Made by a program: the position numbers and the translations under genes. A DNA stretch of 64,000 bases from Heterodontus francisci (lineage: Eukaryota): the NCBI RefSeq assembly GCF_036365525.1, contig NC_090399.1, positions 32,210,430 through 32,274,429 of the forward strand, in the 5' to 3' direction. Below the pieces are notes generated by a model. That model saw only the letters and a list, made by a program, of their open reading frames with translations, made no database searches and had not been told where the DNA came from. This document shows, piece after piece, positions 1 through 64,000 of the stretch; the first letter of the stretch is position 1; each line of letters begins with the position of its first letter.

Positions 1-340
1 CCTCAATCTCTCCTCATAAAGCAATCCTGCCATCCCAGGGATTAGACTAGTGAACCTCCGTTGCATTCCCTCTATGGCAAGTATATCCTTCCTCAGATAA
101 GGAGACCAAAACTGTACATAATACTCCAGAGCCTTGGTCTCACCAATGCTTTACACAAATGCAGCAAGACAGTTTTATCCCCATGCAATGAAGGACAGCA
201 TACCTTTTGCCTTCCTAATTGTTGCTGCACCTGCATACTAGCTTTCAGTGACTTATGAACAAGGAAACCCAGGTCGCTTTGTACATCAACACTTCCCAAC
301 CTCTCGCCATTTAAGAAATACTCTGCCTTTCTGTTTTTTC
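1..340 (-). mobile_element. CR1 LINE 3' ORF2 fragment
   Basis: Reverse translation resembles CR1 C-terminal motifs (DLGFLVHKSLK, ALVRPRL) seen in other copies in the window. Confidence 0.8.
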
Positions 341-344
341 AGCC

Positions 345-625
345 AAAGTAGTGCCACAGAACATGCTGGAGGGTATCCTCAATGTGAAGACAGGACTTTG
401 ACTCCACAAGGACTGTGTGGTGGTCATTCCTACCAATACTGTCATGGACAGATGCATCTCCGCCAGGTAGATTAGTGAGAATGGGGTCAAGTATGTTTTT
501 CCCTCTTGTTGGTTCCCTCACCACCTGCCGCAGACCCTGTCTAGCAGCAATGTCCTTTAGGGCTCGGTCAGTAGGGTGCTACTGAGCCACTCTTGATGAT
601 GGACGTTGAAGTCCCCCACCCAGGG
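345..625 (-). mobile_element. LINE endonuclease fragment, same family as 10948-13060
   Basis: VREPTRGKNILDPILTNL...GRNDHHTV, near-identical to 11900-12240. Confidence 0.8.
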
Positions 626-629
626 ACAA

Positions 630-1130
630 GCCTAGACTGTGCAACCTGTCCTCATAATTTAACCCTTTAGCCCCAGGATCTGGTGAATCTGTGTTGCTCT
701 CCCTCCAAGGCCAATCTATCCTTCCTGAGGTGCGGGGCCCAGAACTGAACACAGTTACTCCAGATGGAGTCTGACTAGAGCTTTATAGAAACTGGAACAT
801 AACTTTCACCCCTTTGTATATCAGTGCTCTCAAGCTAAAGGCCAGCATTCCAACTGCTTTCCAAATCCTTATTGTCCTTGTCCACTGGTCTTTAATGATT
901 TCTCCATTTGCTCTCCCCAGATCCAAGTTTCTCACTGGATGGAAAATATTCCAATTTATCTTTCTTCAGATCCAACGTAGATAATCTCATATTTCCCATG
1001 CTGAACTCCATCTGCCATAGATTTTCCCACTCATTTAACCCGTCAGTGTCTCTTTGTAACTTCCTGTCTCCTGTCTACACAATTTACTGAGCCACCCGAC
1101 TTAGTGTCGACAGCAAACTTCGAAATAAAA
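630..1130 (-). mobile_element. Degenerate CR1 RT/3' fragment
   Basis: The reverse strand shows the KFADDTKL-like segment (tttgctgtcgacactaag) and CR1 3' motifs. Confidence 0.6.
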
Positions 1131-1499
1131 TTCTCTGGGTTAAATTCAGGAGCTCCCCCACCTCACACAGTGTTAACAATCCACTGTCAAATGCTGAGCT
1201 CTGAGGAGCTCCAGAGACCTCTCCGGACTGGAGATGGTGCTGCAGGAGGAGGCCACACAGGTTACAACAACAATAATGTATATTTATATAGTGCCTTTAA
1301 TGTAATGAAAGATTTGTGCCCCAGGTTCCAGGTAATGATTTGCATTGTATTGTTGGGGGGACTGGAGGAGAAATGACTGGAATTCAGAGTCTCTGATCGG
1401 GGTTCAGTGAGGGATGGGGCGGGCGATCACAGGCTTTGGGAGGACAATCAGAAAGGAGATTGGTGGGGGTGGTCTGGAGCCCTTGTTCTCCATCGATGA

Positions 1500-2716
1500 G
1501 GTTGGTACTTTTGGGTTCATGCCCTGATGTGTCTCAGTGTGGAGTTGGTGTTTTTGGTTTCATGTCCTGATGTCTCTCTCTGTGTGTGGGGTTGGTGTTT
1601 TGGGGTTCATGCCCTGATGTCTCTCAGTGTGAGGTTGGTGTTTTGGGGTTCATGCCCTGATGTCTGTCTGTCTGTCTCCCTCTGTGTGGGGTTGGTGTTT
1701 TTGGTTTCATGCCCAGATGTCTCTCAGTGTGAGGTTGGTGTTTTGGGGTTCATGCCCTGATGTCTGTCTGTCTCTCTCCCTCTGTGTGGGGTTGGTGTTT
1801 TTGGTTTCATGCCCTGATGTCTCTCAGTGTGGGGTTGGTGTTTTTGGTTTCATGCCCTGGTGTCTCTCAGTGTGGGGTTGGTGTTTTGGGGCTCATGCCC
1901 TGATGTCTGTCTGTCTGTCTCTCTCCCTCTGTGTGGGGTTGGTGTTTTGGGGTTCATGCCCTGATGTCTCCCTCTGTGTGGGGTTGGTGTTTTGGGTTTC
2001 ATGCCCTGATGTCTCTCAGTGTGAGGTTGGTGTTTTGGGTTTCATGCCCTGATGTCTCTCTCTGTGTGTGGGGTTGGTGTTTTGGGGTTCATGCCCTGAT
2101 GTCTCTCAGTGTGAGGTTGGTGTTTTGGCGTTCATGCCCTGATGTCTGTCTGTCTGTCTCCCTCTGTGTGGGGTTGGAGTTTTTGGTTTCATGCCCTGAT
2201 GTCTCCCTCTGTGTGGGGTTGGTGTTTTTGGTTTCATGCCCTGATGTCTCTCAGTGTGAGGTTGGTGTTTTGGGTTTCATGCCCTGATGTCTCTCTCTGT
2301 GTGTGGGGTTGGTGTTTTGGGGTTCATGCCCTGATGTCTCTCAGTGTGAGGTTGGTGTTTTGGCGTTCATGCCCTGATGTCTGTCTGTCTGTCTCCCTCT
2401 GTGTGGGGTTGGAGTTTTTGGTTTCATGCCCTGATGTCTCCCTCTGTGTGGGGTTGGTGTTTTTGGTTTCATGCCCAGATGTCTCTCAGTGTGGGGTTGG
2501 TGTTTTGGGGTTCATGCCCTGATGTCTCCCTCTGTGTGAGGTTGGTGTTTTGGGGTTCATGCCCTGATGTCTCCCTCTGTGTGGGGTTGGTGTTTTTGGT
2601 TTCATGCCCAGATGTCTCTCAGTGTGGGGTTGGTGTTTTTGGTTTCATGCCCAGTTGTCTCTCTGTGTGGGGTTGGTGTTTTGGGGTTCATGCCTTGATG
2701 TCTCTGTCTCTGTGTT
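1500..2716 (+). repeat. Minisatellite, 43-55 bp unit GTTGGTGTTTTGGGGTTCATGCCCTGATGTCTCTCAGTGTGAG, with a 235-bp higher-order period in part
   Basis: About 25 tandem units running into the exon 2 acceptor. Near-identical ORF ends recur at 2052, 2287 and 2522. Confidence 0.95.
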
Positions 2717-2720
2717 TCAG

Positions 2721-2981
2721 GCTCTCACTCTCTCCGGTATTTCCTCACTGCCATGACTCCGATTCCCGGTTTCCCGGAGTTTGTGGCTGTTGGTTATGTG
2801 GACGATGTGCAGTTTGGTATGTACGACAGCGATCGAAAAGAGCTGATTCCCCGGGAGCAGTGGATGTTGGAGAGTGAGGGGCCAGAGGCCTGGGCACGGA
2901 AGAAAGAGCTCGCGATGGGACGGGAGCTAAATTTCAAAGCATATATTCCAATCCTCATGTCCCGATCCAACCAGTCAGGCG
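2721..2981 (+). CDS. MHC class I exon 2, alpha1 domain
   Basis: tttcag|GC...G|gtgagt, 261 nt. Translates GSHSLRYFLTAMTPIPGFPEFVAVGYVDDVQFGMYDSD...EGPEAW...LMSRSNQSG, with the N86 NQS sequon. Confidence 0.96.
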
Positions 2982-5900
2982 GTGAGTCCTCACCCTCCCA
3001 TCACACAGCCTCCTTCTATGGGTTGAGGGATTTGGGAGAGAATGGGTTGAAGCCAGGAGTTGAGCGGGTTTTGGGAGCCAGGATCTCCGAGAATAGTGGC
3101 TCTATCTCCCAGTGTAGAGGCAGCAGCCAATAGGGAGGGGCCTTACATCAGTTTTTGATGGATTTTCTTTTCCAAAAATATACTTTATTCATAAAAATTT
3201 GCAAAAATATAAGTAACCAAACAGTTCAAATTTGACATTTCGAAAAGTATAACAGAGATCAGATTCCTTCGATACAGAATGAGTTGCCTCACAACTCTTG
3301 CCATTCCATTTCATATGCAATGTACATTTGCATTACACAGAAAAAAACATTTTCTGGTGCATACAACTTGAGGGGTTTTACACAGGTTCCAGCCCCTCGG
3401 TTCACTATGACGGGAGGGCCTAACACAGTGACCTTTCCCCATTGAGCCTTTGTGGCGGCTGCCCCAAGTTTTAGTGCGTCCCTCAGCATGTAGTCCTGGA
3501 CCTTGGAATGTGCCAGTCTACAACACTCGATCGTAGACAGCTTTTTGCACTGGAAGACCAGCAAGTTTCAGGCAGACCAAAGTGCGTCTTTTATTGAATT
3601 GATTGGCCTCCAGCAGCAGTTGATGTTTATCTCGGTGTGCGTCCCTGGGACCAGACTGTTGAGCACTGACTCCTGTGTTAGAGAGCTGCTTGGGATGACC
3701 CTCGACTGTTCTTGAAGGATTTAACCGAAGGCTGGGAAGTGCTGGGTCCTTCAAATACACAGATTAGGTTCCAGGGCTTCTTTAAATACTGTCGGTTCCC
3801 CAGGAGATGTATGACAGGCAGTGTGGGCGGGGTCTCCCAGTGGGACCAGGTCTGATTGGCTGTGAGCTGGGGGATGCTGAGTGGGTTCTCCCATTGTCAG
3901 TGCGTCTGGCTACGTGAGATGGTGGGCGGGGTCTTGCAGTGGGACTGGGTCTGATTGGCTGCATGAGATGGTGGGTGGGGTCTCCCAATGGGACTGGGTC
4001 TGATTGGCTGTGTGGTAAGCAGGATCTCCCAGTGGGATCATCTTTGATTGGCTGTGTGTGTCTGATTGACAGGGATCCACACGTACCAGATGCTGATCGG
4101 CTGTGACTTGCGGGACGATGGGACCAGGACTGGGTTTGTCCAGAGGGGATGGGACGGACGAGACTTCATGAGCTTTGACAGGGATCACAAGGTGTGGGTG
4201 ACACCGGTTCCATGGGCGGAGAGCATCCAAAACAGGTGGAACGAGGACAAAGTTGACAACCTGCGGTGTGAACATTACTTGGAGGAGGAGTGTATTGAGT
4301 GGCTGAGGAAATTCCTGCAGTACGGAGAGCCAGAACTGAGAGTCGGTAAGTGCGGGGGGGAGAGACTGAGGCTGATTAAGGGCCTTCGCCACCATGGGTA
4401 TTTTACCCTTAGCTGGCGGGTGTTTGAGGCCTCACATAACCTGCTTTGTGAAAGCAGGTGGCCTCTTGCAGGCTGGTGGGGGCCCCACGGAGGGCCACCC
4501 CCGAAGCCACAACCGCCCATAATGCACAACACTCCTCCCGCCCTCCTAACTGGTGCCTCCCTTGCCTTGCCAGAGCCCGGCTGATTGTCCGTGGCAAGAC
4601 CCTAAAGACGTAACTGCTTTCCGGTGCTGACCTTCCGCTTTCAGCTATTGGCTGGAGGCAGTCCCAGCACTGGTCACCACTCCTGGTGGCACTGCAGGGC
4701 CGGGGAGCAGCTGGCTCGCTGATTGGCTAGCAGCTCCATTAGGCGGGACTTATTGCCTCAAGGAGGTGGAAGTCCCGCCCAACACCAATTAAAGGCCTGG
4801 CTCCCCAGGCTCGGCAGAGGCGGGCTCACTACCGAACCTTCGGCCGGTGGAAGGGGTCTCCCGCCCAATGAAAAATTCCAGCCTGAGAGTCAGTGAGTGG
4901 ACTGCGAGTTGGTGAATAGGGGGGTCCAGGACACAGTACCTCGAGCTTCCTGTACTGATTCCTCTCTCTCTCTCTCTCACACAGTCACTCCCGTCGTGTC
5001 ATTTACCCGTCCGGGTGATTCTAACCGTCTGTCCTGTGTCGTCACTGGGTTTTACCCACAAGCCATCGAGGTGACTCTGTGGAGAGATGGAGTGATGATC
5101 GATGAGATCCTGTCCTCTGGGATTTTACCCAATCACGACAGAACCTACCAGGTCTGGAAATGGATAGAGTTTGATCCGGAAGACCAGGCTGAGTATTCCT
5201 GCCGGGTGGAGCACAGTGGGCTGACGGAGACAATGGTGGTGATTTACGGTAAGATTGTCTCTCACTGTCAGAGGGGACTCAGCCTCGGAGCAGGAGCACA
5301 GGAGGGAGGGTCAGTGCTGAGCTACCAGCCCGGGACAGGCTGAGGCCCAGGATACAGAGAGGGAAATTAATATTAACTTTCAATGTGTCAAAATCCTCAC
5401 ACCATTTATAGAGAACTGTAATCGAGAGGACATTACAGTAATACAGTAATACAGGGCCTGGATATCTCTGAATCTCCCTCCCTCCCTCTCTCTCTGATCC
5501 TCCCTCTCTCTGAATCTCCCTCCCTCTATCTCTGTGATTCTCCCTCCCTCCCTCTCTCTGTGATTCTCCCCCCCCCCCCCTCTCTGTGATTCTCCCTCCC
5601 TCTCTCTGTGATTCTCCCCCCCCCCTCTCTGTGATTCTCCCCCCCCCCCTCTCTGTGATTCTCCCCCCCCCCCCCCGTCTGTGATTCTCCCTGTCTCTCT
5701 CTGTGATTCTCGCTCCATCGCTTTGATCTCCCCTCCCTCTCTCTGATCCTCCCTCCCTCCCTCTCTCTGATCCTCCCTCCCTCCCTCTCTCTGATCCTCC
5801 CTCCATCTTGCTCTCTGATTCTTTCTCCCTCCCTCCCTCCCTCCCTCCCTCTCTCTGATCTCCCTCCCTTCCTCTCTCTGATCTTCCCTCCCCCTCTCTC

Positions 5901-8900
5901 TCTCTGATTCTCCCTTCCTCTCTCGGATCCTCCCTCCATTTCTCTCTCGGATCCTCCCTCCATTTCTCTCTCGGATCCTCCCTCCATTTCTCTCTCGGAT
6001 CCTCCCTCCATTTCTCTCTCGGATCCTCCCTCCATTTCTCTCTCGGATCCTCCCTCCATTTCTCTCTCGGATCCTCCCTCCATTTCTCTCTCGGATCCTC
6101 CCTCCATTTCTCTCTCGGATCCTCCCTCCATTTCTCTCTCGGATCCTCCCTCCATTTCTCTCTCGGATCCTCCCTCCATTTCTCTCTCGGATCCTCCCTC
6201 CATTTCTCTCTCGGATCCTCCCTCCATTTCTCTCTCGGACCCTCCCTCCCCCTCTCTCTCGGACCCTCCCTCCCCCTCTCTCTCGGACCCTCCCTCCCCC
6301 TCTCTCTCTGACCCTCCCACTGACCCTTCCTCCCTCTCTCTCATTTTCCCTCCCTCCCTCTCTCTGTCTCTCTAATCCTCCCTTCCTCCTCTGATCTCAT
6401 TATTTTTCTCTCTCATTCATTCTCTCTCATTCTCCTCCTCTCACTGTCATTCTCCTGCTCTCTCTCTCATTGTCCCCGTCTCGATCTCGTTCTCTCTCTC
6501 TCTCTTGCTCTCATCCTTTCACTCTCTCGCTTTCATTCTCTCGCTCTCTCGCTCTCATTCTCTCACTTGCTCTTGCTCTCATTCTCTCTCTCGCTCTCAT
6601 TCTCGTTCGTTCCCTCCCCCCCCTCGTTCCCTCCCCCCGATTCTCCCCCTCATTCCCTCGCCCCCTGATTCTCCCCCTCATTCCCTCGCCCCCTGATTCT
6701 CCCTCTCGTTCCCTGATTCTCCCTCTCGTTCCCTGATTCTCCCTCTCGTTCCCTGATTCTCCCTCTCGTTCCCTGATTCTCCCTCTCGTTCCCTGATTCT
6801 CCCTCGTTCCCTCTCTGATTGGGTTGGGGAGGGTTTAAACTAAAATGGCACGGGGATGGGAACCTTTTAAAGGGGTCAGAGGAGGGGGGATCAAAGACAA
6901 GAACAAAAGACAGTAAGGGGAATAACAAAAGTGATAAGCAGAGAAATCAAGGGCCAGAATCAAACAGGGCCAGAGTGAAAAATAATGGGAAGGGACATGT
7001 AATATCAAAAAAAACAAGCCTCAAGGCTTTGTGCCTTAACGCATGGAGCATTCGCAATAAAGTGGATGAATTAATCGTGCAAATAAATGCAAACGGGTAT
7101 GATTATACCCATTGGCTATGATGGATTGGGAAACGTTACTTAAAGGGATGATGGTGGATAGGCAATGGTAAACATTCAAAGAGTGCATGGATGAACTGCA
7201 ACAATTGTTTATTCCTGTCTGGCACAAAAGTAAAATAGGAAAGGTAGCCAAACCATGGCTTACAAGGGAAATTAGAGATAACATTAGATCCAAGGAAGAG
7301 GCACACAAATTCATCAGAAAAAACAACAGACCTAAGGATTGGAAGCAGTTTAGAATTCAGCAAAGGAGGACCAAGGGATTGATTAAGAAGGGGAAACTAG
7401 AGTACGAGAGGAGCTTGCGGGGAACATAAAAACTGACTAAAAGTTTCTATAGGTATGTGAAGAGAAAAAAAATGAAGACAAATGTAGGTCCCTTACAGTC
7501 AGAAACAGGGGAATTTATTATGGGGGACAAAGAAAGAGCTGACCAGCTAAATGTGTACTTTGATTCTGTCTTCACAAAGGAGGACACAAATATCATACCA
7601 GAACTGTTGAGGAACACAGGGTTTAGTGAGAGAGAGGAACTGAAGGAAATCAGTATTAGTAGAGAAATGGTGTTGGGGAAATTGATGGGATTGAAGGCCG
7701 ATAAATCCCCACGACCTGATAATCTACATCCCAGAGTACTTAAGGAAGTGGCCCTAGAAGATTCTATAGACTCTGGAACAGTTCCGACAGATTGGAGGGT
7801 AGCTAATGTAACCGCACTATTTAAAAACGGAGGTAGAGAGAAAACAGGGAATTATAGACCAGTCAGCCTGACGTCAGTAGTGGGGAAAATTCTAGAGTCC
7901 ATTATCAAAGATTTTATAGCAGAGCACTGAGAGAACAGTGGTAGAATCAAGCAGAGTCAGCATGGATTTATGAAAGGGAAATCATGCTTGACAAATCTAC
8001 TAGAATTCTTCGAGGATGTAACTAGTAGAGTTGATGAGGGGGAGCCAGAGGATGTGGTTTATTTGGACTTTCAGAAGGCTTTCAACAAAGTTCCACATAA
8101 GAGATTAGCATGTAAAATTAAAGCGCATGGAATTGGGGGTAGTGTATTGCGATGGATAGAAAATTGGTTGGCAGGCAGGAAACAAAGAGTAGGAATAAAC
8201 GGGTCTTTTTCTGAATGGCAGGCAGTGACTAGTGGGGTACCGCTGGGATCAGTGCTGGGACCCCAGCTATTCACAATATATATATATATATATATAAATG
8301 ATTTAGATGAGGGAATTAAATGTAATATCTCCAAATTTGCAGATGACACAAAACTGGGTGGGAGGGTGAGTTGTGAGGAGGATGCAGAGAGGCTTCAGGA
8401 TGATTTGGACATGTTGAGTGAGTTGGCAAATGCATGGCAGATGCAGTATAATGTGGATAAATGTGAGGTTATCCACTTTGGTAGCAAAAACAGGAAGGCA
8501 GATTATTATCTGAATGCCTATAAACTGAGAGAGGGGAATATGCAATGAGACCTGGCTGTTCTCGTACACCAATCGCTGAAGGTAAGCAACAGGCGGTAAA
8601 AAAGGCAAATGGTACGTTTGCCTTCATAGCGAGAGGATTCGAGTATAGGAGCAGGGATGTCTTGCTACAATTATACAGGGCCTTGATGAGGCCACACCTG
8701 GAATATTGTGTGCAGTTTTGGTCTCCTTATCTGAGGAAGGATGTTCTTGCTATAGAGGGAGTGCAGCGAAGGTTTACCAGACTGATTCCTGGGATGGTGG
8801 GACTGACGTATGAGGAGAGATTGAGTCGGTTCGGATTATATTCGCTGGAGTTCAGAAGAGTGAGAGGTGATCTCATAGAAACATATATAATTCTAACAGG

Positions 8901-10910
8901 ACTTGACCGGATAGATGAAGGAAGTATGTTCCCGATCGTGGGGGAGTCCAGAACCAGGGGTCATAGTCTAAGGATACGGGGTAAACCTTTCAGGACTGAG
9001 ATGAGGAGAAATTTCTTCACCCAGAGAGTGGTGAGCCTGTGGAATTTGCTACCACAGAAAGCAGTTGAGGCCAAAGCATTGTATATTTTCAAGAAGCAGT
9101 TAGATATAGCTCTTGGGTCTAAAGGAATCAAAGGATATGGGGAGAAAGCGGGAACATGTTACTGAGTTGCATGATCAGCCATGATCATAATGAATGACGG
9201 AGCAGGCTCGAAGGGCTGAATGGCCTAATCCTATTTTCTATGTTTCCCTGATTCACTCCCTCCCTCTCTGATTCTCTCTCTCTCTCTGATTCTCTCTCTC
9301 TCATTCTCTCTCTCCAATAGGACTGAATTCTGGTTCCCAGATCCTTGTTCCTGTCGGGAGTGTACTTGGGATCCTCGGGCTGATCATCGTTCTCACCATT
9401 GTTGGTGTTATCGTCTGCAAGAGGAAAGGTAGGAATTGGAGAGAATATGAACAGGACCTCACTGGGGGAGTGGGGACTGTGGGTCCTAGAGTGGGGAAGG
9501 TCCCAGAGTGTTGGGCAAGGGGGACTGTGAGGCTCAGGATGTAGGGAGTTAGGCCCTGGGTTATGAGGAGGGGCACATATTTGGAATGGAGGGTCTGGGC
9601 TGAGGGCCCAGAGTCCGAGGAGGGGTTTATTTTGGAGCGAAGAAGCTCAGGGTGAGGGCAGGGCCTAGGGTAGTTGGAGGGACCCTGGCGTGATTGGGAG
9701 GGACTCAAGGTGGTGGGTCGGGGCTCAGGCTGAGGACGAGTGGAGCAGGATAGGGGCTCAGGCTGACGATGGGGGACTGGGATTTGGGCTCAGGATGAGG
9801 TGACCGGGATCAAGGCTCAGGGTGGGGAGGAGGGGACCGGGATCGTCGCTCAGGGTGGGGAGGAGGAGACCGGGATCGGGGCTCAGGGTGGGGAGGAGGG
9901 GACCGGGATCGTCGCTCAGGGTGGGGAGGAGGAGACCGGGATCGGGGCTCAGGGTGGGGAGGAGGAGACCGGGATCGGGGCTCAGGTTGGGGACGAGGGG
10001 ACCGGGATCGTTGCTCAGGTTGGGGACGAGGGGACCGGGTATTGGGTTCAGGATGGGGAGGAGGGGGCCGGGATCGTCGCTCAGGTTGGGGACGAGGGAA
10101 CCGGGATCAGTGCTCAGGGTGGGGATGATGGGACTGGGATCGTTGCTCAGGATGGGGACGAGGGAACCGGGATCGGGGCTCAGGATGGGGACGAGGGGAC
10201 CGGGATCGTCGCTCAGGTTGGGGACGAGGAGACTGGGATCGTCGCTCAGGGTGGGGACGAGGGGACTGGGATCAGGGCTCAGGATGGGGACGAGAGGACT
10301 GGGATCGTCGCTCAGGGTGGGGACGAGGGAACCGGGATCGTCGCTCAGGGTGGGGACGAGGGGGCCAAGATCGGGGCTCAGGGTGGAGAGGGAGGCTCAG
10401 TGTGAGGGAGGGTCCTTCTCTTGCTTTGACTCAGAGTTCCCGCCTGTCTCCTCTCTGATTTTCTGTTCTCTTGTCACTCACTGAGTATTCCTTGTTTTTC
10501 AGTGACAGGGAACAGCCGCTACAGTCCTACAAAGAGTAAGCTGACCATTATACATCGTCTGGACCTCTGTGTAACTGTGAATCATTGCTCATTGTGTGTC
10601 TGATACACTCAACAGCTCATTGCTCTGTCTCCCTCCGCCTCTGTCTCTCCATCCCTGTATCTGCAAGTCTCTCTCTATCTGTCTTTGTATCTTGCGTGCT
10701 GGCTCTATCTCTGTCTCTCTCTGTCTGTATGTGCATCTGTTTGTCTGTCTCTGTCCATCTCTCTCTCTCTCTCTCTCCATCTGTCTTTGTATCTTGCTCA
10801 CTGACTCTGTCTCTGTCTCTCTGATAGTGAACAGTTTGTTAATACCTGTCCTTCCATTAACAGTTTCTGATAAAGGGGAATCCTCATCCAGCTCCTCCGC
10901 CAGTGCCTGA
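2721..10910 (+). CDS. MHC class I heavy chain, nonclassical-looking and UAA/UBA-related. Spliced CDS join(2721..2981,4073..4345,4985..5248,9321..9428,10503..10535,10864..10910); leader exon not found
   Basis: All junctions are GT-AG and phase 1. The joined frame is open for about 328 aa of mature chain and ends in TGA at 10908-10910. Domain motifs are given in the exon entries. Confidence 0.95.
3163..3790 (-). mobile_element. Tx1/L1-type LINE 3' end in MHC intron 2
   Basis: C-terminal peptide LVFQ...ECCRLAHSKVQDYMLRDALKLGAAATKAQWGK, then AATAAA and an A-rich end on the - strand near 3165-3190. Confidence 0.7.
3820..4070 (+). repeat. About 5 diverged ~50-bp tandem units GTGGGCGGGGTCTCCCAGTGGGACTGGGTCTGATTGGCTG
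   Basis: Direct repeats visible up to the exon 3 acceptor. Confidence 0.8.
4073..4345 (+). CDS. MHC class I exon 3, alpha2 domain
   Basis: gacag|GG...G|gtaagt, 273 nt. IHTYQMLIGCDL...WDGRDFMSFD...RW...HYLEEECIEWLRKFLQYG, with the C101/C164 pair. Confidence 0.96.
4395..4882. mobile_element. Non-autonomous DNA element (MITE-like), family with GGCTGGA(A)TTTT...AAAATTCCAGCC ends
   Basis: The right end aaaaattccagcc matches the termini of the elements at 41876-42405 and 57750-58579. GC-rich interior. Confidence 0.55.
4985..5248 (+). CDS. MHC class I exon 4, alpha3 Ig C1-set domain
   Basis: cacacag|TC...G|gtaaga, 264 nt. LSCVVTGFYPQAIEVTLWRDG...LPNHDRTYQ...YSCRVEHSGL. Confidence 0.96.
5465..6819 (+). 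repeat. Polypyrimidine compound mini/microsatellite, including about 13 copies of the 24-bp unit GGATCCTCCCTCCATTTCTCTCTC and a 20-bp unit CCCTGATTCTCCCTCTCGTT
   Basis: Tandem units directly visible; almost purely C/T on the + strand. Confidence 0.95.
6820..9246 (+). mobile_element. CR1 LINE, 5'-truncated with the endonuclease internally deleted, in MHC intron 4
   Basis: CLNAWSIRNK, GNYRPVSLTS, YLDFQKAF, GVPLGSVLGP, KFADDTKL, RPHLEYCVQFWSP; ends in a CTATTTTCTATGTTTC tail; contains stops and frameshifts. Confidence 0.95.
9321..9428 (+). CDS. MHC class I exon 5, connecting peptide and transmembrane segment
   Basis: ccaatag|GA...G|gtagga, 108 nt. GLNSGSQILVPVGSVLGILGLIIVLTIVGVIVCKRK: a hydrophobic helix followed by a basic stop-transfer sequence. 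Confidence 0.92.
9770..10395 (+). repeat. G-rich 33-bp minisatellite GACCGGGATCGTCGCTCAGGGTGGGGAGGAGGG, about 18 copies, in MHC intron 5
   Basis: Tandem units; 11-aa periodicity in the ORF track (GTGIVAQGGDE). Confidence 0.95.
10503..10535 (+). CDS. MHC class I exon 6, cytoplasmic Tyr-motif exon
   Basis: tttttcag|TG...A|gtaagc, 33 nt. VTGNSRYSPTK; length and Tyr position are typical of class I exon 6. Confidence 0.88.
10620..10825 (+). repeat. (CT/CTGT)n low-complexity tract with an internal ~100-bp duplication, in MHC intron 6
   Basis: atctgtctttgtatcttgc occurs twice, at about 10677 and 10779. Confidence 0.7.
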
Positions 10911-10911
10911 G
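10864..10911 (+). CDS. MHC class I exon 7, Ser-rich cytoplasmic tail with stop codon
   Basis: taacag|TT...TGA G|gtatga. ISDKGESSSSSSASA*; a donor follows 1 nt after the stop. Confidence 0.88.
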
Positions 10912-10947
10912 GTATGAATCGTGTTTATCAGTAGTGTGAGCAGATCC

Positions 10948-13060
10948 TTTTTTTGTCCATGTTTGAAGCAAGGCTGTAATGAGGTCAGGAGCTGAGTGGC
11001 CCTGGCGGAAACCAAACTGAGCATCACTGAGCAGGTTATTGCGAAGCAAGTGCTGCTTGATGGCACTGTTGATGACACCTTCCATCACTTTACTGATGAT
11101 TGAGAGTAGGCTGATGGGGCGGTAATTGGCCAGGTTGGACTTGCCCTGCTTTTTGTGTACAGGACATACCTGGGCAATTTTCCACATTGCCGGGTAGATG
11201 CCAGTGTTGTAGCTGTACTGGAACAGCTTGGCTAGGGGTGCGGCAAGTTCTGGAGCACAGGTCTTCAGTACTATTGCCGGAATATTGTCAGGGCCCACAG
11301 CTTTTGCAGTATCCAGTGCTTTCAGTCATTTCTTGATATCACGTGGAGTGAATCGAATTGGCTGAAGTCTGGCATCTGTGATGCTGGGGACTTCACGGGA
11401 GGCCGAGATGGATCATCAACTCGGCACTTCTGGCTGAAGATTGTTGCAAATGCTTCAGCCTTGTCTTTCGCACTGATGTGCTGGGCTCCCCCATCATTGA
11501 GGATGGGATACTTGTGGAGCCACCTCCTCCAATTAGTTGTTTAATTGTCCGCCACCATTCACGGCTGGATGTGGCAGGACTGCAGAGCTTAGATCTGATC
11601 CGTTGGTTATGGGATCGCTTAGCTCTGTCTTTCTTAGCTTTGCTTACACAGTTTGGCATGCAGATAGTCCTGTGTTGTTGTAGCTTCACCAGGTTGACAC
11701 CTCATTTTGAGGTATGCCTGGTGCTGCTCCTGGCATGCCCTCCTGCACTGTTCATTGAACCAGGGTTGGTCTCCTGCCTTGATGGTAATGGTAGGGTGGG
11801 GGATATGCCGAGCCATGAGGTTACAGATTGTGGTTGAGTACAATTCTGCTGCTGCTGATGGCCCACAGCACCTCATGGATGCCCAGTTTTGCATTGCTAG
11901 ATCTGTTGTAAATCTACCCCATTTAGCACGGTGGTAGTGCCACACAACATGATGGACGGTATCCTCAATGTGAAGGTATCCTCAATGTGAAGGCGGGACT
12001 TCGTCTGCACAAGTACTGTGCGGTGGTCACTCCTACCGATACTGTCATGGACAGAATAATCTACGGCAGGCAGATTGGTGAGGACGAGGTAAAGTATGTT
12101 TTTCCCTCGTGTTGGTTCCCTCACCACCTGCCACAGACCCAGCCTACCAGCTATGTCCTTTAGGACTCGGCCAGCTCGGTCAGTAGTGGTGCTACCGAGC
12201 CACTCTTGGTGATGCACATTGAAGTCCCCCACCCAGAGTACATTTTGTGCCCTTGCCACCCTCAGTGCTTCCTCCAAGTGGTGTTCAACATGGAGGAGAA
12301 CTGACTCATCAGCTGAGGGAGGGTGGTAGGTGGTAATCAGTAGGAGGTTACCTTGCCCATGTTTGACCTGATGCCATGAGACGTCATGGGTCGATGTTGA
12401 GGACTCCCAGGGCAACTCCCTCCCTACTGTATACGACAGTGCCACCACCGCTGGTGGGTCTGTCCGGCCGGTGGGACAGGACATACCCGGGGATGGTGAT
12501 GGCAGTGTCTGGGACATTGTCTGTTAGGTATGATTCCGTGAGTATGACTATGTCAGGCTGTTGCTTGACTAGTCTGTGGGACAGCTCTCCCAACTTTGGC
12601 ACAAGCCCCCAGATGTTAGTAAGGAGGACTTTGCAGGGTCGACAGGGCTGGGTTTGCCGTTGTCGTTTCCGGTGCCCAGGTCGATGCTGGGTCGTCCGTC
12701 CGGTTTCATTCCTTTTTATTGACTTCGTAGCAGTTAGGTACAACTGAGTGACTTGCTAGGCCATTTCAGAGGGCATGTAAGAGTCAACCACATTGCTGTG
12801 GGTCTGGAGTCACATGTAGGCCAGACTAGGTAAGGACGGCAGATTTCCTTCCCTAAAGGACATTAGTGAACCAGATGTGTTTTTACAACAATCAACAATG
12901 GTTTCATGGCCATTATTAGACTAGCTTTTAATTCCAGATTTATTAATTAAATTCAAATTCCACCTTCTGCTGTGATGGGATTCGAACCCATGTCCCCAGA
13001 GAAATACCCTGGGTCTCTGGGTTACTAGTCCAGTGATAATACCAGTATGTAAATACCACT
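10948..13060 (-). mobile_element. Non-LTR retrotransposon (APE endonuclease + RT, CR1/L2-superfamily-like) with a tRNA-like 5' head, 3'-truncated
   Basis: EN: TNIWGL..DIVILTES..GDFNVHH..SDH. RT: GPDNIPAIVLKTCAPELAAPL..NYRPISLLS..QFGFRQGHS. Box-B-like GGTTCGAATCCC on the - strand at about 12977-12988. Confidence 0.9.
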
Positions 13061-13074
13061 GCCTACCCTATATG

Positions 13075-14150
13075 TCCACAGGTCTCTGGAGGTGGCTGAA
13101 CAAGTAGATAAGGTGATCAAGAATTCAGCATACTTTTCTTTATTAGTTGAGGTATAGAATGTAAGAGCAGGGAGGTTATGCTAGAACTGTATAAAACCAG
13201 ACCACAGGTATACTGCTTGCAGTTCTAGTCACCGCATTACAGGAAGGATGTGATCGCAGTAGAGAGGGTACAGAAGAGATTTACAAGGCTGTTGCCAGGA
13301 GCGGAGAATTTTAGCTATGAGCAAAGATTGGATAGGCTGTGATTGTTTTCTTCGGAACAGAAGAGGCTGAGAGGAGATTTAATTGAGGTGTATAACATAA
13401 TAAGGGGCCAAGATAAAGTGGATCGGAAGGACCTATTTCCCTTACAAGAGAGGTCAATAACCAGGGGACATTGATTGAAAGTAATTGGTGAAAGGATTAG
13501 AGGAGAACTGAGGGATGTTTTCACCCACAGCATGGTGGAGGGTCTGGAAATCACTGCCTGAAAGGGTGGGAGAGGCAGAAACCCTCATGGGTGCTGCAGC
13601 CTACAGGGCTACAGACCAAGAACTGGAAGGTGGGATTTGGCTGGATGGCTCTTTCTTAATGGCACAGACACGAACATTAAGGAGGTTGTTGCTGGGCACT
13701 TTGGAAAAACTCAAGGTAATCGGGAAAAAGTCAGCATGGCTTTGTGAAATGGAAATCATGTTTAATCAATTTATTGGAGTTCTTTGATGGAGTAACATGC
13801 ACTGTGGATAAAGGGGGAGCCCGTTAACGTACTGTACTTGGATTTCTAGAAGGCATTTGACAAGGTGCCACATAAAAGGTTATTGCACAAAGTAGGAGCT
13901 CATGGTGTAAGGGGTAACATGTTAGCATGGCTAGAAGATTGGCTGGCTGGCAGAAAACAGAGAGTATGCATAAATGGGGCATTTTCTGATTGACAGAAAG
14001 TGACGAGTGGAGTCCCGCAGGGGTCTGTGCTGGGGCCTCAATGTTTTACAGTGTATATCAATGAGTTAGATGAGGGGAGCGATAGCATTGTAGCTAAATT
14101 TGCAGATGACACAAAGATAGGTAGGAAAGTATGTTGTCAAGAGGGTTAAA
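13075..14150 (+). mobile_element. Two CR1 fragments: a 3' end followed by an RT core
   Basis: CR1 3' motifs at 13075-13680; YLDF.KAFDKVPH, GVPQGSVLGP and KFADDTKIG at 13690-14150. Confidence 0.85.
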
Positions 14151-14489
14151 ATGGGTTATAAAGAAATTAAATGGGGTCTGAAAATGTTTATGAAAAGGAG
14201 ATAAAGTGGTTTAATCAGAGGGCCAGGTTCTGTGGGAAAAATGCGTCTCACAGGAAGTGACCTCATCGCACAGACCGATATCCAACATGGCCACCACCCC
14301 CACCTTGCCCACGCCTGGAGATAAGAGAGACAAAAACACAAAGAAATAAAGGTAAAGAGAGTGAGAGCGGGACAGAGACAGAAAGAGAGAGAGAGAGAGA
14401 AATAAAAGCAGAGTGAGGGAGGGACTGAGAGAGACAGAAACACAAAGGAAGAGAAATGAAGCATTAGCCGAGATCTTTGTGCTCAAGTC

Positions 14490-15510
14490 TCTGGAATGAA
14501 CATAGGAGTAGGCCATTCAGCCCATCAGGCCTGCTCCGCCATTCAGTATGATCATGGCTGATCATCCACTTCAATGCCTTTTTCCCACACTATTCTCAAT
14601 ATCCCCTTATGTCACTGGTATTTAGAAATCTGTCAATCTCTGCTTTAAACATACTCAATGACTGAGCTTCCACAGCCCTCTGGGGTAGAGAATTCCAAAG
14701 ATTCACAACCCACCGAGTAAAGACATTTCTCCTCATCTCTGTCCTAAGTGATTCATTTTGGAAGGTCGAATTTGAATGCGGAATACAGGCTTAAAGACAG
14801 GGTTCTTGGTAGTGTGGAGGAACAGAGGGATCTTGGGGTCCATGTCCATAGATCGCTCAAAGTTGCCACCCAAGTTGATAGGGTTGTTAAGAAGGCGTAT
14901 GGTGTGTTGGCTTTCATTAGCAGGGGGATTGAGTTTAAGAGCCGCGAGGTTATGCTGCAGCTCTATAAGGCCCTGGTTCGACCACACTTGGAATATTGTG
15001 TTCAGTTCTGATTGCCTCGTTATAGGAAGCTTTAGAGAGGGTGCAGAGGAGATTTACCAGGATGCTGCCTGGACTGGAGGGCATGTCCTACGAAGAAAGA
15101 TTGAGGGAGCTAGGGATTTTCTCATTGGAGCGAAGAAGGATGAGAGGTGACTTGATAGAGGTGTACAAGATGATGAGAGGCATAGATAGAGTGGATAGCC
15201 AGAGACTTTTTCCCAGGGTGGAAAGGGCTATCACCAGGGGGCATAATTTTAAGGTGATTGGAGGAAGGTTTCGGGGAGATGTCAGAGGTAGGTTCTTTAA
15301 ACAGAGAGTGGTGGGTGCGTGGAATGCGCTGCCAGCGGTGGTAGTAGAAGCAGATACATTAGGGACATTTAAGCGACTCTTGGATAGGTACATGGATGAT
15401 AGTAGAATGAAGGGTAGGTAGTTAGTTTGATCTTACAGTAGGTTAATAGGTTCGGCACAACATCGTGGGCTGAAGGGCCTGTACTGTGCTGTACTGTTCT
15501 ATGTTCTTAG
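14490..15510. mobile_element. Back-to-back CR1 3' ends (14490-14748 on -, 14748-15510 on +)
   Basis: The + part encodes IHFGRSN...RPHLEYCVQF...RGHNFKV and ends with a ctgtactgttctatgttc tail. The - part is a CR1 3' UTR. Confidence 0.85.
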
Positions 15511-18500
15511 TGGTTGGCATTAAGCCAGGGATGTGGTGGGCAGGGTGTAGGGGTGGGCGGGAGGTGGGGAGGGGGTGCGGTGGGTGGTGCCTCGAACACG
15601 TGGAGAGGTTGCCCAGTAAAATGAGGCAAACTCTCTACAGGATTGGGGAAGTGGAGGCGGGTGCTTATCCTTCGGTAATCTGTGGCCCACGAACTGTTAA
15701 TTGCCCGGGCGCCATTAAATAGAGTTGGGTGGGGGGATGGGGGGAGGAGGGGTGTTGCTCTGAGGTAGGATTTTCGGCATATTTTCAGCCGGCACCAGGA
15801 GACTGCCAGTGCAACTAAATTCAGCCCCATGTCTTTTTTTAAACTGTTTTTGTCTCCATCATAGGTGGCATCATTTAAAAAAAAAATATCTGAAGCATTC
15901 ACAGCCATCATCAGCAGAATTATTGAGAGGATCATCCATCTCAGCCTCCATTCGAACCCCTCACCATCACAGATGCCAGTCTACAGCCAATTTGATTCAC
16001 ATGGTGTCAAGAAAACACTGGATACACCAAAGGCTAAGGGCCCTGACAACATTCCAGCTGCTGAACTGAAGACCTGTCCTCTAGCATTAGCCACGTCTTT
16101 AGCCAAGCTGTTCCAGTACAGCTACAACACTGGCATTTAACAGATGAAGTGTAAAATTGCCCAGCGATGTCCTGCCCACAAAAAGCAGTCCCACCAATTA
16201 CCAGCCTTATTCAATCATCAGAACAATGATAGAAGGTGTCATCGACAATGACATTTCCTCACCAATCATCTGCTCACTGATGCTCAGTTTGGAATCTGCC
16301 AGGACCACTCAGCTCCAGACCTCATTACAGACTTAGTCCAAACATGGACATCAGAGCTGAATTCCAGAGGTGAGAGTCACTGTCCTTAACATCAATGCAG
16401 CATCTGACTGTGTATGGCATCAAAGAGTCCTAGCAAAATTTATGTCAATGGGTTTAAGGGGCAAAACTCTCCACTGTCTGGAGTCATACCCAACACAAAG
16501 GAATCTTAGAGGCCAATCATATGTTCCTAAGGGCAGTGTCCGAGGCCCAACCATCATTAGCCGCTTCATCAATGACCTTCCATCCATCATTAGGTCAGAA
16601 GTGAGGATGATCACTGATGACTGCACAGCGTTCAGCTCCATCTGTAACTCCTCAGATACTGAAGCAGTCTGTGTCGAAATGCAGCAAGACCTGGACAACA
16701 TCCAGGCTTGGGCTGATCAGTGGCAAGTAACATTCTTGCCACACAAATACCAGGCAATGCCCATCTCCGACAAGCGAGAGTCTAACCATCACCTCTTGTC
16801 ATCCAAAGGCATTACCATCATTGAATCCCCCACCATCAACATCTTAGGAATCACCATTGACCAGAGACTTAACTGGAACAGCTACATAAATGATGTGGCT
16901 ACAAATGAAGGTTAGAGACTGAAGATTCTGCAACAGGTAACTCACCACCTGACTCCCCAAAGCCTGTCCGCTACCTTCAAGGTACAAGGCCAGGTGTGAT
17001 GAAATATTCTCCACGTAGCTGAGTCTATGCAGTTCCAACAACATTTAAGAAGCTCAACACCATCCAGGGAAAAGCAGTCTGCTTGATCAGCATCTCCTCC
17101 GCCACCTTAAACACTCACTCCCTCCACCAGCGTATCGTGGCTACAAGAACTCAGAATGAACTCTGGCTGGGACACATCAATCTCCATAACCAAGAGTGGC
17201 TTGGTAGTAACACCACTGACTGAACTGACCGAGTCCTGACAGAGCTGCCAGATTGAAACAATCAACACAAAGGAAAAATCATCTTGGTCTTATCCTCACA
17301 GATCTATCTGTCACAGATGCATTTGTCCATGACAGTGTTGACAGGAGTGACAAATGCACAGTCCATGTGGAGATAAAGTCCCATCCTCAGTGACATCCAC
17401 AGCACATGAATGGGTCAAAAAAAAAATAAACAGTAATCCAATTCATCAGCAGCTGATCCACCATCTTAAACTTTCACTCACTCCACCACCAATGCACCAT
17501 GGCTGCAAGGGCACAGGATGTATCAGAGACTTCAATTTCCATCACCATGAGTGACTCGGTGGCACCACCACTGACTGAGCTAGCTGAGTCCTGATGGACA
17601 GAACTGCTAAACTGGGCATCACTGAGAGAACAATACTTGATCTCATCCTCTCCAATCTACCTGTCGCAGATCTATCTGTCTGTAACATTCTTGATACAAG
17701 TGAATACCACACTGTCCTTGTGGAGACAATGTCCCGTCTTCACACTGAGGACACCCTGCATTGTGTTGTGTGGCACTACCACCATGCTCAATGGGACAGT
17801 TTAAGAACAGACCCAGTAGCTCACAAGAAATTGTGGGCCACCAGCAGTAGCAGAATTACATTCCAACTTAAATCTCTAACCTGACAGCCAGACATGGCCA
17901 TCTCTCTACCATTAGTATCAAGCCAGATGACCAGCCCTGGTTCAATGAGGAGTCTCAGCACCAGGTGTACCCGAAAAAAGGTACCAACCTGCTGAAGCTA
18001 CAACACATGCATGTTAAACAGTGGACGCAGCATGTTATAGACCGAGCTAAACCATCCTATAACCAATGGATTAGATCAAAGAACTGCAGCCTTGCCACAT
18101 CCAGTTGTGAATGGTGGTGAGCAATTAAACAACTAACCAGAGGAGGAGGCTCCATGGACATCCCCATCCTCAATGATGGGGGAGCCCAGCAGGTGGGTTA
18201 AAATTACAAGGCTGAAATGATCACACCCACCTTCAGACAGAAGGCAGACAGAGTAAATGATTCTTCTTGACCTCCTCCTGAGGTCCCCATCATCACAGAT
18301 GCCAGTCTTCAGCCAATTCAATACACTCCATGTGATATCAAGATATGGCTCAAAGCTCTGGATACAGCAACGATTAAGGGCTCCACAATATCCTGGCTGT
18401 AGTCCTTAATGCTTGTGTTCCAGAACTAGCCGCATACCTAGCCAAGCTGTACAACTACAACACTGGCAACTAGTGGATGAAGTGTAAAATTGCCCAGGTA

Positions 18501-19308
18501 CGTCCTGATCACAAAAAAAGGACAAAACCAAGCTGGTCAATTACAGCCCCATCAACCCACATTCAATCATTAGCAAAGTGATGGAAGGTGTCATCGACAG
18601 TGTTATCAAGCGACACTTACTCACCAATAACCTGCTTGCCAGTGCTCAATTTGGGTTCTGCCGGGGCCACTTGGCTCCAGGCCTTATTACATCCTAGGTC
18701 CAAACATGGACAAAAGAGCTGAGTTCCAAAGGTGAGGTGAGGTGAGAGTGACTGCCCTTGACATCAAGGCAGTATTTGACTGGATGTGGCATCAAGGAGC
18801 CCTAGTAAAACTGAAGTCAATGGGAATCATGGAAATCTCTCCACTGGCTGGAGTCATACCTAGCACAAAGGAAGATGGTAGTGGTTGTTGGAGGCCAAAT
18901 CATCTCAGCACCAGGATATCACTGCTGAAGTTCCTCAGGGCAGTGTCCCAGAGTCAACCATCTTCAGCTGTTTCATGCCACAGTGTGGTCTGAAGTGGGG
19001 TGTTTGTTGATGATTGCTCAGTTCCATTCTCAATTTCTCAGAAAATGAAGCAGTCTGTGCCTGCCTGCAGCAAGACCTGGACAGCATCCAGCTTGGGCTG
19101 ATAAATGGCAAGTAACATTCACGCCACACAAGTGCCAAGCAATGACCATCTCCAACAAGAGTCTAACCACCTCCCCTTGTCATTCAATGTCATTACCATC
19201 ATTGAATTGCCCACCACCAACATCCTGACCAGAAACTTAACTGAGCCCAGTCCCATCAATGATGTGGCTGCAAGAGCAGGTCAGAGGCTGGGAATTCTGT
19301 GGTGAGTG

Positions 19309-20157
19309 TGTCAGATATTTCACAGCTTGGTGCAATATCTTAAAATGTATAAGCTTAATTAGAACTGATTATGAAAAGTAACAATGCTTTAAAATATTGT
19401 TAAAGTAACAATAATATGTGTAAGCTCAGTTAAACATGGTCTGAGGCTGAGAAGCAAAGCCTGATACTCAGTCAAGGTTATGATCAAAAACAATCTGGCA
19501 ATGAAAAACAAACCTTGTGTGAAATGTGAAAAGAATGTCGTGGGATGTTTGAAACTAAAAGATAATCAAAATAGATCATCAATTAATTGCAATTAAAACA
19601 GAAGGATTCAACTTTCTAAGATCTGTTATCACTAGAGTAAAAGGCTTTGCTGTAACTCGTAACAACTGTTTGTATGAAGTTTTTAAATAAGGAATAACTA
19701 TGTTGTAAGAATGCAAGAAAATGGAACAAATACCAGAAAATTAAGCATCAATTTAATGTAAATTTAAAAAAATGATTAAACAGAATGAGTAAGATAGTCC
19801 AGGCAATTGTTAGTTGCCACATAGGCTCGAAGGAAAAAGCGGATACAAAAGAACAGCTATTGAACGTGAGAAGCAGCACAAGAACCCAGAGGAAGAAAGA
19901 AGAGAATCTTCAGTCAACAGAAAGAGAAAGAGAGACCCCACCGCAGTCACTCAAAGGTTCACCACTGAGGTTCTGAGGAACAAACTGTGACTATTGTTTT
20001 GGTTAAGTATTACTACTTTGCACTGAATATAAATTACTTAATAAATCTGCTATGATTATAGCCAATACCTACCTGTACACATAGTGGTTTGGTGTAGTCA
20101 CGGACAAGTCACCCTGGTTGGATTGAACTGAATCGTGAAAGTAGCAGAAAAGCTACA
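19309..20157 (+). mobile_element. Solo LTR, 849 bp
   Basis: Ends TG...CA, flanked by a 4-bp TSD AGTG (19305-19308 and 20158-20161); AATAAA near 20040; splits the LINE sequence gtgagtg|actcac. Confidence 0.85.
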
Positions 20158-20828
20158 AGTGACTCACTTTCTGACACCCTAAAGCTATTCTACCACCTAC
20201 AAGGCACGAATCAGGACTGTGATAGAATATTCTTCACTTGCTTGGATGACTGCAGCTCCAATAACACTCAAAGAAACTCGGCACTGTCCAGGCCAAAGCA
20301 AGATCAGAAAACTCCAACCGGCAGATAACACAGTCACTCCCCCCATCACGTGGCTGCAAGGGCACAGAATGTACTCTGGACTGGTTACTTCAATGTCCTT
20401 CACCATGAGTGACTCAGTGGTATCAGGACTTACTGAGCTGACTGGGTCCTGAAGGACTGGGCTTAGGGCGGGTAGTTAGAGGACCAGCATGTGGGAAACA
20501 CCTATTTTGTCTCGCCCTCAATCTATCTGTCACAGATTCAGCTTTGCATAACATCATTGATACAACTGACCACCGCACAGTCCTTGTAGAGATGAGGTCA
20601 TGAATGGTCATGAACAATTAAGCAACTAACAGGAGGAGGAGGCTCAATGAACATCCCCACCTTCAATGTCGATGGTGTCCAGCGAGTGAATGTAAAAGAA
20701 AAGGCTGAAATGATCGCAGCTCTCTTCAGATAGATGTGCAGGGTGGATGATCCATCTTGACCCCTTTCTGAATTCCCCAGCATTGCATATTCCAGTCTTC
20801 AGCCAACTTGATTCACTCCATGTGAAAC

Positions 20829-21613
20829 TGCTATGACCAGGTGAGGATGGGGTCTAGGGCACCCCTCCCAGCCTTCCCCTGGTTTGGCTGCAGCAGGGTT
20901 TAATTTTTAAAATCACTGTCTTTTAGCTTACCCCTCAGTGAGTCCTTGCTGACTGCTCTCTAATTGTAATGGCAAAGAAATCTATCAGACAGGTTTTATT
21001 AGATTTAAACAATAAAGGTGTAAGTTTATTTATGTTAAAACTACTAAAAATACGCGACACAACCATGCTAATATGCATACGTGATAAACACACATGCAAA
21101 TAGAGACAGAAAAGGAGAAAGCATCAAAAGGGGAAAGGTTGAAGCAACAGCTGGAGTGCAATTATTGGTTTTGGATTTGATGTAAAGTATTTGAAGTTAA
21201 GTCTTGCAGTTCTCTTTGGAGCGCAGTGCACACTTTCAAACTTGTTTCGCTGGTCTTCTGTCTTGAGGCTTAGTTACTTCTGTGGGTCCTTGGAACTTTG
21301 TGTGTGTGTGACCGAGAGAGCGATCCTCTCTTCTTCAAGTTAATTTGCAGTCTCCTCTTGTCTGTGTGACACAATTCAAAAAAACTCCAAGTTGGCCAGC
21401 AGGTTAGTCATGTGAATAGCTCCTTATTTGGAAAAACTTCCCCAGCGAGGTTTGTAGATTTCTTCAAGTTCAGCAGTATGCAAATATGCAGCCATGTTTT
21501 CAGCCACTGTTGTGGTCTCTTTTAAACAAGTTATTTCAAATCCAGCAACAGTTAAAAACAATGTTCCATATGACGAAATTAACATGTCCCATTTTTGGCA
21601 GGTGTGGTTGCCA
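20829..21613 (-). mobile_element. Solo LTR, same family as 26786-27781, with one end clipped
   Basis: Its ends are reverse complements of the 26786-27781 ends (cctcacctggtcataRca and ggaaaccgcacctgcc); inserted into a LINE. Confidence 0.8.
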
Positions 21614-22361
21614 AGAAATGACTCAAAGTTTTGAATATAGCAAAGACCATGAACCCTGACGACATCGCATCTGTAGAGTTGAAGACCTGTGCTCTAGAAT
21701 TGGCTGTGTCTCTAGCCAAGCTGTTCCAGTACAGCTACAACACTAGCACCTATTAGTTTTGAAGTGTAAAATTGCCGAGGAATGTCCCAGCCACAAATAT
21801 CAGATCAAACCAATCTGCCAGTTACTGCCCCAGCAGCCCACATTCAATCATCAGCAAAGTGATAGAAGGTAACGTCAACAATGTAATCAAACTGCACTTA
21901 CTCACCAATAACCTGCTCACCAATTCTCAGTTTAGTTTCCACAAGAGCACTCAGCTCCAGACCTCATTACAGCCTTGGTTAAAACATTGACAAAAGACCT
22001 GAATTCCAATAGTCAGAGGAGAGTGACTGCCCTCAACATCAAATCTGGAATCAATGAGCCCTAGTAAAACTGGAATCAATGGGAATCTGGGGGAAATCTC
22101 TCCACTAGTTGGAGTCATACCTCGCACAAAGGAAGATGGCTGTGGTTGTTGAAAGCCAATCATCTCAGCCCCAGGACATTGCTGTAGGAGTTCCTCAGGG
22201 TAGTGTCCTAGGCCCAACCATCTTCAGCTACTTCATCAATGACCTTCCCTCCATCATAATGTCAGAAGCGGGGATGTTTGCTGAGTATTGTAGTGTTCAG
22301 TACCATTCGCAACTTCTCAGATCCTGAAACAGTCCATGTCCACATCCAGCAAGACCTGAAC

Positions 22362-22718
22362 TAGAGGCCTGCTACCTGACCCGCACCTAACGTGACCCGA
22401 TGACATGTGTCGGGTTCAGGTCGGGTCGGGTCCCTCTTCCGGGTCCGGCTTTCGGGCTCGGGTTGGGTAGGGCCGGACACACACAGCCAGCGCTCTACTG
22501 GTAAGTATGAAAACTGATCCTGCGCAGTGAGTGAGTGACGTTACTATGACATCATCACGCATACGCTGTAGCTTTGTGGAGCTTCCCAGTCGGAAGGTAA
22601 GTAAAGGGATGGTCAAGTTGAGCTCGGGTCGGGCCGAGTGGGGTCAGGCTCGGGTCGGGTCGGGTCGGGCTCCGGTCCGCTGTGGATTGGTCTTTTTCCT
22701 GACCTAAGTAGGCCTTTA
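22362..22718. mobile_element. hAT-type MITE, 357 bp
   Basis: TIR TAGAGGCCTGC / GTAGGCCTTTA; 8-bp TSD ACCTGAAC/ACCGGAAC; subterminal (TCGGG)n arrays. Confidence 0.85.
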
Positions 22719-23479
22719 ACCGGAACAACATCCAGGCTTGGGCTGATAAGTGGCAAGTAGCATTCACAAGAGCAAAGCAATGACCATCTCCAACAAGAGA
22801 GAGTCTAACCGCCTCCTCTTGTCATTCAATATCATTTCCATTGGTGAGTCCCCCACCAACATCTTTAACCTAACCATTAACCAGAACCATAACTGGAAAA
22901 GCCACATATATGATGTGCTGCAAGAGGAGGTCAGAAGCTGGGTATTCTGTGGCGAGTGACTCACCTCCTTTCCAAGGGAGAATCTAACCCACTTTTCATG
23001 CAATGTCTCTACCATCATTGAATCCCCCACCATCAACATCCTGGGCATCCCTGGTGACCAGATACCTAACTGAACCAGTCACATTAATGATGTGGCTACA
23101 GGAGCAAGTCAGAGTCTGGGTATTCTGTGGCAAGTGACCAACCTCCTGACTCCCCAAAGTCTTTCAACAAGCAACAGGGCACAAGTCAGAAGAGTGATGG
23201 ATTATTCTCCATTTGCCTGGATAGTTGCAGCTCCAACAAATCTCAAGAAGCTTGAGAAAGATAATGGTCGGTACCAGGACATCACTGTAGGGGTTCCTTA
23301 GGGCAGGAAGGAAGGAGAAAAAGAAGGAAGGAAGGTGCTAATCTGGAATAACCAGGACACTGAAGTACTAATGTGCTGGGCCATGGACTGAGCAGGAGGA
23401 TCAACATTTCCCACTTACATTTCCTTTCCCACTGCTGCTTCTGGACTGGGTTGGCCCCATTCGATGGGCTGGCAGTGAA

Positions 23480-25255
23480 ATTTATACAGAGGGGAAATTT
23501 GTACAGATTATTTTCTCCTCTTTTACCTCACCCATAACTCTTTGGAGAAGGACTGCAAGGTGGCTGAGCGGACTGACCATGGCACTATGGTGAAAGATAC
23601 CATTCCAATGTGGGGAGTGAAGAGGAATGTGGTATTGATAGGAGACAGTATAGTCAGGGGTATAGATACTGTTCTCTGCAGCCACGACCGGAAGCTCCAA
23701 CAGCTGTGTTGCTTGGTGCCAGGGTTAAGGACATCTCCTCGCGGCTGAAGAGGAACCTGGAGTGGGAGGGGGAGGATCCAGTTGTCGTGGTCCATGTGGG
23801 AACCAATGACATAGTTAGAACCAGAAATGATGTTCTGCTTAGAGAATCTGAGGAGTTAGGGTCCAAACTAAAATGCCGAACATCCAAGGTAATGATCTCT
23901 GGATTGTTACCTGAGACAAGTGCAAACACAAGGTAAAGCAGATTAGAGAACTAAACGCGCGGCTCAAAGAGTGGTGTGGGAAGAAGTGGTTTTGATGCTT
24001 GGGGCACTGACATCAGTACACAGGGAAGAGGGAGCGATTCCGTTGGGATGGGCTTCACTTGAACCGGGCTGTGACCAGTGTCCTGGCCAACTGCATAACT
24101 AGGACTGTGACAGGGCTTTAAACTAATGGGTGGGCAGTGGAGGGTTTGAGTAAAGGGAAATTTAGAAATCCAAAAAGAGAGATCAGGGCATCGGAGCAGG
24201 AATAGTGATGTGGGTAAATACCAACAGAATGGGAAAGGATGGGATAGAGAGCTTAACAAAAATTGTACATCAGCAAATAAGGTCATTACAGGGAATAGCG
24301 AATAAGGTCATTGCAGGGAATAGAGGTAAAAAAAAATGAAATTGAAGTTCTTTTATCTGAATGCATGAAGCATCTGCAATAAGGTAGATGAGCTAGTGGC
24401 ACAAATAGAAGTAAATGATCTAGATCTAATTGCCATTACTGAGACATGGTTACAGGGAGATCAAGGTTGGGAAATGAATATTCCAGGAGACACAATATTT
24501 CAGAAACACAGACAGAATAGCAAAGGAGGTGATGGGGGGTGCGGGGTGGTGGTGGGGGGTAGCCCTGATAGTAAAGGATGACAGGAGGACGTTAATAAGA
24601 AGGGATGTGGTCTCAGAAGACCATGAAGTAGAATCAGTTTGGATGGAAATTAGGAATAGCAGGAGTCAGAAAACACTGGTGGGTGTAGTTTACAGGCCCC
24701 CTAACAGTGCTTATATTATTGGACAGAACATTAAACGGGAAATTATTGGAACTTGCAACAAAGGTTGCAAACTTGTGGGGGACATTAATCTGCATATAGA
24801 CTGGGACATTAAATTGGCAACAGTGGTCTAGAAGATGAATTCGTAGACTGTTTTTGTGACAGCTTCTTGGAGCAATACATTGTAGAACTGACTAGGTATA
24901 AAGCTATTTTATATTAGGTATAAAGCTATCTTAGATCTCATACTGTGTAATGAAACAGGGTTAATTAGCAATGTTATAGTAAAAGATCCATTGGAAAATA
25001 GATATCATAATACCATTGAATTTCACGTTAAGTTTGAAAGTGACGCGTTTCAATCACAAATAAGAATCTTAAACTTAAAGCCAATTACGAAGGTATGAAG
25101 GGAGAACTGGCGAAGGTTAATTGGGTAAGTAGACTGGAAGGTATGATGGTAAATGAACAGTGGGAAATATTTAAAGAAACAATTCAAAGGGTTCAACAAA
25201 AGTACATTCTGTTCAAAAACAAAAACTCGTCAAGAAAGACCCATCCTTGGCTCAC
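23480..25255 (+). mobile_element. CR1 5' part: ORF1 SGNH esterase and ORF2 endonuclease, decayed
   Basis: VVLIGDSIVRGID, VVVHVGTNDI, DGLHLN; then IAITETWL and GVVYRPPNS. Confidence 0.9.
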
Positions 25256-25960
25256 TCTAATTTTATCATTTGATGCTCCTTTCTCAAAGATCTCTTTGTG
25301 CTCCCTGAGCACTTCCCCAATGTCAGACATACTCTGACTAATCCTGACTGTAAATAACTCGGCCCAGTTTAACCATATTTTCTGAAGCCAGTTCCTTCCC
25401 GTCAGGGAGACTTTTTTCCCTCCTTCTATTACCAATGATAAGTAATAGAATGCATCATCGTATTCCACCCTAACACTAACTTCACCTCCCACTGGAATAC
25501 TGTTATTGGAATAACTAGTCAGTTTCACACCAGTTTTGTGTAAGGGAATGTGACTTCGGGACTTCTTGTACTCTCCTTCCGAGATAACAGACACTGCTGC
25601 AGCTGTATCAACGATGAAAGTAAGTTGTGAATCTCCAACTTTCATTTTTCCTGTGGGTGCTGGAATTATATCTTCAGCCCTTTTATTCTCATCTTCCATG
25701 TGCTGTTTTTCTTGTTCTCTGACGGAGTACAACTCTTGATCTTCCTGCTCGATAACATCAACTTCTGTTTCCATATCCATCATATGTGCATTCGAGGACT
25801 TCCAGGCTCCTGAACTAGCTTTAGATCGACCACCACCTCGACCTGGTGCATTGCTGCAACCTGAAGCTTTTCCGTGATCTGGAACACTACTGTTTCCTCT
25901 ACTCCTGTATGTCGTCTGGATATGACCGACTTTCCCACAGGATAGCACTTTGACTGGAAA
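25256..25960 (-). mobile_element. Gypsy-type LTR retrotransposon gag zinc-knuckle and aspartic protease fragment
   Basis: SCGKVGHI (CCHC remnant), FIVDTAAAVSVI (DTG-type active site), LTGRNWL. Confidence 0.85.
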
Positions 25961-25989
25961 TGGGAGTACTTAGATGGTTTGTGGCTCCC

Positions 25990-26260
25990 ATGACAACGGT
26001 AGTATCTAAATGTCTGACTGTGAGTCTGAACTTGGCCTGGTTCCCACTGAAATCCAGTGGACCTCCCCTGCTGAGCTGCTCCTGCACACTCTCTACTTCC
26101 TCACCCTCGTCTGCCACCTGGACACGGCTTGGTGGTCTGTGTTGCCATCTGGCAGTGAGGGGGTCCCTGGTGGGGGGGCTCTCTATGTGGGAGTCCTCCC
26201 CCTTTACATGAGGGACCTGGGGTGGAGAGTGCTGCACAGGGCAGTTCCATGTAATAGAGA
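25990..26260 (+). mobile_element. Tx1-like LINE C-terminal fragment
   Basis: GVLPLYMRDLGWRVLHRAVPCNR resembles the zf-RVT region of Tx1 ORF2. Confidence 0.65.
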
Positions 26261-26264
26261 GTGG

Positions 26265-26665
26265 GTGTGGGTGAGAGAGGCCTGACGGAATTAGAGAGAG
26301 TCCAGGGAGGGCGGAGAGAGAGATAAACAGAGAGAGAGAGAGAGAGAGTGACTGAAAGAGCAAGTGTGAGAGACTGTAAGTGGGGGGGGGGGGGGGGGGT
26401 GCGAGGTGGTGGTAGAGGGAGCTAAGAGAGAGAGGGAGTGGGGAAAGAGAGTTTGGAAGCAAGAAAGAGACTGAAAGAGAAAGTGAGGGCAAAAGACAGA
26501 AAGAGAGAGAGAGAGAGAGAGACAAATGGGGCGGCACCGGGAAAGAAAGACAGATAAAGAGAGAAAGCAAGAAGCAGAATGAGAGAGGGAGACAACGATA
26601 CAGAGACACAGACACTGAGAGAGATACAGATACACAGACACTGAGAAATTGTGCTAGAGAGAGTT
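26265..26665 (+). repeat. (GA)n-rich low-complexity tract with a poly-G run
   Basis: Directly visible. Confidence 0.85.
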
Positions 26666-26689
26666 TGAAAGTGACAAGTTATCTTTATA

Positions 26690-29290
26690 TAACTCCTTTA
26701 ATATTATAAAACTTCCCGGTGCTTCACAGAAGCATTATAAAGCAAAATTTGACACAAATGTGATATTGGATAAACAGATGGGGCGTGTGATGGAAACCGC
26801 ACCTGCCAAATGGACACATGTTAACTTCAGCATATGGAGCCCCATTTGAACGTTAACTGAACATTGATCATAACTTGCTTAAAAGGACCACAGTGGCTAA
26901 AAACATGGCTGCACATTTGCATTCTGAGAGACAGTTGCCTAGAGAGACAATGGGAGTGCTCCCTGATTCAATTAGCCAGATGGGTTTTGATAGTGATGAT
27001 CAAAAGACATTGAGAGTCATTGTCTGTGTAAGAGCCAACACTCCATACCACTCCCTCCCACCCCCAGCGCTGGCCGTCCCCACTGAGTGTGCCTAGTAAG
27101 CTTTGAAGAATCAACAACCCTCACAGGTGATGCTGTGTCAAATAAAGAGCTAGTCACATGACTAATCAACTGGCCAACCTGGGAACTGATTGAATTGTGC
27201 ATCACAGAAAAGTTTTGAGACAGACTGCAATTTTGAAGACCAAAAAGAAGCAAGGTCTCTGTCTCTCTCTCTCTTTCGCAAAGTTCCAGGGACCCACGGA
27301 AGTAAATGAAGCCTCAAGACAGAAGACCCCTGCAGCCTTCTGGTACCAGCGAAACAAATTTGAAAGTGTGCACTGGGGATCAACAGGAACTGCAAGACTT
27401 AACTTCAATCAAATATTTCACGGCAAAACTACAAATAGCAACTGAATTCCATCTACCACTTCAAACCTTCCCCCTTTAATTCTTTCTCTTCCATTGTATC
27501 TATTTGTGTGTGTGTTTATCACGTATGCACGCTAGCGTGGTTGTGTCGCGTATTTTTAGTAGTTTTAACTGAGTTAGAATGTTAGGATTAATAAACACAC
27601 ACCTTTCTTGTCTAAAGCCTGCATGATTGATTCCTTTGCAATTACAATTAGAGAGCAGTGAGAAAGGACACACTGTGGTAAAGCTTAACACACTGTGTTT
27701 TAAAAGGTAAACCCTGTTACGATCAAACCAGGAAAGTGGTGAGAGGGGAGTCTGAGATTCTTTCCTCACCTGGTCATAACAGGGTGTCTTTGAGGAGATA
27801 TAGAGAGGGATAGAGGTTTAGGGAGGGAATTTCAAGAGCTCAGGGCCCAGGCAGCCGAAAGCACAGCCAGTAATGGTGGAGTGAACTAAATTAGGGAAGA
27901 TTAACATGACAGAATAAGAGGAGTGCAGCGATGTTGGAGATTCGTAGAGCTGGAGGAGATTACAAAGATAGGGAGGGGTGTAGGGCTGGAGGAGGTTAAA
28001 GAGATAGGGAGGGGTGTAGAGGCTGGAGGAGGTTATAGAGATAGGGAGGGGTGTAGAGGCTGGAGGAGGTTATAGAGATAGGGAGGGGTGAGGCACAGAA
28101 GGGATTTAAAAGCAAGGATGAGAATTTTAAAATCGAGGTGTTGCTGGATGTGGAGCCAATGTAAGGCAGCGAGCGCAGGGGTTAATGGATGAATGGAGTT
28201 TGGTGTGAGTTAAGACATCGGCAGCAGAGTTTTGGATGTCCTCAAGTTTAAGGAGGATAGACTGTGGGAGACCAGCCAGGAATGCATTAGAATAGTCGAG
28301 TCTAGAGGTAACAAAGGAATGGATGAGGGTTTCAGCAGCAGATGAGCTGAGGCAGGGGTGGAGTCGGGAGATGTTACAGAGGTTGAAACAGACGGTCTTA
28401 GTGATGGAGTGAATATGAGCTCGGAAGCTCATCTCAGGTTGTGAACAGTCTGGTTGAGCCTCAGACAGTTGCCAGGGAGATGGATGGAGTCGGTGGCTCG
28501 AGAACAGAGTTTGTAGCAGCGCCGAAGAGAATGGCTTCAACCTTCCCGATACTTAAATGGAGGAAATTTCTGCCCTCCCAGTGCTGGATGTCAGATAAGA
28601 AGTTTAATAATTTATCAACAGTGGAGGAGTTGAGAGAGGTGGTGGTGAGGTAGAGCTGGATGTTGTCAGTGTACATGTGAAAATTAACAGTGTGTTTTCA
28701 GATGATGTGACTGAGGGGCAGCATGTAGATGAGAAATAGGAGGAGGTCAAGGATAGATCATTGGGGAACACCAGAGGTAACAGTGCAGGAGCATGAAGAG
28801 AAGCCATTGCAAGTGATTTTCTGACTATGATTAGATAGATAAACATGGAACCAGGTGAGAGCAGTCCCACCCAGCTGGAAGACAGTGCAGAGGTGTTGGA
28901 GGAGGATGGTGTGGTCAACCGTGTCAAAGGCTGCAGACAGGTCGAGAAGGATGAGGAGGGAAAGTTTACCTTTGTCACAGTCACATAGGATGCCATTTGT
29001 GACTTTGATAAGAGCTGTTTCAGTACGGTGACTGGGGCAGAAACTTGATTGGAGAATTCAAACATGGTGTTCTGGGAAAGATGGCCATGGATATTGGAGG
29101 TGACAACACATTCAAGGACTTTGGAGAGGAAAGGGAGTTTGGGGATGGGATGTTAGTTTGCAAGGATAGAGCGAGTCAAGTGTTTTTTTTTAGGAGAAGG
29201 GTGATAACAGGAGATTTTAAAGAGAGACGATAGAACCTGAGGAGAGGGAACTGTTAACAATATCAGCTAACATGGGAGACAGGAAGGGAG
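26690..29290 (-). mobile_element. L2 LINE, 3' half, interrupted by the LTR; contains a ~36-bp tandem repeat at about 27950-28090
   Basis: YTDNIQLY (YADDTQLY-like), HSFVTSRLDYSNAFLAGLP, IQNSAA. Confidence 0.88.
26786..27781 (+). mobile_element. Solo LTR, 996 bp, inserted in the 3' end of an L2
   Basis: TGTGATGG...CATAACA; 5-bp TSD GGGCG/GGGTG with one CpG transition; AATAAA near 27590. Confidence 0.85.
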
Positions 29291-29863
29291 TCGGCCCCGA
29301 CCATCCGAGCCACTGCGAAGCTGAGGCCCCGGGGCTGCCGGCTCCTGTGCCAAGCCTGACCCCACTCCCTCATCCTGGGTCCCGACTCCCTATCCTAGTC
29401 CCTCGGCTGGACTTGTCCTGATACAAACCCCCCAACACACATAACACCGTCTGACTCGGGGACAGAGGGAGAAAGTGAGTCAGCAGTGACCAGGCGGGGG
29501 GAATGGAAAGGAGATGGACTCAATAAAATGTCTCCAGAAAAAAAATCAATTCACACGTGACGATTTCCAGCATCTGCAGCATTTTGGCTTTTGTAAGAAC
29601 ATTTTTGTTTTCTGAGCAGATGTGAGGAGATGGGAATCAAATATGTGGAGATGGAGGAGAGACTGTGGCTGCTGTTACTCCTCCTATCCTGCAGGGGGTG
29701 GTGCTAGTCTTTCCCTGCTCTTGCACCACATGCCCGACACTCCCCACCACTGGGGGTATTTTCACCCCCCCAGTGATTCCTGCTGTCATTCAGTTGATGG
29801 AAGTCTGGGGATAAATATTCCATTCATGGACTGGAAACACTGGGACCCGCCTCTGGGCTGCTC

Positions 29864-32800
29864 TCAGTTGTTTTGTTTATTCATTAATTGAATAATTGAT
29901 GTAACTGGATATTTCATCGCGATCTTGACCTGCTCTCTGAACTTGGACTGAGTCACCATATAAATAAATGTGTTTGTGCAGCAACTTAAATTCAACAGCA
30001 TAAATACGATTCGTTGAAATATATAAAAAGAATCATCATCGAAGTGATATCCAATGTTAAAGTAATCTAAAACGAATCCCAACCACAGAAGTATGAAGTT
30101 ACCGGATATGGTGAAGAGTAAAATCACAGACTTCCTTCTGCTCTCCATCTCTGGGTCACTGTGATTCTCTCCCTTGCTCTGACCCCTCAGTCCCTTACGG
30201 ACTCGACTGGCCACTAAAATGTGTCTGACTGTCAGAGCGTTGAGCAACAGAATTAAAGCAAATGGGATCAATGGGGTTAAAACTGTATCAAACCTGTCAA
30301 ATCCCACCCATCCGGGCTCAGTGTAATAACTTTGCTTTGTAGAACAGAAAAATGGTACATTGTAGATTATCTTTCCAGGTTCATATTTAAAGTAGAGAGG
30401 GATGTTTTTTGAACAGAGCAGAATGCAAATTGTTGCTAGAACCACAGCCGCAGTTTTCTCGGTGCAATATTTAGTTTTCAGCTTCTGGCAACAAATGGCC
30501 ACAAATCGATCAAAGGTGAAAGTGACGGTGAACCAGACAGAACAGTCTACGGCTGCATCAATCAGGGCATTGTGAACACTACACACAGGGGTGATATCCA
30601 GGAAGCTCACCGGGAAATAGTAATAATTGATCCTGAACAATATGACCTCAGTGATAATGACCAGTAGATCCGCCGTTGCCATGGCCACCAGGTAGCGAGT
30701 GGTGCAGGTGGAGAGGCCGCACTTTCTCCGGGACAGGATCACAATCGCCAGTAAATTAACTGGAAGAGAGAGAAGGGAAAAGAGACTGGAAATTACTGAT
30801 CAAACATTCTCCGTGTCTGACCCAGACAGTAATGGCAGGACTTCAGCGCCAAAAACAGAGGGGGTTGGGTGCAGGTCAGAGGTTAAAATGTAAAAATCTC
30901 AACACCGACCCCAACTGACTTTTGACCCGCCCACTTCCGGGTTTAACGGAGTCGGGAAAGGGGACGGACAGACAACCACTTCCAGGAGGCGGGTTGGTGA
31001 TTTAAATATTTGAATGAGGCTGGAAGTCTCTGATTTAATCTGTTTTACAGGTTTACCTCTGGCCATCGGGTTTCCCCGTTATACCCCACACCACATACAA
31101 AGACACCCGGGATTGGTGAGTGGAACAGTCCCCTCCTTGGGAATCCGATCCCTCCCTCAGGATCGTCCTCCCACCCTGCGATCACATGCCACCTTCCCCA
31201 TGATAGGACACCACCACTGTGTGGGATCGGACTCCACCACCCCCAGGATTGGAACACCTATCCCAGGTTTGAACCTCACGATCCTCAGGATCGGAAACCC
31301 CAGGATAGGACTTCACCCCCTCCCCCGGGATCAGATCGCACACCCCCGGGGAACGGACTCCCCTCATCCTGTGATTGTACCCCACCACTCCCCGGAATAG
31401 CACACCACCACTCCCTGGGATCGGACCCCACCACTCCCGGGGATTGGACCCCAACAGTCCCTTGGATCACCAAGCATCTGACCTCACTGCCCCTGAAATT
31501 CGACCTCACCACCCCTAGATTGTACCTCTGCCCTACGATTGGACTCTCCTCTCTGGATGGGACCCCTGTCTGAGCTCAGACCCCCCTCTCCCAGGATCGG
31601 ACCATCCTCCTAGATCCCCCCCTTGTATCAGACACTCCACCTGCCCACTCCCCCTAACTGGACTGGGATCAAACTCCAGGATTGGAGACGCCTCCCTGGG
31701 GTTGGGGATCAAACACTCCACTTCCTCCTCCCCGGACTGGGACCACGTTCCAGGTTAGGGGGCCCCTCCCCAGGGTTGATGATCAGACACACTCCATCCC
31801 CATCATCACCTATGACCACGTTTCAGGATAGGAGCCGTCTCCCATGGGTTGAGGATCAGACATTCCCCGTCCCCCTCCACTCCTGCAGTTCTAAAACAAT
31901 CATGTAGTTGGAGAAATGTGGGGTAAAGCGGGAGGAAAGAACAAAAGGCAAGGTCTGTGATCGGGTGGAGGGCAGGAGTGATTGCATGATAAAAGGGATG
32001 ATGGTGCAAGGTGAATAGGACAATTAAAGAAACAGAGGATGGGTCCAGAGGGGGTGTAAATGGTTACAGCAGAATAACAGAGGGAGAGGGGAGCATGGAA
32101 AATCTGGCAAAGAGGAGAAGGCTCCAGTGGCCCAGAAAAGTGAGGGAGAATGGTGGGTAGACCCCAGGGGTGTGGACCAGCCTGCCAGCTGTGTACCAAT
32201 AGGGGATCCTCACCCCAAGCACCAGCCCAGACCCCCTCCACTCCCAGTGACTCTGGTGTAGCCATCCTCTATTACCAGCACAGACCATCCCAGAAAGTGG
32301 GAGCAATGGTTATAATCGGAAGTTTTTAAACTCAGTGTCGAGTTCAACAGATAATAAAAAGCCTAATTGAAAAATTCAGTTTAGTTCCTCATTGAACTTC
32401 ACTGGAAGAGTGTAGGAGGTTGGAGATAGAGAGGTCAGAGTGGGAGTGGGATGTAGAATTAAAATGACAAGTGACCAGAAGCTCAGGGTCACACTTTCAG
32501 ACTGAATGGAGGAGTTCAGCAAAGCAATCACTCAATCTGTGTTTGCTCCTCTCCCAATGTCCAGGAGATTCCATCGTGAGCAGCGAATACTGTTAATACA
32601 TTGAAAGAAGTCCAAGTAAATCACTGTTTCACCTGGAAGGAGTGTTTGGGGCCTTGGACAGTGGGAAGGGAGGAGGTAAAAGGGCAGGTGTTACATCTCC
32701 TGTGCTTGCACGGGAAGGTGCCTGGGGAAGAGGAGCTGATGTTGGGGGTGATTGAGGAGTGGGTCAGGGTGTCACAATGAGTGGGGGGAAGGGAGGGGAG

Positions 32801-35800
32801 CAGAATATATGTTTGGTGTTGGACTTATCTGGATGTGACAGAAATGTTGGCTGATGATGTGTTGAATGTGGAGGCTGGTGAGGTGGAAGGTGAGGACAAG
32901 GGGAACCTTATCATGGTTCTGTCAGGGAAGGAAGGAGTGAAGGCAGTAACATGGGAAATGGGATGGAAAAGGTCGAGGACCCTGTTAACCTCAGTGGAGG
33001 GGAAGCCTCGGATGAGGAATAATGAAGACATTTCAGAAGCACTGGTATGGAAGGTAGCATTAGCAGAACAGATGGAACGGAGGTGGAGAAACTGGGAGAA
33101 TGGAACAGAGTCTTTCCAGGAAGCCTGGTGGGAGGAAGTATAACCAAGGTAGCTGTGGGATTCGGTGGGATTATAGTAGATATTGGTGGGCAGCCAATCC
33201 CCTGAAATGGAGGTAGAGAAGTCGAGGAAGGGAAGGGAAGTGTCAGAGACGGACCATGTGAAGACGAGAAAGGGATGGAAATTCGAAGCAAAGTTGATGT
33301 AATTTTCCTGTTCCAGGCAAAAGAAGGAATTGTCACCAGCACAGTCATCAAAGTATCAGAAAAATATGTGAAGGAGGGGAGCTGAGTAGGATTGGAACAA
33401 AGAATGGTCCACGCATCCTACACAAAGGCAGCATAGCTAGGACACATACAGCTCCCATAGAGACAAAATTTGAGTGTGAAATATCCCAGTGTTAACACCA
33501 GAGGTCCACACACCTATACTTTACAACAGGGTCCATGCACATGAGCCTGCGAGGGTTTTCATTCCCCGACCAGAGCCAGTGAGGAAGAGAGGAGTTCCAG
33601 TGGGAATGGTGAGTGAATGAAAAAAAATGAATCAATTCCAAATGGGGCCCTCGGAATGTCCCAGCAGGAGATGGTGCAGGGAAGCTGTGCAAGATCCCAT
33701 CCTCTGTGAGTTTAAGGAGAGCTCGGGTTTACTGGACTTTGGAGCAGAGAGGGGCAGACTGACATGGACAGAAATGTAAATGGAATTCTGCAGCAGAGCC
33801 CCGAGCTCAGAAGGAAGGAAGTTTCGTGTGTGGTGGGATAGTCGGGGCCAGAATGACCCAGTGGATGAGGATTCAGAGCCTGAAGAAGGGAGTGAGATCT
33901 CTGAGGGGAGGAACTAAACTGTGAAATAATAGTGAATAAATTCAATGAAAAAAACTTCAAGATATTTAAGGTAGAAAATGGGGAGATATTTGAGAAAGTA
34001 ATCAGAGAGAGAGAGCAAACTTTTGGTTCAGATAAATTGCATCCACACATACGAAAAAACAAAGGTAGCGATAGCAGAGGCACGATTATCTGCCCATTAA
34101 TAATCATCAGATTAGGGAAAGGTGCCAGGGGACTGACAGACAGTTAATGTGATTTTTGTATTTAAAAGGGGCTTCATGAGATAGATTCCTGTGATGAGAA
34201 GATTGTTGTATGAAGAGAGATTGAGTAGAATGGGCTTATATTCTCTGGGGTTTAGGAAAATGAGAGGTGGTTTCTTTGAAATATACAAGATTATGAGAGG
34301 GATTGACAGGGTAGATGAGGGACTGTTTCCCCCTGGCTGGAGAGTCTAGAATTAGGGTGCAGAGTCTCAGGATAAGGAGTCAGCCATTTCTCACTGAGAT
34401 GAGGAGAAATTTCTTCACTCAGAGGATTGTGAATCTTTGAAATTGTCCACTCCATAGTGCTGTGGATATTCAGTCATTGAGTATATTAAAGACTGAGCTC
34501 AGTAGATTTTGGGAGTCTAAGGGAATCCTGGGATAATTGTTTTGTGTGGGAATGTGGAGTTGAGGTTGTGGATCAGCCGTGATCTTCATAAATTGTGGAG
34601 CAGGTTCGAGGGGCCGAATGGTCTACTCCTGCTCTTAATTCTTATGTTTCATTCTTATGTGATTCATTACAAACAATAAATCTTGGATTGTATTCTGTAA
34701 GTATATTTATTCAATCAGTAAATAAGCAAAAATAGCATTCGGCAAAACAGACTGAGGAGCGGACAGTGATAAACACACTTGACCAGTACAATTAAACTCT
34801 CACAATCTGACAGCATCCTAACAACACCTTCAAATTACATTTGCTCATCAGAATTCTACTGGAAGTTTCATCAGTTCATTCTGAGTAATTATTCACACAC
34901 CGCCACACCCTCTGTCTCTCTCCCATTCCTCCTCCATCTCCTTCTAGTTTTCCTCCTCTGTCTCTTCCTCTGTCATTCCTCTATCTCTCTTCATTGACTC
35001 TTACTTTCTTCATTATTCTTTTCTCACACCATTCATCCAAATATTATGCACCTGCATTCTGTTCATCTGCCCCATGTTCGATAATCCAATTCTCAGAGTC
35101 AGTTTGTTCAATGATAAACAATTCACAGAGGCTATATCATTTCTACAGCTCACACAAATCTCCACCAGTTCATCTACACTGTTCACTTCATCTACAATAC
35201 ATGGAATAAACAGAATCCAATAAATCTTCCAGACATAGCTCACAATAAATGAAATTCCTTCTCCTGGAATTATAAAGTACAATGATAGATGGTGGGATTG
35301 TTAAATTCACAGAACACCAACATCCCTGGCGCAGCTTCTAATCTACAGATAAATAGAAGGACTCATGATTCCAACAGATACAGTGTAAACTAATACAACA
35401 TCACATCAATCCTTTCCATTTTACAATGTTGTCCAGTGATAGTGAATTCAGCCACAGTGAAACAGGGAGGGAGATATGAAAGAGTCAGCAGCAAACTCAG
35501 TTCAGTAACCAGCCATCTGAAGCAGCGTCAGACACACACACAGAATGAAATAATATTTCATAACAGTGATAACCAATAAATATGCTGAAATCCCAGTTAA
35601 ACTGAACCATGTCATTGGGAGGGAGGACATTGAGCTGCCTCCTTATAACACTGAGACTGTGAGCTGTCCCCATTATCCATCACTGAAACCATGTCGATAA
35701 AGATATTCCAGGACAGATTCGTTCCACATTAGCCGGCTAACAAATTCTGATAGTCTTATTCCTGCTCTTTAGTCCAGACACCTGATTCCAATACATTCAG

Positions 35801-36094
35801 TACAGAGAATAATCCAGGAACATTAACAGGGTTGGATAACCGAACATCATTGGAGAAATAATGAAGCTGCTACAAGTCATAAAGAACAGAGACTGAGGAC
35901 ATTCCATCATTCAACTGTTGGAACGAACAGGCAGCTTTGTAAAACATAAAGTGAGAAATAATATCAAGTACAGCAGCATAGTTAACACCATTTTACGCCA
36001 TTACCAGAAGAAATATCGACTTACCAGGAACCCCAACAGCTGCAAGAATTGGATAGTAAATGTCTTCTATCTGATGGATTACTGGATATACCAT
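29864..36094 (-). CDS. Class A GPCR, GPR139/GPR142-like, 321 aa; complement(join(29864..30759,36025..36094))
   Basis: Exon 1 MVYPVIHQIEDIYYPILAAVGVP G|gtaagt splices in frame to ttccag|TT-NLLAIVILSR. Seven TM segments: GVPVN, LVAMATADLL, SVWFTVTFTFDRFVAIC, NIPLYF, PFALILLLN, LLFTISGNFILLW, CCTNTFIY. Confidence 0.93.
30834..31880. repeat. MITE-like element end followed by a C-rich diverged tandem array (CCACCACTCCCCGGGATCGGACC-like) in the GPCR intron
   Basis: Recurrent GGATC...ACCCC units at 31130-31880; ggcaggacttcagcgcc start resembles the other MITE ends. Confidence 0.55.
31905..33470 (-). mobile_element. Penelope-like element, decayed RT thumb/linker and 3' region
   Basis: - strand SLPFLDFS...NIYYNPTESHSYL...FSQFL...MSSLFLIRGFPSTEV. 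Confidence 0.75.
34170..34660 (+). mobile_element. CR1 3' end
   Basis: YEERLSRMGLYSL, EMRRNFFTQRIVNL; tail cttatgtttcattcttatg. Confidence 0.85.
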
Positions 36095-36209
36095 TTCTGT
36101 GAGAAGCACGATTTTTGCTGATCTGGGATCCACCACTCCGGCAGGCACTCTGAGCTGATTCAATGCAATGGGTCCTGACTTATACAGGAGATCCGTCTCC
36201 ACTGACACG

Positions 36210-36215
36210 TTTATA
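36210..36215 (-). promoter_or_regulatory. Candidate TATA box of the GPCR gene
   Basis: TATAAA on the - strand about 116 nt upstream of the ATG at 36094, in non-repetitive sequence. Confidence 0.4.
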
Positions 36216-36911
36216 CCCCTGATCATTGCTAGTAGTTACTCTCACTTGAACAAACACATTTTCTCAGGAGCTTTGACTCTGAGGTAAATAATGTGGTGGA
36301 TAAAACACAAACATTTCAGAGTCCAGTACATTATCTTATTTGGCCCTGTCTCAGGAATAAAGCTGAAATCTCTGCTCATTACAGCACCGATCCCACAATA
36401 ATGAGCAGCTTCATTTCCAGTTTCATATGATTGTATTGACCATATTCACTCCTACTGAATCAATTATAAATGTTACTGATTTCTCCACAGTCTACACTGA
36501 ATCCAGGGACACAAGCAGACCTGTTTCACTCTGTTCCTGCAGTTTCCCAGTTAAAATATGAACTTTTCGTTTCTGACATGGGGATAGTTAAAGGCTATAT
36601 TAGGGATTGCAGCCTATAAATTACTGTGGAGGATATTAGGGGACGGGCATTGAATGTGTCCAATTAACATTCCTGACTCTGCTATTTCACTGCAGATGTT
36701 TATCTGGTTATTCTACATTGGTTAATGGATCCAGTAAAATTAGAACTTGTCACCCCCGACTCCATTTCTCCAGTTCACTCCTGACCATCCACCCAACCTC
36801 CACCTTCCATCAATGTCAACTGATCCAAAACTCTGCTGTCCATATCCAGCCCTCACCAAGTCCCACTCTCCCATCACCCTCACCCTCACCCTCAACGACG
36901 CACATTGGCTT

Positions 36912-37232
36912 GGGGTGGCAGAGTGGTGCAGTGGTTAGCACCGCAGCCTCACAGCTCTAGGGACCCGGGTTCAATTCTGTACGGAGTTTGCAAGTTCTCT
37001 CTGTGACTGTGGGTTTTTGCTGGATGCTCCAGTTTCCTCCCACAGCCAAAGACTTGCAGATTGATAGGTAAATTGGCCATTGTAAATTTGCCCTGAGTGT
37101 TGGTAGGTGGTAGGGAATGTGGGATTACTGTAGGGTTAGTATAAATGGATGGTTGTTGGTCAGCACTGACTCGGTGGGCAGAAGGGCCTGTTTCAATGCT
37201 GTACCTCTAAATTAAGCTAAAATTAAATTAAA
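36912..37232 (+). mobile_element. tRNA-derived V-SINE/HE1-type SINE
   Basis: Box A (tggtgcagtgg) and box B (gggttcaattc), core gtttcctcccacagccaaagac, CR1-like tail gaagggcctgtttc...ctctaaattaa; flanked by L2 remnants. Confidence 0.85.
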
Positions 37233-37624
37233 ATTCTCATCCTTGCCTTAAAATCCCTCCATGTTCTCACCCCTCCCCATCTGCAACCTCTCCTCCAAAA
37301 CTGCAGCAAGCCCACCCATGATCTATCCATACCTCTGACACTAACCTCCTTCAGTGGGAGTGTCCTCGCTTGGTTCCATTCTCACTGATTTATTAAAAGT
37401 CAGAGCATCTCCAGCAATGGTTTCTCTTCCCTGACCAGCACCATTACCTCTGGACTCCCTGAACATTCCATTCTTACTCTCTCCTCTTCCTCATCTACAT
37501 GCTGCCCACTGGTGACAGCATCTACAGACATGGGGTCAGCTTCCACACGTGTTCTGACAACACCCAGCCCCAGGTCTCCACCATCTCTCTTGACCCTCCA
37601 CTACCTCAGTGTTATCAGACATTT

Positions 37625-39975
37625 TCATATATATTTTTTGGGATGTGAGCATCACTGAAAAGACCAGCATTAATTGCCCCTCCCTAATTGCCCTTGAGGA
37701 GGTGGTGGTGAGCCATCTTCTTGACCAACTGCAGTTCATGCAGTGTAGATACACGCACAGTGCAGTTAGGGAGGGATTTCCAGGTTTTTAACCTGGCGAC
37801 AATGAAGGAACGATGATGTAGTCTCAAGCCAAGATGGTTTATGACTTTGAGGAGAACTTGTAGGTGTTTGTGTTCCCATGTTACTCCTGTCCTTGTCCTT
37901 TTAGGTGGTAGAGATTGTGGGTTGACAAGGTGCGATCAAAGCAGCCACGAGTGAGTTGCTGCGTGGATCGTGTATATCGTGCACACTGCTGGCACTGTGC
38001 ACTGGTGGTGGAGGGAGTGAATGTTTCATGCAGTGGATGGGGTACCGAAAAGCGGGCTGCTTTGACCTGGATGATGTTGAGCGTCTTGAGTGTTGTTGGA
38101 GCTGCACTCATACAAGCAAGTGAAGAGTATTCCATCGCACTCCAGACTTGTTCCTTGTCAATGGTGGACAGGCACTGGGGAGACAGGAGGTGCATCCCCA
38201 CCTTCTGACCTGCTCTTGTAGCTACAGTTTTTAAATGGCTGGTCCAGTTAAGTATCTGGTCAATGTTAACCCTCCCAGGATGTTGATGGTGGGGGATTCA
38301 GGAATGGTAACTCCATTCAATGTCAAGAGGAGATGGTTAGATTCTCTCATATTGGAGATGGTCATTGCATGGCACTTGTGTGGCCTGAATGTTACTTGCT
38401 ACTTATCAGCCTCAGCCTGAATGTTGTCCAGGTCTTGCTGCATGTGGGTATGGACTGTGAATGGTGCTGCAAATTGTGGAATCAGAGAACATCCCAAATT
38501 CTGACCTTATATTGGAGGGGAGGTCATTGATGAAGCAGCTAAGGTGTAGGAAACTACCATGAGGAACTCCTGCAGCAATACCCTGGACTGAGATGTTTGG
38601 CCTCCAACAAACATAACCATATTCCTTTGTCCGAGGTGTGACTCCAGCCAGTGGGGATTTTCACCCTGATACCCATTGATTCCAGTTTTGCTGGGGCTCC
38701 TTGATACCACACTCAGTCAAATGCAGCCTTGATGTCAATGGCAGTCACTCTCACCTCACCTGTGGAATTCAATTCTTTTGTCCCTGTTTGCCCCCAAGGT
38801 TGTAATGAGATCTGGAGTTGAGTGGCCCCAGCAGATCCCAAACTGAGCATTAGCTGGCAGGTGATTGCTGTTAAATGCCATTTGATCGAACTGTCGATGG
38901 CAACTTCCATCACTTTGTTAATGATTGAGAGTAGACTGATGGGTGGTAATTCACTGGATTGGATTTGTCCTGCATTTTTGGACAAGACATAGCCAGGCAA
39001 TTTTCCACAGATAGATGCCTTTGTTGTAGCTGTACTGGAACAGCTTGGCTCAGGGCACAGCTAGTTCTGGAGCACCAAGTCTTCAGCACTACAGCCGGGA
39101 TGTTGCTGTATTTGTGGCCTTCAGTCATTTCTTGATATCACATGGAGTGAATCGAGTTCCCTGGCAACTGGTATCTGTGATGCTGGAGTCCTCAGGAGGA
39201 GGTCAAGATAGAAACATAGAAAAATAGGAGCCGGAGTAGGCCATTCGGCCCTTCGAGCCTGCTCCACCATTGAATTCGATCACGGCTGATCATCAAAACT
39301 CAGTAATCTGTTCCCGCTTTCTCCCCATATCCCTTGATCCCATTAGCCCAAAGAACCATATCCAACTCTTTCTTGAATATATATAATGATATGGCCTCAA
39401 CTGCTTTCTGTGAATTCCACAGGTTCACCACTCTCTGAGAGAAGAAATCTCTCCTCATCTCAGTCCTAAAGAGCTTACGCCTTAACCTTAGACTGTGACC
39501 CCTGGTCCTGAACTCCCCCGCCATCAGGAACATCCTTCCCGCATCTAGTCTGTCCAGACCTGTTAGAATTTTGTAGGTTTCTATGAGATCCTCTCTTATT
39601 CGTCTAAACTCTAGCGAATGCAAGCCTAATCGACCCAATCTCTCTTCATACGTCAATCCTGCCATCCCAGGAATCAGTCTGGTGAACCTTCACTGCATTC
39701 CCTCCATAGGAAGAACATTCTTCCTCAGATAAGGAGACCAAAACTGCACACAATATGGATATATCATAAACTCGGCACTTGTGGATAAAGATGGTTGCAA
39801 ATGCTTCAGCCTTGTCTTTAGCACTGACATGCTGGGCTCCCCATCATTGGAGATGGGGATGTTTTTGGAGGCTCTTCCTCCAGTTACCTCCCACCATTCA
39901 CAACTGAATGTGGCAGGACTGCAGAGCTTTGATCTGATCTGCTGGTTGTGGTGTTGCTTAGCTCTGTCTATAGCA
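37625..39975 (-). mobile_element. GPDNIPA/PELA-family LINE, 3' portion, with a nested CR1 3' fragment at 39210-39755
   Basis: RVTAIDIKAAFD and NIPAVVLKT; the nested copy encodes AGLTYEERLGRLGLHSLEFRR. Confidence 0.85.
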
Positions 39976-40029
39976 GAATCTGTTTTGCATCAGCTGCAAT
40001 TTCCTTCAATTAAACATGAGGAAGAACGA

Positions 40030-40920
40030 AGCCTTTGGTCCCACCACAAACTCCACATCCTTGTCACCGATTCCTTCTCCCATCCTACCTGTTGTCTCAG
40101 GCTGAATACGCTGTTGTCTAACCTCTGATCCCTATTCACTCCCGACCTCAGCTTCCTCTGTCCTTTCAACACAAGAGGCTCCTCCATAACATCACCACTC
40201 TCTGCCCCGGCCACAGCCCATCAGGCACTGAAATCCTCAAACATTTATCAGCTCCAGACTCTCCGTCCTCTTCTCCAATCCATCACCTCTTCATTCCTCT
40301 GACACTGGTCTCTTGGTGGGACATCCCTTGCTTGTTCCCACTCTTACCAATCCAATCAGAGCCAGAGAATCTCCAGCAATATCTTCTCCTCTTCATAGCC
40401 TTTATTAACTCCCAATGATCTATCCTGGCCGATCCCTTCTTGCTCATCTACAAGTTTGCCATTGGTGCTCTCATCCATAGATACGGGATCAGCTGTCACA
40501 TGTCGGCTGATGACACCAGTTTTATTTCTCAACCCCATCTCTCGATCCTGCCCCAATGTGTCTGTGTTGTCCGTCCTCACTCGTCCATCTGTGTAATCTC
40601 TCCCACCCTGTGTTCTTTCTGTTGCTTGTTCTGTGGCTGCTTGTACGTCCTCCCTCCATTTTCTCCACACTTGTCGACAGTGCCTTCAGCCATCTAGGCC
40701 CCATGCTCCTGAATTCACTTCTTAATCCCTTCCACCTTCCAACTCTCTCCTGCTTTCAGTCCACCCAATAATCCCCTTTTTGGCTGAGCTGAGGGACACT
40801 CCTCTGAATATCTCCTTCTTACACTGCGGCTCAATTTCTGTCTGATTATAGCTCTGTGAAACACCCTGTTTTTTTTTCTACGATGTTAAAGAAGCTATAA
40901 AGATGCACCTTGTTTTTGCT
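40030..40920 (+). mobile_element. Highly decayed L2 fragment
   Basis: ctcatctac...gctgatgacaccag (LIY...ADDT) and an L2-type 3' end. Confidence 0.6.
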
Positions 40921-41875
40921 GTGTTTTAGTATCCTCCACTCTCTTCCTCTCACAATGGTGGCCTTGTCTTTAGCGGACTGAAGTTTACTCTTGAAAACCA
41001 TTCCTAATCCCCCCATCTCCTCCCCTCATTAAACCCCAATCTCTGACCAAGTGTTTGGTCTCTCCTAATGTTTCCTTGTTTCACTTTTTGCCCATTTTTC
41101 CTCATGGCCCTGTGAGACCTTTTGGGAATAAATACCACAGCAAAGGCCCTCTGTCAATACAGGTTATTGCTAACATTTATAACAATGTGTCCTTTAATTA
41201 TCCACTGTATGCACAACAACACACGTTTCAAAATGAATTATCGTGCTTGACAAACCTCATCCAATTCTTTCTCGATATAACAGACATAGTAGTTGGGGAA
41301 ATGCAATAAATATAATGTCGATGAACATTAGAAAAGCTTTTGACAAGGGACCACATGAGTGAGTATGAGAGTAGATTAAGGGATATTTTTCAAGGAGGGT
41401 CAATGTGCATGTCCATTTAAGTTACTGGTCAAATCAATAGTTTGCAACCTTGAATGTCAGATGTCACAGACTGGATAAGCACTAAAAAATAAGCAGACAT
41501 TTAACATCAACACTTAGGACAAAATCCTTGTGAGTCGTAGCTGGAAAACTCGAACACTTTACAGTCCTGAGATCAGCATACAGATTGGTCAGACATTTAT
41601 CACATTCCAAAACATCAGTTCCAGCACCCACTTTTTATATTTTATCCTTACCCCTTCGACCTGACAATTCACATATTTTCACATGACAAAGTTACATTAA
41701 AAGGTATCTTTGATTATGCATCATTAACATTGGTTTGATTATATTCTGTCCTTGCATTTATGGATCCCAGTTACAACAGCTGACATTGGTGAATATATCA
41801 TTCTTCACAACATCTCTGTTTCTAAATACCTTCACTTGTTACACACTCACTGGACTGTATCTTCTGTAACCACAG

Positions 41876-42405
41876 CTCATTTTGGTAGCGGGAGAAACAA
41901 ACGGCCGCAGAGCCGCCACAATCTTCTGTTCAGCGGCAAATTTAAATAGCCGGGGAGGACCACACCCCACCCCCCCTCTCCCCCTCCCCACACCACCTGA
42001 TCACGTGCAGGGGGTGGGCTGTCCATCCTCGGCAATGGTGACAGCTACCTGTGCTGACGCTGTTTTTAAAGGGCTGTCAACCCGACTGGAAAGTTTAAAT
42101 ATTTCAAGGTAAAGTAAATAAAAATAAACAAAGACATTTTTTCTCCCCCTCTCCCACCCCCACAATAACAATAAAATTAATTATCTGCCCTTCTCCCCCT
42201 CCAAAACACTTTCTTTGTCCATCTGACCTTCTCCCCACAGACTGCAGAAACTTTCAACTCCTACCCTTCCCACCATCTCTTAAGCCCATGACATTAATTT
42301 GACCCCGTCCCCACTCCCTTGCACTGAAAAACTTACCTCCTCCCCCCACCCCCCCCATCCCCACCAGATTGGTGCCTCATTTCCCCAGAAAACAAAATCC
42401 AGCCC
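41876..42405. mobile_element. MITE-like non-autonomous element
   Basis: Ends in aaaatccagccc; internal ttttaaagggct shared with 55866-56060 and 57750-58579. Confidence 0.65.
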
Positions 42406-42989
42406 AACGTTTTCCTGATCCAGACTGTGCTCTTTCTCAGGCAGCTGCTTATCCAAAGCAAGGATTCACAGACTCCCTTGTAATGAATGAAATCTTTCTC
42501 TGTTTCTTTGGTACAAAGAGTGTTTTACTGGTCTCTCTCTGTGCTCCTGATGTTAGTAACCCTTTCTTATCCATGTTTCCGATTAACGTTTCTCATTAAG
42601 CAGGTGGTGATAATTTGAGAATTGCTGTCTACTTCAAATTACTTTAAAAAATAGCAATTTAAGAATCATTGTTCCCGATATCACAACCAATGGATAAATA
42701 CCAGCATTACTTCAAAGAAATAAAGATCATCAGCACTATTACTTTAGCACACTTCAAGTCAATCTGATTAACCCTTTCCTTACAGTACCACCTTTCTAAA
42801 GGTTCTTTCATCATTGTCATAGATCTTTACCCATTGTTTGTATGTAACATAACAATAATATTGTGAAGATTGTGATATACTGAACAGTAAACACAGTTCC
42901 AAACCTATTCCGACATGTATTTCCATATATCTAAACATCATCACCTGTACTGAAAGGATCTCCCAGTTCTGATTAACTGATACCCATAT

Positions 42990-43483
42990 GACGGAATACT
43001 CTCCACTTGCCTGGATGGGTGCAGCTTCAACAACACTTAAGAAGTTCTCCATCATCCAGGACAAAGCAGTCCATTTGATTGGCAACCCGTCTACAAACAT
43101 TACCTCCCTCCACCACCGACGCACAGGGCAGCAGTGTGTACCGTCTACAAGATGAAGTGCAGTAATGGACCGAGGCTCCTTAGACAGCACCTTCCAAACA
43201 CATGGCCTCTACCACCTAGAAGCACTAAGGCAGCAGATGCATGGGAACACCACCACCTGCAAATTCCCCTCTAAGCCACACACCATCCTGACTTGGAACT
43301 AGATCGCCGTTCCTTCACTGTCGCTGGGTCAAAATCCTGGAAATCCCTTCCTAACAGCCCTTTGGATGTACCTACCCTACACAGGCTGCAGCGATTCAAG
43401 AAGGCGACTCACCACCACCTTCTCATGAGCAATAAATGCTGTCCTAGCCAGCGACGCCCGCATCCCATGAACGAATAAAAAAG
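42990..43483 (+). mobile_element. 3' end of a GPDNIPA/PELA-family LINE
   Basis: gaatactctccacttgcctggatg...aataaatgctgtcctagccagcgacgcccgcatcccatgaacgaataaaaaa, also seen at 52306-52447 and 55319-55674. Confidence 0.85.
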
Positions 43484-43489
43484 TGATGT

Positions 43490-46310
43490 GAAAAAGATTA
43501 AGGGCAGGGGGATGTGGCTGCCTGGAAGGCTGACTAGGAAGGTTTATATGAAATTGTGAACAACTTGGGAGAAACCAACATTAATTGGACCATCCAGACA
43601 CGAGGAAAGAAAATACAGAACATGTGGTGTCATAGAAATCAGCGTAAACCCGAGAAATAGAAGAGGGCAGGTGTTGAATTGAGAATAAGTATTCTCTATG
43701 GTCTTACTTCCGCAGGTGAAGGAGTGACTAAGATGTTGTATGTTATGCTACTACTCCGGATTGGGAATGGTATTTCTGGAAATGGACGCTGGGACCATTT
43801 TACCCATACAATGAAAGGCCCCCAGATACAAATCTGTACGTTTACCATAGAACAGACAACCTGCCAATATACATGACAAGACTACAAAGTTGAACAAGAA
43901 CAGGAGGTTAGCCTTGAATACACTTGCACCAGCTCCAGAGATGTCACCTTTTACAAGGTAGAATCAGATGAATCAACAGGGAACTCGAAAAGAAGCACTG
44001 TGGATTAAGAATCATAATTAAATGGGACTAAGTTGTGTTGTTCCAAATTTCTGCCTCATAATAACAGGACATATCCATGCCAGCATAAAAATGGGGGCTC
44101 AGGGATTATGCCAAGCTGTGTAAAAGCATTAATAAAACTAGAGGGTGAAAGAAAAGTTATTTGCAATGGCCAGGAAGTTAATGGTGTGATCGAGGTGGAT
44201 GAAGGATTTGGAAGACAGTTTGAATGTATTTGTGAAAATATCACTCAGACAAATCAGACATGAAGTGCTATTGGGGGAAGAACTGTAATCGGGTTCCCTA
44301 GGAAAATTGGGAATTCCGTATGCAGGAGAACAAGGCGACTCTAGATTAGATGGGATGGGAGAAACCTTGATTCAAACACTAAATTAACCGTGGATGTGGC
44401 AGTGACATAGAAGTTGGAAAGGAGACATGCACTGTGATAATGGGGGAGGGACAGGTAGCGTGATTTTCCTGCACAAGATAACATTAACCATGAAACCAAG
44501 AAGTGACACAGCACTGAAAGGAAAGAACTGTCTCATCTAGTTTAAAACGTGTTCATGGATTAGTAATTGAATCAGTAAATGTATTATTCAACAATAAGTG
44601 CTTTAGAAATCATACTGCTGGTGATAAATATAAGCCTGAATTTGAGAACTGATTTATGTGAGAGGAATTACTCACAATTAATAGACCAAAATGGGAGGAG
44701 AATTAGTGAAGGAACTGTTAGTAAAAAATTGAAAAGAGGAACTAACGAATGAAAAATGATGGAGAACATGAGGAGAATTATTTTTATAGTCGTTTGGTAG
44801 GACAGAGCTTGAGAATTGCTGAAAGCAGAGACATGTTGTTGAAGTAATTCATCTTGCACTCATCAGGACAATACACAAGAATAACCAATGTAGGAGAAAA
44901 CAGCAACTTTTACTGCATGAGCAGAGAGTGCTGATTGGTTGGCAAGTGAACTCCGATTGGAAAAGGCATTGCCATGGAGAATGCACCAGTTTACGGTGAC
45001 TGACAGTTAACTGCCAACCTTTGTTTGAAATTTAAACCAGGCAGCTTAACTCTGATTGGTCAAAGCATTGCCCTGAGGAATAAACCAGCGAATGGCTGTC
45101 ACTTTATTTTGTTGAGCTGAAACAGGCACAATGTGTGTACATGTTCTTTCTGTCTGCAAAGAACAGGGCACTGTGTATTAATGTATGTAGCTTCCAAAAT
45201 GTGCAAATGCACCACACCACGAACTCTACTGACAATCTTAAATTGGTTGTCAACGTAATTCTAAGAACACTGTGGATTATTTAGCAAATGTGGTCCAATT
45301 GCAGAATCACATCTAATGTTGGACACTGTGTTTTGAGTTTTGCAAGCACTGGCAGGTTGGGTACGGCCTGTACCTTGCCCATTGCGAACAGCGGAAGGGA
45401 CATGTTGTTTCATATGATCCGCGAGTCTTTGAGATGTACGGCCTATATACCTAGCATCACAGTGACATTGAAATTCATATATCACATTACTCATTTGTGT
45501 TATAGGAAGGACGTTTTTTTGGCTTGATGGCAGCATCCTGTTAGTGATGAACACCACACGTGATGCACCTTTATAGCAGCAGCGTGAAACAGCTAGCTTT
45601 ACCTGTTGCTCAAAGTTTTGGGATATGTTCACCTTCCAGGGTAATTTGAGGTAGACTTCTCATGCAGTATAAGTTGTTGTTTTCCCCTACATTGGTTAAT
45701 CTTGCATATTGTCCTAATGAGTGCAAGACGAAAAGCTTCAACAACATGTCTCTATTTTCAGCAGCTCTCAAGAATTATTTTAAATTGTGAAGAAAGTGAA
45801 TGTTGACTGAATAACTGGAAATAAGATCATGACAAGATTAGCAGGAGTAAACAGAATTGATATAGAGAGAATGTTGGGGCACCATGAGGTAATGAAGAGG
45901 CAAATAAAAGGATCATTGGTGTTTATTAATCAACAAGAAGTTGATAATCTGAGGGAGCATCAGAATCGATTTTCGCCTGAAGAAGAATTGGTGCTGGAAG
46001 TGGGAAGATCCAGGGTAATACAAGCGAGTTGATGCAGGCAAACAATGAGACTGATCAGAATCCAGACCTGACTAGATGTGTCACGTGTAACAACTGAGAA
46101 AATGGGTCAAAGGAACCAGGAAACAGACCATAACATGATGCACCAGTTGAGAATGTACACCCCTCTGGCCCCCCCACCCCAAGATGAAGTGGTATTGGCA
46201 CTGCCCATGTTAGCAAAGATGGGGTCAGACTGAGAAAGTACCAGGTAGAGTCTATGAGAGGGACTGAAGACTCTGACGTAGTACCAATGAATATACAACA
46301 TGAAGAATAC
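43490..46310 (+). mobile_element. Decayed LTR-element/ERV interior: integrase C-terminus followed by a spliced env-like pseudogene, split by a Penelope insertion
   Basis: EGLYEIVNNLG...WCHRNQRKP resembles a GPY/F module; then acceptor ttacttccgcag, ATG and hydrophobic MLYVMLLLRIGNGISG; Cys-containing purine-rich decayed frames; AGVNRIDIE. Confidence 0.5.
44809..45771 (-). mobile_element. Penelope-like element with GIY-YIG endonuclease and an inverted pseudo-LTR
   Basis: SNVIYEFQCHCDARYIGRTSQRL..KQH; ~110-bp inverted repeats at 44809-44921 and 45659-45771. Confidence 0.9.
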
Positions 46311-47961
46311 CCACAGCACAATTTAACAATAACTTTAACTTTATTCCATGGTGTATCGGCTATCAAGCCCAATGTAATAATTAGCTGTAACATCAATCCC
46401 TTATGAACAAGTTGAAAAGCCCAATTTTACAATCAATTATAACTTTATTCCACTGAGCATCATTTATCAATGCCAATTTAAGAATTAACTCTAACCTTAT
46501 TTCCCTGTGCATTGTTAATAAGCCCAACAGAACAATTCACTGTAACTTTATACACTGTGTATCAGTTACCATGTCTAATTTAGCAGTTAGCTGCAAGTTT
46601 ATTCCCCAGTGTATTGCTTGTCAAGTCCAGTTTAACATATCACTGCGACCTTTTACTCATGTGCTCTTGGTATAATGGCCAATTTAACAATTAACTCATT
46701 TTATTATTCAGCATATAATTGAGCAATTAATAACATTATTTCTCTAACATTCTTTACTGTAATACAATATAAGAATAAACTATTTTTATGCAGCTGGGTA
46801 TGATTTATCATATCAAATTTAAATAATTAACTTTTTGCCATGTGTAAACTTTTCTCCACATGTATTGTAACAAGCACAATATAACACTTAGCTGTAACTT
46901 TCTATCCTGTGTATTAGCTATCATCCCCAATTTTACAACTGACGGCATCTTTATTCCATTATGCACTGGTAATCATATCCAATTAAATAAATAATTATTA
47001 CCTTATTCTCCTGTAAATTATCATGCAATTAATTGTAACTTTATTCACCAGTGTATTGTTTTCATCAAATTTAACATTAACACATCTAACAGTAACTTCT
47101 TTCCATTTTTGTTGCTTCATATGTCAATTTTTATAATTGACTGTAATGTTTTAACCTGGGTACTTATAATAGTATCCAATTTCACCATTTGGCATCACAC
47201 ACACTTGTTCTGACCAGTGAAAAAGTTAACTAACTTTATTATCTAGTGTTCTTATATGCAATTGGATGATTTTCTGTCAATTTATTTTGTGGCATATAGC
47301 TTATCAGATCAAATGTAAAAATATCTGTATGGGTTATCAAGCCCAATTTAACAAGTAACTGTAGCTTTACTCCCCTGTGCATTGTTATCAAAGTCCAATA
47401 CAATAATTAACTGTAGCCATATTCCTTGTGCATTAATTATCAAGCACAATGAACAACTAATTGTAAATTCATCCCCTGTGCATTAGTTAGCAAGATCAAT
47501 TCAACAACTGAATGCAACTTTATTCTTTTGTGTATTGTCATCAAACCCAATATTACAATTTAGTATAACTCTAATCCCGTTGTATTAGTTATCAGGAGCA
47601 ATGAATTATTCATTGTAAACTTACACCAAGTGTATTAGATTATTGATTGCAATTCAACAATTAACTGTAACTGTAGTCCCCTGTCCATTGGTTCTCATGT
47701 CCAACTGAATAATTAACTGTTATTTTATTCCCATGTGTAATGGTCATCATGTCCAATTAAACAATTAACTGTAATGTAATTACCCTGTGTATTGGTTTTA
47801 AGGCCAATTTAATAATTAATTGCAGCTCTGTACTCTTGTGAATTTATCAGGACCAGTTTAATGATTAACTAATTTCATTCACTAATATATTAGTTACAAG
47901 CAAATTAACAAGTATTTAATTGTACATTTATTCCTCACATATTGTTTATCATATTAGAATA

Positions 47962-48905
47962 GTCTCATCGACAGGTTTGCGGCTGCCTGCAATGAATTTG
48001 GCCTCGCCATCAGCCTCAAGAAAACGAACATCATGGGACAGGGCGTCAGAAATGCTCCATCCATCAATATCGGCGACCACGCTCTGGAAGTGGTTCAAGA
48101 GTTCACCTACCAAGGCTCAACTATCACCAGTAACCTGTCTCTTGATGCAGAAATCAACAAGCGCATGGGAAAGGCGTCCGCTGCTATGTCCAGACTGGCC
48201 AAGAGAGTGTGGGAAAATAACGCAATGACACGGAACAGAAAAGCTTGAGTGTATCAAGCCTGTGTCCTCAGTACCTTGCTCTACGACAGCGAGGCCTGGA
48301 CAATGTATGTCAGCCAAGAGCGATGTCTCGATTCATTCCATCTTCGCTGCCTCCGGAGAATCCTTGGTATCAGGTGGCAGGACCGCATCTCCAACACAGA
48401 AGTCCTCGAGGCGGCCAACATCCCCAGCTTATACACACTACTGAGTCAGCGGCGCGAGAGATGGCTTGGCCATGTGAGCCGCATGGAAGATGGCAGGATC
48501 CCCAAGGACACATTGTACAGCGAGCTCGCCACTGGTATCAGACCTACCGGCCGTCCATGTCTCCGCTTTAAAGACGTTTGCAAATGCGACATGAAGTCCT
48601 GTGACATTGATCACAAGTCATGGGATTCAGTTGCCAGCAATCGCCAGAGCTGGCGGGTAGCCATAAAGGCGGAGCTAAAGTGCAGCGAGTCGAAGAGACT
48701 TAGCAGTTGGCAGGAAAAAAGACAGAAGCGCAAGGGGAGAGCCAACTGTGTAACAGCGCCGACAACCAATATTTTCTGCAGCACCTGTGGAAGAGTCGGT
48801 CACTCTAGTATTGGTCTTTATAGCCACTCCAGGTGCTGCTTAACAAACTTCTGACCAACTCCAGGCGCTTACCCATTGTCTCCCGAGACAAGGAGGCCAA
48901 AGAAG
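47962..48905 (+). mobile_element. RTE-clade LINE, 5'-truncated
   Basis: YQACVLSTLLY, FHLRCLRRILGIRWQDRISN, RWLGHVSRMEDGRIPK; C2H2 CSTC...H; aagaag tail; TSD ATTAGAATA. Confidence 0.93.
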
Positions 48906-51900
48906 ATTAGAATATAATTATTTACTGCAATTTTATGAAGTATATTATTTGTTATATCAAATTTAAATAACTAACGTTCCCCCTGAGTATTGCATAATCT
49001 ATCCAATTTAATAATTTACTGTAACTCTTAACACATCGATTAGTTCTCACATCCAATTGAACATAAAACTGTAACTTTATTCCACTGTGTATTGCATATC
49101 TGGCCCAATCTAACAATTAACTGTAACATTGTTCCACTGTGCATTGGCCTCCAAGCCCAATTTAACAACCAGCTGTAATCTTATTCTCCTGTGAACAAGA
49201 TAACAAGCACAGTCTATCAATATCTGTATTTGTATTATTCAATTAACAATGAACTGTAAATTTATTCCCCAGTCTATTGCTTGTCTGGTCAAAATGAACA
49301 ATTAACAGTAACTTTATTATGCTTTGGATTGGTTATTGCATCTAATTAAACCATCCCCGTAACTTTATACCAAATTGTGCTGGTTTTCAAGCGCAATTTT
49401 AAAAATTAACTGTAATCTTTCTCCCCTGTGTTCTGTTGTCAAACCCAATGTAACAATTAACTGTAATCTTTCTCCCCTGTGTACTGTTGTCAAGCGCACT
49501 GTAACAATTAACTGTAATCGTTCTCCCCTGTGTACTGTTACCAAGCCCAATGTAACAATTAACTGTAATCTTTCTCCCCTGTGTACTGTTGTCAAGCACA
49601 CTGTAACAATTAACTGTTACTATATATCTTGTGCATTAGTTATCAAGCACAGTAAACAATTAACTGCAACTTGATATTTTGCGGATTAGTTATCAGTTTA
49701 AATTTAACAATTACTTGCAACTTTAGTCAGTTGAACATTGATTATAATGGACAATTAAATAATTAATTGTAATTGTGTTTTTGTATTGTTGATCAAAAAT
49801 ACAATTAATAATTAATTGTATCTTTTTCTCCACCTGTATCGTAACAAGTTCAATATAACAATTAGATGTAACTTTCTATCCTGTGTACGAGCTATCAAGC
49901 TCAATTTTACTACTGATTGCACCTATATTCCCTTTTGTGATGGTTATTATATTCAACTAAACAATTAATTGCAGACTTATTCCATTGTATATTCCTACCA
50001 AGCCCAGTATAATAATGTAACTTTATGCACCAGTGTATTGATGGCAAGCCCAATTTAACAATTAACTCTAATCTTATTCCACTCTGCCTTATCATAAAAC
50101 CCAATATAACAATTTACTGTAACGATATTCCTTGTGTATTGGTTATCAAGCCTAATATAAGGATGACTGTCACTTTATTACCCTATGTATTGGTTATCAA
50201 GCTCAGTTTAAGGGTTAACTGTAGCATTGTACCCATGTACACTCATTATCACAACCAGTTTACCAATTAGCGCATTCTGCATACAAGTGATGAATTAACT
50301 GTTACTTTATACCCCAACGCACTATTTATCACAATCCAAAATAACAATTAGCTGCAATTTTCTGCACCAGCATACAAGTTATTATATCCATTTTTGTAAT
50401 TTTTCTCCTGTGCATTTTATAAGTAACTGAAACACTCGTAACCCATGTATTGGTTATTGTGTCCAATTTAACAAAGAACTAATTTATTTATCAGTTATTT
50501 GGTATATTCAATTGAACAATTAACTGTAACATTATTCCCCAGCAGACTGCTTATCTGGTCAACTTTACTAATTCCTCATAAATTATTACTCTGTGTATTG
50601 GTTATCATGTTCAATTTAAACATAACTGGAAATTTATTCCACAGTGGATCTGTTACCAAGTCCAATGTAACAATTCACTGTAACTTTATGCACTGTGTAT
50701 GAGTTGTCATGTTAATTTAATAATAGCTATTACTTTATTCCCCAATGTATTCTATATCAAGTCCAGTTTAACAATTAATGGTAGCTTTGTACCCATGTGT
50801 ACTCAGTATCGTAAGCAATGTAACAAATAATTCATTTTATTTGTGGATGGACAGACAATTAAACAATTAACTGTAATTTTATTTTCCTAGGTATTCTTTA
50901 TTGTAATCCAATATGACAATACACTGTTATTTTTATGCACCTGGGTATAATTTACCATATCAAATTGAAATAACTAACTTTTTTTCTGTGTGCATTGCGT
51001 AAAATGTTTTATTTTAGAATTAACTGAAACACTCTAAATCTGTGTATTAGGTATATTGTTCAATGTAACAATTTAGTGCATCAATTCACTCCATGCACTG
51101 GTTTTCACAATCAATTAAACAATTAACTAGTTTTATTAGGCAGTGAATTTGTCATATTAAATTGAACAATTAACTGGTGCTTTAATCCTATCTCGACTAC
51201 TCAGCTGATCAAATTTAATCATGAGTGGTAACTTTATTGTGCTTTGTATTTGTTATTACATCCAATTAAACTATACCTGTAACTTTATTCCACTGTGTAT
51301 TAATTGCCAAGGCCAATTAGCCAATTAACTGTAACCTTATACCCCTGTGTATGGTTATCAAGCCTGATATAACAGTTAACTGTAACTTTATTCCCTGGGC
51401 ATTAGTTATCAAGTGCAATAAACAATTAACTGTAACTTGAAATACTGCATATTAGTTTTCAGGTGCAATTAAACAATTAACTGCAATTCTATTCTCCTCT
51501 ATATATGATTTATCAAGCCACAATTAACAATGAACTGTATCCTTATTCCCAAATGGATTGTAAGAAGCTCAATTTAACAATTAGCTTTATCTTTATATCC
51601 TGTGTACTAGCTCACATTTCCAATATTACTACTGACTGTATATTTATTTCCTTATGCAGTGGCTATCATCTCCAAGTAATCAATTAATTATAGCTTTATT
51701 CCCCTGCAAATTGCTACCAAGCCCAATGTAACAATTCACTGTAACTTTTTGTGCCGTATATGAGTTTCCACGTCCAATTTACTAATAGCTGTAACTTTAT
51801 TCCCCAATGTATTCCATATCAAGCCCAGTTTAACAATTAACAGCAGCTTTGTACCCATGTGCATCAATTAATTATAACTTTATTCCCCTGTAAATTGTTA

Positions 51901-52305
51901 TCAAGCCCAATTAATTGTAACTTTATACACCATTGTACCAAATTGAACTGAGTTACATTTTCCCCTCTATCTTGCTTTGTAAGTCCATTTTTATAATTAC
52001 TCAATTGACTAAATGTCCTTACCTGTGTACTCATTATAGTATCCAATCTAACGAGTTAACTGCAGCTATGCATCACATGAAATCGTTATCACGACAAATT
52101 AAACAATAACTAATTTTATTTACCAGTACGCCTGTTTTATGCAATTGAACAATAAACTGTAAATTTATTCCAGGGCATGTTGCCTACATCAAATTTAAAA
52201 AATAACTAACTTTATAACCCAGTGTATGAGTTGCCAACCCAATTTTAATATTAAATGTAACCTTATTCCCCTGCACATTGTTATCAAGCCCAACTTAACA
52301 ATTAA

Positions 52306-55300
52306 CTCTCCACTTGCCTGGATGTGTGCAGCTCAAACAACACTCAAGAAGCTCGACGTCATCCAGAATAAAGCAGCCCGCTTGATTGGCACCCTATCCA
52401 CGAACATTCACTCCCTTCACCATCGACGCACAGTGGCAGTGGTGTACATAGAACATAGGAAAAAATACAGCACAGAAAGAGGTCATTCAGCCCATCATGT
52501 CCGCACCAGCTGAATAAGCTATCCACCCAAACTAATCCCACCTTCCAGCACCTGGTCCATAGCCCCACAGGTTACAGTACTTTAGGTGCATGTCCAGGTA
52601 CCTTCTTAAAGGATTGAGGGTCTCTGCCTCCACCACTATTCCTGGCAGTGAATTCCACCCACCACCCTGAGGTGAAAAGTTTCTCCTCATGTCCCCTCTA
52701 AACCTTCTACCAATCACCTTAAATCTGTGTCCCCTGGTAACTGATCTCCCTGCCAGGGGAAACACATCCTTTCTGTCTACTCTATGTAGGTGCCTCATAA
52801 TTATGTACACCTCAATCAAATCTCCCCTCAGCCTCCTCAATTCCAGGAAAAACAACTCCAACCTATCCAATGTTTCCACGTAGTCACAACCCTCAAGCCC
52901 TGGTAACATTCTCGTAAATCTCCTCTGCACTCTCCCCAGATCAATTATGTCCTTTCTGTAATGTGGTGACCAGAACTACATGCAATACTCCAGCTGTGGC
53001 CTAACCAGTGCTCTATACAGCTCCAGCATCACATCCCTACTTTTGTATTCTATACCGCATCCAGTAAAGGAAAGCAATCCATATCCTTCTTAACCACACT
53101 ATCTATCTGTCCTGCCACCTTTAGAGACCTGTGGACACGCACTCCTAGGTCTCTCACTTCTTCTACACCTTTCTATAGCCTCCCGTTTATTGTATATTCC
53201 CTCGCTTTACTTGCCCTCCCAAAATGCATTACCTCACACTTCTCAGGATTGAATTCCACTTTTCCACCCACTCAACCAAACCGTTGACATCATTCTGGAG
53301 TCCACGACTCTCCTACTCACTGTTAACTGCACGACCAATTTTTGAGCCAATTCTGGATCCAACCTGCCACCTTCCCCTGTATCCCATGGGCTTTCATCTT
53401 ACTGACCAGTCTGCCATGCGGGACCTTGTCAAATGCCTTACTAAAATCTATGTAGAACACATCCATTGCACTACCCTCATCAATCCTCCTTGTTTCTTCC
53501 TCCAAAAATTCAGTCAAGTTCGCAAGACATGACCTTCCCTTAACAAATCCATGCTGACTATCCCTGATTATTCCATGCCTTTCTAAATGGCAGTTTATCC
53601 TGTCCCTCAGAATATATTCTAACAATTTACCAACTGCAGAGGTCAGACTGACTGGCCTATAATTACCTGGCTTATCTCTTGCACCCTTTTTAAACAATGG
53701 TACAGTGTTCACAGACCTCGCCTGTATCTAGTGAGGATTTGAAGATGATCATCAGCGCATCTGCTATTTCCTCCCTGGCTTCCTTTATCAATCTGGGATG
53801 CAAAACATCCAGCCCTGTAGATTTATCCACTTTCAGGGATGCCAGACCCTCAAGCACTTCCTCTCTCATTATGCTTATCTTACCTAATATTTCACACTCC
53901 TTCTTTAACTACAATGTCCGCATCAACCCTCTCCTCTGTGAAGACAGAGACAAAAAATTCATTAAGAACCCTGCCCACATCTTCTGCATCCAAGAATAAG
54001 TTCCCCTGTACATCTCTGATCGGCCCTACCCTTTCCTTAGTTATCCTCCTACCCTTAATGTACTGATAAAAGATCTTCAGTTTTTCCTTGATTTTACCTG
54101 CCAATAATTGTTCATGTCCTCTCTTTGCTTTTCTAATTTCCTTTTTGACTTCACCCCTGCACTTTCTATACTCCTCTAGGCTTTTTAAAGTATTAAGATA
54201 TTTGTGGTCATCATAAGCTTTATTTTTTGGCTTTAACTTACCCTGAAAGATTCTAGATAACCAGGGAGCTCTAGATTTGGCAGTACTACCCTTTATCTTT
54301 GTGTGGACATGCCTACTCTGTGCATGTAGTATCTTGCTCTTGAATGCCTCCCACTGGTTTGCCACTGATTTTCCTTCAAGTAGCTGCATCCAGTCCACTT
54401 TTGCCAGGTCACCTCTCAGCTTCGTAAAATTTGCCTTCCCCCAATTTAGAACCTTTGCTCTTGTTTTATCTTTGTCATTTTCCATGATTATGATAAAACT
54501 AACCGGGTGCTCCGGTTTCCTCCCACATGCCAAAGACTTGCAGGTTGATAGGTTAATTGGCCATCATAAATTGCCCCTAGTATAGGTAGGTGGTAGGGAA
54601 ATATATAGGGACAGGTGGGGATGTGATAGGAATACGGGATTAGTGTAGGATTAGTATAAATGGGTGGTTGATGGTCGGCACAGACTCGGTGGGCCGAAGG
54701 GCCTGTTAAAGTGCTGTATCTCTAAACTAAACTAACTGTATTATGGTCACTATCTCCAAAATGGTCACACACTGTTACTTCATCCACTTGCCCAGCTTCA
54801 TTACCGAAAATTAAATCTGGAATTGCATCCTCTCTCGTTGGGCTTGTTACGTGCTGGCTAAAAAAGTTCTCTTGAATGCAGTTCAAGAGTTTTGTCCCCT
54901 CTGTGCCCTTCACACTGTTTGCATCCCACTTGATATTGGGGTAGTTGAAATCCCCAACCATCACCACCCTAAAGTTATTGCGCTCAGAAACTTGCCTATA
55001 TATTTGTTCCTTTATCTCCCTCTCACTATTTGGGGGTCTATAGTACACTCCTAGTGCTGTGGCTGCCACCTTTTTATTTCTGAACTCCACCCATTTGGCC
55101 TCATTTGATGATTCACTTAGCATATCATCCCTCATCAAAGCTGTTATTGATTCCTTGACTAAATAATGCTACACCCCTCCCTTTTTTTATCTCCCTCTCT
55201 ATCACGCCTGAATACAGTAAATCCAGGGATGTTAACCTGCCATTTTTGCCCTCCTGAAGCCAGGTTTCCATTATAGCAACAATATCACGTTGCTTTGTGT

Positions 55301-55674
55301 CTATCTGTGATCTCAAGTCATCTACAAGATGCACTGAAGCAATGCACCAAGGATCCTTAGACAGCACCTTCCAACCCATGACCTCTACCAACTAGAAGGA
55401 CAAGGGCAGCAAATGCTTGGGAACACCACCACCTGCAAGCTCCCCCCCAAGTCACACACTATCCTGACTTGGAACTATATCGCCGTTCCTTCACTGTCAC
55501 CGGGTCAAAATCCTGGAACTCCCTTCCTAACAGCACTGTGGGTGTCCCTACCCCACATGGACTGCAGTGGTTCAAGAAGGCAGCTCACCACCACCTTCTC
55601 AAGGGCAATTAGGGATGGGTAATAAATGCTGTCCTAGCCAGCCACGTCCACATCCCACGAATGAAGAAAAAAAT
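52306..55674. mobile_element. Three-level nest: + strand LINE 3' end (52306-52447 and 55319-55674) split by a - strand CR1 (52448-55318), which contains a V-SINE fragment (54503-54730)
   Basis: The host sequence gtgtac|catctacaagatg resumes after the CR1. CR1 motifs YYRPPNS, GDFNYP, GNYRPVSLTS, IDFSKAFDKVPH. The SINE is flanked by an aaactaa duplication. Confidence 0.9.
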
Positions 55675-56140
55675 AACCGTAGCTGTATTCTTTGTGCTTT
55701 AGATATTGAGCACAATGTACAACTAATTGTAACTTTAGACCAATGAAATGTAACCTTTTTGCTCGTTGTTTTGCTGTCAAAACTGAAAGAATATCTAATT
55801 GTAAATTTAATTTCCTGTATATTGGTCTCAGCAGCAATGAATAATCAATTGTAAATTAATACTGCCCTCGATTTTACATGCCCACCACCAAGATAAGCTC
55901 ATTTAAATGGTCAGGGTGGACTCCCCCACCCAACTGCCCCCAATGACATGGAGGGGGCGGGTGGTCCATCCCTGATAATGGTGTCCGGCACCATTGCGCA
56001 GGCACCAACACGACTTCTAAAGGGCTTCAAGCCCTTATATATAATTTGAATTTTTAAAATTATATACACTGTGTGTATTCATTATCAATTGCAATAAAAC
56101 AATTAACTGTAACATTATTCCACTGCATTGATTATCATAG

Positions 56141-57345
56141 GTAAAGGGGAACCAGTGGATTTTCAGAAGGCTTTTGATAAGGTCCCACACAGGAGGTTAG
56201 TAAATAAAATTAGAGGACATGACATTGGGGGTAATATTCTGCAATGGATTGAGAACTGGTTCCTAAACAGAAAGCAGAGTGTTTGAACAAACAAATCATT
56301 CTCTGGATGGCAGGCAGTTACGAGTGAGATACCGCAAGGATCAGTGCTTGGGTCACAGATGTTCACAATCTATATCAATGATTTGGATGTGGGGACCAAT
56401 TGTAATATTTCCAAATTTGCTGATGACACAAAACTAGGAGGGAATGTAAGTTGTGAGGAAGATGTAAGGAGGCTTCGAGGGGATTTGGACAGGCTAAGTG
56501 AATGGGCAAGAACATGGCAGAGAGAATAAAATGTGAATAAGTGTGAAGTAATCCGCTTTGGTAGAAAAAACAGAGAGGCAGAGTATTTCATAAATGTTGA
56601 GAGGTTGGGAAGTGTTGTTGTCCAAAGGGACCTGGGTGTCCTTGTTCATGAGTCAATAAAAGTTAACATGCAGATGCAGCAAGCAATTAAAAAGGCATAT
56701 AGTCTGTTGGCTTTCATTGTAAGAGGATTTGAGTACAGGAGTAAATAAGTCTTGCTGCAAATGTGTCGAGCCTTGGTGAGACTGCATCTAGAGTATTGAG
56801 AACAGTTTGGTCTCCTTACCTAAGGAAGGATATACTTGCCATAGAGGGACTGCAACAGTGGATCACCAGACAAACCCTGGGATGGCAGGATTGTCTTATG
56901 AGGAGACATTGCAGAAACTGGGCCTATATTCTCTAGAGTTTTGAAGAATGAGAGGTGATCTTATTGATACTGACAGAATTCTTACAGGGCGAGATAGGGT
57001 AGATGTGGATAGGATGTTTCCTCTGGTTGGTGAGTCTAGAACCTGGGGACATAGTCTTGCAATAAGGGGTGGACCATTTAAGACTGAGATGAGGAGGAAT
57101 TTCTTTACTCAGAGGGTGGTGAATCTGTGGAATTCTCTGTCCGAGAGGGCTGTGGAAACTCAATCATTCAGCATGTTCAAGACAGAAATCGATAGGTTTC
57201 TGGATAATAATTATATCAAGGGTTATGGGGATCATAAGGAAAATGGCTTAAAGGTAAATGATCGGCCATGATCCATTTGAATGGATGAGCAGGCTGGATG
57301 GGTCAAATGATCTACTCCTGTTCCTATTTCATATGATCCTATGAG
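56141..57345 (+). mobile_element. CR1, 5'-truncated, at the satellite orientation switch
   Basis: DFQKAFDKVPH, FTIYINDL, KFADDTKLGG, EMRRNFFTQRVVNLWNSL; tail cctatttcatatgatcctatg. Confidence 0.92.
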
Positions 57346-57749
57346 AAGCATTATGCAGGAGAATAACGTTACAGTCAATTGTTCAATTGAATATAACACA
57401 CTGGCTAATAAAATTAGTTAATTGTTAAGTTGGTCATGATAGCCAATGCATGATTTCAGAGCAACAGTTAATTGTTAATTTAGCCATGGTAACTAATACA
57501 CAGGTTAGCAATGTTACAATTACTATAAAATTGGGTGTATTAAGAAATACACAGGAGGAAAAGTTATAGTTATTTATATTTGACATGATAAATGGTACAC
57601 TGTTGCTGAAAATTGCAGTTAATTGTTACATTGGAATATGATGAACATTGCATGGGGGAATAAAGTACCAGTTAATTGTTTCATTGCATATACGCTGTCT
57701 AATAAAATGAGTTATTGGTTAACTCAGCTGTGATAGCGCATGCACCTGG

Positions 57750-58579
57750 TGGGCTGAATTTTAGTAGCTCACCGCCATTCTCGACGGTGAGCTTGGAAAA
57801 GTGTGTTGCACGTGCCTGAGACGTACACCGCAGGGCAGCCACGATATTACACATGGTGGCCCATTAGCATGGCGGGGATGGAGCGCCCTACCCCAGTGAG
57901 ATAAAGGGGGTGGGCACTCCATCCCCAGCAATGGTGTCCGTGCCACCGCATCGGCGTTGGCACCGTTTTTAAAGGGCTTCAAGCCCTCACAGCTAATTTA
58001 ATTTTTTAAAGAATAGTGCATTTTCAATTTAAATGTAAACAGTCAATTAAACATCGAAGCCCCTCTTCCACCCCTCAATGACCAAACAGAATATTTATTT
58101 CCTTCTCTCCCCCCCCCACCACTGACCTTTCACCCCCAAACTTTACTATTATTGCCCTTCAACCCCTTACCACCATCCCCTCAGCCAATAGAAACAGTTT
58201 CCCTCGCCATCCCCCTTCCCTCACCACCATGGAAATTTCACTCCTTCCCCCCTCCCCACCAGAGTCACGCCTCGGATCTCCAAATGGAGATCCAAAGGCA
58301 CGGGAGTTCTGGCCAGCGGCCGGAATATCGGCTTGGGGTGGCTGTCGCTGTCAGGTAAGTCTTTATTCATTAATTGTAATATAATTAGCATATTTAGATG
58401 AAGGCTCTGCTACTGAGTAGTGGGGGGGGGGGGGCTGCACCAAGGCCTCGCCACCGTCGGTAAAATGTGACGTGGCCTCCCCGGCGTTGGGGTCATGGCG
58501 GGCCTCTCCCGAAAGAATCTTCCCCCTCCTACTGTCACGCCACAAACTCGGATGTCGGAGGGCTGGTAAAATTCAGCCA
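57750..58579. mobile_element. MITE with TIR GGGCTGAATTTTA / TAAAATTCAGCC
   Basis: Terminal inverted repeats; GC-rich element inserted in the AT-rich satellite. Confidence 0.8.
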
Positions 58580-58685
58580 GGTATCAAGTTACAGTTAATT
58601 CTTAAATTGGACTTGATAATAAATACACAGTGGAATAATGCTGCAGTCAATTGTTTTATTGCAATTGATAATGAATACACACAGT

Positions 58686-59140
58686 GGGCTGAATGCGGGA
58701 CACTGGTGGGGAGAGGGGAATGGATAGGTGTTTCAGTGTGGGAGTGGGGAGCGGGCCAATCTGATATGATTGGTGTAGGGGATGGTTGGAAGATAAAAGT
58801 TTGCGAAATTTTGGTGAGGGAGGTCAGGTATAGAAGGTAAATATTTGGGGGAGGATTGAGGGCAAGTAATGAGCTGTCTGATCATTGGGGGTTGGTGGGA
58901 GAGGGGCTAGAAACATTTTTTATTTTTTTAATTAATTTAAAATGCAGAGAACTTTAACATTACAAATTAAATGCAAGGGCTTGAAGCCCTTTAAAAATGG
59001 CATTGGCACCCACGCAATGGCACCAGGCGCCATTGTCGGGGATGGACCACAGTCCCCCTCCATGTCATGGGGGAGGGGGCGCGGTCCACTCTGGCCATTT
59101 AAATGAGCCTATCTTGGTGGCAGATGTGTAAAATCGAGGC
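58686..59140. mobile_element. MITE of a related family; its mirror-image copy lies at 55866-56060
   Basis: The reverse complement of 58940-59140 matches 55866-56060, including the satellite flanks. Confidence 0.75.
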
Positions 59141-59467
59141 CAGTATAAATTTGCAATTAATTATTCATTGCTCTTGATACCAATATACAGGGATTAAAGT
59201 TACAAATAATTGCTGTTTCAGTTTTGATAACAAAACAAAGAGGAATTGGTTTACATTTCATTAAATTGAGCATGATGACTAATACACAAGGTCTAAAGTT
59301 ACAATCAGTTGTTCATTGTGCGTGATAAGGCAAGCACAAAGAATGTAGTTACAGTTAATTGTTATATTGGGCTTGATAACAATGCACAGGGGAATAAGGT
59401 TACAGTTAATTGTAAAATAGGGTTTGACAGCTCATGCAAGGGGTTATTAAGTTAGTTATTTTTTTAA

Positions 59468-59657
59468 TAAAAGCAAAATACTGTGGATGCTGGAAATCTG
59501 AAATAAAAACAAGAAATGCTGGAAATGCTCAGCAGGTCTGGCAGCATCTGTGGAGAGAGAAGCAGAATTAACATTTTCGGTCAGTGACCCTGAAACGTAA
59601 CTCTGCTTCTCTCTCCACAGATGCTGCCAGACCTGCTGATTATTTCAGTATTTCTTG
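59468..59657. mobile_element. Short palindromic element, probably Penelope-terminus-derived
   Basis: ~60-bp stem cagcaggtctggcagcatctgtggagagagaagcag / ctgcttctctctccacagatgctgccagacctgctg; flanking duplication tagttatttttt. Confidence 0.8.
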
Positions 59658-62074
59658 TAGTTATTTTTTAAATTTGCCATGGACAACATGCCATGGAATA
59701 AATTTACAGTTTGTTGTTCACTTGCATAGAATAGGAGCGCTGGTTAAAAAAATTAGTTGTTGTTTAATTCATCATGATAACGCGTACATGCATGCATAAC
59801 TGCAGTTAACTAATTGGACACTAGAATGTGTGCACAGGTAAGGACATTGAGTAAATGATAAAAATGGACTTATGAAGCAACACAGAGGAGAAAAATAACT
59901 GATAGTTAAATTTGGTACAGTAAATTGTACGGTAGTGCATAAAGTTGCAATTAATTGTTATATTGGGCTTAATAAAAATTTACACGGAATAAGGTTATAA
60001 TTAATTGTTTAATTGGATATGATAGTCAAAACATAAGGGAATAAATATACAGTCAGTAGTCATATTGGACATGATAGCTGGTACACAGGATATAACGATA
60101 CTGCTAATTGTTATCTTGAGCTTGTTACAATTCATTTGGGAATAAGGATACAGTTAATTGTTAATTGTGGCTTGATAAATCATGTAAATGAGAAAGGAAT
60201 TGCAGTTAATTGTTTCATTGGACATGCTATAAACACAACTGAGTAAGGGTACAGTTAACTGTTCAATTAGACCTGAAAATGAATGCAGTATATCAAGTTA
60301 TCGTTAACTGTTTATTGCATTTCATAATTGTTATATCAGTCTTGATAACTGTGCACAGAGGAAAAAAGTTACAGTTATTTAAATTTGATATGATGAATTA
60401 TACACAGGTGCATAAAAATAACAGTTTATTGTTATATTGGATTGCAATAAAGAATACTTAGGGAAATAAAATTACAGTTAATTGTTTAATGGTATGTACA
60501 TCAACTAATAAAATGAATTATTTGTTAAATTGCTTATGATACTGAGTGCACATGGGTACAAAACTGCCGTTAATTGTTAAACTGGGCTTGATATGGAATA
60601 TATTGGGGAATAAAGTTACAGCTGTTGCTAAATTACATGTGGCAACTTGTACACAGTGCATAAAGTTAGAGTGAATTGTTAAATTGGGCTTGATAACAGA
60701 TCCACTGTGGAATAAATTTCCAGTTTTGTTCAAATTGAACATGATAACCAATACACAGAGTAATAATGTACTACTAATTGTTAAATTTGACCAGATAAGC
60801 AGTATGCTGGGGAATAATGCGACAGATAATTGTTCAATTGAATATACCAAATAACTGGCTAATAAATTTGTTCTTTGTTAAATTGGTCACAATGACCAAT
60901 ACATGGGTTATGAGTGTTTCAATTAATTATAAAATGAACAGGAGGAAAATTACAGTATTTACATTTGTTATGATAAACTCTATGCTGGTGCAGAAAATTG
61001 CAGCTAATTGTATTGGATTGTGATAAACATTGTGCTGGGCTACAAGGTGACAGTTAATTCATCACTTGTATACATATTGTCTTACAGAATGAGTTAATTG
61101 GTAAACTGGTTGTGATAATGAGTGAACATGGGTACAATGCTACAGTTAATCCTTAAATTGAGCTTGATAACCAATACATGGAGTAATAAAGTTACAGTTA
61201 TCCTTATATTTGGCTTCATAATAAATACACAAGGAATATAGTTATAGTTAATTGTTATATTTAGTTTTCTGACAATATGTAGTGGAATAAGGTTACAGTT
61301 AATTGTTAAATTGAGTTTGCTATCAATACACTGGTGCATTAAGTTACAATTAATTGTTATACTGGGCGTGGTAGCAATATACAAGGGAATACGTTTTTAA
61401 TTAATTGTTTAGTTGAATATGATAACCATTGCACAAGGGAATAAAGATGCAGTCAGTCGGAAAATTGGGCATGTGGCTAGCACACAGGATAGAAAGTTGC
61501 ATCTAATTGTTATATTGAACTTGTTACAATAAATGTGGAGAAAAAGATACAGTTAATTATTAATTGTATCTTGATTAACAATACAAAAAAATCCGGTTAA
61601 AGATAATTATTTAATTGGCCATGATAGCCAATGTGCAATTGATTAAAGTTGCAGGTAATTGTTAAATTGGAACTGATAACTAATACGCAAAATATCAAGT
61701 TGCTATGAATTGTTTATTGTGCTTGATAACTAATGCACAGATATATAGTAACAATTAATTCTTACAGTGTGCTTAAAAACAGTACACAGACAGAATGATT
61801 ACAGTTAACTGATACATTGGGCTTGGTAACATTGGGGAGAAAGATTAGTTAATGTTTAAATTGGGCTTGAAAACCAGCATAATTTGCAATAAAATTACAG
61901 GGAGGGTTTAATTATATGCAATACAAAGCATAATAATGTTACTGTTAATTGTTAATTTTGACCAGACAAGCAGTAGGCTGGGGAATAAAGTTACAGTTCA
62001 TTGTTATTTGAATAATACAAATACACTCCCTAATTGAACTAGTTAATTGGCATTGATAGCTGATAGTCAGTGGA

Positions 62075-62830
62075 ACTCAATCCAGAGAAATGTTAGGTAA
62101 TGCACTTGGGGAGGGCAAATAAAGAGAGGGAATACACAATAAACAGAAGGCTACTGAGAGGGGTAGAAGAAGTGAGGGACCTTGGAGTGCATGTCCACAT
62201 CTCCGTCAAGGTGACAGGATAGATAGATAGATTGGTGAAGAAGGCATATGAAATGTTTTTCTTTTTTGGCTGAGGTATAGGATACAAAAGCTGGGATGTA
62301 CTGCTGTAACTGTATAAAATGCTGGTTAGGCCACAGCTGGAGTGTTCCATACAGTTCTGGTCACCACATTACAGGAAGGACATAATAACTCTGGAGTGAG
62401 GAGAGAGGAGATTGACAAGAATGTTGCCATAGCTTGAAAGTTGCAGCTATGAAGAAAAATTGGATAGGCTAGGGTTGTTTTCCTTGGAACAGAGGAGGGT
62501 GAGGGGTGAGTTAATTGAGGTGTACAAAATTATGAGGGGCCTAGACAGTGTAGACAGGAAGGACCTGTTTCCCCCTAGCATACTGGTCAATTACCAGGGG
62601 CACAGATTTAAGGCAATTGCTGAAAGGATTAGAGGAGACCAGAGGAAAACCTTTTTCACCAGAGGGTGGTGGGTGTCTGGAATTCACTGCCAGGAATGGT
62701 GGTGGAGGCAGAAACCCTCAATTCATTTCAAAGGTATCTGGACATGCACCTGAAGTGCTGTAACCTGCAAGGCTAAGGACCAGATGTTGGATGGTGGAAT
62801 TCGATTGGGCAGCTCATTTTTTCTACTGTA
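62075..62830 (+). mobile_element. CR1 3' fragment
   Basis: DLGVHVH, LVRPQLE, DRLGLFSLEQRRVRGELIEVYKIMRG. Confidence 0.88.
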
Positions 62831-64000
62831 AAAAAATAAAGCTAATCATTCAAATCTCATATGACAAACAATATGTAAGGAATAAATTTACAATTAATTA
62901 ATTGTTCATTTGTTGATAACAAATACATTCATGAATAAAATAGTTTAATCATTAAATTAGTCCTGATAAATTCACAAGGGTACAGATATACAATTAATTG
63001 TTAAATTGGGCTTATAACCAATACAGAGGGTGATTATATGACAGTTAATTGTTTAATTGGACACGATGACCAATACACAGGGCAATAAATTTACAGTTAA
63101 TTGTTAAATTGGGCATGGTCACCAACGCAGGGTAATAAGAGAACAGTTAATTGTTCAATTGGACATGACAACCAATGTACAGGGGAAAAAAGTTAGTTAT
63201 TTTTTCAATTGGGTATATTAAGCAATGCACATAGGAATACAGTTACAGTTAATTGTTCAATTGCAATCAATAACTAATACACATTGCATAAGTTTATAAT
63301 AAATCATTAATTGCTCCTGATAACTAATACAAAGGAGCTAACTAATACGAAGGGATTAAAGTTATAGTTAATTGTTAGATTCGGTTCGATGACAATACAC
63401 AATAGAATAAAGTTGAATTTAGTTTATAAATTAAGCTTGATAACTGATGCACTAGGGATGAATTTACAATTAGTTGTTCATTGTGTTTCATAATCAATGC
63501 ACAAGGAATATGGTTGCAGTTAATTTTTGTATTGGACTTTGATAACAATACATAGGGGAATAAGGCTACAGTTTCTTGTTAAACTGGCCTTGATAACTCA
63601 AACACAGGAATATAAAGTTACAGATATTATTAAAATTTGACCTGATAAGCTATATGCTGCAGAATAAATTTACAGTAAAGTTTTTGATTGCATATAGCAA
63701 GAAGACTAGATCATAAAAGTTAGTTCATTTTTTAAAATTGGTCATAACAAGTGCATGTGATATCAGACGGTTAAATTGAATACTCTAATTAGTATCCAGG
63801 TTAAAACATTACCATCAATTATAAAAATGGACATGTGAAGCAATAAAAGGGGAAAGCATTTACTGTTAGTTAAATTTGATGATAAACAATACACTGGTGG
63901 ATAAAGTTACAATTAATTGTAATATTGGGCATGATAACAGTTTACAGGGCAATAAGGTTAGAATTATTTGTTTAATTGGATAAATGGAATAAAGATAAAG

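What the first reader, a model, noticed from the sequence alone, without database searches (positions are those of the whole stretch)
2721..36094. Nonclassical MHC class I gene sits tail-to-tail with a divergent GPR139-like GPCR: a possible class Ib/receptor module
Seen: the only two intact host genes in 64 kb are convergent, about 19 kb apart, and separated almost only by TE debris. Established: rodent H2-M10/M1 class Ib molecules are co-expressed with V2R vomeronasal GPCRs, and olfactory GPCR clusters flank the mammalian MHC. Inference: if class Ib and GPR139-like paralogues alternate in shark genomes, they may be a co-duplicated, possibly co-expressed chemosensory or immune-sensing system. 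One window cannot separate this from two unstable families sharing a duplication-prone region.
Basis: partly seen in the sequence, partly recalled or inferred. Interest (0 to 1): 0.72.

Follow-up and report, generated by a model that had tools for sequence, protein, structure and literature searches.

The report
Shark MHC packed with orphan receptors
The immune gene and the receptor gene are both intact and face each other, but likely not as a dedicated pair: the immune gene sits at the edge of one of three large arrays, inside this shark's immune-gene region, of a receptor family with thousands of copies whose fast-changing predicted binding pockets suggest a likely, untested chemical-sensing role.

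Summary
Observation confirmed: an intact UBA-lineage class Ib gene and an intact two-exon class A GPCR converge, 18,953 bp stop to stop, in horn shark. The pair-module reading fails. The receptor is one of at least 167 copies in a 10.3-Mb array and at least 3,594 loci genome-wide. Distance and orientation fit chance, 10 of 167 copies neighbour a UBA gene, and UBA and neighbour-GPCR distances are uncorrelated (rho 0.13, p 0.22). What survives is regional. Three arrays fill about 22 of the 35 Mb that carry the class I genes, with class I genes at or near their ends. Sawfish has 10 such receptors between two class Ib groups, and a zebra-shark receptor on its class I contig has its orthologue here. 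A different, UAA-2-like class I gene is co-amplified tail-to-tail with one receptor in 10 of 10 near-identical copies, best read as a recent segmental duplication. The family is not GPR139 itself; its pocket positions show pN/pS 1.3-1.8 against 0.3-0.45 intracellularly. Expression is untested. This scan noted the family before on other DNA of this genome; I found no note or paper on its MHC interleaving.

The parts
2721..2981 (+). UBA class Ib alpha1 exon (Y7 and R84 kept, Y59 replaced by A; N86 sequon kept)
   Evidence: resembles nurse-shark UBA AAC60347 as printed in PMC10751288 supplement. Leader exon lies outside the window, 4.9 kb to the left
4073..4345 (+). UBA alpha2 exon (T143I, K146R, Y171F; W147 and Y159 kept)
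   Evidence: read from the alignment to nurse-shark classical 6LUP; HLA numbering recalled
4985..5248 (+). UBA alpha3 (C1-set) exon
   Evidence: about 80% identical to nurse-shark UBA alpha3 by my count on the printed sequence
6820..9165 (+). LINE retroelement fragments in the alpha3-TM intron
   Evidence: RVT_1 at 7931-8545; ORFs
9321..9428 (+). UBA transmembrane exon
   Evidence: P0134
10503..10535 (+). UBA cytoplasmic exon
   Evidence: P0134
10864..10910 (+). UBA last coding exon and stop; homology to three paralogous UBA loci ends at 10949
10911..29863 (.). 18,953-bp intergenic gap, mostly repeats; no colinear low-copy homology to other UBA-GPCR intervals in its middle
25319..26258 (-). 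repeat element that travels with the GPCR 3' flank (also 9 kb downstream of a GPCR copy with no UBA neighbour)
28566..28763 (-). GPCR-cassette 3' flank element, 0.5-1.7 kb downstream of 7 of 13 GPCR copies in the fetched regions
29864..30759 (-). GPCR exon 2 (most of TM1 to the C terminus, 297 codons, DRF motif)
36025..36094 (-). GPCR exon 1 (ATG, short N terminus, start of TM1; phase-1 intron of 5.3 kb)

Best explanation
The two genes are neighbours because a UBA class Ib gene lies at the left edge of a 10-Mb tandem array of a GPCR family with thousands of copies, and they likely duplicate independently and do not form a functional pair. Shown: the array, the family size, the independence of the two trees, three arrays interleaved with class I genes on one chromosome, and pocket-focused amino-acid change. 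Inferred: a few of these receptors already sat among class Ib genes in the ancestral elasmobranch MHC; in horn shark they multiplied by tandem and segmental duplication of a gene-plus-flank cassette, pushed the flanking class I genes apart, and sometimes carried one along (the 42.45/42.84 Mb duplicate, the ten UAA-2-like copies). Inferred function: the family works like a chemoreceptor repertoire, a conserved G-protein-facing side with a diversified pocket for small molecules or peptides (about 0.55 olfactory or other chemosensory, 0.3 immune-cell sensing, 0.15 other), while UBA presents a non-standard ligand to T cells in the ordinary class Ib way.
For: 132 of 132 scored hits to exon 2 lie on C29 32.1-42.3 Mb at 80-100% identity (132 of 13,304 candidates scored). 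3,594 exact matches to a 23-nt TM3 pattern, reversed control 0; the pattern is in only 4 of 30 copies of another subfamily. 167 listed copies, median spacing 51.5 kb, strands 80/87; 5 of 8 UBA 3' neighbours convergent (p 0.44), median distance 29.5 kb (p 0.37); 10 of 167 adjoin UBA. Mantel rho 0.13 p 0.22 (8 pairs), -0.02 (7), -0.04 (6). The UBA pseudogene 1.7% from this gene has a neighbour 11.1% diverged and in tandem orientation. The five closest receptor paralogues (91-92%) lie 0.4 Mb or more from any class I hit. Two UBA-like genes at 46.1-46.25 Mb have no receptor in 200 kb. Flank elements follow the receptor, not the pair. Regional conservation: sawfish table, zebra-shark P0164 79% to C29:49.26 Mb. 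Selection.
Against: All three arrays in 32-64 Mb end at or mix with class I genes, and both ends of the 46.63-49.55 Mb array face a class I gene tail-to-tail (70 kb and 17 kb), which passive inflation explains but does not predict in orientation. 10 of 10 UAA-2-like genes keep one intact or nearly intact convergent receptor. Eight UBA pairs give the tests little power, and gene conversion could erase congruence. The copy lists are lower bounds. No expression data. The AlphaFold model was too poor (pLDDT 51) to confirm which residues line the pocket.
Confidence: 0.8

Rival explanations
1. Region-level partnership: receptor arrays are kept inside the elasmobranch MHC by selection, like MHC-linked olfactory receptors in mammals, so that class I haplotypes and receptor haplotypes are inherited together and receptors read MHC-dependent peptides or odours.
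For: About 22 Mb of the 32-67 Mb class I interval is receptor array, 262 listed copies; same class Ib / array / class Ib layout in sawfish; zebra-shark orthology; equal contig lengths put family members on the class I contig in basking shark, smooth-hound and zebra shark; nearest solved relative GPR139 belongs to a peptide-receptor clade (PMC8514136 passages); MHC-linked OR diversity tracks class I in pigs (PMC11800647 abstract).
Against: The family is on at least 29 chromosome-numbered contigs, so 262 listed copies are a minority of 3,594 or more; C29 arrays at 17.9-18.9 and 22.6-23.2 Mb have no class I hit nearby; the smooth-hound member P0193 maps best to C39, not C29 and basking-shark P0095 best to C48; the MHC also collects TRIM, zinc-finger and tRNA arrays.
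Confidence: 0.14
2. First reader's module: each class Ib gene is paired with a receptor, co-duplicated and co-expressed, and the class Ib protein escorts or tunes the receptor as proposed for H2-Mv and V2R.
For: Convergent intact pair here; 5 of 8 UBA neighbours convergent; 10 of 10 for the UAA-2-like genes; H2-Mv/V2R co-expression exists in mouse (PMC11643622 passages).
Against: Hundreds of receptors per class I gene; incongruent distances; the only co-duplicated UBA pair carries a broken receptor; the ten UAA-2-like pairs are 98-100% identical, i.e. one event copied, and only 14 of 59 listed receptors in that zone adjoin a class I gene.
Confidence: 0.04
3. The receptor copies are mostly selfish or neutral cargo of a repeat-driven amplification in a 6-Gb genome, with little function, and part of the count is assembly duplication.
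For: 6 of 20 and 14 of 29 sampled copies are broken; overall pN/pS 0.69; identical copies on unplaced contigs; shared flanking repeats.
Against: Intracellular pN/pS 0.29-0.45 and pocket 1.3-1.8, with 0 of 10,000 random TM sets reaching the pocket rate; divergent subfamilies down to about 52% identity stay intact; members in sharks, skates and rays.
Confidence: 0.02

Closest known systems
Elasmobranch MHC class Ib lineage UBA (nurse shark AAC60347; horn shark AAC60348.1/O19480)
   Same: Domain and exon layout, about 80% alpha3 identity to AAC60347 (my count), 71% alpha2 identity to AAC60348.1, multicopy, partial loss of peptide anchors.
   Different: Here nine UBA loci are split by a 10-Mb receptor array; PMC10751288 (parts 1-3 of 7 read) describes the UBA cluster as flanked by c4 and rxrb and its main text has no 'GPR' or 'G protein' mention.
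GPR139 / GPR142 (PDB 7VUG, 9M42)
   Same: Best solved match to the family profile, E 7e-16, 61 bits against 43 for the next.
   Different: Single sequence scores only 27.5 bits, below alpha1A adrenoceptor; the aligned TM3 and TM6 residues E108, F109, H113, P243, R244 are replaced (numbering and ligand role recalled); thousands of copies; closer relatives are unnamed 'probable GPR139' proteins of salamanders, coelacanth and teleosts.
MHC-linked olfactory receptor clusters of mammals
   Same: A birth-and-death class A GPCR array inside or beside the MHC, most of the family being elsewhere.
   Different: Not an OR (Pfam 7tm_1 only; two exons); interleaved with class I genes over 35 Mb, not just flanking.
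Rodent H2-Mv (H2-M10/M1) with V2R
   Same: Expanded class Ib genes and an expanded GPCR family in one genome.
   Different: That link is co-expression in neurons, with class C receptors, and does not rest on gene adjacency (recalled); no expression shown here.
Nematode srw and other invertebrate expansions of the peptide-receptor-like clade
   Same: Atlas look-alikes at 0.94-0.96 include clusters carrying PF10324 7TM_GPCR_Srw in 12-98% of members.
   Different: Look-alike only, no alignment; the window protein itself did not hit Srw in Pfam.

Membership tests
MHC class Ib, UBA lineage | leader-alpha1-alpha2-alpha3-TM-cytoplasmic class I layout, open frame | tested here: met
MHC class Ib, UBA lineage | closer to reference UBA than to UAA, UDA, UFA, UCA references | tested here: met
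   comparison by eye with the printed reference set and 71% alpha2 to AAC60348.1; no tree with the references was built
MHC class Ib, UBA lineage | loss of classical peptide anchors | tested here: met
   Y59A, T143I, K146R, Y171F; Y7, R84, W147, Y159 kept, read
MHC class Ib, UBA lineage | location on the MHC chromosome | tested here: inconclusive
   35 of 38 class I alpha2 hits are on C29, fitting PMC10751288; the class II beta search rang nowhere; TAP, PSMB8 and b2m were not mapped
MHC class Ib, UBA lineage | low polymorphism, restricted expression | not testable with these tools
   one assembly, no labelled RNA
GPR139 orthologue | belongs to the GPR139/142-related group | tested here: met
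   profile best hit in PDB
GPR139 orthologue | conserved ligand-site residues and high identity, low copy number | tested here: not met
GPR139 orthologue | tree placement and synteny with true GPR139 | not tested
   no GPR139 sequence was in the tree
Co-duplicated class I / receptor module | one-to-one alternation for UBA | tested here: not met
   10 of 167
Co-duplicated class I / receptor module | congruent divergence of linked UBA pairs | tested here: not met
   rho 0.13, p 0.22; -0.02 without the one recent duplicate
Co-duplicated class I / receptor module | non-random distance and orientation for UBA | tested here: not met
   p 0.37 and 0.44
Co-duplicated class I / receptor module | one-to-one co-duplication for the UAA-2-like genes at 57-63 Mb | tested here: met
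   10 of 10 convergent, 58-90 kb; copies 98-100% identical, so not independent events
H2-Mv/V2R-type system | class C (V2R) receptor | tested here: not met
   7tm_1
H2-Mv/V2R-type system | co-expression in the same sensory neurons | not testable with these tools
   no RNA holder on record
MHC-linked receptor cluster (OR-like arrangement) | GPCR array within the class I region, conserved across species | tested here: inconclusive
   for; against; white-shark and catshark tables carry no gene names
Chemoreceptor-type repertoire | large tandem birth-and-death family | tested here: met
Chemoreceptor-type repertoire | diversifying pocket, conserved signalling face | tested here: met
   pocket positions from recalled generic numbering
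Chemoreceptor-type repertoire | sparse expression in sensory neurons, ligand response | not testable with these tools
   needs tissue data and assays

The most novel reading that the evidence does not exclude
Cartilaginous fish have an unrecognised seventh vertebrate chemoreceptor family, thousands strong in horn shark, whose MHC-embedded subfamilies have stayed among class Ib genes since sharks and rays split and are inherited with class I haplotypes to detect MHC-dependent peptides or odours: an independent, much larger counterpart of mammalian MHC-linked olfactory receptors.
Probability: 0.12. Interest if true: 0.92.

Novelty: new variant of a known kind. Interest (0 to 1): 0.58.

Why it matters
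Cartilaginous fish are reported to have 20-62 olfactory-type receptor genes and a paucity of GPCRs (PMC10869828 and PMC8455134 passages); the largest OR count there is 2,399. A family of at least 3,594 loci, half or more intact in small samples, with a diversifying pocket would overturn that picture if it is sensory. It is also a large unreported component of the elasmobranch class I region, which is used as the model of the ancestral MHC, and it gives a concrete test of MHC-linked chemical recognition in the oldest jawed lineage. The specific gene pair in this window adds nothing beyond that.

Tried and rejected
RNA: no RNA holder listed for the receptor exon; four guessed-RNA contig sets from other organisms were laid at 80% likeness and showed no joint across the intron among the rows displayed; neither is evidence either way. 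MHC class II beta profile search found nothing in the genome or controls, uninformative. AlphaFold model of exon 2 had mean pLDDT 51, pTM 0.32; no fold search was run on it. Codon-model runs printed no omega; only pairwise counts are used. An apparent lack of a leader exon was wrong: it is diverged and was found by DNA search. The protein tree of 155 sequences is too weakly supported to say whether MHC-linked copies form one clade. NCBI model P0001 splices the receptor into a downstream repeat at 25783-26100 instead of using the stop at 29864; treated as an annotation artefact. The 66-67 Mb class I group was first counted as UBA; its alpha2 is 69-83% like the classical-type query, so it is likely class Ia, and its surroundings were not read. 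PMC7002201 and PMC8454915 were not held. Literature searches with no relevant paper on the family; PMC10620051 has no GPCR mention. Subscription journals and bioRxiv supplements were not searchable and may mention it. No complex prediction was sent.
Full report
What is in the window. The sequence shows a class I gene on the + strand (exons 2721-2981, 4073-4345, 4985-5248, 9321-9428, 10503-10535, 10864-10910) and a two-exon GPCR on the - strand (36094-36025, 30759-29864), both with canonical splice sites and open frames (Pfam). The class I leader exon is 4.9 kb left of the window. The stops are 18,953 bp apart; 94% of the gap has repeat hits in the fetched regions, and the 9 of 50 other ORFs that hit Pfam are all retroelement domains. 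Identical or near-identical proteins are named by NCBI as Heterodontus francisci on a contig of the same length as C29. The window is C29:32,210,430-32,274,429 of a 6.0-Gb assembly.

The class I gene is UBA. Against nurse-shark classical 6LUP it keeps Y7, R84, W147, Y159 and has Y59A, T143I, K146R, Y171F (read; numbering recalled). Its alpha3 is about 80% identical to nurse-shark UBA AAC60347 as printed in the supplement of PMC10751288 (my count), and alpha2 is 71% identical to horn-shark AAC60348.1. UBA is a known expanded class Ib family derived from UAA (PMC12562908 passages). Eight loci with alpha3 at 91% or more, plus one broken copy, lie at 32.07-32.90, 40.36 and 42.30-42.84 Mb; three more divergent ones at 46.1-46.5 Mb.

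The receptor belongs to a huge family. All 132 scored hits to exon 2 (of 13,304 candidates) fall on C29 between 32.1 and 42.3 Mb, 10 of them with internal stops. A 23-nt TM3 pattern has 3,594 exact matches, reversed control 0, and is present in only 4 of 30 copies of a sister subfamily, so the number is a floor, although unplaced duplicates may inflate it. Listed hits fall on at least 29 contigs numbered C3-C49. Exon 2 was intact in 14 of 20 loci sampled from the first 100 listed TM3 matches and 15 of 29 from a second pattern (one of 30 loci gave no alignment). Relatives come from sharks, skates and rays, with more distant, differently placed 'probable GPR139' proteins in salamanders, coelacanth and teleosts. 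The family profile's best solved match is human GPR139 (E 7e-16), but the single protein scores it below alpha1A and the aligned TM3/TM6 site residues differ, so the database label is a nearest name, not orthology. GPR139/142 share an origin with protostome MIP, FMRFamide and myosuppressin receptors (PMC8514136 passages). In 36 disjoint pairs from 76 intact copies, 28 generic pocket positions gave pN 0.149, pS 0.112 (ratio 1.32; 1.82 against the gene-wide pS), 90 intracellular codons 0.45 (0.29), the whole exon 0.69; 0 of 10,000 random TM sets reached the pocket rate. Limits: pocket positions come from recalled generic numbering, kappa was fixed at 3, there is no multiple-hit or gene-conversion correction, and the more divergent subfamilies were left out.

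Testing the module. With 167 listed copies in 32.10-42.42 Mb (median spacing 51.5 kb, 80 plus and 87 minus), a random point has its next receptor within 19 kb with P=0.30 and convergent with P=0.54. For eight UBA loci the 3' neighbour is convergent in 5 (p 0.44) at a median of 29.5 kb (p 0.37); a ninth (42.73 Mb) has none in the 70 kb read and was left out, which favours the module. Only 10 of 167 receptors adjoin a UBA gene. Pairwise distances of UBA genes and of their neighbours do not correlate (rho 0.13, p 0.22; -0.02 and -0.04 after dropping the one recent duplicate and the broken receptors). The UBA pseudogene at 32.07 Mb is 1.7% from this gene (alpha2 only) but its neighbour is 11.1% diverged and tandem; UBA 40.36 and 42.33 differ by 2.7%, their neighbours by 10.0%. 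The window receptor's five closest paralogues (91-92%) lie 0.4 Mb or more from any class I hit. Homology with three other UBA loci stops at 10949, and the shared pieces near the receptor also follow receptors without a UBA neighbour. Two UBA-like genes at 46.1-46.25 Mb have no receptor in 200 kb. The pair is therefore not a unit.

What survives at a larger scale. Notes from this scan pointed to arrays further along C29, and I mapped them. A second array (36 listed copies, 46.63-49.55 Mb) lies between the divergent UBA-like group and the class Ib group at 49.57-50.7 Mb; a third (59 listed, 54.8-63.7 Mb) is mixed with class I genes. Together about 22 Mb of the 32-67 Mb class I interval is array. 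In the sawfish MHC table of PMC10751288, 10 'probable GPR139' genes (13.38-13.68 Mb) sit between MHC-Ib groups at 13.17-13.29 and 13.96-14.22 Mb, with 3 more near C4 and TRIM39; the paper's main text does not mention them (I read parts 1-3 of 7, term searches of the whole text, and supplement parts 10, 18 and 97). Zebra-shark P0164, on a contig of the same length as its class I protein, has one clear horn-shark match at C29:49.26 Mb (79%, next 70% beside it, the rest 59% or less). Against: smooth-hound P0193 maps best to C39, basking-shark P0095 best to C48 with C29 close behind, and arrays at C29 17.9-18.9 and 22.6-23.2 Mb and on all other chromosomes lack class I hits. In the third zone ten class I copies (alpha2 98-100% identical, classical anchors kept, alpha3 like nurse-shark UAA-2 by eye) each have one receptor of one type (98-100% identical, one truncated) convergent 58-90 kb downstream, 10 of 10. 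This is real co-duplication, but of one block copied recently; three copies are on unplaced contigs, and only 14 of 59 listed receptors in the zone adjoin a class I gene.

Reading. Shown: independent duplication of UBA and receptor cassettes, giant family size, pocket diversification, interleaving with class I genes, a similar layout in a ray. Inferred: ancestral receptors among class Ib genes, inflated by tandem duplication; a chemoreceptor-like role. Untested: expression, ligand, any contact between the proteins. The closest known arrangement is the mammalian MHC-linked olfactory receptor cluster (PMC11800647, abstract seen); the H2-Mv/V2R system rests on co-expression (PMC11643622, passages seen). 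Cartilaginous fish are credited with 20-62 olfactory-type receptors (PMC10869828, passages) and few GPCRs (PMC8455134, passage). Seven searches found no paper on this family; the library lacks most subscription journals. This scan has noted the family on other DNA many times (50 notes fit); no note held all of my words for its MHC linkage. Verdict: the pair is ordinary, the module is unlikely (0.04), the regional and family-level picture is new and worth an expression test.

Noticed in passing
G000:C29:57.35-62.78 Mb, C1655, C1290, C815 (L040, L281): Ten near-identical UAA-2-like class I genes with classical alpha2 anchors, each tail-to-tail with one receptor type at 58-90 kb, in a recent segmental amplification.
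   Followed up: partly
G000:C29:66.26-67.04 Mb: Three to five class I loci with UAA-like alpha2 and alpha3; likely the classical class Ia region. Surroundings not read.
   Followed up: no
G000:C49:13.13-13.21 Mb: Six C1-set exons 33-42% like the UBA alpha3 off the class I chromosome; possibly W-type genes.
   Followed up: no
G000:C29:42.30-42.36 and 40.33-40.38 Mb: UBA copies cut by assembly gaps; at 42.30 the alpha3 exon lies inverted between two gaps, likely a scaffolding error. Both have a 6-codon deletion in alpha1.
   Followed up: partly
window 1500-2700 and 9770-10400: Gene-specific minisatellites in UBA intron 1 and the TM-cytoplasmic intron, shared with paralogues where intron 1 reaches about 60 kb.
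   Followed up: no
G000:C29:32,204,929-32,205,400 (L060): A 39-bp tandem repeat has expanded in the 5' region just upstream of this gene's leader exon, absent from the paralogue used as query.
   Followed up: no
window 4075-4344: Extra cysteine in the alpha2 helix (NLRCEHY), shared with the 40.36, 42.33 and 42.73 Mb copies.
   Followed up: no
P0246, P0287, P0250, P0252, P0275: Low-copy relatives of the shark family in salamanders, coelacanth and teleosts, all labelled 'probable GPR139'; their genomic position relative to the MHC is unknown.
   Followed up: partly
window 25783-26100: NCBI model XP_067865099.1 ('neuropeptides capa receptor-like') splices the receptor into this repeat instead of using its own stop.
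   Followed up: yes

Follow-up and report, generated by a model that had tools for sequence, protein, structure and literature searches.

What kind of receptor gene lies at this locus in the shark Heterodontus francisci, and does it stand alone? The original prediction, made from the letters of the window (the whole stretch of 64,000 nucleotides that was analysed, contig NC_090399.1, positions 32,210,430 to 32,274,429), described an intact GPR139/142-like receptor with altered motifs and placed it in a lineage-expanded family of small-molecule receptors. Our best reading of the sequences is that the gene belongs to an unrecognised family, separate from GPR139 and GPR142 and, in named records, confined to cartilaginous fishes. 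A literature search, covering mainly main texts outside subscription journals, found no description of this family. A look-up of the term GPR139 found it absent from the main texts of PMC11979771 and PMC10620051, and a GPR139 review does not mention sharks.

Gene structure and protein

The window contains one copy of the family, encoded on the minus strand in two exons. Exon 1 (36094–36025, minus strand, 70 nt) supplies the start codon, a short N-terminus, and the first half of TM1 (23 codons plus 1 nt) before a GTAAGT donor, and the same exon and donor are found in paralogues. The single intron (36024–30760, minus strand, 5,265 nt) is a phase-1 GT..AG intron that ends just ahead of the codon preceding N1.50. 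Exon 2 (30759–29864, minus strand, 896 nt) carries the remainder of TM1 through TM7, helix 8, and the stop codon. Joined across this splice model, the two exons read as a 321-residue protein with no internal stop, which bears out the intact two-exon gene that had been predicted. The sole Pfam match at E<=0.01 is 7tm_1 (E 2.4e-20), and a structure model of exon 2 (mean pLDDT 65) forms a helical bundle with an ECL2 hairpin. When this moderate-confidence model was used in a fold search, class A receptors were matched, the best of them peptide receptors, with scores near-equal across class A that do not separate its subgroups. By its 7tm_1 domain and predicted seven-helix fold, the window gene is an intact class A (rhodopsin-like) GPCR. 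Contigs of sequencing runs that we could only guess to be RNA contained no exon 1–exon 2 joint and covered exon 2, the intron, and the region upstream of the TATA-like box alike. Three contigs of one such run start at the exon 1 donor, a weak signal.

The motifs quoted in the original prediction stand with a single exception: GVPVN (residues 21–25), DRF (107–109), IPLY (143), RVRKGLR (209), RRK (231), LFTI (238), FILLWLGF (245–252), YHFDDDSFY (261–269), and NTFIY (286–290) are all present, and ILxxLN is not literal, the protein reading ILLLN. The TM3 motif SVWFTVTFTFDR occupies residues 97–108. Exon 2 also encodes C3.25 (C83), the ECL2 cysteine C162, and W6.48, and it lacks P6.50. Sequons occur only at residues 222 and 280, and the short N-terminus has none. 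This is not a special trait of the window protein, however, as single-copy relatives from salamander, coelacanth, and catshark have it too.

Relation to GPR139 and GPR142

A genome search with a short TM3 pattern returned one site, on contig C24 (G000:C24:51.02 Mb), whose frame contains WAPR, is 88% identical to the human protein, and is GPR139. With this GPR139 as the query, one further match was obtained at E<=1e-25, at C26:62.13 Mb, and this gene groups with named GPR142 proteins. The window protein shares only 19–23% identity with GPR139 and GPR142 (22–23% with GPR139). In a tree of 66 rows, hand-picked as representatives and all retained by the program, GPR139 and GPR142 form one clade (100/100), and the window gene falls outside it, within a group of 37 sequences from cartilaginous fishes (89/70). 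That group is sister to a salamander orphan (100/99 together), and the combined shark and salamander clade joins an anchovy protein and an orphan that is conserved as a single copy in jawed vertebrates (99/98). We therefore rejected assignment as the GPR139 orthologue, given the separate clade, the true orthologue on C24, and the absence of the GPR139 pocket and WAPR from the window protein; assignment as the GPR142 orthologue was rejected in favor of the C26 gene. The earlier statement that this is not the GPR139 orthologue thus holds more strongly than when it was made, and the gene is neither single-copy nor syntenic with true GPR139 or GPR142, both of which lie on other contigs.

A more distant kinship with GPR139 is retained. 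The solved structure that best matches the family profile in the PDB is GPR139 (E 4.6e-15), which reverses a single-sequence phmmer ranking in which the alpha-1A adrenergic receptor had appeared as closer kin. The splice acceptor of the genome's GPR139 lies at the same codon and in the same phase (phase 1, ahead of N1.50) as that of the window gene. Judged by this intron position and the shared scaffold, the window gene is a member of the wider GPR139/142/210 group. Membership in the known chemoreceptor families (OR, TAAR, V1R, V2R, T1R, and T2R) was rejected on sequence, with 7tm_1 the only Pfam domain and the nearest kin of GPR139 type. Six residues of the GPR139 Trp/Phe site have been modelled or mutated (PMC5430874). 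At the positions of E3.32, F3.33, H5.42, W6.48, R6.51, and N7.39, the window protein has I90, D91, D181, W249, F252, and F276, so that only W6.48 (1/6) is retained.

Family size and distribution

The expansion suggested by the original prediction is far stronger than proposed. A genome search recovered at least 132 close paralogues (identity >=80%), all in C29:32.10-42.25 Mb; these are the scored matches of 13,304 candidates, and 122 of the 132 are stop-free. A 23-base coding word in exon 2 (30514–30492, minus strand; F-D-R-F-V-A-I-C), common across the family, has 3,687 exact matches in the genome, and two one-base variants have 34 and 395, compared with 0 for reversed controls. All 60 word matches that we fetched are family exon 2. 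Exon 2 is intact in 46 of these 60 by a strict test and in 48 by a crude one, leaving about a quarter broken, in a sample that was drawn from the first 100 listed matches and is not random. One fetched copy (L123) fails the strict test solely on the start cut-off.

The paralogue count that had been proposed as a check thus yields at least 132 close paralogues and 3,687 word matches, with total copy number available only by extrapolation. The word is missing from 10 of 70 array copies and from 21 of 24 copies that a search with the salamander protein recovered, and some scaffolds are near-identical duplicates (pairs chosen by hand share 99.9% identity over 7 kb, and one set is three-fold), so the word count errs in both directions. 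We rejected 3,687 as a count of distinct genes, since scaffold duplicates inflate it. Contigs numbered above C51, which measure 0.6–7.7 Mb among those examined, hold 27 of the 34 matches of one variant and ~70–75% of those of the other. Multiplying 4,116 matches by a large-contig share of 21–29%, a share taken from two subfamily-biased variants, gives an extrapolated ~850–1,200 copies on large contigs, or about 1,000.

Family arrays lie on many contigs besides C29, among them C4, C5, C9, C17, C21, C22, C26, C28, C34, C36, C39, and C44, and on the 90-Mb contig C21 word matches run along almost the whole length. Contig C21 also carries extra first-exon cassettes that lack a coding exon, several of which precede one coding exon. 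Large size, clustering, and a mix of intact and broken copies are the pattern expected of a chemosensory repertoire.

Proteins matching the family at E<=0.001 number 2,640 in the database, and the named ones come from sharks, a skate, rays, and a chimaera, with catsharks, carpet sharks, and a stingray among them. In the database, the closest protein bears a machine name and matches 95% of exon 2 at 98% identity; nearly all other listed matches are sharks and rays labelled "probable GPR139."

Motifs and variation in the predicted pocket

The motif changes were originally taken as a rewiring peculiar to the window copy, and this does not hold. All 67 array copies and all 22 diverse representatives carry D-R-F, and P6.50 is missing from all 67 of the former and from 20 of the latter. 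The TM3–ECL2 cysteine pair is likewise present in 67/67 array copies. NPxxY is absent from GPR139 as well; GPR139 and GPR142 read NFFLY in TM7, which indicates that this loss predates the family. On these alignments, the motif changes are a family trait and are partly older than the family.

What does vary is the predicted ligand pocket. The exon-2 columns that vary most in a set of 120 database relatives include 2.61, 3.29, 3.32, 3.33, 7.35, 7.39, 7.42, ECL3, and the residues after the ECL2 cysteine, and the acidic ECL3 of the window protein lies in a segment that is among the family's most variable. Pairwise substitution counts were made on 70 fetched array copies, which reduce to 67 unique sequences and 65 different proteins and provide 33 disjoint pairs, with a set of 37 pocket positions fixed before counting. 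Over the 33 pairs, pN is 0.12–0.13 at the pocket, 0.032–0.033 at other helix positions, and 0.023–0.025 on the inner face, so that the pocket changes 4–5 times faster than the rest of the helices or the inside. Copies hardly differ in ICL2, at the end of ICL3, or in helix 8. Relative to gene-wide pS, pN is 0.3–0.5 at helix and inner positions, which is purifying selection, and differs at the pocket, where the ratio is 1.6–2.0 (bootstrap 1.69–2.28 at kappa 3).

Taken against the pocket's own pS, the ratio is only 0.99–1.26 in these pairwise counts, because synonymous change is also raised at the pocket, to ~2.7 times that of the inner face. Positive selection on the pocket is therefore suggested by these counts, and the same pattern could come from relaxed constraint or from gene conversion that affects the conserved parts. 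A special constraint at the DNA level on the 23-base word was rejected, as third positions differ by 0.24 there and by 0.32 overall.

Promoter

Exon 1 and ~300 nt upstream are 85–88% conserved among the best matches. For copies picked by their coding exon, exon 1 was located in 28 of 60 and 14 of 20 cases, and the upstream regions of copies with exon 1 fall into 10 groups that are mutually unalignable. The element best conserved across subfamilies is TGTTTGTTCA (36256–36247, minus strand), a putative forkhead-like box. With at most one mismatch, it is found in 9 of 10 promoter groups compared with 2 of 60 intron windows. Across subfamilies, the upstream elements keep a conserved order. Closer to the gene lie a 19-base word typical of the window gene's promoter group (36229–36211, minus strand; 1,556 exact genome matches, control 0), a degenerate version of a site that is O/E-like in other subfamilies (36207–36196, minus strand), and a TATA-like box (36185–36178, minus strand) ~90 nt upstream of the start codon. 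The 1,556 matches were rejected as a gene count, because C21 has several first-exon cassettes per coding exon and other subfamilies lack the word.

In the 60 nt that follow TGTTTGTTCA and precede the TATA-like box, O/E-like and homeodomain plus O/E-like motifs beat shuffled sequences (0 of 20,000 draws as good) and the homeodomain motif alone gives P 0.033, in a test for which the ten groups share ancestry and are not independent and the interval was picked after the alignment had been viewed. The window gene's own homeodomain plus O/E match has five mismatches, the commonest value in controls and thus at chance level. Odorant-receptor promoters are reported to be driven by O/E and homeodomain sites (PMC12547500), and a side-by-side homeodomain and O/E pair to mark odorant-receptor enhancers (PMC5608512). 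Fox factors go unmentioned in the same odorant-receptor review (PMC12547500).

MHC neighbourhood

The 10-Mb receptor array on C29 also holds MHC class I genes. One lies in the window at 2.7–5.3 kb, 31 of 34 class I alpha-2 matches are on C29, and class I matches fall within or at the edges of the array at 32.07, 32.21, 32.76, 32.89, 40.36, and 42.3–42.8 Mb. Since elasmobranch class Ib genes are reported to map only to the MHC (PMC10751288), we infer that C29 is the MHC chromosome. A genome search for the MHC class II family gave no match, and its controls likewise gave none. The link between receptors and class I genes is one of neighbourhood only.

Discussion

What would a family of this size and variability do? 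We favor a chemosensory, probably olfactory, repertoire and assign this reading a probability of roughly 55%. The ligands would be water-borne small molecules or peptides, different for each copy, and would sit in the usual pocket between TM2, TM3, TM5, TM6, TM7, and ECL2; a peptide ligand fits the window receptor as well as a small molecule does. The near-constancy of ICL2, the end of ICL3, and helix 8 suggests a single G protein common to every copy. For olfactory neurons of sharks, the output path would be Go/TRPC2, and catshark olfactory neurons are reported to be nearly all Go- and TRPC2-positive (PMC10116579). A shared promoter would let a sensory neuron choose one or a few copies, as with mammalian odorant receptors. 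The known olfactory receptor genes of cartilaginous fishes number 20–62 despite many sensory neurons (PMC10869828). Two published observations count against an olfactory role: robust V2R/OlfC expression in the nose of sharks (PMC10116579) and the absence of any GPCR from the top-50 list of a catshark brain and olfactory epithelium library (PMC11979771). A fuller proposal falls slightly short of even odds in our estimation: that sharks, rays, and chimaeras evolved an olfactory receptor family of their own from an orphan related to GPR139, as a seventh family of vertebrate chemoreceptors, driven by a forkhead and homeodomain–O/E promoter and present here in one to several thousand copies, with one array among MHC class I genes.

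The main rival, which we consider unlikely, is an immune or barrier-sentinel repertoire, in which lymphocytes, granulocytes, skin, or gut would use these receptors for microbial or parasite peptides, comparable with the expansions of MRGPR or formyl-peptide receptors. The concentration of class I genes on C29, several inside or edging the array and one in the window, favors it, as do the MHC confinement of elasmobranch class Ib genes (PMC10751288) and a fast-changing pocket, which fits a host–pathogen race. Most copies lie on other contigs, however, so that MHC linkage concerns one of many arrays, and the class II search for an MHC core was empty. Mammalian odorant-receptor clusters also adjoin the MHC. 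The promoter can be read both ways: EBF and forkhead factors act together in B cells, which fits an immune role too, whereas a homeodomain site next to an O/E-like site points to olfactory neurons.

Two further readings are less probable. Improbable in our judgment is that the expansion is mostly genomic drift, that is, segmental duplication in a repeat-rich 6-Gb genome compounded by assembly duplicates, with small functional gain per copy. The near-identical scaffold pairs and three-fold set (hand-picked), the 27 of 34 variant matches on contigs above C51, the broken quarter of sampled copies, and the C21 cassettes without coding exons are all what drift would leave. It sits poorly with purifying selection that acts on helix and inner positions and not on the pocket, with 65 different proteins among 70 array copies, with subfamilies that keep the same promoter elements at ~56% identity, and with a family that spans sharks, rays, skate, and chimaera. 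The least probable reading is that a GPR139/142-type ancestral role was kept, in the sensing of nutrients or endogenous peptides by gut, endocrine, or brain cells, and that expansion widened the ligand range. Ancestry and an intron position in common with GPR139 agree with this, as do the modelled ECL2 hairpin, the peptide receptors among the best fold matches, and the TM3–ECL2 cysteine pair. However, the moderate-confidence model matches folds across class A about equally well, only one of six modelled GPR139 pocket residues is kept, and a fixed endogenous ligand does not require hundreds of differing pockets.

The preferred chemosensory reading would matter for how sharks are thought to smell. 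The keen smell of cartilaginous fishes has been attributed to sensitivity and not to range (PMC10869828, PMC10116579), and a genome paper reported a paucity of GPCRs in these fishes (PMC8455134). If the family is sensory, this few-receptor view would be overturned by a set of pocket-variable receptors that numbers from many hundreds to thousands and is concealed by the machine label "probable GPR139." One to several thousand copies, if true, would be comparable in number to the largest odorant repertoires of mammals; the largest vertebrate OR repertoire, a mammalian one, has at most 2,399 genes (PMC10869828). If the family is instead immune, the oldest lineage of jawed vertebrates would have a large recognition system that has gone unnoticed.

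Comparison with known receptor systems

The family combines features of several systems. GPR139 and GPR142, class A orphans activated by L-Trp and L-Phe (PDB 7VUG, 9M42), share with it GxPxN, SxW, IPxY, W6.48, and a TM7 motif without proline (NFFLY, not NPxxY). They differ in having DRY, WAPR, and a glycosylated N-terminus and in being single copies elsewhere in the genome; the TM3 cysteine is absent from them, whereas the shark family has a TM3 and ECL2 pair. Closer in several respects is the salamander orphan, also named "probable GPR139" (P0230 of Pleurodeles, P0269 of Ambystoma, and P0272 of Lissotriton), which has the short N-terminus, FDR, the TM3 cysteine, and DPEM..RR in ICL3. At 32% identity and on a long branch, it nevertheless retains DRY and P6.50, and it forms one cluster of five near-identical proteins, with no expansion among the sequences examined.

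The conserved jawed-vertebrate orphan (P0231 of coelacanth, P0300 of catshark, and sequences from sturgeon, teleosts, amphibians, and reptiles) is ~30% identical to the family, evolves slowly, and has 145 database matches. It is a candidate for one of the GPR210 subtypes described by Rinne et al. 2019 (PMC6504862), in which GPR210A/B were named from fishes and coelacanth and sharks go unmentioned in the main text. Nematode srw chemoreceptors offer a parallel, a candidate-chemoreceptor expansion from the same rhodopsin subgroup (PMC3963977), but an independent one in another phylum; Srw-labelled clusters appear among the Atlas look-alikes of the family, and GPR139 proteins carry PF10324.

With the odorant, TAAR, V1R, V2R, and taste receptor families, the shark family shares tandem arrays, intact and broken copies, a variable pocket, a conserved inner face, and a compact gene, and several subfamilies also have candidate O/E-like and homeodomain-like promoter sites. 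It differs from them in that one intron splits TM1 and a forkhead-like box is the dominant shared promoter element.

Genomic setting of the receptor arrays

The MHC class I gene of the window (positions 2699-5343, + strand) has open alpha-1, alpha-2, and alpha-3 exons and lies tail to tail with the receptor gene, about 25 kb away. Judged by eye against the classical peptide-anchoring residues, it lacks some of them and, for that reason, looks non-classical. Simple and tandem repeats surround this gene (1600-2700, 5300-6750, and 9760-10480) and give rise to long, spurious open frames. Numerous reverse-transcriptase-like fragments are spread over the whole window.

On contig C29 of the same genome (G000), a second array belonging to a different subfamily and a set of scattered copies were also observed (G000:C29:63.8-73.6 Mb and 46.6-49.5 Mb), and therefore receptor arrays flank and interleave with the class I genes on both sides. 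Matches to the coding word, a 23-base stretch of exon 2, extend over almost the full length of the 90-Mb contig C21 (G000:C21:4.8-89.7 Mb).

Exon-1 cassettes, possible sequence exchange, and duplication

Within G000:C21:17.01-17.15 Mb (loci L066-L079), about nine cassettes of promoter plus exon 1 stand in tandem on one strand, compared with only two copies of exon 2: four cassettes lie ahead of the first coding exon and five or six ahead of the second. The units are ~90% identical to each other, and several have altered donors. At another locus, L083, one coding exon is preceded by two first exons. The multiple cassettes on C21 could serve as alternative first exons, or they could reflect amplification of the promoter or decay.

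Synonymous divergence is uneven along exon 2 among copies of the C29 array containing MHC class I genes (L001-L030 and L159-L198), at 0.02-0.04 in several inner-face segments and 0.11-0.18 in several outer ones, a patchiness that gene conversion between paralogues would give. Five sets of near-identical copies (L219/L220, L223/L224, L226/L227/L228, L086/L225, and L229/L230), with 99.2-99.96% identity over 7-10 kb, sit on separate contigs or megabases apart; these are either haplotype duplicates or segmental duplications of very recent origin. In one broken copy (L102, G000:C7:137.76 Mb), reverse-transcriptase-like retroelement sequence is inserted after ECL2 and continues the reading frame.

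A conserved orphan receptor

The orphan receptor represented by coelacanth protein P0231 is conserved and occurs in catshark, coelacanth, ray-finned fishes, amphibians, turtles, and squamates; neither mammals nor birds appear among the named matches listed. Its proteins are mostly labelled GPR139 or GPR142 in databases; despite these labels, it is neither.
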